A stretch of DNA of 38,427 nt. Source: Asterionella formosa (lineage: Eukaryota). The position numbers and the translations under genes are program-made. Below the pieces are notes generated by a model that was not told where the DNA came from, ran no database searches, and worked only from the letters and a program-made list of their open reading frames with translations. Positions 1 through 38,427 of the stretch are shown here, in pieces. The stretch lies in contig NKIB01015073.1 in NCBI GenBank assembly GCA_002256025.1, positions 1 through 38,427 of the forward strand. Direction: 5' to 3'. How positions within the stretch are numbered: position 1 is the stretch's first letter; every line of letters starts with the position of its first letter.

Positions 1-195
1 TGTTGTTGACAACCTGATTATTCGCATTTTATCGTGTTTCACAGTCGGCAATTCTGTTCGTTGGTTCGAACTTTATTGATGCTCACAGAGGTGCAGTACA
101 CAAGAAGCCAAGACAGACTCGAGACGCAAGCAGAAGCAAATCTGTTGATAGAAAATAAATACAAAGGGGACACGATCGATCAAGAGCCTTCAAGA

Positions 196-1059
196 ATGCA
201 CAAGAATTTGAGAGTGGCCAAGTATGTTTGGGCAGCTCATTTCGTCGTAACTATGGCCGTTATGCTTATTGGTGTACTCTACAACGGAGGAACTACAAAA
301 TATGTGCCTGCCAATATCGGAGTGGAGTGTCACAAAGGCTATGTCAATGTACTAGCGACATCGGTGCAGGAGGAAGGTTCGACAATCTGCTGTGATGGAT
401 CAAACGCTAGCTTCCTATGTGTGCAGACCCACCCCTACCTCTATAAACAGCTCACTCGATTACCTGGGGCGTGGATACTTCCACTGGTTCCATTTGTTCT
501 GGGACAGGTCACAGTGGCTATAGAAGCGTTCAACAGTGGCCTATTGACCGAGGACAGTAGAACAGCACTACTGCGTCTACTCTTTTATATTGTCATTTTC
601 TCTTGGCGAGGATGGGCTCTCTTCTTGGGGGCTAACATTCTGGAAAGTGTATTGGTTGAGTCGGAATCAGAAGTATGCTGGTTTTCGGATATCCACAGAG
701 GTTCATCCGCTTGCCATGGCCTTCAATTCGACTTTTCCGACCACACTGTGCTGTACTTTGGTCAAATATTGTCCATCAGCCTTGTGGAGTTTATACATAT
801 CTTTGTGACACATCACTGGAACAAAACATGGACGGTTACCATGACGGTACTCTTTTCGTACCTTCCGTATCTGTATTACATAGCCCTCTTTGGAGAGTTT
901 AACACTGCCGCTTATTTTCATACCAGAACCGAAATTCTTGTTGGATATTCCATCAGTTTGCTAATCCAGTTTCCATTGGTTTACCTTCAATGTTCAGCAC
1001 GATGGGAAAGGTTGAGACATGCAATCTTTGGAGTCTCTGATAGGGAACGGAATGACTAA
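196..1059 (+). CDS. FIT/Scs3-family (fat storage-inducing transmembrane, acyl-CoA diphosphatase-like) multi-pass membrane protein
   Basis: Several hydrophobic segments. 'QFDFSDHTVLYF' and 'TAAYFHTRTEILVG' match the two His-containing FIT motifs (FDxSGH and TxxYFHTxxEKxxG). Start taken as ATG 196; an upstream in-frame ATG at 79 is possible. Confidence 0.65.
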   Translation: MHKNLRVAKYVWAAHFVVTMAVMLIGVLYNGGTTKYVPANIGVECHKGYVNVLATSVQEEGSTICCDGSNASFLCVQTHPYLYKQLTRLPGAWILPLVPFVLGQVTVAIEAFNSGLLTEDSRTALLRLLFYIVIFSWRGWALFLGANILESVLVESESEVCWFSDIHRGSSACHGLQFDFSDHTVLYFGQILSISLVEFIHIFVTHHWNKTWTVTMTVLFSYLPYLYYIALFGEFNTAAYFHTRTEILVGYSISLLIQFPLVYLQCSARWERLRHAIFGVSDRERND

Positions 1060-1946
1060 TGCGGTTCCATTAAATTAGCATATCCTCCACCTTGTTCAAA
1101 GTAGAGTCCAACGATGGCGATCAAAGTATTCAGCTTCGCGAGATTATCTTTGGATTCAGCATGGGTATCGGATCTTGCTTTAGTCAATAGTTTAAGTAGA
1201 CCGAACAGCATAGCAGCATCGTCGCGATGCAATGGTATCTCCAATCTAGCCAACAGAGCATACAACCAAGCGGTTCGTTGACTAGTACATGGCGACCAAC
1301 CCTCACCGACAAAATCAGCAAGATGAGCAAGTACACGTCGGGTCATGACTTGATCCATTTGAAGGATGATTCGGACTGTCGGTTCATGTCCATTAACGGG
1401 AATTCCCTTTCTCCATTCTGGTTCCTCCTCCTCTTCTTCGCCTCCATCATCAGATTGACCACCATCGTCGTCGAAATAGGACCCCGGATTTCCTCTGGCT
1501 TCGTCGGCGCCGACGCAAAATTCGTGCCAACCAGCACTGTCCTTCATGGGAGGAAAAGGTGCTCTGTCTGTTTCCTTTCCTCCCACCCCCTCTAGATCGC
1601 ACTGTTCCAGATAGCCTCGCACCTCCGAAAAGTTAGACAAGGTGCCGTCCACCCATTGTCGACTCGGTGGACCATGTCGTTGGCTCGGTGGCGGTACAAC
1701 AATCGACGTTGATACCAAATACTGAAGCGACGCCGCAGATCCATCAATGGGAATGAACTCTTCTCGACGTTGCGGCGGGGCGGATGATACAGTCGACACC
1801 AACACGTCTGGAATCGCATTGGCTTGCTGAATCACGGCAGCCATGTATTCCATGGCGTCCATGGACTCAATGTTGTCAAAACTCACTATCTCGTCGCCAT
1901 CGTCGCGCTTTCTGCGACGAGGAACCGGAAGACAAGCTTGCTGCAT
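1056..1946 (-). CDS. GEMIN2: Gemin2 / SIP1 (SMN complex, snRNP assembly)
   Basis: 'AMEYMAAVIQQANAIPDVLVS', 'WLYALLARLEIPLHRD' and C-terminal 'LNTLIAIVGLYFEQ' match Gemin2 conserved blocks. Single exon, 296 aa. Confidence 0.85.
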   Translation of the reverse strand: MQQACLPVPRRRKRDDGDEIVSFDNIESMDAMEYMAAVIQQANAIPDVLVSTVSSAPPQRREEFIPIDGSAASLQYLVSTSIVVPPPSQRHGPPSRQWVDGTLSNFSEVRGYLEQCDLEGVGGKETDRAPFPPMKDSAGWHEFCVGADEARGNPGSYFDDDGGQSDDGGEEEEEEPEWRKGIPVNGHEPTVRIILQMDQVMTRRVLAHLADFVGEGWSPCTSQRTAWLYALLARLEIPLHRDDAAMLFGLLKLLTKARSDTHAESKDNLAKLNTLIAIVGLYFEQGGGYANLMEPH

Positions 1947-2574
1947 GGATGTACTTATTTTATTAAATAAAATGAAGACAGGTTACACAGGTTACTCAAG
2001 TCAGCAAACAGATAATACAGTACCCCGGTATAGCAAAGAATTGAGGGCGATGACGTTTCATGTGCTGGACACTGGTGGTGCAAATCATTGTTTCAGTGAT
2101 GACGTCTGGGTAGTAATTTATGGCGTAGGGGATATCAATGCTAATTTTTACTGTAAAAAGAAAACACATCATAATACCCGGATGCATATACAGCGCGAGA
2201 TTCAAGGGCAGGTGTGCAGTATGTTATAGCGGTACCTGGTACCTGGTAGTCAGTCTTGCATTTATTGAGGTATTCCAGTATCCACACATAATGAATAGAC
2301 TACCGGTAGACTTCATTACCTTCCATGTTTTATATGGTTCAAAGGCAATGTCTAGCATATCTTGCTCTGTCCCTTCCGGTTCACCCCCAAGCGCTTCAAA
2401 CGTCTTAACATCCAGGTAAACCGGTAAGGCTGGAATCACAGTACACATATTATACATCACCCTCACAAATCGCCCGAGCTGTTGTATTTATTTGTCGCAA
2501 CAATAAAAGGAATGAAACCAGAACCAATCCAAAGTTTGAGAAAGCGTCATGACATCCACGCACTTACAGATTGT

Positions 2575-5185
2575 TCAGGACAATACTTTGAATGATCCAT
2601 TTGATGACTTCATTAAGATTCCTTCGTTTCGTAGATTCTCGACCATGGTAGGAAACTCCTGGAGTCCACAACAGAGCTTATCAGCGATGCGTCGCAAGTC
2701 ATCCAATGTACATTCTGCACCAGAACCAACAATTCGGTATATCTCGTTAATAAAAGCCTTTTTCAACTTTTTGTTGCTTTTCCCGCCTGCTCCACCACGG
2801 GATCTATCTAAGGCACCAAATTCATCCTTATGAACTTCGTCAACCGATCGAGCCATTAATTCTACAACATCAAGCGCATCTTCCTCCAACACATATTCCC
2901 GAAGACAGGCCTTGGCACGTGCTTGGCAGAGACGAATTAAAGCTTCCAATTGTCGAGTGGTGATTGGAACTGTATCCCGTGGATTTCTACCGTCAGCAGG
3001 ATACCGAAGATTCATATAGTACTCCTTAAGAACTGAGGCAGCTCCTTGGGAAAGTCTGGGCTTGCAATACTCACGAGCATAGGAGATATAGTCCCGAACG
3101 AGATCAGCTGGAAGCGGCTCCTTTTGAAATTGAGAGACCCATTGAAGGCGCTCTTTTAGTGGCATTCGGTTCTCGGAGTCGTAGTTCTTTGAAGCCCCAA
3201 CGGTCGGAGCCTTTGACTCCATAGCTACAGTTTTCCCTCGATGATGATTCATAATGTTACTTGACACCAGACGATCTTGATCAATGTCTGCTCGGTCCCT
3301 CAATATGAAAACCAGATCAAACCGAGATAATATGGGAGTAGCCATGTTAAGGTTCTCTGCAACAGTCTTGTTCATGTTGTAGCTGCCGTGTTTCGGGTTT
3401 GCTGCGGCGATTATACTACACCTTGCTGGAAGCGAAGCGACAACTCCAGCTTTCGCGATCGATATCTGCTGCTGTTCCATTGCCTCTAGTAGCCCTTCCT
3501 GATGGCCCATCTTGTCCATCTCATCAATGCAGCAAATCCCTTGATCAGCGAGAACAAGAGCACCAGCTTCTATCCCCGTGTCACCGCCGGCCTCCTTCGT
3601 CATTGTCACAGTCAATCCAGTTGTCGAGCATGTATTCCCTCCTACATATACACTTCGAGCCGCAACTTGAGTTGCTGCCAATAACATCTGACTCTTTCCC
3701 ATTCCTTAATTTTTGGATGAAGGTGGATGAATGAATATGAGTAATATAATCGACGACTCGATTGGCACATGATGTGAACATACCGGGATCTCCTACTATA
3801 AGAATATGTGAATTGCAGCGAATAGAATTTCCTCGATCTGGTGATTGCGAAGATGGAGGAGTCCCACCAAGTAAGCAAAGCAATATTCCTGCTTTGACCA
3901 TATCGTGTCCAATTATTGCGGGACAAAGCGATCGAACTAGTAAATCAAAAGGAAAGGCCCTTCTTTCCATCATTCCAAAAAAACGATGATCTGCATGTGA
4001 CAACTGCGTGATACTATGAAATTGTTGTTGAGTATAAACGACATTTCCTCCACTTGTAGACGCCCCTTGCTGATTCTTTTCGCGTTGGTTGCTCTCTGAC
4101 ATGGTCGTTATCGAGTTTGCTTGTAGGTATAGCTTGTATGTGCTCGTTTCCATTGCCCGCTTTCCAACTTTTCCTTCTGCCACAGCGGAATTTACAGCTT
4201 GCACTATACTCGCCACCATAACAATATCACCAGGACGACACGAATCAACAAGGTCATTTTCAAGCTCTACTTCAATTTGTCGAGGTGTTCTGCCAGCTTG
4301 GGCCGTACTTTCTTCTTGTGCTTCTTGCAACCTGAGTTCTTGAACATTGATATATCGTGCAGTTGGTCGAATCATTGTAAAATTCTTGGCCCGACAATTC
4401 TTGGTAGCGCATCTTGTCGGAATAGAGTACCTCCCGTGATTGAAACTATGAATCGTGATGGCGCCACATTTGGAACATGAAAAATCAGCAGTGACGACTC
4501 TCAATCGCTTTGGTCTCGCTTTCACAACGTGACCTTTTATAGTCAGAAACTTATAAGCCATGCTCGTTCGTACATCCATCATTCGCACTTGAGGACGAAC
4601 ATGGTAGAATCTAATAACCAGTTTACATGCATCTAGAAAGCGGTCTAAACTTGGTCCTGAATTGGCGCGCCGCCAGAGTGTGGCCACTGCCAATGACATG
4701 GCGACTCCTACTGCAGCAAAGCCTTGTTCTGGCTTGTGATATAGAAAGGCCCCAAATGAATATCGACGAATAAAATCGTCCGTAACTGCTTGACCCTGAA
4801 GTTCATAGTGTTGCAGCTCATTCTGGAAATCTTCATGGTGCAGCGGAATGACAACTCTGCCTTCGAGCAGTTTGACACCAGCAGTGCTCAAAACCATTTT
4901 CGAATATGCTTCCAACGAGCTTTCTCGATTTACTTTAATGTGCTGGAACGCATTGTTTTCGTTGGGAGAGTCGAGTGGAAGTTGCTTTTTGAGAAAGAGA
5001 ACGAAGAATGCATGCATTCGCACAATAAAGCGGTAAGTCTGGACTTCAATGTTGATTTTGGTGGCCAACTCGGCTGTAGGACGAACATCGACAAGCTGGC
5101 GATTTTGGGTGCACCATAGGCGTTCAAGGTCGCTTTTTTGAACGCCTGTTAAGTCCGGAGGAAGGTGTGGAGCGAGGCCTGCCAT
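2575..5185 (-). CDS. MCM8: DNA helicase MCM8; exons 5185-3784 and 3704-2575, intron 3783-3705 (79 nt); about 843 aa
   Basis: Splicing GTATGT...AAG restores Walker A 'LIVGDPGMGKSQ'. Also Walker B 'CCIDEMDKM', arginine finger 'SRFD', Zn finger CSKC..C..C, and MCM8-type 'GRTPRQIEVELENDLVDSCRPGD' and 'KTVAENLNM'. Confidence 0.92.
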
Positions 5186-6358
5186 TTTGATGATGGAGGT
5201 CTTTGTAAGAAGGCGTGATCATGATTTTACCGGGGGCGGGATCGTAAAGTTTATCGGATTCTTTCCGGCTAATTCATAGGCTGAATTCAATCTAACAGAC
5301 TGGATTCAGTCTGGGTTTTCAATCCCTTGCCCCAACATAGTATTTTATGTCCCAGGTACCATACCCGGCAGCTCAATTCATTGGATTTTCCATTTCTTAA
5401 AAGTTAATCTATATATTATCTACAGAACTGTATGATAGGTTTCTGGAGTTATGCATGGCAATAAGTCTTTATGTTTAAATTTTTTCATCTACTTGAGACA
5501 TCGTTTGCCTGCCAAAAGCATAATCTGGAGCTGAATTGGTATCTTGCCTCCCAAACTTCAGTGACAAACATTTTACAGAAAGAAAATGATCACCTAGTCA
5601 GTGACTTGCATTTATAGTTAGAGGCAACCAACTATACTACCAAAATTGGTACTGAAATGATACCAATTTGATACCCACATTGAGTGAAATCTTGATAATA
5701 ATTTGGAACCAAATCAGTATAAAATAGGACAAGAAGCCATGTATACTCTGTTCTTCACCTTTGGCTTCATTGACTTCATGTCTGTTGTTGCCCTCATTGC
5801 CCTTGTTTTAGTCGAAGTCAGCTATGGCTTCATTGTTTTTGTGTTTGTCTTTTTACTTCACTGTTTCCATGTTTGTTGATGCCATTGTGTTTGTGTTTGT
5901 TTTTACCTGCATTGCCTGCATGATCATCTTCGCCTTCTTTGTTGTTGCCTTCATTTTTATCATCTTCATCATCACCTCATTGATATTGGACTTGTTGTCG
6001 TTTTCATGGGCATTGTTGCCTTTTCACTGCGAGAGGCAGCTTTGTTGGATCACAACTTTGCAGCTATGTAGCTACCGGTATACTGTATGTGATGCTTAGA
6101 AATGGAATCGACATGAGTAGGTACCAGGTACCGTACCTGGTATAAGCAATCGCACACTGTCGTTTAGCTATTTAACATCATTATATCGAGGTCGTGCTCG
6201 AGAAAAGTTTAAAAACTCCTTTGTTGTGTAAAGAATGTATGATAAATATATAGAAGACGAACGTAAAAGTGTTGCGTTTCATCATTATTCTTGTTGTCTG
6301 GTCAAAACTACCGGTATACCGGTATACTAATAATAATAATCAATTGTGAATATCAGCC

Positions 6359-8635
6359 ATGCCGGAGCATCCAATCGACAGTAACAACAAGGATAATCCA
6401 GTTCACGGCAACGCTAACCTAGATTTCACTTACTCAGATGACGCCTCTCCACAAAGTTCACCTCGCCTGCGCATGGAGATGTGTGACAGTCGGACGTACT
6501 TTGACGATGAAAGCATCGAAGAAGAGCAAATATTAGGTGATGAAGACGAAATTAAGCTGTCGTCGTCAACTTGCCCTTTGATATCTGTAGGGGCTAGCCC
6601 CTTCATGAACAGTGATGATTTCGCGGATAATTTGTTGGAAACAGATTTTTCTGAATCCGTATTACCGGTTGTTGCGTCTGTAAATATTACACCGCAAGCG
6701 ATCATGCCACAATCCCGCAAGCATGATCTGTTTGTACAGACAAACGAAGACATTTTGGAGAAAGTTTCATCGGATCGATCGCCAAAGCCCATTGGCGTAC
6801 CGCCTCCATTGCGACGAGTTTACTCCTCACCTGACTCCACACTCGCTTACAGTTTGTCGCCAACAATTATAGTAGCACCTAATCGATATGCCAGGATCCC
6901 AAGAGCTGAAATGAATAACATACCTAGAGCAGGAGTTAATGGAATATCGAGAAAAGTTGATCCTTTGGCGGCTACTTATTCCCTCAGTCGACAAATGTCG
7001 CTTCCGGTGACATCACAGGAACGCACACCCTCAATTACGCGAAAAATTCAAAAATTCACAGTAAATCCAGATTTCATCCTCGACAAAGAAAAGTTTCAGA
7101 AGAAAATGGCGCTCAGTGCCAACCACGGGTCGCCGTCAACTCGCAATAGCCCGCAAGGAAGCCATTTTCGAACTGTCGTCACACCTACACACAGACTTCG
7201 TAGAGGATCAAATAGCACCCTTCATGATCAATCTCCTCCAGAATCCCGAAGTGGTACCCCTCGATCACAAAGAGTTGATACTAAGGTGGGTGAATTGGAA
7301 TATAATCATGTAATGGACCAAACGGATAATGCTTATTCGCCGCCGCCCTTGAGTACGCGCCGATTATCGTTGGACGACTCATGGATTTCTCCTGACATAG
7401 CAGCATCGGCCAGGCGTCAACGAGGGCTACAATTTTGGCTCCGAAACGATTCACATTATATGGCGTATGTATCTGCCTTCGCCATATTTGGATCCACTTT
7501 TCGAGTATTTACAGGCAGGTTTTTTGGTTTGGACTGCGAAAATCTTAATGGGATTTCCGATTTTTGGATGTCACTGTCGAAAGGGATTTGCGTGACAACG
7601 TCGGGAGAAACAAGTCAAACAGGTGGGGCCCTGTTTACTGACTTACCAGCAAATATGATCGGGAGCTTTATTATGGGCGTTGTGTCGAATGTTAGACCCG
7701 ATTTATGGCCACCCCTTCCATGGTTTCACAAAGGTCATCCTCTCCAACAATATGAGCCACTACACGTTGGTATCAAAACGGGGTTTTGTGGGTCCCTTAC
7801 AACATTTTCTTCCTGGAATACGCAAATGGTGATCATGATGGATGGAACACATACAGAACTTGGCACTCAAGTTGTCGCTGCCATTGTTGGGTATATTCTC
7901 GGTCTAGTAGCATCCATTGGCTGCTACGTATTCGGAACTCAGGTCTCGATTTGGATAAATCGACATCGATATCCGAACATTGATCCTCGAATGGACAGTG
8001 CGAGCGACGACGATTCTGTTGGTTTGTTGGTGGAAGAAGGCGGCCTTTCGAGTCACGTAATTGAGAGAACATACGGTGACGGGGTTATCGTCTGTCCTGA
8101 CTGTCGCCTGTGTCGACCACTATGCCGCGTATTGACTTTTACGTTCTCGGCAAAATACATTGCTTTTACTTTTTTGGCTGGGATTTTCGTTGCGATGATC
8201 GTTGCAGATGCCATTCATAATATTCCATTCTATAGGACCATGTGGCTTTCTGTCTTGCTGACTCCTCCTGGGGCGATCTTGAGATGGCAGATTTCCAAAT
8301 GGAATGGCCGTTGGTCCCTCATGGGGAGATTCACTTGGCTTCCTTGGGGAACGTTTCTTTGCAATATCAGTGCTAGCATTGTTTCCGTTCTATGTGTCGC
8401 AATCCAATTTCGGTTTTATGGGGATGTCAATTCGTCGTGGCCTGTTGCTATTCTCGGTGCCATTAGGACTGGGTTTGCTGGTAGTTTATCAACGGTGTCC
8501 ACTTTTGTGAAGGAATTTATTGACCTCAACAACATTCATCAACATCACGGGAAAGCTTACAATTATGCATTGATTACAATTTTGACCTCGGCTTTATTAT
8601 GCTTGACCATCTACAGTTCTATTGTGCGATTCTAA
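6359..8635 (+). CDS. FEX: Fluoride exporter FEX (tandem CrcB/Fluc domains) with a long Ser/Pro-rich N-terminal extension
   Basis: Two CrcB signatures, 'GFCGSLTTFSSW' and 'GFAGSLSTVSTF', plus 'LPANMIGSFIMG' and 'PWGTFLCNI'. About 9 TM segments in the C-terminal ~400 aa. Confidence 0.9.
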   Translation: MPEHPIDSNNKDNPVHGNANLDFTYSDDASPQSSPRLRMEMCDSRTYFDDESIEEEQILGDEDEIKLSSSTCPLISVGASPFMNSDDFADNLLETDFSESVLPVVASVNITPQAIMPQSRKHDLFVQTNEDILEKVSSDRSPKPIGVPPPLRRVYSSPDSTLAYSLSPTIIVAPNRYARIPRAEMNNIPRAGVNGISRKVDPLAATYSLSRQMSLPVTSQERTPSITRKIQKFTVNPDFILDKEKFQKKMALSANHGSPSTRNSPQGSHFRTVVTPTHRLRRGSNSTLHDQSPPESRSGTPRSQRVDTKVGELEYNHVMDQTDNAYSPPPLSTRRLSLDDSWISPDIAASARRQRGLQFWLRNDSHYMAYVSAFAIFGSTFRVFTGRFFGLDCENLNGISDFWMSLSKGICVTTSGETSQTGGALFTDLPANMIGSFIMGVVSNVRPDLWPPLPWFHKGHPLQQYEPLHVGIKTGFCGSLTTFSSWNTQMVIMMDGTHTELGTQVVAAIVGYILGLVASIGCYVFGTQVSIWINRHRYPNIDPRMDSASDDDSVGLLVEEGGLSSHVIERTYGDGVIVCPDCRLCRPLCRVLTFTFSAKYIAFTFLAGIFVAMIVADAIHNIPFYRTMWLSVLLTPPGAILRWQISKWNGRWSLMGRFTWLPWGTFLCNISASIVSVLCVAIQFRFYGDVNSSWPVAILGAIRTGFAGSLSTVSTFVKEFIDLNNIHQHHGKAYNYALITILTSALLCLTIYSSIVRF

Positions 8636-8763
8636 GTTAATATAGACTGATGTTTCGGTCTAGTCTAGACCTGTGATAAGGCGTAATTAACCTGGATAAA
8701 AATCTGCTGGGTTACCTTCAGTGAATACGTGTCAAACGATTTCAATCTTGGGTAGAACTTTAT

Positions 8764-10861
8764 TTATGGATACGCGAAAAATCGGAGAGGTACCTTGATG
8801 TGCTCTCCTTCGTGAGCCAACACCGGGACCAAGGTCGATGATGGGCTACATCTTGTGATAAGGGGCTCGAGCCATAATCGGCATTCTGAACGGACTTGAA
8901 CATCAAAGTTTCTTGTTAGATCACGCACTTGTTCAAGAATGGAAATGGCAGCCTTGTCGCATGCATCCAATAAAACCGTCAAAACAGGTGTAGACCCATC
9001 TCTGCTGCCATTAGGCCTTGAATCGATGAAATTGAGAATTCCCTTGCGGAGTGTGAAAGCAGCATGAAATACAACGGGAACAAGCATGGACAGGTGACTG
9101 CTTCTCCAGTTTTCGATCATTTTGCCTGATCGAGAGATTGATTCTACCAGAAAACGAGACGATGCCACAACTGCCCACTGCGCGCAAGCAACTGCTCCCG
9201 GTGGGAGATCCCATGTAACAAAGTTCCCTGAGTATTTTGATGATATAGAAATGTTTGAAAATGCCAAACCCAAACCTCCAGCATATGCACACAGTGCCCG
9301 TACAAATGGTACAGCAAGAGGCTCTCCTCGTCCACTGATTGTTATCGACAACGGGGCATCTTTCGGGTGTACCAAATTCTTGATCATTGTGTGCTGCCTT
9401 TCACAATCAATATTTGTTCCACCACCGAAGGACTCCAAAATCGAGATGCGAAGTATGTCTTGCTCCAGCTGTGCCACAAAATGGACTGGTTCTTCTTGCA
9501 GAATCAGTTTAGACATCATCTCCATACTTTTGTCGTTTCGTTCGATCTCTTCTTCCTCAATCATCAAAGTGCCTGGTTTTCGAGTCGGGGCCCAAATCGA
9601 ATCTATTAATTCACTGTTTCCCTGTAGGATGCTGCATAAGATCACATCTAGAGTCGATTCTGGAGTGAAATCGCCACTAATTTCTTCAACAAGTCGGGAT
9701 ACCTGCAGAGTGGGTAGACACAAGCAAACTCGAGTGAACAGATCAACAGCAATCAGGAAGGAACTCGAAAATGCAACAACCAAAATGCAGGAAACAATTA
9801 AGCTCCTTGATATATGAGCATTGAGCAACATTGAACCCACTGGCACTAGGAGGACAGACATTAATATGCTCGCTTTTTGCGGAAACATGCGATAAAAAGA
9901 TAAGATTGTCTGGGTGTCCATGTTTTGGTATCTAGTTGGGTCGATTTCATGATACCTTCCATCCAGACAACGAAACAAATCCGCGAGAATACTTGTCGAG
10001 CATGCAACGAAAATCAAGACTATGTCCATTTCATTTGATAGTGCTGGATGTATCACGTATGATAAGACCAATCCAATCAGAGTAGATGCCATAACTAATG
10101 CCAAGCACTTCTTGATGGAAGGAGTCTGGTACCTTCTCCCTTCCTGCATCCCTGGCGTTGAGAACGGCGACCTCAACAAAATTCCCGGGGTGTCGCTTGG
10201 CGCCGCTATCAATTCCAAAAAAGCAACAAAGGAGGTACATTTAGCGAGAAACGCTCGTACCTGAGATGAAACTGGGTGCGAAACCAACGGAAACGACGAG
10301 CATCGGACTGTACTTGCGGATTAAAGCGATTAGAAAACAAAGTGATGGTTCATGAGAACGCCAGCATCACTTACCAATCGAGCATGGACCAATGAATCTC
10401 ATAATAACAGCAAGACCCAAAAGGGCCATGGAGCCGGCAAGGCGCAGAGCAATCATATAGGGGACCCATGGCGTGAAATGCAGCAGTTCTGTCATTCCGA
10501 TTTTTTCAAAAACAGGTTCCAACAGTTTGACACAAATTTGTCGCGACAAGATGAAACTAATTAAAGGAATGATCCACCGGGACTGATAGAGCGCATCGTT
10601 CTTCGCCTGCGTCGACGGAGCGTATGAAATAATCATGGATCTCGCCCAGGCTGTCAGAGCGAGTGATCCGGTGGCCGTCAACACACCGTGTCCATGCGTC
10701 GTGTGATTCAGCACAGTCACTAAGCTCCATACCACGAGAGGCGACAGGACAGTCAAAGCTGGCAGCAGGCCCCAAACAACCATGAGTCTTCTCCACGCGT
10801 CGATCATTGCAACGATTTGAGCCAGAGTTGGCGCCGGTTGATCCAACGGAGATGCCGCCAT
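8764..10861 (-). CDS. Multi-pass membrane protein, possibly nucleoporin NDC1-like; exons 10861-10375 and 10307-8764, intron 10374-10308 (67 nt); about 676 aa
   Basis: A phase-1 GTAAGT donor at 10374 and CAG acceptor at 10308 join two ORF-track ORFs in frame. An N-terminal TM cluster is followed by a helical soluble half. C-terminal 'QWAVVASSRFLVES...LVPVVFHAAFTLRK...ACDKAAISILEQV' loosely resembles the NDC1 C-terminus. The gene model is well supported; the family call is tentative. Confidence 0.5.
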
Positions 10862-11382
10862 GTGATCTGCAAGTTGTTTCCACGCGTCGTCGGATCGTTT
10901 ACCGGTAGACGATATCAATCAATCAAATATCAAGCAGAGGTTATCCAAGGAAAAGGACCACTATGAAATGATCAACCGGTAATTTATGAAAATGAATAAA
11001 GGAGGATTTGAAGTTGGTCGGGGTACCAATGAAAACGTCGAGCTGGCTCGTTCATCAAAATCAAACCCATCAGATTGAGATTGCCATCCTCACATCATAA
11101 ATACCCGGCGGTACTTGTTCATCATAAATTTTATTACCGGTAGACTACCGGTAGGTAGTCTACCGTATGTTGGAAAAAAAATAAAACTTTAAAAAAAAAT
11201 AATAAATAAATAGATATTATATAGTTATAATAATTAATGAGGAATAGCGCAGCCATTACAGGGCGGTAGGGAGGCACTTCATTTCGTGATGGAACATGCA
11301 AAGCCTTGTTAAGACAAGGACCCTAACAGATTGTAAACAATAACTTTAGTAGTAGATATTATGGAAATACGCTAGAATTGCT

Positions 11383-13569
11383 TCAGTTACCTCTGGTAAT
11401 CACGCTGTTGAAGGCTGCTTGGCTGAGAGTTACCCTTCCTGTACTCTGCTGTCGTTTCTTGCCTTTCTTCTGCTTTTCCAATAGCTTCATTTTTCTCGTA
11501 ACATCGCCGCCACCAACAGACTTGCTTCCTCCAGTGGTAAGGACGTCCTTTCTATAGGGGTTGATTCGCTCACTAGCAATAATTTTGCCACCCGCCTTGG
11601 CTTGAATGACAGTCACAAACTGTTGTCGAGGTAAGACGTCTTGGAGCTTCTTGCAAACCAGACGAGATTGGGCCTGAGCCACGTCTACGTGGCAAACAAA
11701 GGACAGGGGTTCTACGATCTCTTGATTCAGCATTATGTCAACTTTGCTCAGCTTGGCTTCTTGAAATGGTGGATCTGCTTCCGTCGTGTCCAGACTTCCA
11801 TAGCCTGCCGTAATATTCTTCAATTCGTCGTGAAAGTCCGTCACTAACTCACCCCATGGCATCCGTCCTGTAAAAAGCCAATTCTCTTCATCTATGGGTC
11901 TAGATTCCAAACCCACACATCGCTTCCGTGTCATCAAGTCCATAATGCCTCCTGTGTAATCCGTTGGGGCCATGATAGATGCGTTTACCATGGGCTCTTG
12001 TATAGACACTTTCGCGGCACCTGGATCAGGCCATTTGGCCAAGTCCTCAATGATTTCGGTATATGGTTCAGTAAGTTTATTTGTAATGTGTGGGTGGTAT
12101 GTAATGTGATATGGAACTTTTGGAGGTGTCACTATAGCCTCCAATTCATGTTCGTCTTCCAATCGTTGTCTAAAAATCTCCACGTGCAACATGCCTTGGA
12201 AGCCGATACGAAGACCAGGACCTAAGAAAGGACCACCGTCTTCACCAGCTGAAGATCCTGCTGTTTTTGAAACCTCCAAGCCAGGATCATTCAGGGCCAT
12301 TTTTTCTACAGCAACACACAACTCTTCAAAGCCATCTGCTTCTAAAGGATGCACCGATGCATACAGAACCGACTTGGTTTCACCACAAGTGGGAAGTGAA
12401 GGCATGATCATTTTTTTGCCAACGTCTTTATTCATGATGAGTACTGTTCCTGTCCTGGCTTGTCTTGGATCCTTCAGTCCAAATCTAACATAGCCCATCT
12501 GCCCCCGTTTTAGGTGATTCATTCGCAAGGGGGTCGGTACTACAATCCCGATTTCTTGTACAGAATAAGACGAGGAGTCGCTACCAACAATGGAAATCCG
12601 ATCCGTTTCCTTCAGTTCGCCCGACACAATTTGCACAAGGCAGTTCACGCCTCGATTATCGTACCATGAGTCTACCACTTGAGCCCTCATTGTACTTCCA
12701 TCGTCATCTTCCAATATCTTAGGTGGAGGGACTTGTTCACAAACTGCGTCCAAAACGCCCTGAATTCCTAGCCTGTTTCTAGCTGAGGTATGTAGAATAG
12801 TGTCTGGATCATCCCAATTGAGCCATTCGGAGACAGTCAATGCTACATGGATGGGTCGGGCTTCCGCCAAGTCCACTTTAGTGAGTCCGATGAGAAGCTG
12901 TGGTGGATTAGGTAGCGACTTGGCTTTGTGATAAACAGAAAATGTTTGCGCTTGAATGCCTTGTGTCGCATCCAACAGCAATACAGCGCCTTGAATAAAG
13001 GAGAGTGATCTCGAAACCTCCAAACCAAAATCAACATGACCTGGAGTATCTACCATATTTAGCAGAATCAACCCCTCTGGTCCAACTGCCGATGGGTGAG
13101 GATACAGCATCGTCGCTGCTGAAGCTTTGACAGTGATCCCTCTTTCCTGCTCCACTGCCAGCGTATCGAGTGCCTCAATCTTTTCCTTGTTCTTGGCGTC
13201 AACGTGCAACGGGAGATCGAGGGTGCCAGCCGCGGCCTGCCGCGCTAATAGCTGTGCTTCTTTGCCTAGATTTCCAGTCAGCTCCAACACACGAGAGGCA
13301 AGACTTGATTTCCCGTGATCTACGTGTGCAATGAAGCAAAAATTTCGAACGTCTTCTAATGGGATTTTGTCCATGAGGTCCTTGTCCTCGAGAATTGAGA
13401 CCAGACGAGTTTCATGAATTCGAGTTGACAGGAACCGATGATTGCAAAAACTTCGTAGAGGTCGCTTACGGATTAGAGTAATACCGGTAGGCGATTGATG
13501 ACACACATCGTTGCACCGTTTAAGCAGAGCTGAGGGATACTGACGGAGGAAAGAGGAAGTTGCCGTCAT
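11383..13569 (-). CDS. GUF1: Translation factor GUF1/LepA (EF4), probably mitochondrial, divergent
   Basis: 'RNFCFIAHVDHGKSSL', 'EQERGITVKA', 'LNMVDTPGHVDF', 'GFQGMLHVEI', 'LPRQQFVTVIQA' and 'GGDVTRKMKLLEKQKKGK'. The Arg/Ser-rich N-terminus resembles a mitochondrial presequence. Confidence 0.93.
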   Translation of the reverse strand: MTATSSFLRQYPSALLKRCNDVCHQSPTGITLIRKRPLRSFCNHRFLSTRIHETRLVSILEDKDLMDKIPLEDVRNFCFIAHVDHGKSSLASRVLELTGNLGKEAQLLARQAAAGTLDLPLHVDAKNKEKIEALDTLAVEQERGITVKASAATMLYPHPSAVGPEGLILLNMVDTPGHVDFGLEVSRSLSFIQGAVLLLDATQGIQAQTFSVYHKAKSLPNPPQLLIGLTKVDLAEARPIHVALTVSEWLNWDDPDTILHTSARNRLGIQGVLDAVCEQVPPPKILEDDDGSTMRAQVVDSWYDNRGVNCLVQIVSGELKETDRISIVGSDSSSYSVQEIGIVVPTPLRMNHLKRGQMGYVRFGLKDPRQARTGTVLIMNKDVGKKMIMPSLPTCGETKSVLYASVHPLEADGFEELCVAVEKMALNDPGLEVSKTAGSSAGEDGGPFLGPGLRIGFQGMLHVEIFRQRLEDEHELEAIVTPPKVPYHITYHPHITNKLTEPYTEIIEDLAKWPDPGAAKVSIQEPMVNASIMAPTDYTGGIMDLMTRKRCVGLESRPIDEENWLFTGRMPWGELVTDFHDELKNITAGYGSLDTTEADPPFQEAKLSKVDIMLNQEIVEPLSFVCHVDVAQAQSRLVCKKLQDVLPRQQFVTVIQAKAGGKIIASERINPYRKDVLTTGGSKSVGGGDVTRKMKLLEKQKKGKKRQQSTGRVTLSQAAFNSVITRGN

Positions 13570-13744
13570 GGTAACCAAACGCCGCCTCCTTTTGCCCTTT
13601 CGGCTTTGAATTCACTGCTATTAGATGTAAAGGTGTGTGTTGCTATTCAAAGCAGAGCACCAGTATTACAGCTTCGAATGCGATTCCTTTGCAGGTGCTG
13701 TATGTCGGTGGGGTCCTGAAAATGTTGATTTTTTGTCACCTCGA

Positions 13745-14017
13745 GTACCTGGGACGAGACCTCAACCTTGTACCTGGCACCAGGTATTATTACCAGGTAC
13801 CTGCAAGTTGCGGTCATTTTGCTTAAACTATCATTTTAATCTCGAATAAAAATAGCTAAATATTTAGTCTCAACAAAATCACCGCAACTTGCTGGTATGC
13901 ATACACCCGCACCAGGTAATATCTGATACTCCCTACCGGTACCTGGTACAAAAGTCCTGCATGCTGCTAATAATGACATCTAGTACGGGGTGAGTACCTG
14001 GTACCTGGTACCTGGTA
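13745..14017. promoter_or_regulatory. Cluster of TACCTGG/CCAGGTA/TACCGGTA motifs in the divergent GUF1 / DUF3598-like intergenic region
   Basis: Multiple copies, including a tandem GTACCTG array at 13994-14017 and inverted pairs at 13771-13786. A regulatory role is inferred from position only. Confidence 0.5.
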
Positions 14018-14155
14018 GTCCACCAATCATGAAAAGCATCAAGCAATAATAGCTAATCTATTCCACATTCCACAGACAATCAAAAAGAATGACAAAAGCT
14101 GACACTAATAGAGAGGTTGATCCTGATTTCATCCGTCAATCGTCATCAAGACAAC

Positions 14156-15759
14156 ATGTCGAGAATCCCGAGGCCTTCAACTTTGTTTTTCCTGAATTGC
14201 GTTGCTTCTATTTTGATGCTTCATCACCAGTACAACGCTTTCACTCCCCATCCGAGTCGTCCATCTGACCTCCCATCCACTCGTCGCTTTGGATCGTCCA
14301 GTAAGGGCCCTAACAACGAAGCCATTGACGCATTGAGAAGCATCAATGACTTTCATGAAGGATCATGGAAGGGAAAGGCCACGTCGTTCACAATCACTGC
14401 TGACCTTGCGTCGGGCGTTGTTAGGCGTAAATCTCTCGATGCCTACACCACATCAGTCAAGGTTGGTCTTGATGTAGATTCAAACAAAGGTACAATTTAC
14501 AGCTTGCGGGAAACTTTTGAGTGGAAAAGTAATGCCGTGTCGGTTCGAACCCTCAATTTGCTTGACTCCCATGCCGACGTGGACAGCGTTGATGGCTCGT
14601 ATTCGTTGGACTCTACGAACAGCGCAAATCTTCCACCTGATTTGATTGGAACCGACCAGTTGATTCGATTTTGTATTGAACACACATTAGCTATCAATGA
14701 TAACGAACGAGTGCGGTGTTTCATCCTGTATGGACTAGATAAGGCCCTTGCCAGAGTTGTCCTGTGCGAAGAGGAACGAGTCGAGGCAAATACTAAAGCT
14801 AGGGCGGCTTCGAAAGCGCAGATGAGTGCTTCAGCAGATCAAACTCTGGAAGGTATTTTGGCAGTCAAGAGTGACACGGATAGAATTGCGGAAAAGGTGT
14901 TAGGGAACATTTTTCCTTCGGCGTTTTCCAGTGTGTCATCTGGGACGCTGATACCATCATTGCCATCGACATCCGAACAACTATCAGAACTGAAATTGTC
15001 ACGCCACGCAACCAGCTTGTTCGAATTATCGTCTGGTGTGTGGCTTGGAGATGCAATAGTGCGAGCGCCAAAGAGCTACGAACCATCTCGAGGCTTCAAT
15101 ATTGGAGGAAAGACTTCCAAGCTTTCACTCAGAAAGAAAGGCTTTGCCAACTGGTCGACAGGCGTCCAGAAGCTCGCCGTGCAATGGGACTGGAATTTTG
15201 GGGATGTGGTACAAAAGAAAGTGAGCACAGGTATACCACTGGGAATCGAACTTGATCAGGGGCTTTCTATGTCCATTTCGGGAGTTGTGTGCACTGACGA
15301 GAGTGCTTCTGGTCGAATACCTGAGCATCAACGAATGGTGTGTGTCGACTGGAGCAGTTGTGGGAGTGTCTGGTTCTTGTTGAATCATGTTAGTATTCAG
15401 GTGAGCTTCATTGGACCATTGCAACTACTGGCATTTATACCGATTGCGTCTGACTTCACCTGTGCATTCCTTATTTCATCGTTTGCTTAAACTTCAAACA
15501 AATTTGGCTCTCATTGTTCCAACCTTGCATTCAGGCTCCAAAGCATCTTTGGTTGCATCATCCTGGTAAACAAACCAAGCCTTTCTGTACTGACATGACA
15601 GTTTATCAAAGTTCTTTTAGAAATGAGAAGAGCATTAAGGTAAAAGATACACTAGAAGGGCTCTGTGCATCATCAATATCACGGGCCTACGATTCTGAAG
15701 GTCAATTCAAGCAAGGATCATCATCGTTCTTCACTTTTAGGCCAATAACAGAAATTTGA
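14156..15759 (+). CDS. Putative plastid-targeted protein with a duplicated beta-barrel-like (DUF3598-like) domain; exons 14156-15400 and 15535-15759, intron 15401-15534 (134 nt)
   Basis: A phase-0 GTGAGC donor and CAG acceptor join the ORFs in frame. A hydrophobic N-terminus is followed by 'YNAFTP' (ASAFAP-like) and a Ser/Arg-rich transit-like stretch. The two halves begin 'HEGSWKG' and 'SSGVWLG'. Confidence 0.6.
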
Positions 15760-17454
15760 TTCTTTCCTTAATCATCAGCTTGAATGTTCTTAACAGCTAA
15801 CAAAAATTGATAATAGAAAAACAATGCGTCTTGAATGGCATTGTATGTTGTCATTTGGTATTGGTACCTGCAGACCAAAGATTCAATGAAATGAAAGCCT
15901 ATATCATAACATGTTTGAATTGATCAAAATCATGAACTAGTCATTACTAAATGTTCTTATCAAAAGCCAGCCGACATTTCATTGGCAAAATCAAGATATA
16001 ATCTCGATAACTCCGATGCAATTTCAGGTTGGCTTCTGTGCAAGTTCCTCCAAATTTAGATGCCTGAGGACTTTTTGACATCACACAATTTGTTAGGTTG
16101 GGTTATCATAAACTAAAACACTTATAAGCCTCAAGTATATGACCCTCAGAACTCTTCTATAAAGGTTTGTGCGAAATAAATCGATAATTAAGGATTAAAA
16201 TACCTCAACTTTGACCACCAGAAGTCACAGATTTTCAGTGTCAAAATGTAGTATTTGGAAATTTAGGTTTGAAATTCTCTCCGGATACTCTCCCCTAGAA
16301 AACTGAGTACTACGGAAAAATATTCTCTAAGACTTCGATCTTTGTAGGCCTGATTCACCTTTTGCTCTTGTTTTTTGTAATCTTGACAGGACTGGGCATA
16401 CCAGTTTACCTTCTGGCAATCATGTAAAATTTTGCTCATTAACTACTACTATGTTGAGCAAATTTCCTTGCATCTTGTGAAATTCTGAAAAATGGCAAAA
16501 CTGCCAAACTTCAGCCTCAAAATTGGATGAAATGGCTGTAAGCTGACATTTCCCAATGTTCTATCATTTGGATTTCAAATTTTATTTTGTTTCAAATAAA
16601 TGCTGCGTCACCATGCAATCTGATCAGCGGCACCTTTTATATCTAGCATAATAGATTTTCTGGTGCTTTGTAAAAATATTCTGGCTTCTTCAATCCTTAT
16701 AGAGGTGACCCATAAAGGATATTAAAATATAGAGTTTTTGAAATCAGAATGTGGAACAGCAATGATAGTTGCAGTTTGGGTTATCATGCATTTCGTGGTG
16801 ATGTTGTCCTGAGACCAACACATGTATCATTTGACTTTGCAAGCAAACAGCCATGCTTGGTAAACCATTCTCCTCTACTTATCAACATGAAATTTTATCA
16901 AATAGCTTAAAGAGAGAAAATAAAGCAGGCATTTACCAAATTTCTGTCATTTTACATACCCAGAAAATACTGACATGAAACTTTATCGAAGTGCTTTGCT
17001 AATGAGTTGAGAATAGTTTAAAGATGAAAGGATTTGAATTCCGGCCTAGGATTCCAAAGATCAGTTTATGCGGGGCTCACTATCATTCTTCACTTTTAGA
17101 TCAATGATGCTGACAAAAGAACTCCATCCTTTGACATCTGGAAAGATTATGTTAAACTCAAAGAAATATACCATGGAAGACTATTTGGTTATAGAAAATG
17201 ATACTACTTGTTAATAAACTGGTATTTTTGATTCTGAATTTTCTCATTTGGACGTGAGGTAGTATTGAAACTCAACAGAAAAATACTCAATCGAAATAAA
17301 AGGCTGGATCAGCTTTCACCTATTGATCAATAAATTGTTCATTGGGAAAATGCAAACTAAGATCTTCTGCCTGGATCTTCGAAGAAATGAATAGAAATCC
17401 ACTTGATGCGCAAATGATCGATCTTGGGAGGCAAGTTGTTTCGTTGTCTCGCGC

Positions 17455-17814
17455 CTACTTTGTTATAGGAGGGAAAAAATCGACGGACTTGTTCACATCT
17501 GTAGGTTTGTTGGGGATTATAGGACTCGCTTGCGCTTTCGAAAGTACATGGAGGCGGCCGCTACTCCAAGATTCGCTGGTCGCAAAGATGCTCCTTGGAT
17601 TGACGTACGAAATATCGAACTGGCTCAAGATGGACTAGTTGTCAAGAGAAGATAATAAGAGTTAGTAGAGTTGACGCAAGGGAATCCGAACCCCCTTCAT
17701 ACGTACATCTAAAGACGAGTCGTTCTCGTCGGTGGTCACAATGATGGGCTGTTGTAGCCATCGCAGCTCTTCGTTGATGGGTAGTGATGCTCTTCTTGTC
17801 GTCTCTTTACTCAT
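17455..17814 (-). CDS. Small two-exon orphan protein, 95 aa (MSKETTRRASLPINEELRWLQQPII...VDFFPPITK); exons 17814-17707 and 17634-17455, intron 17706-17635 (72 nt)
   Basis: ACAATG start context, GTACGT donor, perfect TACTAAC branch point (17667-17661), pyrimidine tract and TAG acceptor. Phase-0 join reads open to TAG at 17457-17455. Locally GC-richer than its flanks, with the promoter-type palindrome at 17976-17998 upstream. Confidence 0.6.
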
Positions 17815-18203
17815 TGTCTTTATGATTGTTTAGGCTCTCGTAACTTATTGTGGTTGTGATGTCACAACTGATCGTCTAGGCAATTTATTACATCGACTAA
17901 CAACATCGAGGAAAATACGCTTGAAGGAGGTTATTTTGTGACTTCCGGGAAGCTCTGGGGAAATTTGGAGGCACAGTACCTGGTACCAGGTACCGGTATT
18001 AGACATAATAGATCGATCATACATACATCACGTACGTCATAGAGTACTATTGTCACAATGGCGACAGATGTTCGAAGGCTATCACAGGTGTTGAAGTCTG
18101 AGGAGAGGCTGAATGGATATCAGTATTTATGCATGGGCTGATTAAGGATTGCTTGATGTCTGGTCCTGTCCTGGTTGCACTTAAAGGACAGCACTTACAG
18201 GCT

Positions 18204-18370
18204 AAATCATCTAACATGATGACAACAGTGCAATATGGAAGAGATCAGATATGGTCAATTCAATTGAGAATCAACAGTGCTGCCCAAAAATCATCTAACA
18301 TGATGACAACAGTGCAATATGGAAGAGATCAGATGTTGTCAATTCAAATGAGAATTAACAGTGCTGCCCA
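18204..18370. repeat. Tandem duplication, 2 x 84 bp, few mismatches
   Basis: 'aaatcatctaacatgatgacaacagtgcaatatggaagagatcagat...aacagtgctgccca' starts at 18204 and again at 18288. Confidence 0.9.
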
Positions 18371-18779
18371 TGCCAGGTAAGCATGATTTACCTTTGAAGT
18401 AAGCACAAAGATGTAATAAACAGGGCACTTGTACTACTTGGTATATCATTCATCATCATTAGGTACCCACATACCATGAGTAGATGACTTGCTAAAATGG
18501 GGATGTAATAAAAGGACATAAATGGCTGGTTGCAATACATTGAAATATCTGACTGCTACCTACAAGCAGCCACAAAATGATACAAAGAGTGCAGACAAAA
18601 AGGTGAAAGCTTTGTACAATTATTCAGAACAAGATGGTCCTGAGTGAAAAAATCATTCGTCAAGACAACTTATTGCCTCCTATATAGGATGTCATTTGCC
18701 AGATTGGCTTATAGATACATACAATCAATCAATGGTATTCATCTTGCATATGCATGTGAGCAAGCAAAGGAAAGTGGCT

Positions 18780-21700
18780 CTAATAACTACCTTGTGGTTG
18801 GAATGATCCAATAGCAGTTGCAACTGGGTGTCCATCCCGACCTGGTGCCGTGCTGATCAATGCATTCGCAGCAATCTTGTCAGCACAGAGCATACGAATA
18901 CGTTCACTTGTTGCTGGCATTCGAAGCTCAAAGTAACCTTCTTCATGATGATCCTTTCGGGCTGCTCTGATAGCATCCTTGAGAGCATAGTACACGCTGG
19001 CGCCGAGAAAGAAAGGTGGTTCGCCAATAGCCTTGCTGCTGTGAACAGCAAATGGATTGGTAGCGTTCTCCAAAAGGGAAACATTGAAGGTTTCAGGAAC
19101 ATCATTAAATGCTGGGATCTTGTATGTTCCTGGACCTGTGGTAAAGACGCGGCCTCGGGGACGAATCCATGTGTGGTCGTCGTCAGCATATACAACCTCT
19201 TCAATCGTGCTCCAACCCATTCCTTGCGTGAACGCTCCTTCGATTTGGCCGATATCTATTGTTGGGTTTATGGACGAACCAACGTCGACAAGCACATCAG
19301 CTCGCGTGCAGCGGTGATTTCCAGTCAACACATCAATTTCCACTTCCGCACAAGCAACACCCTGCGTGAAGTAGTTGAATGCATTCCCTTTCCATGAATT
19401 TTCAGGCATATCATCTGGGAAATCATCAGGTTTCTCCTTTGTCCAGTCGAATCCACAACGTTCGTCGGACAGAGCAAAGAATCCAAGAGCCGAAAGGTCG
19501 ATTCTGTTGAAAAATGCGTCAGTTGCAACCTGACTTAGAGTTGCACCAGGTCCAAGCTTTTCTCGAATGGGATTGATTCTGGAAATAATTTTCCGACAGG
19601 CATCAAGAGTAGCCATTCCATACTGATCAGTTGAAATGGAAGCTGCAGTTGGTTGAGTGTTCGCGACCTTATCCGTGCTTGTATCGTTGATATAAACATC
19701 TTCGATTGGGATACCAAAGGCTTGAGCAGCAACCTGACAGACTTTCGTGTGAAGGCCTTGCCCCATTTCAGTACCTCCGTGACTGACGAGCACTGATCCA
19801 TCGATGTAAAGATGAACTAAAGCACCACCCTGATTCATAAACTTTGCAGTGAATGCGATTCCGAACTTGAGGAAAATTTAGTTGTTAGGGACAAAAGGTT
19901 GCAACATAATTACTCACAAATAGTCTGCATACCTTAGTAGGAACTAGAGAAAGACCACGCTTCACCCACTTGCTTTCAATATTGAACAGTTCAACCTCCT
20001 CCCGTCGTCGCTCGACATTAAGATCACGGAACAAGCGATCCCACATCATGGGGACATTCCACGTTCCGCCTGTCTTTTCTGTAAGGTACATCCCAAATGG
20101 TGTGCACTGCTCTCTTTTGTACATATTACTCCTTCTGATGGAGTCGACAGAAACTTTACATTCTAGTGCAAGATGATCCATAATATGCTCAACAGTCGCA
20201 ATGGCCTGCGGGCCACCAAATCCACGGTAGGCAGTATGCGCTGGTTGGGCTGTTTTGCAAATGTTACCAATAGCACGGAAGTGGGGCCAGAAGTAGCACC
20301 CATCAACATGGAAAAGTGCTCGGTCCATCACGGGTCCAGACAAATCAAAGGCATAACCTCCGTTGCTGTATAAACTCACATCTAGAGCCTGCAATGCAAC
20401 ACTTCCATCATCTAAGATCGTTGCACTTGCTTTGTATTTAGAGACAAACGCATGTCGGGTCCCCGTGATGCTCATGTCCACGTCTCGTGCTAGTGTGAGT
20501 CGTACAGGACGGCAAGTGATCTTTGCGGCAACAGCAGCTGCACATGACGCAAAAGCACTACGAGTCTCTTTTCCCCCAAACCCTCCTCCCATTCTCTTCA
20601 TTCGAACAACCACCTTCGCTGCAGGTGTGCCGGTGGCGGATGCACAATAATTTTGGGTTTTCGTAGGAGCTTGCGTTGAACAATAAACTGTAAGATTTGT
20701 ATCAGACTCAGATGGAACAACCAACGATGAGTTGGTTTCAAGGTAAAAGTGCTCCTGACCGCCGCACATGAAGGACCCTTCAACAGTCACTGTATCACCG
20801 GGTTGAGGATTGTCTGTTAGCATTGCCGAGAGAGAATCAATATATGCAATATCCCCACGCACTAGCGTATGCTGAGCGAAGTCATAGAAGCTACAGGCAG
20901 CGATTGCGTCCTCGATGCTGACAAGAACCTTCTCGTCGGGTTTCCCATACTTCACCTCAATTGCCCGAGCACCCGCCTCTGCCACTTCTAAAGTTTCCCC
21001 TACTACAATCCCAAGGACTTGACCAATGGTAGCAACCTTCTCACCAATTGGAAGGAAGACAAATTCGTCCTTAACAATGGGTCCAAGCTTATTATAACCT
21101 CCAATCTTTTCAAGATCTTTGTAAGTGAATGCTCCAACAACTCCTTCAATGGTAAGGGCGTTTTCGACATCAATTGATTCCAAAATGCCCCCACATTCCG
21201 AAGTAAGAATCAAGACCGCTTGCAATGTGGAGGGGGGAAGTGGAACATCATCTGTGTACAAAGCTTCACCAGTACAATGCAGTGGACCGGACATGTGTGA
21301 AGTGGCCTTGCCAACAGCATGTTCCTTAGCCTTAGCACCAGAAACCGGTTCTTTCATCTTGGGAAGTACTTCATCCTCAAGCCCTTTTACAAACTGCGGA
21401 GCTGGGTATTTCTGAACTCCACGAATCGATGGCTTTTTCGCATCAACAAAGGTTTTCGCAGCCGTCGTTTCGGCTTCAGTAAGTATGGGAACCGGAGGAA
21501 AATCTTGGTCTGGCATTTTTTCAACATCCACTCGAAGCTCATTGATGACGGAAACAAAAAACTTGTGCAGGAAGGACGCCGCCAAGGTCATGCGATATGT
21601 CGCTTGCCCTCCAGGTACATCATATGGTAGCTGCAGCTCTTGTAGAAGTACCTCTCGCGCTTCATCAAATGTCTCCATGCTAAATTTTTTGCCCTCCAGG

Positions 21701-23511
21701 AAGTCAGTTGTCTTTCTTGACATGATCGTCTTTGGAGCCATGCCACCAAAAGCAAAGCTAGCAAAAACAATGGTCCACTTCCCATCTTCCACGGCCAGTT
21801 TAATTTTCATTCCAGCAGTCACAATGCTGATGTCGTCTTCTCGGCGACGGGCTTGTTTGAATGGCTTCAGGTATTCGAAATTAGAACTCAAAACAGGCAC
21901 TTCCACAAACTCGACTATTTCAGTACATTTCAAATCTACCTTTCGGTAACTCAAAAAGAAATCAGATACTGGAACTCGGCGTTGAGAAACATACGGGCCA
22001 TCCTCTCCGAGGGATGAAATGACAATTCGTGCTCCCATGCTTGCAAGCATGGGATTCATATCAGAAATAGGACTTGCAGTTACCAAATTACCACCCAAAC
22101 ATGCAACATTTCGAATTTGAGTAGATGCAAACCAACGAAGCATGTCGCTAATCGGCTTGACAGTTCTGCTAAAAATGGGATCTTCTGACAGAATCTCGCA
22201 TTCATGTTGAATCATACTTAGAGATGTACATGAGCCAATCTCTAGCAAATTTGGTTTTGTTCTAAAACAAAAGAGTGTCTCAATAGACTCCGGCGGGGCA
22301 ACCAATCGAGGGTAAACTGCATGCTTGAATCGAGCTTCTATGCCGACTTCTGTATTTCCAACAACTATCTTACAACCACCTTCTCCAGTTCCACCGTGTT
22401 CTTTGAGTATCCCAAGTAGATCGAGGAGCGTCGAGGGCTTTATCCATGTGCCCGCTGAATGGTATTCTGATCTGTCCACGATTACCAAAGGCTTGGCGAG
22501 TTCGGTGAAAATAACTGAGTCTACATCCATGAGCTCTTTTGGAAACATAAGGTTGGGCTGATCCAACCATCCCTTCTTGATGCTCGCTTTATACTCCTGT
22601 ACCTTATCCAAGGAGGACGAGCAGCACAGTGTTGTAACGGTTCCCAAATCCAGTTTCTTCTCCTCTTCCTTGCCTTCTATATTGCAATCCATCTCACATT
22701 CCTCCCGTTCTGGACATTCACGACATGCGGTCCCGCAGGGACCAGTCGCCAAATTCTCCTCGGCATCAGTGCACAAGGATCGGGCGGCGTCCCAAATTGG
22801 TCGATAACCAGTGCAGCGACAGAGATTGCCATCCAAGTGTTCTTCAAGATGTGCAACGGTGGAATTGTTGGCGAATAGTCCATAAATTGCCACAATAATA
22901 CCAGCTGTGATAAAAACGGTGAGAAACTACGGTATCAGCGAAAAAAATCTCAGGTACATGAGCAAAAATCCAAACTTCCCAAAACTTACGGGTACAAAAG
23001 CCACACTGTGAACCATGCATGTCCACCATTGCCTTCTGAATCGGATGCAGGTTGTCCCCCTTGACAGTCCCAATACCTTCAATCGTCGTGATGTGGCACC
23101 CATCAGCTGCCAAAACTGGCATTAAGCACGCATTGACAGAAATATGCTTGATCTTGTCAGTGTTGAATTCCTTCTTCGAGATCAAAACGGTACAAGCGCC
23201 ACAACCTCCTTCAGCGCATCCCAATTTGGATCCAGTCAGACCCATAACTTCACGAAGGAAGGAAAGGAGAGTCTGGTTAGGACGAGCTTGAGCAGCAAGT
23301 TTATCCGGAACTCTTGTTCCATTAATGTGCAAAATTGCCTTTGTTCTGTATCCTGGACGGAAGTTTGATACAATCGTTTGAGAACAAAAAGGAGATTATA
23401 TGACAAAATGTCTTCAATATTAGTCTCGTTCTAACCTTTTCTCGTCAATGAAGACAGAAGCTCCACATCGCCATTCTCGTAAGAAAGGCTAGGTTTCCCG
23501 TTCGGTGCCAT
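18780..23511 (-). CDS. XDH: Xanthine dehydrogenase/oxidoreductase; exons 23511-23436, 23352-22990, 22904-19933 and 19865-18780; about 1498 aa
   Basis: 2Fe-2S motifs 'GCAEGGCGAC' and 'QCGFCTPG...GNLCRCTGY'. FAD domain 'RWFASTQIRNVACLGGN'. Moco domain 'GGQEHFYLE', 'GGGFGGKETR', 'MDRALFH', 'AYRGFGGPQ', 'HGGTEMGQGL' and 'SSKAIGEPP'. Three GT-AG introns (83, 85 and 67 nt) keep the frame. Confidence 0.96.
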
Positions 23512-24194
23512 GGTCAATCAAACTCCCTATCCACTCGTCCTCGTGTGCTACAACCCTTGCTGCAAAATTGTGATCAGCATTTTGCATCAATTCGAATGCA
23601 AGTCAAGATGATATGTGGGATATACTGGCAATCCCCACCCTAGCTATCGTCTTGCTTTTCGATGAGAACTGTGGGTGTCTAAGTAATTATTGGTTTCTTT
23701 AAGTAATTTTTTTATTTAGGGGCAATATGGGGCACATTGGATTTTTCGGCAGTCAATTTTAGGTTTGAGCAGCAGGGACCATCGAGCAACGTCAGGAGTA
23801 GAATTTTCATCGGAAAAGGTTTACCGTAGACACATCAAAAATGCATGGACCACCGAATATACCGGTACCGGTATATGCATGAAAAATAGTTACACAAGAA
23901 TGATTGTAACAATCATCGAAAATTCGACACGATGTTGTTAAGCAACCAAAGTATGAAACGGAAATCGAAAGGTAAGACGTGAAAATGACAAGCAGGGAGT
24001 AGAGTAAAAAGTGGAAAAGAAAATGGGTCAGCGGAAAAATCGTGTGAAATTTTGTCAACGCATATTTATTAACAATTGTCAACTCACACTTTTTTGTCGT
24101 TGCAACGAAATTTCAAAATTTTTCAGATCGGGCCTGGCGGAGCAGAAACCGATGCCTGAATGTATTAAGAGGCAATGCTGGTTTATGAATTGAC

Positions 24195-24868
24195 TTAGAC
24201 TTGTGGTTGCGGAGGTGTTGGAGGAGCAACAGCTTGATAGCGGAGGTTTCTTGGTGCTGGCGGTGCAGAATTCTGGCAGTATCCGGCAGGAGGAGGAGCA
24301 GGATGCGTCGAAAATTTACTGGCTGATGTGGACGTTTGTGAATTAGAAAATTTAGGAGGATAGTTTTGATTAGGTTGATAGGGAGCAATGGAGTGATATG
24401 TTTTTGGTGCTGGCGAGATACGTTGCCCACATTGTTTGCGACTTGAAGACTTTGCAATCTTCGTGCGAGTTTCGATAAAAGTGGCTTGCTAGCGTTGGGA
24501 AACAGGAAAAGAATAATGTTAGTGTGTGTTTATTATACCTCGTGAAAACAACAATCAACTGGCAACATATTTCACCTCATTGGACAAGCTGGTTTGACCA
24601 GTGCATACTGATTTGTTGCATTGTCAGGAAGTGGGGAGTAACATGACAATAGCCTTCATCAACGTTCTAAAGAGGAAGAAATATGTTTCATAATTAGTAT
24701 ACTCGACCATGGCGGGAACTAAAATATGACAACAACAATCAACAAGCACATACCAGTCCTCTCTTCCTTGTTGAATACGAGTTAATGCAGAACACCGGTT
24801 CCATCATGTTCCAGCTGCTTTGCGGAGTTTGCGATAGCTCATTGAGATTGACGACTTTTCGTTGTCAT
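24195..24868 (-). pseudogene. Decayed intron-containing gene or transposon-gene relic with a Pro-rich C-terminus
   Basis: ATG at 24868 reads MTTKSRQSQ*AIANSAKQLEHDGTGVLH*LVFNKEERT with in-frame stops. Intron-like 24753-24667 (GTATGT, TACTAAT, TAG), then a second CACTAAC branch point with a TAG acceptor near 24489. The terminal frame reads APPPAGYCQNSAPPAPRNLRYQAVAPPTPPQPQV*. Confidence 0.45.
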
Positions 24869-26073
24869 TGTAGAAGATTGTGCAGAAGTAACAAAAGTAA
24901 TATTGTGATTAGAAAGCAATGAAACAATATTATTGTAGGGCAGCGGAAACAAGCCAAAACATGAGCGCTAAAACTTGCTGCCGAGATCTGATTTGAGATA
25001 GTGTAGGACACGTAGAAAACATACTACAAAAATATAGTTAAAATTTAACGGCGTATCATATCTGACGAAAATACCGGTTCAATGACGAGATGGAAGCCTA
25101 ACTTTGACCTACCATAACGTTTCGAGTTTTGATACTCAACGACTGATTTATGTCGCTTTTGAACAATCATTGATTTATTTATCACTACATATCAAATCTA
25201 GAGAAGTATTTGGCCGGAAAGGCTATCGGAAATCAACAGAAAGGGGAACCGAAATTTTGGCGCCACTGTGATGAAGCAAGCATGATGCAACAATATGAAT
25301 CCCATAAGAAGTCGAATTTTATCCAACAATCAGCCAGATCCATTTGATGAAGAGTCAGTACTTGGGACATCAATGACCAGATTTTGTATACATCAGAGCA
25401 TGTTGGAAGATAGCAGGGATGTAAATAGTGGAATTGCTGTTGACACTTTCAAGAAAACCATCATTTCTTGCCTTCACGTAGCTCATCCTACTCCCTTTCA
25501 ATTTTTGCAGTCGATTTTCCTTAATTAAACGGCAGTCAATTGAGGGGCTATAGATATCAGAAATCGAATTCGCTTACCGGTAAATAAACGGCCATCGATT
25601 TTGGCAATAAAATCTAGGGGCTATTGAAAATATTGAAGGTAGTTTGGCAGTCGAAAAACGGAGCATATGAAATATACAAAATATGTTTTATATGATGGGC
25701 AATTGCAGGAGTGAGTAATCCAAAAACTGTACATATGAAATATCCAGCACATGTTTTATTTGAAGGGCAATTGGCTAGTTCGCATCCAACATACAAACTA
25801 TGTAAAATAGGTTTTCAATGTCAAATGAAAGGGCAAGAAAGTGGCGAAAAGCGCGCCGATAGCTAGTTTGTGAATTGCCTAGGTAAGACCCGCCTACTCA
25901 GGAGGAGTCTGCCTACTTGTAATCTTGTGTACTTGGGGGGCGCCACTCGTTCCATTTAGGTCTCCACTTTGCGTGAAGACAACATTTCCCTACTAGCTAG
26001 TTGTTGTGTTTGATGGAACAACGCACAATTAAATACCAAGGTTTATAACCTTCAGACATTTGATAAAGAACAA

Positions 26074-26520
26074 TGTTGAAGGGCGAATTCTATCAAGTTT
26101 TCCCTATGTTTACCAAACAAACTTGGTTAACCCTAAACTACGAATGATTGGAGAGACAAATCAGTTCTGTCTAAAGCATTGAAGAACAATCAAATCATCC
26201 TATTAAAGGATTGAGGAGGAACAATCCAATCATCATATTGCAGATACCTGAAAAGTAGCTCAGTAGAGGAACATCTATGTCCTAGAATCTATCTAGGCTA
26301 GATGGATATATATGTTACAAGGAAGAGGATGTAATCTACTTCGCTACAGCTGTAGGAACTACGAAGAACCTCGAAACAAAGGAACAAAGAACAAATTCAT
26401 TTCAGAAACATGTAGGAGTTGCCATGTTTCAATCGAAACTACATTTCAAAATTACATTTAGTTTAAGCTCACTCTTTTAGAAAACACACACAAGTGAAAC
26501 TACTAGTAAGATTGTCAACA
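26074..26520 (+). repeat. Putative 5' LTR (447 bp)
   Basis: Bounded by inverted TGTTGA...TCAACA termini and lies upstream of the leader and gag. No second copy or target-site duplication was found, and the PBS is unclear (TGGTTATTGCAGCCCA at 26581 is a candidate). Confidence 0.4.
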
Positions 26521-26668
26521 GAATATTAAAATCGTAAATTGTACTCCGTACTCATACTATTCACCGAGTTGATTTCTAACTGGTTATTGCAGCCCAATAC
26601 AGCTAAAGGTTTACAACAAGTTGGTTGTTTGGTTGTTGCACACCGAAAATTGTGGGAGCAAAGAGTCA

Positions 26669-27217
26669 ACACTTCTTTGCTACTCAGGCACAAAGCAAAC
26701 CCCGCAAGTACAACAACCTACGCTGTGGTGGTACTGTGCCCGAAGCGACGACACCTACAGCTTGGACAAGACGCAAGTCACAACTACATCGACGAAATCA
26801 TCTACCAAGCACGTTCGCACCTACCATACTAATCTACACTTCTTTGCTATTCAGGTACAAAGCGAACCCCGCAAGTACAACAGCTTATACTACGGCAGTA
26901 CCAAGTACCTGGTAATGTACAAAGCGAACCCCGCAAGTACAACAGCTTAACAGTATGGTGGTACCAAGTACCTGTTACTGTGCGTCACGCGAAGACAGCT
27001 GCCGGCACAGCCTGCATACCTGTTCAAGACTTCAACTGTACAACCGTACCAAGCGAACCCCGCCGGTACAAGAACCAGACACTAGTTCGATATCGTGTCC
27101 AACGCACGTGGTCTTCCTATTTTTGTTTTGTTCTTTTCTTTTTTTGGTGCGTGTGTACAGAGCTTCAGTACAGTCTGGTGTTAAGGTCGCCCTTTAAGTA
27201 CAAACCTCGCAAGTACA
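26669..27217 (+). repeat. Dispersed or tandem repeats in the retrotransposon 5' leader
   Basis: The core 'acaaagc(g/a)aaccccgcaagtacaaca' occurs near 26689, 26857 and 26919, with degenerate copies near 27046 and 27199. Confidence 0.85.
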
Positions 27218-27357
27218 CCGGGGTACCTGGTACCTACACATACCATCGGCAAGGTACCTGGTAAAACATCATGTTGCAGGCAACTAAATTTGGACACATC
27301 ACCCCAGAAGGACTTCGCTATTCTGGGGGCAGTTTGGATCGTCATTTTATTACTGAA

Positions 27358-28700
27358 ATGTCTCCAATGTTTTCTCCGTATCAGCTACGTACAGGAGATA
27401 CCAAGGAAGTTCGTAGCCTATTCGACTAGTGTACCAAAGAGAGGCGCAAGCAAGCTCTATAAGGGTCCCACTGGGGATACTACTAAGGACTATACCTTGA
27501 ATGAATTGGAACGTGTAATTCGTAAGGAAGCAGCCATCTGGGGGTAGACACCTTTTTATATGCTCCTGATGCAGAGGGTGAGATGTGGGACATGGCCACT
27601 ATCACTCTAGGATCAAGTTTGCACAGGTCAAACTCTACATTGACAAATGCTTAGAAGTGGAACCTGTCCCAGTGTTTCTACCTAATGATCCAGAAATAGA
27701 GACAGAAGAATCATATCATAAACGGGCAAAGGTATGGGATAATCAAGCAAGAGAAGATTCAGCACACCTGTGGAGGTTAATTGAATCACATGTAGATCCC
27801 AAGATCCTTACTGGTTTATATGAGCAACTGGAGGAATATGGTGATTGGGGTCCAGGTCTACTATTGTGGATGGCACTAATGGATGAGGTGACATCAGGCT
27901 CACCTCAACGCATGGATAATATAGTAGAACAATTTCGTAATCTGTCTCTTTCTAACTGTCCTGGTGAAAATGTCCGCTTGCTGACGTTCAGGCAACATAT
28001 AATCTACTGAAGCATGGCAATGCCATGCCTGCTACCATTTCAAGCGTGGTCATTGCAAAGTTTCTATGTTGCAGTGTAGAAGAGTTCAGAACCCCGTTCT
28101 ATTCAAAGTCTGTACAGGTAGATGATGAAGAGCGCTCCCTACTCGGTAAGGATGTAGGGACCATTCTGGCATTTCAGAGTACTTCTCTGGGTGTTGAGTC
28201 CTTAAGCGAGTTGGCAATGTCCAGTTTTAAGCGTCTAGTTGATTATGACCGCTGGCCACCTCTGAAGACAGTACCTAAGTTGCAGTCAGATGCCCTTCCC
28301 AATGCCTATCAAGCAGCAGTTGTTGAGTAATTAAAGCTGCTGCGTAGGAATCGAGGTAGTATTAAAGACTCTCCTGACGCACATTGTTTGTTACAAGTGT
28401 GGAAAAAAGGGGCATATTAAGCCTAACTGTCCAGAAAATGATATGTCTGGAGGTGAATTCAAGAAGAAGGACTCAGGTCCAGAAAGGATGAATTCCAAAC
28501 GCTTCTGGAAGGACATTCCTCCTACTGATGGTTCTCTTAATACAATTAATAGGGACGGAAAAACATGGCATTGGTGCGCGAAATGTCGTGGCGGGGAAGG
28601 CCGTTGGTCCACTACACACTCCACAGCCACTCACATAGGAAGCCAGCCAGTTAAAAACCAGGGTGCAGTAGCAGGTCTAGCTAGCTCATGCAGTCCTCAA
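27358..28700 (+). pseudogene. gag of the copia element, disrupted
   Basis: 'GPGLLLWMALMDEV' and 'LSLSNCPGENVR'. CCHC knuckle 'CYKCGKKGHIKPNC' (28389-28430), followed by 'WHWCAKC...WSTTHSTATH'. Several stops and frameshifts. Confidence 0.8.
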
Positions 28701-29217
28701 CGTGGATGATGCACCAGAGGAGGACGCCACACTTGTTTTTACCCCTTTTGGATATGTTGCTGCCAGTAGTGAAGAGAATGTAGAATGGTTAAATGTTGTC
28801 CGTGATTTGTTGCATGCTCAACAAGTCGACGCCAGTCTGAAATCCCCATGCGTGACTCCGCCACCATTGGGCCCAAATAGGACTACTATCCTCCCCACAG
28901 GCTACCTCTCTATTACAGACGAAGACTGTGACATGTTCTTTGATTGTGAATCAGATGTGCATGATGATGAATCCACAGAAATGATGGAAGTGGAACAGAT
29001 TAGCTTAGTCCGTGCAGTCTTGTCTGGTCGCATTTACTACTCTACTAGTGAGGCAAGTGACTCTGATGATGAATCGGGTAATGAGGACCACCATGATCAC
29101 ACGTGGTTCACTAGTACCTTCTGAGTTGCCTGCCAGCAGCGATGCGTCACTGTTGGCCCTACACATTTACATGAAACCGACAGTAAACTACATGAAATAT
29201 ATACACCAGAAATAAAT

Positions 29218-29345
29218 ATATTAAGTTCTAATGAACAAATAAAACCATATGAAATGGATTCAAACACCATGTTCAACAACAATATTAAGTTCTAATGAAC
29301 AAATAAAACCATATGAAATGGATTCAAACACCATGTTCAACAACA
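29218..29345. repeat. Perfect tandem duplication, 2 x 64 bp
   Basis: 29218-29281 is identical to 29282-29345. Confidence 0.95.
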
Positions 29346-29356
29346 AAGATGAACAT

Positions 29357-32047
29357 TTCTCCGTTATTTGGGATACTGGGGCAACACCCCATAAGCGCAT
29401 ATAAGGGAGATTTTGTTGGAGAGTTATCAATTCCCAAGGCACCATTACACCTGGGAGGGATTGCTTCAGGCCTTGCTGTAATAGAAGGCATAGGCACTGT
29501 CCACTGGACTTTTCTACCTGACGATGGACGTTTGTTGCACCTGCATCTGAATGCATACTATGTTCCTCAGTGTACACAGCGTCTTCTATCACCCCAACAA
29601 ATATTCTCTAAAGAACAAGGTTTTACCGGTCAGTTTTTCATACTGGATGACTATGCCCAGCTAATGATAGATGGTAAACCACCTATAACTATTTACTATG
29701 ACCCAGTCAATGACTTGCCAACAAGTCGAGCAATTCGTTCTGCTACTGCAGGCCAACGAGAGGAGTTCCTATATCTATGCATCACCGAAGACCGCAATCA
29801 AAATTGAACAGAGGCACAGAAGGAGTATCTGCGTTGGCACTACAAACTGGGACATTTGGGCTCTGCTACAATACAGTGGTTATTACGACAACCGTCATTT
29901 GGTAACAATCTCAAGAGTCGAGCAGCTGCCCGTTGCACTTCACCTAAGTGTGCAGCATGTGAGTACGGTAAGGCCCATAGAAAACCTTTAAAAGCCGCAA
30001 TCAGCATTCCTTCGCCTGAGAGGGAGGGAAATGTAAAGTCTGGTGATCTAAATCCAGGCTCAGGAGTGTCTGTGGACCATTTTGAATCCCATGTCCTCGG
30101 ACGACAATATTCTTCGCGAGGAAAATCACAAGATTCTTGCATGTATAAAGGGGGCTGTATTTTTGTGGATCACGCATCAGGCCTTCTTTATGTCCACCAT
30201 CAGGTGGGATTTTCGGCAACCGAAACACTCACTGGAAAGCAGCAATGATTCGAGAATTGGGCTTACAATCACGGTGTTCTTGTTGCATTCTATATGACTG
30301 ATAATGGAACATTCGGCGCTAAGGAGTTTGTTGAAGCAATTATTGCGCGAGGACAACAAGTTAAATACTGTGGAGTTGGTGCACACCACCAGAACGGTGT
30401 TGTTGAAAGAAGCATACGCACTGTATCCAATATGGCACGAGTCATGATGCTACATGCATCTATAAGATGGCCTGAAACTGCTGATGCGACCCTATGGCCT
30501 ATGGCAGTTGATTATGCTGCGCATGTCTATAACCATGTCCCAGGCATACACCAAACAGGTCAGTCACCAATGGATATATTTACTGGATCTCTAGTACCCA
30601 GGCATGGTCTTAAGGATTTACATGTGTGGGGCTGTCCATCCTATGTATTAGATCCAAAGATGCAAAATGGCATGAAATTGCCCAGATGGAAACCAAGATC
30701 TCGGCGTGCTCTGTTTGTGGGAATGTCCCCTAATCACAGTAGCAACGTGCCCCTGGTACTAAACTTGAAGACTGGAAGTATATCACCTCAATTTCATGTG
30801 GTGTTCGATGACTTCTTTTCTACAGTGATGTCCATTCCAGAGGGAGATGACCCCGCAGCACACTGGGAGAATATTTTCAACAAATCACGCTTTCAGGCGT
30901 ATTTTGATGAACATGATTTGCCTACCTTACAGGAGGAATGGACCGAAAACGATGATGCCTACCTAGACAAGAAACGTCATATGGAGGCTAAGGTGTTACC
31001 CACCATTGGTCTACACAGAGATGAGACGCCGTGCGTCTTATCTTCAGGGGGAGTCACCAATGCAGGTGACTATGACAGAAGAAAGAGGGACACCATTGTC
31101 TCCTGCTGGTGTTGCTGTACTTTCGCCCATTGAAATACAGAGTGTACCAGTACGGATTGATGCAGTGGATGCTAACAAGTGGCTGCATAGGCTACCACCC
31201 ACTAGATTGGTACAAGAATCGGTAGTGACCATTCCACCAGGAACAGTAGTGTCACGGGAACCACAAGAGAACATTCCGCAAGGAACAGTAGCGGAGCAAG
31301 AACACGTGGAGATGCTGTCCCAAATGTCTCCTCGCCCACCACAGAGGCGTAGCATCAGAACAAACAGAGTACCGCAACGCTTTACTCCTGGTCTACGTGG
31401 GCAAGACGGTTATCTTGCAGGGTCATTTCTATCTAGTCTAAGTGAGCAGTATCATAGCCTGAGCCAATCAGAATCAGTCCTCGCCTATTTGTCATCTTTA
31501 ATGACCGATCCAATGACTAGATATTTGGAATGTACTAACCCACTTGCTTTCGCTGCGATGACTAAACGATCCGACCCAGACTCGCCAAGATATCACGAAG
31601 CAATGGCAAGCATTGATTCTGAATCATTTAAGGAAGCGATGGTAGCAGAAATAAATGCTCTTACAGCAAAGAATACATGGACTGTAATACTACGGCATTC
31701 ATTTCTGGCAAAAATGTTCTACCAGGAACATGGGCATTTAAGAGGAAGAGATTTCCTGACGGTCGTCTTCGAAAGTGTAAAGCACAGTTTTGTGTCCGTG
31801 GTGATAAGCAAGTCAAAGGCGTTGACTACTTCGAAATGTATGCACCAGTGGTACAATGGTCTACAGTGAGATGCTTACTCATAATGTCGATTGTGTTGGA
31901 CCTAAAAAGAAGACACAACAAATCGACTATAGTAATGCATTCTGTCAAGCAGAAATTGAAGAAGAAGTCTACGTGGAGTTACCTAAAGACTTTGGTGACA
32001 AGCAAGGGCGCGATATGGTTCTTAAACTAAATAAGTCGCTCTATAGT
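29357..32047 (+). pseudogene. pol of the copia element (protease, integrase, partial RT), disrupted
   Basis: Protease 'VIWDTGAT' (GAT at 29372). Integrase HHCC 'WHYKLGH...CAACEYGK' and DDE core 'VSVDH / TDNG / NGVVERSIRT', then 'SPQFHVVFDD'. RT 'TWAFKRKRFPDG..KAQFCVRGDKQ..YAPVV..QIDYSNAF'. Confidence 0.92.
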
Positions 32048-33681
32048 GTGGAACGACAAGCGACGATGTAAGCAATCAAAACGGACCATGGAAGCAATCA
32101 AATCGGAACTTCGACAATTTTGTATCTACGATCACATTCAGTGTTTCACTGTTGTACTCACCGATCCGCTCTAACAAGCGTAACACACGTGATGCGGGAA
32201 CTTACCCTGGAGTCTTTTCGGACAGAATTATTCAGCAAAACATACCTACGCAAGACTCTAAGTCTACGACAACGTTTTTGCACGTACTAATTCCTATTCC
32301 AATATTTTGTCGACTGTTGAAAAAACCGATCGGGTCGACTTTTTGGAAGAGAATTGCTCTACATCTACGGGGTTTCATGACGATTAAAATAGATAGCCGT
32401 GTACCCTATAACGTCAGGAGTTAACTTCTGGAGAGAAGTGGCAGTTATGTATCGTAGATTTTTTGAAAAGCTTCGTAGCCCCTTTTTTGACTATTTTTGC
32501 GGTAGTTACAAATCTATGATACATAACTGCCACTTCTCTCCAGAAATGGGGTCCTTACCATATCTGTATATAGATCATACCCCTAAGTCGCAAAATGACA
32601 TTATCTAAGCTGCATATGCAAAGTGGTCGTATTGGTGAAAGCTAATTTAACCTTTAAGTATTATATTTGCTTGTACTTGATGTGTGGATTGAGGTACATC
32701 ATAAAAATCTTTTGGGAAAAATGGACCTCGCAATTTGTAACTGCAGGGCCGCAACCTTAAAAGCCAATATGCCAAGAGTGGTCCTGCTGATGAGGCAAAA
32801 CGATAACACAAGAATACCCTTGTACTCAACCTATCCAAGTTGCATGGGTGTGGTTCGAAATACTAGAAAAGGTGGGTATTACTGTATGGTATACCAGGAC
32901 ATATTGTAGCTACATACCGGTATGTAGACTACTGACTGAAACCAGTATCTTTTGTGTAGACCTACAGTGGTACAAAATTGAACGCAATTTCTGCACATTT
33001 CTGTGGTGAAAATCATCCACATTTTTCTGGACCGATGCATGGCAACAGCCAAAAAATTCAAATCACCGTAGAAACAAGCAAAAATGGCTCCTGACGGAAC
33101 CGGCCGTTCGGAAAAATGTGGACAAAATCCCTCATCATAGATTTACCTATCGGCACTGAAACTAAACAACGGTATGCTCCACATTTTTCTGTACCAGGTA
33201 CCAGCAGCAGATGCCTGCGTTGTTTAATATCCAACTTCGCACGAGGAAGCGTCAAACGCTAAAAAGTGCTTTATGTTGGGTTTTTTAAACGACTGCACTT
33301 GAAGCCAATACGTATGACTTAGTATGTAGCTAAATTACTATGACACTGCAGCAACTTAGACCAACGTCATCACGTCCCGCTTTGGAGAAGAAGGGATGAC
33401 CCGGACTTGAAGCTGGGCTGGCATCGATCTGATTGGCTGATTCCGGCAACAGTGTGACAAGTTCAAATTTTTGCTGAGCCTGCTCCAAACCAAAGACGAC
33501 ATTCCCTGTAAACTACCCGTGGTACTTTGTACTCTACCGGTACTCAGAACGGTAGACATCTGGTAGTCTTTGTACATGTACTCGGAGTACATGCATGATC
33601 AGCAAACATTTTTGCCTTCCGAATCAGCAGAAAAAAATTCTTTCATATGATGTATTATTATTACCCAAACGACTAGAAACC

Positions 33682-35164
33682 ATGGCCTTTGATATGCCCG
33701 TCGAGGCCGACCGAGTCGACGACCTCGGCCTCTTCACTTTCTTCATACGTGCTCCAATATTTGGAACGATAGCATGGATGCTAGGAGGTCAAGATGCTAA
33801 GAAGCAACAAGAAGAGCAAGAACAAAGGCCCCATAGTGATGCGCCTAAGGAGCATGCTCTCCCACCAGCACAGCTGCAAAAGATGATAGAAACAAACCAG
33901 CAAAGGAAGAAGGGAATAATAAAGAAATTTCCTAGGCTCGTCGGAAGTGATATATCAGATTTTGGAGATTGTGCAATTCAGTTGAATGCAGCGGAATTGG
34001 AACATCATTTTGCGAGCTCAACTATGGAAGACGAGTATGACCTGAAAAGGGCCAACAAGCGCATGAGCTGGTCAGATGAAAGCGGAAAAGACCTAGTGGA
34101 ATACATAGGCGATGAGGTAAGCCCCTCCCCTGTTCGTCTCAGCTTTGACGTTGACAATTTATTCGAAACCTGTGGCTTGCGTGAGTGAATTTTCAATCAA
34201 TCAGCGTCTAGGTTGTTTTCACCTTGGCCCAAGGTTCAAGTTTTCATCGATTCATGCTCAGGCAAATACACTTTCTATTGATATTCCATTGAATATCACT
34301 TAGTTGCCTTCATTGGAACTAAATTGGGTCAGTTCATTGCGTCATTTTTTGCTGAAATGGAATGCTGTACACATAGTCAAGGAATGAGGACGTGAGATTG
34401 CAAAACAGAGTCTGCGATTTTTTTGTGTTGTACGAGCTCGTTTTGTGAGGTTTTTCAACACATATACTTATCACTGTACCGGAGATGTCCGTCCACAACG
34501 AATCGACGCATCACTATTCTGGTTCCTATAGTACCTGGTACCTGTCAGCAGGAAGTGAGACTTGACACCCTTGAGTACCGTGAAATATCTCTCATTTTTT
34601 GTCTGTGATGTTTGCTTATTTCTGGGCGATGGTGTATAACGTCGCAATTCGCCAAGGGGTCACGTTGTCATTGGGTCATTAACATTCTTACTAACATTCT
34701 TGTGTGATTGTCTTGGTATATCAATGGGAAATCAGACATCAACGATGTATGAACCTCAGCGCTCAGCAGAACCAAGATCCTCAGCCATCACCAACGCGAG
34801 GCAGCAAATGCAGGCGAAGCCCCTTATCAAGATAACTCGATCGATTCGCAGTAAAGATGCAACAAAGATTGCGGACACTGCTCGATTCCTTCCCAAAGGA
34901 TTACAGGGAGGTCACGGTGGTTTACTCATGCCTACGAAACCATTTGGTGATGGTCATGTCAGCCCTGACTGGGGGTGGTACATTAACACAACGCCCCCCA
35001 CCCCTGAAATGTATCATGCTTCAAGCAAAGTATGTATCAAGAACCCGTCAAACAACCCTGCACCGCAAACAATCACAAGGCGTGGTCCATCAACCTTGGA
35101 CAGTCCGGCCTTTTCGAAAGGACGCAAGGGCGGAGCGGCACATTGGCCAAGCGTTCCCATTTAG
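33682..35164 (+). CDS. Uncharacterised 287-aa protein with an RVxF-like motif; exons 33682-34116 and 34736-35164, intron 34117-34735 (619 nt)
   Basis: Phase-0 GTAAGC donor, TACTAAC at 34689-34695, and the first downstream AG (CAG, 34733-34735) gives an in-frame join. Motifs 'KRMSWSDESGKDLVEY' and 'SPDWGWYINTTPP'. Confidence 0.7.
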
Positions 35165-35450
35165 TCATGCAAACTGTTGTAATCCCGATTCTTGCAGGCT
35201 ATAGCACGCGCTGTCGTCCTGTCTACTATTACGGTCTCCCCTTTTCGGTGCTTCATTCCGATCTCCTTCGAGGTGGGCTAGTCCACGGAATGCCCAATAT
35301 GCTACGCATTTTACAGGCTACTCACTCAAAGTCAAACGTATAAGTTTATAGTGTTAATGGACGTCCCACTTGTTAATCCCACGTGTTATTTGTTTGTTAT
35401 GGTGTGTGATTATTTATATTCACAGAACAAGGGATCAATACTGTGATTAA

Positions 35451-37820
35451 CTAGAGATCCGGTCCATCGTCGGCTGCGTCGCTGACATTTGGTGGCTTCT
35501 CATCATCCAAGTTCTCTTCCTCGATTTCTTCTTTCTTGTTGCCTTCTGCAACATAATCACCCCACTCATCTGCATGGCGAACTTCAACACCGTATTTGGT
35601 TTCTAATCGCTTCCATAATGCCTTCTTCTTACCACGATATTTCCACACTAGGTAGCGAGCATTGTGTTTGTCGCCGGCGGCCAATGATCCAGGCGCTGCG
35701 TGCTTGTAGTACGCCAAGAGGCGCTTTGTATCGCGTTCAAAGACATGTTCTTCCCAGTAAGATTTGATCATGAAGCCACCGAAGAAGAGAATGGCTACGA
35801 CGATACCCACCCAGTATCGGATAGTAGAGTTGCGAGCAGACTTGAGAGCCTGTACGACTGTTTCAAGTTCGCCCACTAATGAATAATGAATAATACCTGT
35901 GCTCCCGACGCTGAGTTGCAGTGACACTCTTTCACATGCAACGCGTTTCTCTTCGTCATTTGGGTCACTCTTGGTCAAGGGTTGCATGACATCACCCACC
36001 CTGATCCATTCTCCATTTCTGGAACACTTCTGGTAGATTTGAAGTTGAAAGTCCAGGGCCGCTTCTTCCCGCTTTGGAATACCCTTAGCGCCTTCTTGGC
36101 TCTTGATTGCCAGAATCAGCTCCTCGTCTGTCATTGCACCCTTTGCAGCTCGCATTGCAGCACATTCTGCGGCGTTTATTTCAATAGGGAAAGGACCAGC
36201 AGGAACTCTACGATCGAAATCGAAAATGGTCTTAACATCTGTCCACTTTCCCTTGGTGTAGGACAACTTGATCCCAACGGCAGTTGGAGCGACGTCTTGG
36301 ACTCGATGAGCTAAGCAAGCCTTAGGCTTCTTGTTGGCTCCCTCCGTCAGTGCTGGTAAGCGACCATGTGAGACTCCTCCTAATATGGCAGTTCCAAGGG
36401 CGACAGCCTCGGATTTGGTCGAGAAAACAGGGACTTGCTCCCAAGTATCTAGATATTTACGAGCGAATTCCAACTGCTTTTTAAGAGCTTCTTGTTCCTT
36501 GTTGGATCCGTATGATACGAATCCGACTGGACCCTCGATTTCGGGGTAAATCTCATCCAATTTTTCATACAAGGCTCGGAGACAGTTGCCAACTTGCTGT
36601 GAGGGATCTGGAGATAGAATGGACATGTTTGCTAGCACCTTGAAGTCACCGTACACGCACGCTGGGACTTCGGTTTGGACAGTCGACAACTGAGCAGCTG
36701 TGCATTCAACTCCATCCGGAGTCATGCCAACCATGATAATTAACGGATCGTAACTAAAGCTAGTACCATCATTCCTTGATTGATGAGCTTTCGCCAAGGC
36801 TTGGGTGACTTCACTAACCCTTTCCAGAATTGGGTTAACCTGTTTCAGGTCCGGCAACAGAGCACCAGTTAATGCCGCCACGCTTCGTTGAAAAAAAACT
36901 CCACCAGAAATGGTATCCAACCAAGCTTCCATACTAGCATCGTAACAGGCCCATGACGGAAGGGAAACGGCGACAGGATATTCCAAAATGTCATCATCGT
37001 TGCTCGAACTATGATTCATGCGAGCCACTGCCGCTTGAGCGACTGCCACGACCAATCCAGTTGCTTCTTCTGGCAAAACAGTGAGTGCTTTCTTGCTGTC
37101 CGCTAGGCGAACCTTATATACCACTCGGTCAAAATCGTCCCCACAAGGTGTGGAAATTCCGTCCAAAGTTCCGTTTGCAATCTGGACTCCATCCGTTGTG
37201 TCCTCTGAAATCATCGTCGCTTTAGAATCTCTGTCTGTGTCTTGAATTTTATTATTAAATGACTCTCGCTGAGATTCAGGAACGTCAGCAAGCCGTCTCA
37301 CACCCATCAGTTTGTGAGGGGCATAAAGGACGAGGCAATTGTCACCGTCGTCCGCCTGAGTGGCCAAAACATCCGTTCGCAAAGCCTCATAGCCCTTATC
37401 CTTGGTCAAATATTTGCGCAATATTTTGTGAGGAGTTTCACCTTTCCTAAATTTGACTTGGGACTTCAATTTACCCACCAACGAAGGCAGCAAGCCTTGA
37501 TCAGGCTCGGATGGCCTTGGCGGGAAGCTCGCCACAATCGGATCCTTGGCGAAGATATCAATGCCGACCAGCGGCAAATGCTGCTTCGATTTCACTTGCG
37601 ACATGCTTATGTTCTGGTTCTTATCGATCAAGTCAGCACCAAGAGCAGCGATTGAGACAGGAGGCCCACCCACACTACCACCAGGAATACCTTGAGCTTG
37701 TAGCGGAGGTTGCACCGCTTGATGCTGTGCCATGGCGTTCGCTTGGGCCATGACAAGACCACCACCAGCCATGGCCCCTCCGAGGCCTCCGCCTCCTCCA
37801 ACGCTAGTTGCTAATGACAT
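35451..37820 (-). CDS. Degenerate Hsp70-fold protein with a single C-terminal TM helix and a small helical tail domain (about 789 aa)
   Basis: Collinear Hsp70-like remnants 'LVGIDI', 'HKLMGVR', 'LPEEATGLVV', 'VAVSLPSW', 'SEAVALGTAILG' and 'VQDVAPTAVGI'. TM 'YWVGIVVAILFFGGFMI'. Tail 'RLLAYYKHAAP...KYRGKKKALWKRLETKYG'. The first true ATG is at 37820. Confidence 0.75.
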   Translation of the reverse strand: MSLATSVGGGGGLGGAMAGGGLVMAQANAMAQHQAVQPPLQAQGIPGGSVGGPPVSIAALGADLIDKNQNISMSQVKSKQHLPLVGIDIFAKDPIVASFPPRPSEPDQGLLPSLVGKLKSQVKFRKGETPHKILRKYLTKDKGYEALRTDVLATQADDGDNCLVLYAPHKLMGVRRLADVPESQRESFNNKIQDTDRDSKATMISEDTTDGVQIANGTLDGISTPCGDDFDRVVYKVRLADSKKALTVLPEEATGLVVAVAQAAVARMNHSSSNDDDILEYPVAVSLPSWACYDASMEAWLDTISGGVFFQRSVAALTGALLPDLKQVNPILERVSEVTQALAKAHQSRNDGTSFSYDPLIIMVGMTPDGVECTAAQLSTVQTEVPACVYGDFKVLANMSILSPDPSQQVGNCLRALYEKLDEIYPEIEGPVGFVSYGSNKEQEALKKQLEFARKYLDTWEQVPVFSTKSEAVALGTAILGGVSHGRLPALTEGANKKPKACLAHRVQDVAPTAVGIKLSYTKGKWTDVKTIFDFDRRVPAGPFPIEINAAECAAMRAAKGAMTDEELILAIKSQEGAKGIPKREEAALDFQLQIYQKCSRNGEWIRVGDVMQPLTKSDPNDEEKRVACERVSLQLSVGSTGIIHYSLVGELETVVQALKSARNSTIRYWVGIVVAILFFGGFMIKSYWEEHVFERDTKRLLAYYKHAAPGSLAAGDKHNARYLVWKYRGKKKALWKRLETKYGVEVRHADEWGDYVAEGNKKEEIEEENLDDEKPPNVSDAADDGPDL

Positions 37821-37881
37821 CGCGAGAAATGGTATTCCGTAGGCAAAGGGAATAACAAACGAGAGCAAGATACCGAACTAT

Positions 37882-38271
37882 GTACCTGGTACCTGGTACC
37901 ACCGATAATGATTTCCGCTAACATTGAAGGACAGACTACTGGTATGTACTGGTACAAACTAGTACATACCAGATACCGTTAAATATCTTAGGAGTCCCTA
38001 AGTACATGGTACAGTACCTGGTTGGTGGTACCAATACCTGAAACAATACGTGGACGTATTTTACGTACCGGTCCTGGTACGTATGTTCCTAATCCAACAC
38101 TTTTTTTACCGTTACTTTCTTCACGAGAAATGTGTATCCAATGTATAACTCTAAACGGAGCGATCACCATTTGAGTCTGTCCCTTTCCATATATGATACC
38201 AGGTACAGTATAGGCACAGGCACAGGTAGTATAGTACCTGGTAACCAAGTACAAGGTACCTGGTACCTGGT
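37882..38271. promoter_or_regulatory. Dense cluster of TACCTGG/GGTACC motifs upstream of the Hsp70-like gene
   Basis: Arrays at 37882-37900, 38034-38060, 38196-38205 and 38234-38271. A regulatory role is inferred from position only. Confidence 0.5.
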
Positions 38272-38427
38272 GAGCGATCTTACACATCAATCCAGATGTG
38301 TATAGGGTTAGTGTTATATCATTTATATCAGAATTCAATAATGAGAGAACTCGACTAACCCTTATGTATTGTATACTTTGGTGTCGACTCAGAAGACGAG
38401 CTGCACACAAAGAATAACTATTAAGCT

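Follow-up and report, generated by a model that had tools for sequence, protein, structure and literature searches.

In a 38,427-nt stretch of DNA from the freshwater diatom Asterionella formosa (NKIB01015073.1; hereafter the window, from which all motif counts derive), one family of palindromic words, TA-CCGG-TA and TA-CCWGG-TA, is concentrated at gene starts. We consider it somewhat probable, at about 0.55, that these words are excision scars of the Tc1/mariner type, left by a Stowaway-like MITE family and its putative autonomous partner and accumulating at promoters. The grammar of the motif matches the scar of a self-excising element, so the words may be a record of transposon traffic through promoters and not a purpose-built switch.

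The words are strongly over-represented, and what the first-pass annotation observed holds. TACCTGG occurs 32 times (2.98 expected), TACCGGTA 15 times (0.11 expected) and GGTACC 29 times (4.09 expected), and no shuffle of the window reached any of these counts; ranked by frequency, the top six 7-mers are all motif words. Every cluster listed by that annotation is present, and we found further copies at 10900, 13482 (in the GUF1 ORF), 25575, 26906, 27224, 27255, 32915 and 34532. Its description of the family as GGTACC-centred was imprecise because GGTACC is simply the junction where two units overlap in a TA. The motif proper is a palindromic word, either TACCGGTA (n = 15) or TACCWGGTA (n = 21). 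When all 256 8-bp palindromes were compared, the runner-up to TACCGGTA had 4 copies, and the runner-up to TACCWGGTA among 9-bp palindromes had 3. The central base of the 9-bp form was A or T in all 21 cases, TACCSGGTA did not occur in the window, and TACCNNGGTA occurred once. Each of the 36 perfect copies, where ~0.4 would be expected by chance, has the form TA-x-TA: CCGG leads the TA-N4-TA words of the window (15, runner-up 4), and CCTGG (16) and CCAGG (5) lead the TA-N5-TA words (runner-up 3). One-mismatch copies number 31 against ~11 expected, a surplus that the perfect copies exceed; this relation fits young neutral scars and purifying selection equally well. The copies and their settings are collected in Table 1.

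Table 1. Motif copies and the associated inverted-repeat element in the window.
Feature	Position	Strand	Setting
TA-CCTGG-TA-CCTGG-TA chain	2233..2248	.	~160 bp upstream of Gemin2 transcript end (2077)
Lone TA-CCGG-TA	2301..2308	.	
Degenerate copy, TCCCAGGTA (one mismatch) then TACCATA	5350..5365	.	by MCM8 start
Lone TA-CCGG-TA	6073..6080	.	upstream of FEX
Mixed chain TA-GG-TA-CCAGG-TA-CCG-TA-CCTGG-TA	6118..6142	.	
Two TA-CCGG-TA abutting	6309..6324	.	at FEX RNA contig 5' ends (6300/6328)
Lone TA-CCGG-TA	10900..10907	.	in 5' UTR of 8764-10861 gene
TA-CCGG-TA, 3 bases, TA-CCGG-TA-GG-TA	11135..11157	.	~100 bp upstream of transcript end 11038
Lone TA-CCGG-TA	13482..13489	.	in GUF1 ORF, 225 nt from RNA 5' end
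One-mismatch copies (13746, 13771, 13778) then perfect TACCAGGTA (13791-13799)	13746..13799	.	
Stowaway-like MITE including both flanking TA	13798..13897	.	33-nt inverted arms, tips CCTG/CCAG
Mixed chain TA-CCGG-TA-CCTGG-TA	13934..13948	.	
Three TA-CCTGG units chained	13995..14017	.	53-95 bp upstream of RNA contigs starting 14070-14090
Mixed chain TA-CCTGG-TA-CCAGG-TA-CCGG-TA	17977..17998	.	5' end of small spliced minus-strand gene (ATG 17814)
TA-CCGG-TA-CCGG-TA chain	23860..23873	.	~350 bp upstream of likely XDH ATG (23511)
Lone TA-CCGG-TA	25575..25582	.	unannotated DNA
Three TA-CCTGG-TA (26906, 27224, 27255)	26906..27263	.	repeat-rich unannotated DNA, immediately upstream of Copia remnant
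Three lone copies (32915, 33192, 33535)	32915..33542	.	upstream of gene starting 33595
Lone TA-CCTGG-TA	34532..34540	.	within 33595-35164 gene (exon or intron)
Five perfect (37883, 37890, 38197, 38235, 38257) and ten one-mismatch copies	37883..38271	.	upstream of 35451-37820 gene

On a map based on coding sequences, spacers bordering at least one gene start hold 30 of the 36 perfect copies in 5,779 bp (5.19/kb), and all eight such spacers carry at least two each; 13 of the 15 copies of TACCGGTA lie in 5' spacers. Coding sequence holds 2 copies in 22,315 bp (0.09/kb) and unannotated DNA 4 in 4,078 bp, with no perfect copy in the 4,900-bp Copia remnant or in the three convergent spacers (1,355 bp in total). 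The earlier observation that convergent spacers lack the motif therefore holds, at a strength that is only suggestive: given ~14 clusters across the 5' spacers, the convergent ones should hold ~3.3 (P(0) ~0.04). Perfect copies are likewise missing from most of 5400-6070, 15760-16700 and 18010-18660, three long stretches of non-coding DNA, and the middles of the first and third are empty. To say that the motif marks every host gene was slightly too strong. All eight gene-start spacers have it, and for 9 of the 10 genes that could be assessed a perfect copy lies no more than 500 bp from the ATG, but the copy near the MCM8 start is degenerate and the 5' flank of the first gene (79-1059) falls outside the window.

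RNA contigs from four runs supplied transcript 5' ends against which the copies could be placed. For bases 1-20000, which the RNA-supported map covers, all 21 copies lie between -228 and +225 of a transcript 5' end, 17 of them upstream. This zone, whose limits were picked after the data had been seen, makes up 16% of the 20 kb yet contains all 10 clusters there. By Pfam, the flanking genes (SIP1/Gemin2, MCM8, CrcB/FEX, LepA/GUF1 and XDH) have unrelated functions, in agreement with the first-pass annotation. A metagenome scan was swamped by bacterial-level LepA matches (79 of 80 loci, at 34-42% identity); its one 60% relative, with a GC content of 0.54, has no copies in 4,797 bp.

Such placement is also what a binding site predicts. 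A homodimeric factor whose site had an origin unrelated to any transposon could read GGTA half-sites through its two monomers, with no base or one A/T base between them, and multiple such sites, lying 50-230 bp ahead of the transcript start, would bring a general activating or nucleosome-excluding factor to most promoters. Yeast Reb1 and Abf1 sites and the Drosophila DRE, bound by DREF, are short, often palindromic words of this kind, found near the transcript starts of many unrelated promoters; for those words the proteins have been identified and effects on nucleosomes or transcription measured, whereas for the diatom motif both would be putative. The palindrome of the Grainyhead/CP2 family, which is not known outside animals, fungi and their relatives, shares the central ACCGGT and differs in its flanking bases, and we know of no 9-bp form of it. 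A dimeric site would account for a strictly palindromic word that is the unique outlier among all palindromes, for the position of all 21 RNA-mapped copies, for the presence of the word in every promoter spacer and its absence from all three convergent ones, and for the unrelated genes served. It would also suit the half-copy CCAGGTA, the only non-AT-rich word still strongly enriched once perfect copies are masked (8 vs 2, in promoter spacers). It leaves unexplained, however, the obligatory terminal TAs, the center that is CCGG or CCWGG and never CCSGG, and the mixed neighbors that share a TA, and we regard it as unlikely. The first-pass annotation had proposed that the motif serves as a general promoter element, excludes nucleosomes or is bound by a dimeric general factor; the promoter position it described is borne out, while the function is putative, and it had not considered that a TA-bounded MITE might be the source.

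Such an element lies in the window. The inverted repeat at 13798-13897, the second longest of the window, spans 100 bp, with two 33-nt arms that are 85% complementary and an AT-rich middle of 34 nt between them. It is flanked by a TA target-site duplication (13798-13799 and 13896-13897); from the TA inward the arms agree at 28 of 33 positions, and outside the TA at 0 of 7. As DNA it folds at -22.3 kcal/mol (z = -6.31), and none of 200 shuffles folded as well. The element has no coding capacity, and no transposase domains were found in the window. In its TA duplication, 33-nt terminal inverted repeats, non-coding length of ~100 bp and AT-rich middle it resembles Stowaway MITEs; it differs in its inverted-repeat sequence, which had no match among the families looked up. 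Its tips, CCTG/CCAG, coincide with the opening four bases of the motif core, and the TA on its left closes the perfect TACCAGGTA copy at 13791-13799.

The window contains a single copy of this MITE. RNA contigs were found that match the window solely across the inverted repeat and then diverge, at 13795/13796 before and at 13823-13827 behind, and in others the repeat is joined to the motif arrays of other loci (X11, 17996>13803; X8, 17994>13799). One X7 contig (14012>17976, depth 606), with ...GCAACTTGCCGGTA, represents a CCGG-tip variant. Judging by these contigs, the family may be multicopy, which would argue for scars. If the palindrome were a binding site, the MITE would have to prefer the motif as its target, or its tips would have to resemble it by chance. 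We estimate the coincidence of a TA-bounded MITE carrying CCWG tips at ~1 in 128, and the binding-site reading must accommodate the same inverted repeat adjoining arrays at other loci too.

An excision scar would arise in the following way. The element would insert at a TA and duplicate it; on departure, staggered cuts would leave its terminal bases on the flanks, and end-joining would seal these between the two TAs. Tips of the form CCWG...CWGG would give TA-CCWGG-TA if two 4-base overhangs annealed through 3 bases and the central one was resolved as A or T, and a CCGG tip would give TA-CCGG-TA through full 4-base annealing. Re-insertion at the TA of an old scar, followed by excision, would add one unit and produce both 6-/7-bp "arrays" and mixed chains. 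Scars would lie within ~230 bp of transcript starts because the element lands there and is tolerated there. The formula TA, tip bases, TA does reproduce TA-CCGG-TA, TA-CCWGG-TA and the mixed chains sharing a TA. Footprints of known Tc1/mariner elements are built alike, from the terminal bases of the element between TAs. Sleeping Beauty is described as being cut 3 nt in from its ends (PMC12255080), and terminal bases (CAG) stay behind between the TA duplications, with an A/T-ambiguous middle base as expected from overhangs annealing with a central mismatch. For Tc1 the footprint is taCATGta, as cited by Seidl et al. (PMC3520976). Known footprints are rare by-products that have been studied at single loci, whereas those of the diatom would be the top over-represented, promoter-concentrated word, with excision and its 4-base stagger deduced from the letters of the DNA.

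How the units are chained bears on a third reading, in which a neutral 7-bp microsatellite grew by replication slippage in unconstrained sequence. Tandem Repeats Finder reports period-7 arrays at 2231-2248, 13994-14017, 37882-37900 and 38234-38271 and a period-8 array at 6309-6327, and (TACCTGG)3 occurs in 95 bacterial genome stretches; there it resembles an ordinary heptamer microsatellite that includes variant units. The window has 27 chains, 7 of them with at least two full units, and adjacent units always share a TA. Three of those 7 (6118-6142, 13934-13948 and 17977-17998) mix unit types, which slippage of a single unit cannot do. The other 20 chains consist of one full unit (two with a short extra piece), so these perfect 8- and 9-mers stand alone and do not qualify as tandem repeats; the main form is not a head-to-tail array of one unit. 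The isolated copies largely refute a microsatellite, which the empty convergent spacers (1,355 bp) and long non-coding stretches also disfavor, and we consider it highly improbable. One X11 RNA contig (depth 2.5) lacks 6 letters at 6317, within the pair at 6309-6324. The missing piece has the size of CCGG plus TA and not of the 8-bp tandem unit; a deletion between two TAs would explain it equally well.

Several observations weigh against excision scars. A binding site would predict the confinement of copies to ~230 bp around transcript starts, so the scar model requires an extra assumption, a strong insertion bias. A precedent in favor of scars is that Stowaway MITEs and mPing show enrichment both upstream of TSSs and within 5' UTRs (PMC6881990). 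Just one element lies in the window; since cut-and-paste movement would leave one scar per hop while copy number stayed flat, a ratio of 36 scars to 1 element may not be absurd. To our knowledge, scars at ~one per kb and in all eight of eight promoter spacers have never been reported. The simple fill-in products TACCATGGTA and TACCTAGGTA were absent from the window, where the pattern TACC..GGTA gave a single match, TACCCCGGTA; TACCATA occurs 5 times, about the chance number.

The same 8-mer is established in another stramenopile lineage, and the statement of the first-pass annotation that no named element matched the motif is incorrect for the 8-mer. In oomycetes TACCGGTA is the promoter motif M94 of Roy et al. 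2013 (PMC3597505) and motif-9 of Seidl et al. 2012 (PMC3520976), and it forms the core of streme-5, ATACCGGTAT, in Plasmopara halstedii (PMC10031896). The oomycete papers locate it 5' of 1,284 genes in Phytophthora and 206 in Plasmopara and describe it as conserved across three Phytophthora species and correlated with expression, which would support a binding site and counts against scars; they draw no link to transposons. A factor for the palindrome is named nowhere in the passages of the literature examined, a gap for the binding-site reading. The ACCGGT string does not appear in the main text of a P. infestans protein-binding-array paper, and searches of the diatom literature returned no paper with the word. 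The oomycete and diatom motifs have in common an identical 8-bp core, the inverted-repeat form and abundance 5' of genes. In oomycetes, however, the motif is reported as one of many, linked with infection-stage expression and enriched at RXLR effector genes, whereas in the diatom it is the single dominant word, present in 8 of 8 housekeeping-type promoter spacers, with an equally common 9-bp form and with chains. For a sibling palindrome, TACATGTA, Seidl et al. (PMC3520976) remarked on its resemblance to a Tc1 footprint and rejected that origin because the motif is so abundant. TACATGTA and TACCGGTA are the two most abundant unexplained promoter palindromes of oomycetes.

Scars and binding may also be combined. 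Transposon scars or tips could later have come into use as the site of a host factor, active in promoters and possibly derived from a transposase that already recognized the element ends. This would unite the grammar and the MITE evidence with the promoter-proximal position, and it fits the conservation and expression correlation in the oomycete reports. Array-bearing X7 contigs reach depths of 646 and 4,474, compared with ~10-70 for the window's own genes, indicating that strongly expressed genes carry arrays; contig depth, however, reflects presence in transcripts and not causation. The relative numbers of perfect and one-mismatch copies are consistent with neutrality, and both binding and selection are putative here. 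We hold such co-option to be doubtful and prefer excision scars.

If the words are scars, they carry a warning for motif discovery, in that a palindromic, over-represented and promoter-tight word needs no selection for binding. They would also reopen the footprint question that the oomycete literature (Seidl et al., for TACATGTA) set aside, and would offer a countable record of transposon activity and of its reach, that is, a map of accessible promoter DNA in the genome. Should a factor prove to bind the word instead, a diatom would have a promoter element of near-universal occurrence with an exact oomycete counterpart, useful for promoter design in diatom biotechnology. A more speculative outcome, which we think improbable, is that the scars of one TA-inserting family became the genome's commonest word at nearly every gene start and were adopted as the site of a dimeric, possibly transposase-derived factor, with TACATGTA and TACCGGTA of oomycetes sharing that origin. 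Were this true, a class of stramenopile "general promoter motifs" would be fossil transposon traffic.

The window is compact, eukaryotic and has few introns, and the Pfam domains it encodes are SIP1/Gemin2, MCM8, CrcB (fluoride exporter), LepA/GUF1 and xanthine dehydrogenase. The closest named relatives of the GUF1 protein are from pennate diatoms (62-66% identity), with metagenome proteins reaching 85-87%, and the public runs that contain DNA of the window are lake, freshwater and algal samples; on these grounds we treat the window as DNA of a freshwater diatom. An Rfam scan of the window returned no family. Two gene pairs meet at their 3' ends with overlap: the stop codons of the 79-1059 gene and Gemin2 share 4 bases (1056-1059), and the 3' UTRs of FEX and the 8764 gene overlap, because single RNA contigs cross their junction (8259-8763). 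The strongest GC skew of the window (+0.23 over 1 kb) is found at 24001-25000, an unannotated region upstream of XDH that holds no ORF with a Pfam match. A well-expressed, spliced transcript has only short ORFs, and its 50-aa frame, which begins at the first ATG (17814), enters the intron; this transcript is a small protein gene or a non-coding RNA. We looked for long terminal repeats around the Copia-type element and found none. The inverted repeat directly beyond it may be a second MITE-like element, with ends unlike those of the candidate at 13798-13897.

Repeats, mobile-element remnants, mixed motif chains and the short-ORF transcript of the window
Feature	Positions	Strand	Details
Mixed chain	6118-6142		TA-GG-TA-CCAGG-TA-CCG-TA-CCTGG-TA
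Candidate Stowaway-like MITE	13798-13897		100 bp, TA-bounded, 33-nt arms
Mixed chain	13934-13948		TA-CCGG-TA-CCTGG-TA
Short-ORF transcript	16676-17960	-	intron 17635-17706 (GT..AG on minus)
Mixed chain	17977-17998		TA-CCTGG-TA-CCAGG-TA-CCGG-TA
84-bp unit, two copies	18204-18370		95% matches; between small 17814 gene and XDH 3' end
Degraded, frame-shifted Copia-type element	about 27500-32400	+	zinc knuckle, gag-pre-integrase, integrase SH3, start of RVT_2
64-bp tandem duplication	29211-29338		inside Copia-type element
Longest inverted repeat of the window	32408-32563		54-nt arms, 83% complementary, 48 nt between; directly beyond truncated Copia reverse-transcriptase fragment

The first-pass annotation had described a GGTACC-centred family of palindromic words. 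These words are strongly enriched: we counted 32 copies of TACCTGG (2.98 expected), 15 of TACCGGTA (0.11 expected) and 29 of GGTACC (4.09 expected), no shuffle was as high for any of the three, and the six commonest 7-mers of the window are all motif words. The proposed center has to be given up, as GGTACC is simply the seam that joins units sharing a TA. The real unit is palindromic, and its two forms are TACCGGTA (15 copies) and TACCWGGTA (21 copies); when all palindromes of each length were compared, the second-ranked had 4 copies at 8 bp and 3 at 9 bp. Neither C nor G stands at the center of the 9-bp form, and one copy has a two-base center. Judged by eye, the orientation of CCTGG versus CCAGG follows no pattern relative to gene direction. 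After masking of the motif, the enriched remainder consisted of half-copies and AT-rich words only, with no second co-occurring promoter word. An SBP-type or other GTAC-core reading was ruled out by several isolated copies without GTAC (e.g. 2301 and 10900).

Splitting the copies at TA gave 27 chains with a small vocabulary: CCTGG 16 times, CCGG 15, CCAGG 5, GG 2, and CCG and CC once each. Adjacent units share their TA in every case. Most chains (20 of 27) have a single full unit, and three of the seven multi-unit chains mix unit types. Slippage can account for neither isolated perfect copies nor mixed chains, which makes a plain microsatellite highly improbable. In RNA run X11, one contig (depth 2.5) is six letters short at 6317; six letters correspond to CCGG plus TA, not to an 8-bp tandem unit. 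A simple deletion between TAs would leave an identical trace.

Ranked by length, the inverted repeat in the bidirectional promoter of GUF1 and the 14156 gene is second in the window. Counted from the TA inward, its two ends agree at 28 of 33 positions, whereas outside the TA they agree at none of seven, and it folds as a hairpin with z = -6.3. From its sequence, this candidate has the anatomy of a Stowaway-like MITE, that is, of the Tc1/mariner superfamily. Its tips, CCTG and CCAG, match the motif core over the core's first four bases, and a perfect TACCAGGTA ends in the TA that bounds it on the left. The inverted repeat also occurs elsewhere: some RNA contigs match the window across it only and then diverge (at 13795/13796 and at 13823-13827), and in others the inverted repeat is joined to motif arrays. 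One such repeat-plus-array contig, at depth 606, carries a repeat ending in CCGG-TA, a third tip variant. Within the window this is the only such element and there is no transposase; in a search of 23900-27600, none of 26 ORFs had a Pfam match at E <= 0.1.

We favor the reading that the motif copies are excision scars of a Tc1/mariner-type element, at a probability of roughly 0.55. Such elements insert at TA, which they duplicate, and on excision they leave terminal bases in the donor DNA. In Sleeping Beauty the cut falls three bases in from the ends of the element, and the repaired site keeps a three-base scar between TAs (PMC12255080); the Tc1 scar is cited as taCATGta (PMC3520976). If the stagger were instead four bases, overhangs with CCWG tips would pair over three bases, the middle position matched or mismatched, and a one-base fill would give TA-CCWGG-TA. 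CCGG tips would pair fully and give TA-CCGG-TA. A single overhang rule would thus produce both motif forms, the A/T-only center and the TA at each end. Re-insertion at the TA of an old scar would build 6- and 7-bp periodic chains as well as mixed ones, and excision of the resident MITE would leave TACCAGGTA-CCWGG-TA, the type of chain present at 17977-17998. Conservative cut-and-paste would deposit one scar per hop with the number of elements flat, so many scars per element would be expected in principle. Against this reading, the window holds a single such element and no transposase, and simple fill-in products, with six bases between TAs, are absent from it.

The positions of the copies bear on this reading and on its competitors. 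On a CDS-based map of the window, 30 of the 36 perfect copies fall in the eight spacers flanking at least one gene start (5,779 bp in total, 5.19 copies per kb); coding sequence (22,315 bp) holds two, unannotated DNA (4,078 bp) four and the Copia remnant (4,900 bp) none. The proposal that the motif marks every host gene stands for the gene-start spacers, all eight of which hold at least two perfect copies, but for MCM8 the only copy near the start is degenerate. Convergent spacers had been described as lacking arrays, and indeed the three in the window (1,355 bp) have no perfect copy; given about 14 clusters in the 5' spacers, the probability of this is about 0.04, and for spacers this short the contrast taken alone is only suggestive. 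Stronger positional evidence comes from RNA contigs of four runs, which we aligned to bases 1-20000 for transcript limits and five introns, using stretches without RNA cover (e.g. 16009-16675 and 18010-18676) only for rough placing of transcript ends. All 21 perfect copies in these bases lie within -228 to +225 of a transcript 5' end, 17 of them upstream, in a zone that covers 16% of the sequence and whose limits were set after inspection of the data. In the long spacers 5239-6299 and 17931-18659, copies are confined to the 230 bp adjoining FEX and the 70 bp adjoining the small gene (ATG 17814), respectively. The contig ends are variable (e.g. 14070, 14080, 14083 and 14090) and stop short of the arrays, and therefore are not assembly breaks at repeats. 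Motif arrays also recruit RNA contigs of other loci in run X7, at depths of 646 and 4,474, far above those of the window's genes, which implies that some strongly expressed genes have transcribed arrays. In the contig at depth 4,474, 12 other letters separate two motif chains; a very highly expressed community transcript therefore bears several motif units.

Such sharp confinement to transcript starts is what one would naturally predict for a binding site, and the excision reading requires an added assumption, namely that the element would favor landing sites in promoters. We know of no precedent for scars that reach ~1 per kb and occupy all promoter spacers. In favor of the excision reading, Stowaway MITEs and mPing show enrichment upstream of transcript starts and within 5' UTRs (PMC6881990). 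Besides the 36 perfect copies there are 31 one-mismatch copies, of which promoter spacers hold 19, where about 11 in all would be expected, and these counts fit purifying selection and young, presumably neutral scars equally well. A binding site unrelated to the transposon seems to us unlikely, and scars later co-opted as binding sites equally so. The same three bases (TACCGGTAGAC) follow three of the fifteen 8-bp copies (2301, 10900 and 11135), and GAC precedes the copy at 11146; the extended word TACCGGTAGAC is explained by neither a scar nor a binding-site model.

Searches of other genomes were also carried out. Searching metagenome contigs with the GUF1 protein yielded 80 loci, 79 of them at 34-42% identity, the level of bacterial LepA matches. 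The sole eukaryotic-looking locus (L001; 60% identity, 4,797 bp, GC 0.54) has no motif copy, and one distant locus without the motif says little. In viral contigs, a 14-mer search found 106 stretches, no more than a rough chance estimate for a collection of that size; the only dense contig has a coding repeat of 147 bp, and no contig is diatom-like. Bacterial and archaeal genomes, two isolate genomes among them, contain 95 stretches (L187-L281) with the 21-mer (TACCTGG)3, against a chance estimate well under one. These stretches, from Gemmatimonadota, Acidimicrobiia, Acidobacteriota, Planctomycetota and others, frequently have variant heptamers next to them (TACCCGG, TGCCTGG, TACTTGG, TACCTAG), and in several MAGs 3-5 contigs bear arrays. 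With a GC of mostly 0.5-0.7 and variant units, they resemble a family of bacterial heptamer microsatellites, and diatom contamination was rejected as their source. Neither the viral nor the bacterial collections yielded anything that bears on the diatom motif.

Although the first-pass annotation knew of no named element matching the motif, TACCGGTA is already known as an oomycete promoter word. It is M94 in Phytophthora infestans (Roy et al. 2013, PMC3597505). It is also motif-9 of Seidl et al. 2012 (PMC3520976), an inverted repeat that precedes 1,284 Phytophthora genes, was retained by a filter for conservation in three species and shows a correlation with expression at infection stages. In Plasmopara halstedii, ATACCGGTAT lies upstream of 206 genes (PMC10031896), and the oomycete papers also report enrichment of TACCGGTA at RXLR effector genes. 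For a sibling palindrome, TACATGTA, likeness to a Tc1 footprint was noted and then rejected, as the word was too abundant and conserved (PMC3520976). Figures and supplements aside, the oomycete papers assign no binding factor to TACCGGTA and make no link to a transposon, and the main text of a P. infestans binding-array paper lacks the core string. We found no diatom paper that names the word.

The diatom motif thus shares its identical 8-bp word with oomycetes, its architecture with classical Tc1/mariner footprints, although the known ones are rare and studied at single loci, and the anatomy of its resident element with Stowaway MITEs. To the oomycete case, the window adds a resident element whose ends match the motif and which lies on one of its copies. 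The finding is either a well-known repair product, unusual in its scale and location, or the diatom counterpart of the oomycete word together with a 9-bp form.

What the first reader, a model, noticed from the sequence alone, without database searches (positions are those of the whole stretch)
35451..37820. Membrane-anchored pseudo-Hsp70 with a C-terminal 'RL..YY...KY.G....L...L..KYG' domain
Seen in the sequence: Hsp70 landmarks are present in the correct order, but the nucleotide-binding motifs are eroded. There is no DLGTT after VGID, no EPTAA ('QRSVAA' instead), no DLGGGT ('GMTPDG' instead) and no LVGGS ('SYGSN' instead). A shortened substrate-binding-like beta region follows, then one TM helix in place of the lid, a ~50-aa helical module of a type I recall from stramenopile and alveolate proteins, and an acidic tail ending -GPDL. 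The N-terminus is Gly/Gln/Pro-rich with no signal peptide from ATG 37820. Inference: a type II ER membrane protein with a catalytically dead cytosolic Hsp70 fold and a luminal domain, possibly an undescribed scaffold or co-chaperone.
Basis: partly seen in the sequence, partly recalled or inferred. Interest (0 to 1): 0.7.

Follow-up and report, generated by a model that had tools for sequence, protein, structure and literature searches.

The report
Diatom ER-anchored dead Hsp70
Diatoms and their closest relatives keep a stripped-down copy of the Hsp70 chaperone that seems unable to use ATP and is anchored in a membrane, most likely the endoplasmic reticulum, where it probably acts as a fixed docking platform rather than a folding machine.

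Summary
Window 35451-37820 (-) is one intron-free, transcribed gene for a 789-aa protein with relatives in pennate and centric diatoms and in Parmales; all are unannotated and Pfam does not recognise them. The AlphaFold model matches Hsp70 (Z 26, 386 residues), in the domain-docked, ATP-like shape. All 98 full-length members end in -EL, -DL or -EF, like an ER retrieval signal. The 'KYG' module is a real mobile domain absent from Pfam; in this genome it also sits in DENR, a Nup214-like protein and a kinesin. Best reading: a type II ER membrane pseudo-chaperone, locked and nucleotide-independent, working as a scaffold in the manner of Ssz1. Fold, losses and conservation are shown computationally; location, topology and partners are inferred. 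I found no description in print.

The parts
35451..37820 (-). Single-exon ORF, 789 aa (P0001)
   Evidence: RNA contigs from two studies cover 34734-37797 and 34734-37878 without gaps or joints
37662..37820 (-). Residues 1-53: disordered Gly/Met/Ala/Gln/Pro-rich arm; conserved start (MSLA in 61 of 98 full-length members), no signal peptide
   Evidence: pLDDT <50; start counts and hydrophobicity; similar Gly/Met-rich starts in Parmales
37581..37661 (-). Residues 54-80: two short helices predicted to lie on the core
   Evidence: pLDDT 54-86 by blocks of ten, helices 55-60 and 73-78
36360..37580 (-). Residues 81-487: degenerate Hsp70 nucleotide-binding domain (subdomains IA, IB, IIA), with an extra helix at 330-349
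   Evidence: VIA-align Z 21-23 to isolated Hsp70 NBDs, 272-291 residues aligned of 374-393; DSSP
36885..36887 (-). Arg312, at or one residue from the place of the catalytic Glu (DnaK E171, Hsc70 E175)
   Evidence: R in 59 of 59 (A1) and 29 of 32 (A2); register by motif pattern and helix start; hhalign put it one residue off
36579..36614 (-). Residues 403-414: short link where subdomain IIB (about 80 aa in Hsp70) would be
   Evidence: query 357-380 maps to 191-214 and query 415-487 to 311-383 of the genome's cytosolic Hsp70; motif-to-motif span 57-83 aa in 32 of 32 members against 123-139 in six Hsp70s of this genome
36291..36359 (-). Residues 488-510: inserted beta-hairpin and interdomain linker strand
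35862..36290 (-). Residues 511-653: Hsp70 substrate-binding beta domain with the family's most conserved motif (FDFDRRVPAG) on the face that docks on the NBD in ATP-state Hsp70
   Evidence: superposes together with the NBD on ATP-state Hsp70s; conservation
36051..36173 (-). Residues 550-590: three-helix insert in the loop between strands 3 and 4, beside the peptide groove
   Evidence: DSSP helices 550-558, 565-575, 581-590; present in all 32 rows of A2
35766..35816 (-). Residues 669-685: transmembrane helix in place of the lid, with aromatic belts
   Evidence: most hydrophobic window of the protein in 93 of 98 full-length members
35583..35732 (-). Residues 697-746: three-helix KYG module, a mobile domain not in Pfam
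   Evidence: model pLDDT 88; hhalign to 13 copies in other proteins of this genome: probability 97.2, E 4.5e-11; no Pfam family
35451..35582 (-). Residues 747-789: acidic disordered tail ending -GPDL, family consensus xx[D/E]L (KDEL-like), then stop
   Evidence: 98 of 98 full-length members end in EL, DL or EF; BiP of this genome ends -DDEL

Best explanation
A vertically inherited diatom and Parmales pseudo-Hsp70 that is a type II membrane protein of the ER system. How it most likely works: (1) shown in silico: it keeps the Hsp70 NBD and SBD-beta folds but has lost subdomain IIB, the phosphate loops, the catalytic Lys and Glu, and the lid; (2) inferred, about 0.9: it does not hydrolyse ATP; about 0.75: it binds no nucleotide, with Arg312 perhaps filling the Mg site next to the retained Asp88 and Glu372; (3) inferred, about 0.7: the two domains stay docked in the ATP-like shape, clamped by the conserved FDFDRR loop, so there is no allosteric cycle, no control by exchange factors and no canonical J-domain docking; (4) inferred, about 0.8: the Hsp70 part faces the cytosol, the KYG module and tail face the lumen, and the xEL/xDL end returns it to the ER through the KDEL receptor; (5) inferred, about 0.55: it is a rigid adaptor that holds one partner or hands over clients at low affinity on the ER surface, as Ssz1 does for Zuo1 at the ribosome. 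My single best guess for the process is protein capture or hand-over at the ER membrane, a heavily used route in cells whose plastid proteins enter through the ER (that last point is recalled knowledge).
For: Fold: pLDDT 81, pTM 0.76; best match BiP-ATP, Z 26.0, rmsd 3.5, 386 aligned, and DnaK-ATP 4b9q Z 25.8, rmsd 3.0, 378 aligned; among 48,161 chains the top six rows are all Hsp70-family, Z 20.1-25.7, before BeeR 17.1 and MreB 16.7. IIB loss; IIB closes the cleft and is what exchange factors move (PMC10825016, passages). Mg is held through D8, E171 and D194, and K70 touches the gamma-phosphate (PMC12406271, passages); here D8 is kept (59/59), E171 is R (59/59), D194 is G (58/59), K70 is K in 2 of 59. 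DnaK R167, R151 and D481 equivalents are lost, while P143 and D148 equivalents are invariant in A1. V436 equivalent is L or F in 58 of 59; V436F is substrate-binding defective (PMC11804706, one passage). Topology; DDEL retains proteins in the Phaeodactylum ER (PMC3503769, passages). Selection: 7 of 7 strain differences in the folded part are synonymous, 3 of 3 amino-acid changes lie in residues 40-70. Tree of 33 follows diatom groups with Parmales outside (quick tree).
Against: All function is inferred; I had no coordinates, so no contact or salt bridge was checked, and AlphaFold may favour the docked shape. The Arg312 register is uncertain by one residue. Sequons are enriched on the N side (272 seen, 146 expected) and depleted on the C side (3 seen, 17 expected) in 59 related rows. 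Raw Lys+Arg counts are higher on the C side of the helix (4.0 against 2.9); only the net charge favours N-in, in 78 of 98. 51 of 98 end in -DL, a variant I did not see among the 10 EL/DL/EF-ending frames in thioredoxin and calreticulin loci of this genome. The nameable other KYG carriers are cytosolic. Several basic and acidic residues around the old cleft stay invariant (D88, K132, R175, R312, E372), which could also mean a remodelled ligand site.
Confidence: 0.55

Rival explanations
1. Structural tether or trans-membrane linker: the dead Hsp70 fold and the KYG module link the ER, nuclear envelope or chloroplast ER to the cytoskeleton, nuclear pores or ER exit sites, with no role in protein biogenesis (in the manner of Sed4 or a KASH protein).
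For: One continuous helix (655-708) joins the two sides rigidly. The KYG module recurs in a Nup214-like protein, an FG-repeat protein with a RanBP zinc finger, a kinesin and a PDZ protein. Sed4 is an ER membrane paralogue of Sec12 with a different, partner-binding job (PMC2199979, abstract).
Against: If the KYG module is luminal it cannot reach the partners of its cytosolic relatives. The tail is not KASH-like (recalled motif). No partner was identified.
Confidence: 0.2
2. Remodelled ligand sensor: the open cleft still binds a nucleotide or another phosphorylated ligand without hydrolysis, and signals across the membrane through the long helix.
For: D88, K132, R175, R312, G476 and R487 are invariant and E372 nearly so in 59 rows; a conserved acidic loop (216-233) has only moderate pLDDT and could fold over the cleft. 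Ssz1 binds ATP without hydrolysing it (PMC7083937, passages).
Against: Both glycine-rich phosphate loops are replaced by bulky residues (G12 equivalent Y/F/H in 56 of 59) and IIB is gone. Ssz1 keeps IIB.
Confidence: 0.12
3. Reverse topology: the Hsp70 part is a luminal glycoprotein derived from BiP, and the KYG module is cytosolic like its relatives.
For: Sequon enrichment on the N side, with sites 216 and 398 present in 55 and 46 of 59; KYG carriers are cytosolic; the open frame runs 19 hydrophobic codons upstream of the ATG.
Against: No signal peptide (2 of 98 have a hydrophobic start, one a mis-start); the upstream codons hold no Met, no spliced upstream exon was seen, and homologues start at the same Met. 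In the wider alignment the two sequons fall to 17 and 11 of 32, with Asn replaced by Asp, Glu or Ser while Ser/Thr stays, which looks structural. Cys553 and Cys629 are not co-conserved (16 of 32). A cytosolic xEL/xDL end would be unexplained.
Confidence: 0.1
4. A component specific to silica wall formation, since the family is seen only in the two silicifying sister groups.
For: Named homologues come only from diatoms and Parmales.
Against: 1,457 gene families share this distribution (PMC10328945, passages). A homologue is in the Triparma pacifica transcriptome, which I recall as a naked bolidomonad strain; that paper found no silicon transporter or silicanin in bolidomonad transcriptomes. An ER retrieval tail argues against the silica deposition vesicle. 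Searches may simply miss more distant ochrophyte relatives.
Confidence: 0.05

Closest known systems
Canonical Hsp70 (BiP, DnaK, Hsc70) in the ATP-bound, domain-docked state
   Same: NBD plus linker plus SBD-beta in the same order and relative position (Z 26.0, rmsd 3.5, 386 aligned to BiP-ATP); KDEL-like end as in BiP
   Different: No subdomain IIB, no phosphate loops, no catalytic Lys/Glu, no lid; helical inserts; transmembrane helix and extra module; 10-18% identity; below Pfam detection
Ssz1 / HSPA14 of the ribosome-associated complex
   Same: Lidless, non-hydrolysing Hsp70 whose SBD-beta is incomplete without a partner (PMC7083937, passages); Z 20.1-20.7
   Different: Ssz1 keeps IIB and binds ATP, is soluble and has an undocked linker; this genome has a separate lidless 455-aa Hsp70 (P0285) that I read as the Ssz1-like gene
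Hsp110 / Sse1 and Grp170
   Same: Docked conformation, inserts in SBD-beta; Z 25.7
   Different: These keep ATP binding and need their helical bundle to act as exchange factors (recalled); here both are absent; the genome has its own Hsp110- and Grp170-like genes
Yeast Sed4 and Sec20 (ER membrane proteins with a retrieval signal)
   Same: Cytosolic domain, one helix, luminal part; Sec20 is sorted by the HDEL system (title seen in a reference list); Sed4 is a paralogue turned partner-binder (abstract; its HDEL is recalled)
   Different: Unrelated folds; analogy of layout only
Stripped-down bacterial Hsp70-like families DUF5716 and DUF7159
   Same: Degenerate Hsp70/actin folds tied to membranes according to earlier scan notes; DUF5716 clusters were among the nearest Atlas features (0.81, a weak lead)
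   Different: No Pfam hit to either in 59 members or 29 further proteins; probably parallel decay, relationship untested
Tail-anchored Hsp70 of the same genome (P0279)
   Same: NBD plus lidless SBD-beta plus C-terminal hydrophobic helix
   Different: Intact motifs and IIB, Pfam HSP70 E 1e-64, no KYG module; not closer to the family profile than other Hsp70s

Membership tests
Hsp70 superfamily (by descent and fold) | Actin-like NBD followed by linker and SBD-beta sandwich | tested here: met
   hhalign probability 91.8, E 7.5e-7
Canonical Hsp70 | Phosphate-1, phosphate-2 and adenosine motifs with catalytic K70, E171, D194, T199 | tested here: not met
   only the D8 and D201-type acids remain
Canonical Hsp70 | Subdomain IIB | tested here: not met
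   about 280 of 380 NBD residues align
Canonical Hsp70 | Alpha-helical lid | tested here: not met
   structural match ends at about residue 655; a transmembrane helix follows
Canonical Hsp70 | Pfam PF00012 match | tested here: not met
   0 families for P0001; none of 59 members; not among 19 matches in the genome
Canonical Hsp70 | ATP-regulated peptide binding | not testable with these tools
   needs biochemistry; pocket residue is L/F in 58 of 59
Ssz1 / HSPA14 | No lid | tested here: met
Ssz1 / HSPA14 | Complete NBD that binds ATP; soluble | tested here: not met
   IIB absent; transmembrane helix
Ssz1 / HSPA14 | Stable complex with a Zuo1-type J protein | not tested
   no partner known; no job run with a J protein
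Hsp110 / Grp170 | Intact nucleotide site and C-terminal helical bundle | tested here: not met
Type II ER membrane proteins with KDEL-type retrieval | One transmembrane helix, no N-terminal signal peptide | tested here: met
   (hydropathy only; no SignalP or TMHMM available)
Type II ER membrane proteins with KDEL-type retrieval | C-terminal KDEL-like tetrapeptide | tested here: inconclusive
   98 of 98 end in EL, DL or EF against 10 of 508 control frames; the -xPDL/-xQDL variant is not shown to work in diatoms
Type II ER membrane proteins with KDEL-type retrieval | ER residence and luminal C-terminus in cells | not testable with these tools
   needs imaging and protease protection
CUE / UBA three-helix domains (for the KYG module) | Structural match and ubiquitin-binding motif | tested here: inconclusive
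   CUE and UBA rows at Z 3.9-4.2 among unrelated rows up to 4.9; none reaches Z 5
DUF5716 / DUF7159 | Pfam profile match | tested here: not met

The most novel reading that the evidence does not exclude
A eukaryotic Hsp70 that has left the nucleotide cycle altogether: it has deleted subdomain IIB, uses its own arginine in the metal site to hold the ATP-like shape, and spans the ER membrane on one rigid helix to couple a cytosolic docking platform to a luminal copy of an undescribed interaction domain. It would be a new class of ER receptor or trans-membrane coupler special to diatoms and Parmales, possibly serving protein traffic into the ER-enclosed plastid, and the KYG module would be a new, widely reused domain.
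Probability: 0.3. Interest if true: 0.8.

Novelty: new variant of a known kind. Interest (0 to 1): 0.62.

Why it matters
Non-canonical Hsp70s that have been studied (Ssz1, Hsp110, Grp170) keep a complete nucleotide-binding domain. A conserved family that lacks subdomain IIB and the lid, yet is predicted to hold the docked shape, is a natural test of what locks Hsp70 allostery without ATP. It also gives a fold and a testable location to a gene that is 'hypothetical protein' in every named record I saw, in a tractable group of algae, and it exposes an unannotated domain shared by a translation factor, a nucleoporin-like protein and a kinesin in the same genome.

Tried and rejected
Sequence searches of Pfam and PDB with the protein or its alignments gave nothing meaningful. 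ESM Atlas gave only weak leads for the whole protein (0.81-0.82, Hsp70 and DUF5716 clusters) and none for the KYG part. No solved fold stands out for the KYG module (profile searches); this shows neither novelty nor absence. A homodimer job on residues 655-760 returned no answer (score 0.00, alignment not used): no evidence either way. I could not assign a parent subfamily: 13 Hsp70 pieces of this genome scored -1.1 to 7.0 bits against the family profile, shuffles up to 2.8. The many ~650-aa homologues are not a natural anchor-less form: 62 of 91 stop exactly at one site, and of 51 metagenome loci 12 have a phase-2 GT-AG intron there, 31 read through, 5 were unresolved and 3 lacked the anchor; the window's gene has no such intron. 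A hidden signal peptide upstream of the ATG and a conserved disulfide were considered and rejected (see the reverse-topology rival). P0243, a fish immunoglobulin-repeat protein at E 1.5e-4, was dropped as a false hit. A scan of metagenomes with the Triparma protein found no relative, so range beyond diatoms and Parmales is open. Searches for the KYG module in plasmids and viral contigs found nothing useful. Searches used only half of the DENR module by my coordinate slip and are ignored. Literature searches (listings only) showed no description of this family; PMC13403384 has no mention of Hsp70 in its main text; subscription journals and supplementary proteome tables were not seen and could list an orthologue by gene number.
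Full report
The gene. Window 35451-37820 (-) is a single ORF of 789 aa. Its C-terminal 119 residues match one place in the 68-Mb genome at E<=0.01. Of 20 runs listed, 18 hold the stretch, from 15 studies. I laid four: contigs from two studies cover 34734-37797 and 34734-37878 with no gap or joint, and all four runs show the spliced junction of the neighbouring gene, so the contigs come from spliced RNA; they cannot show strand or level. Of ten strain differences inside the ORF, seven lie in the folded part and are all synonymous, and three change residues 40, 44 and 70 in the N-terminal arm.

The family. phmmer found 257 proteins at E<=0.001 among 7997 candidates and 132 among 1.84 billion representatives (one fish protein dropped as false). 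Named members are pennate diatoms (Fragilaria crotonensis, Seminavis, Cylindrotheca, Fistulifera, Nitzschia, Mayamaea, Gedaniella), centric diatoms (Thalassiosira profunda and a record whose name is cut at 'Cosci') and Parmales (Triparma pacifica, scaly parma). None carries a functional name. A quick tree of 33 full-length rows places the query with Fragilaria crotonensis, groups pennates apart from centrics, and leaves the Parmales-type rows outside on long branches; the careful search did not finish. Most hits are unnamed and the searches lose power near 25% identity, so the true range may be wider. Homologues of about 650 aa are artefacts of a phase-2 intron just before the membrane segment.

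The fold. Sequence methods see almost nothing: no Pfam family, no PDB sequence hit, and a modest profile-profile match to 11 Hsp70 pieces of this genome (probability 91.8, E 7.5e-7). The AlphaFold model (59 sequences; pLDDT 81, pTM 0.76) settles it. Foldseek's best match is BiP-ATP at E 5.3e-15. VIA-align gives Z 26.0, rmsd 3.5, 386 residues, model 74-653 on BiP 24-514, and the leading rows are ATP-bound or ATP-like docked Hsp70 and Hsp110 structures. In an independent search of 48,161 chains the first six rows are Hsp70-family (Z 20.1-25.7), ahead of other actin folds. Both domains superpose at once, so the model is in the docked shape; that may partly reflect the predictor's bias, and I had no coordinates to inspect.

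What is lost. Isolated NBDs align over only 272-291 of 374-393 residues. Segment alignments put query 357-380 on 191-214 and query 415-487 on 311-383 of the genome's cytosolic Hsp70 (numbered like Hsc70), leaving 34 query residues for 96 (the first segment is weak alone, E 0.33, the second E 7e-5). Between the phosphate-2 strand and the adenosine strand the family has 57-83 residues in 32 of 32 rows, against 123-139 in six Hsp70s of this genome (the script failed on a seventh). The secondary structure runs straight from the third IIA strand into the IIA helix. Subdomain IIB is therefore missing. IIB closes the nucleotide cleft and is the part that exchange factors rotate (PMC10825016, passages). 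In DnaK, Mg is held through D8, E171 and D194, and K70 and T11 touch the gamma-phosphate (PMC12406271, passages). Here, in 59 rows, the D8 equivalent is invariant, E171 is Arg in all, D194 is Gly in 58, K70 is Lys in 2, and the glycine after the first Asp is mostly Tyr or Phe; in the wider 32 rows Arg is kept in 29. These equivalences are mine, from motif order and secondary structure; hhalign shifted the Arg by one residue. Equivalents of R151, R167 and D481 are gone, while P143, D148 and Q442 equivalents are kept (the role of R167 in J-domain docking and of Q442 at the interface is recalled). The V436 position is Leu or Phe in 58 of 59; V436F is defective in substrate binding (PMC11804706, one passage). 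A three-helix insert occupies the neighbouring loop, and the lid is replaced by a helix that runs into the membrane.

Membrane and tail. Residues 669-685 form the most hydrophobic window in 93 of 98 non-redundant full-length members; the net charge is more positive on the N side in 78, equal in 10, lower in 10, although the plain Lys+Arg count is higher on the C side; only 2 of 98 have a hydrophobic start. All 98 end in DL (51), EL (44) or EF (3); including fragments it is 182 of 188. For comparison 10 of 508 frames in thioredoxin and calreticulin loci end so, nine of them with a CxxC motif and none in DL, and BiP ends -DDEL. DDEL retains proteins in the diatom ER (PMC3503769, passages). A conserved retrieval-like end after an unconserved acidic tail is the main reason to place the C-terminus in the lumen. 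Against: sequons are enriched N-terminally (272 against 146 expected) and rare C-terminally (3 against 17) in related rows, though the two main sites decay in the wider alignment.

The KYG module. Folded alone it is a confident three-helix unit (pLDDT 88) with no clear solved relative (best Z 4.9) and no Pfam family. A Parmales-type copy found DENR/Tma22 in this genome at E 1.2e-4, and a second round found 27 matches in a Nup214-like protein with tandem copies, an FG-repeat protein, a kinesin, a PDZ protein, a DUF726 protein, an RRM protein and others. A profile of 13 such copies matches the family's module at probability 97.2, E 4.5e-11, and scores 5.2-21.5 bits on 30 of 30 members that have it, against at most 2.6 for 320 shuffles. 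The nameable carriers are cytosolic, which makes a luminal copy odd and keeps the reverse topology alive at about 0.1.

How it most likely works. Shown by computation: Hsp70 ancestry, loss of IIB, motifs and lid, one membrane helix, conserved tail, purifying selection. Inferred: no ATPase (0.9), no nucleotide binding (0.75), permanent docking (0.7), type II ER topology (0.8), adaptor role (0.55). The nearest working model is Ssz1, a lidless Hsp70 that binds but does not hydrolyse ATP and holds its partner's segment as a pseudo-substrate (PMC7083937, passages); this protein goes further by dropping IIB and fixing itself in a membrane. It works like Ssz1 in principle but is not an Ssz1, nor a canonical Hsp70 or Hsp110, since defining features were tested and not met. 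For layout, yeast Sed4 (PMC2199979, abstract) and Sec20 (title only) are analogies. A silica-specific role is unlikely (PMC10328945, passages).

Novelty. Searches of the open library listed no paper on this family; I read listings only, and supplements or subscription papers may mention an orthologue by number. Earlier scan notes had nothing like this sequence; notes on bacterial stripped-down Hsp70-like families are parallels that I checked only by Pfam. Verdict: a real, conserved, apparently undescribed Hsp70 variant with an unusual set of losses and an unannotated partner domain; function open but directly testable. Interest 0.62.

Noticed in passing
window 33595-34116 and 34736-35164 (+): Convergent neighbour gene with a 619-base GT-AG intron (34117-34735), supported by the same loose end in four RNA runs; RNA contigs run through into the Hsp70-like gene, so the 3' ends may overlap. 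The first exon has an RMSW-SD motif that recalls PP1-docking RVxF motifs (recalled); no Pfam hit.
   Followed up: partly
L023:1171-1947 (-): DENR/Tma22 with a KYG module inserted between DENR_N and SUI1.
   Followed up: partly
L024-L038: Nup214/Nup159-like and FG-repeat proteins with several KYG modules, including 117-aa tandem repeats that break the assembly into short contigs.
   Followed up: partly
L040-L046: KYG modules in a PDZ protein, a kinesin tail, an RRM/CysS_C protein, a DUF726 protein, a protein I read as TBC plus rhodanese-like (no Pfam hit), and L044, a small protein with a hydrophobic segment just before the module, the same order as in the finding.
   Followed up: partly
L013:1138-3060 (-): A second lidless Hsp70 (P0279) with intact ATPase motifs and a C-terminal hydrophobic anchor: a likely tail-anchored active Hsp70.
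   Followed up: partly
L011: An Hsp70 whose start looks like a secretory or organelle presequence but which ends in -EEVD, a cytosolic-type tail.
   Followed up: no
L014, L015, L020: Three further atypical Hsp70s: one with a long insert in the NBD and no SBD (P0284), two NBD-only forms (P0287, P0286).
   Followed up: no
window 37821-37877 (-): The reading frame stays open for 19 hydrophobic codons upstream of the ATG, without a Met; probably pyrimidine-rich 5' UTR.
   Followed up: partly
window 29313-32030 (+): Broken copia-type retrotransposon pieces (integrase- and reverse-transcriptase-like ORFs, by eye).
   Followed up: no
window 2575-5185 (-), 11383-13569 (-), 18780-23245 (-), 6359-8635 (+): Ordinary-looking neighbours by eye: an MCM8/9-type helicase, a LepA/EF4 GTPase, xanthine dehydrogenase, and a Fluc/FEX-type channel with a long N-terminal extension.
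   Followed up: no
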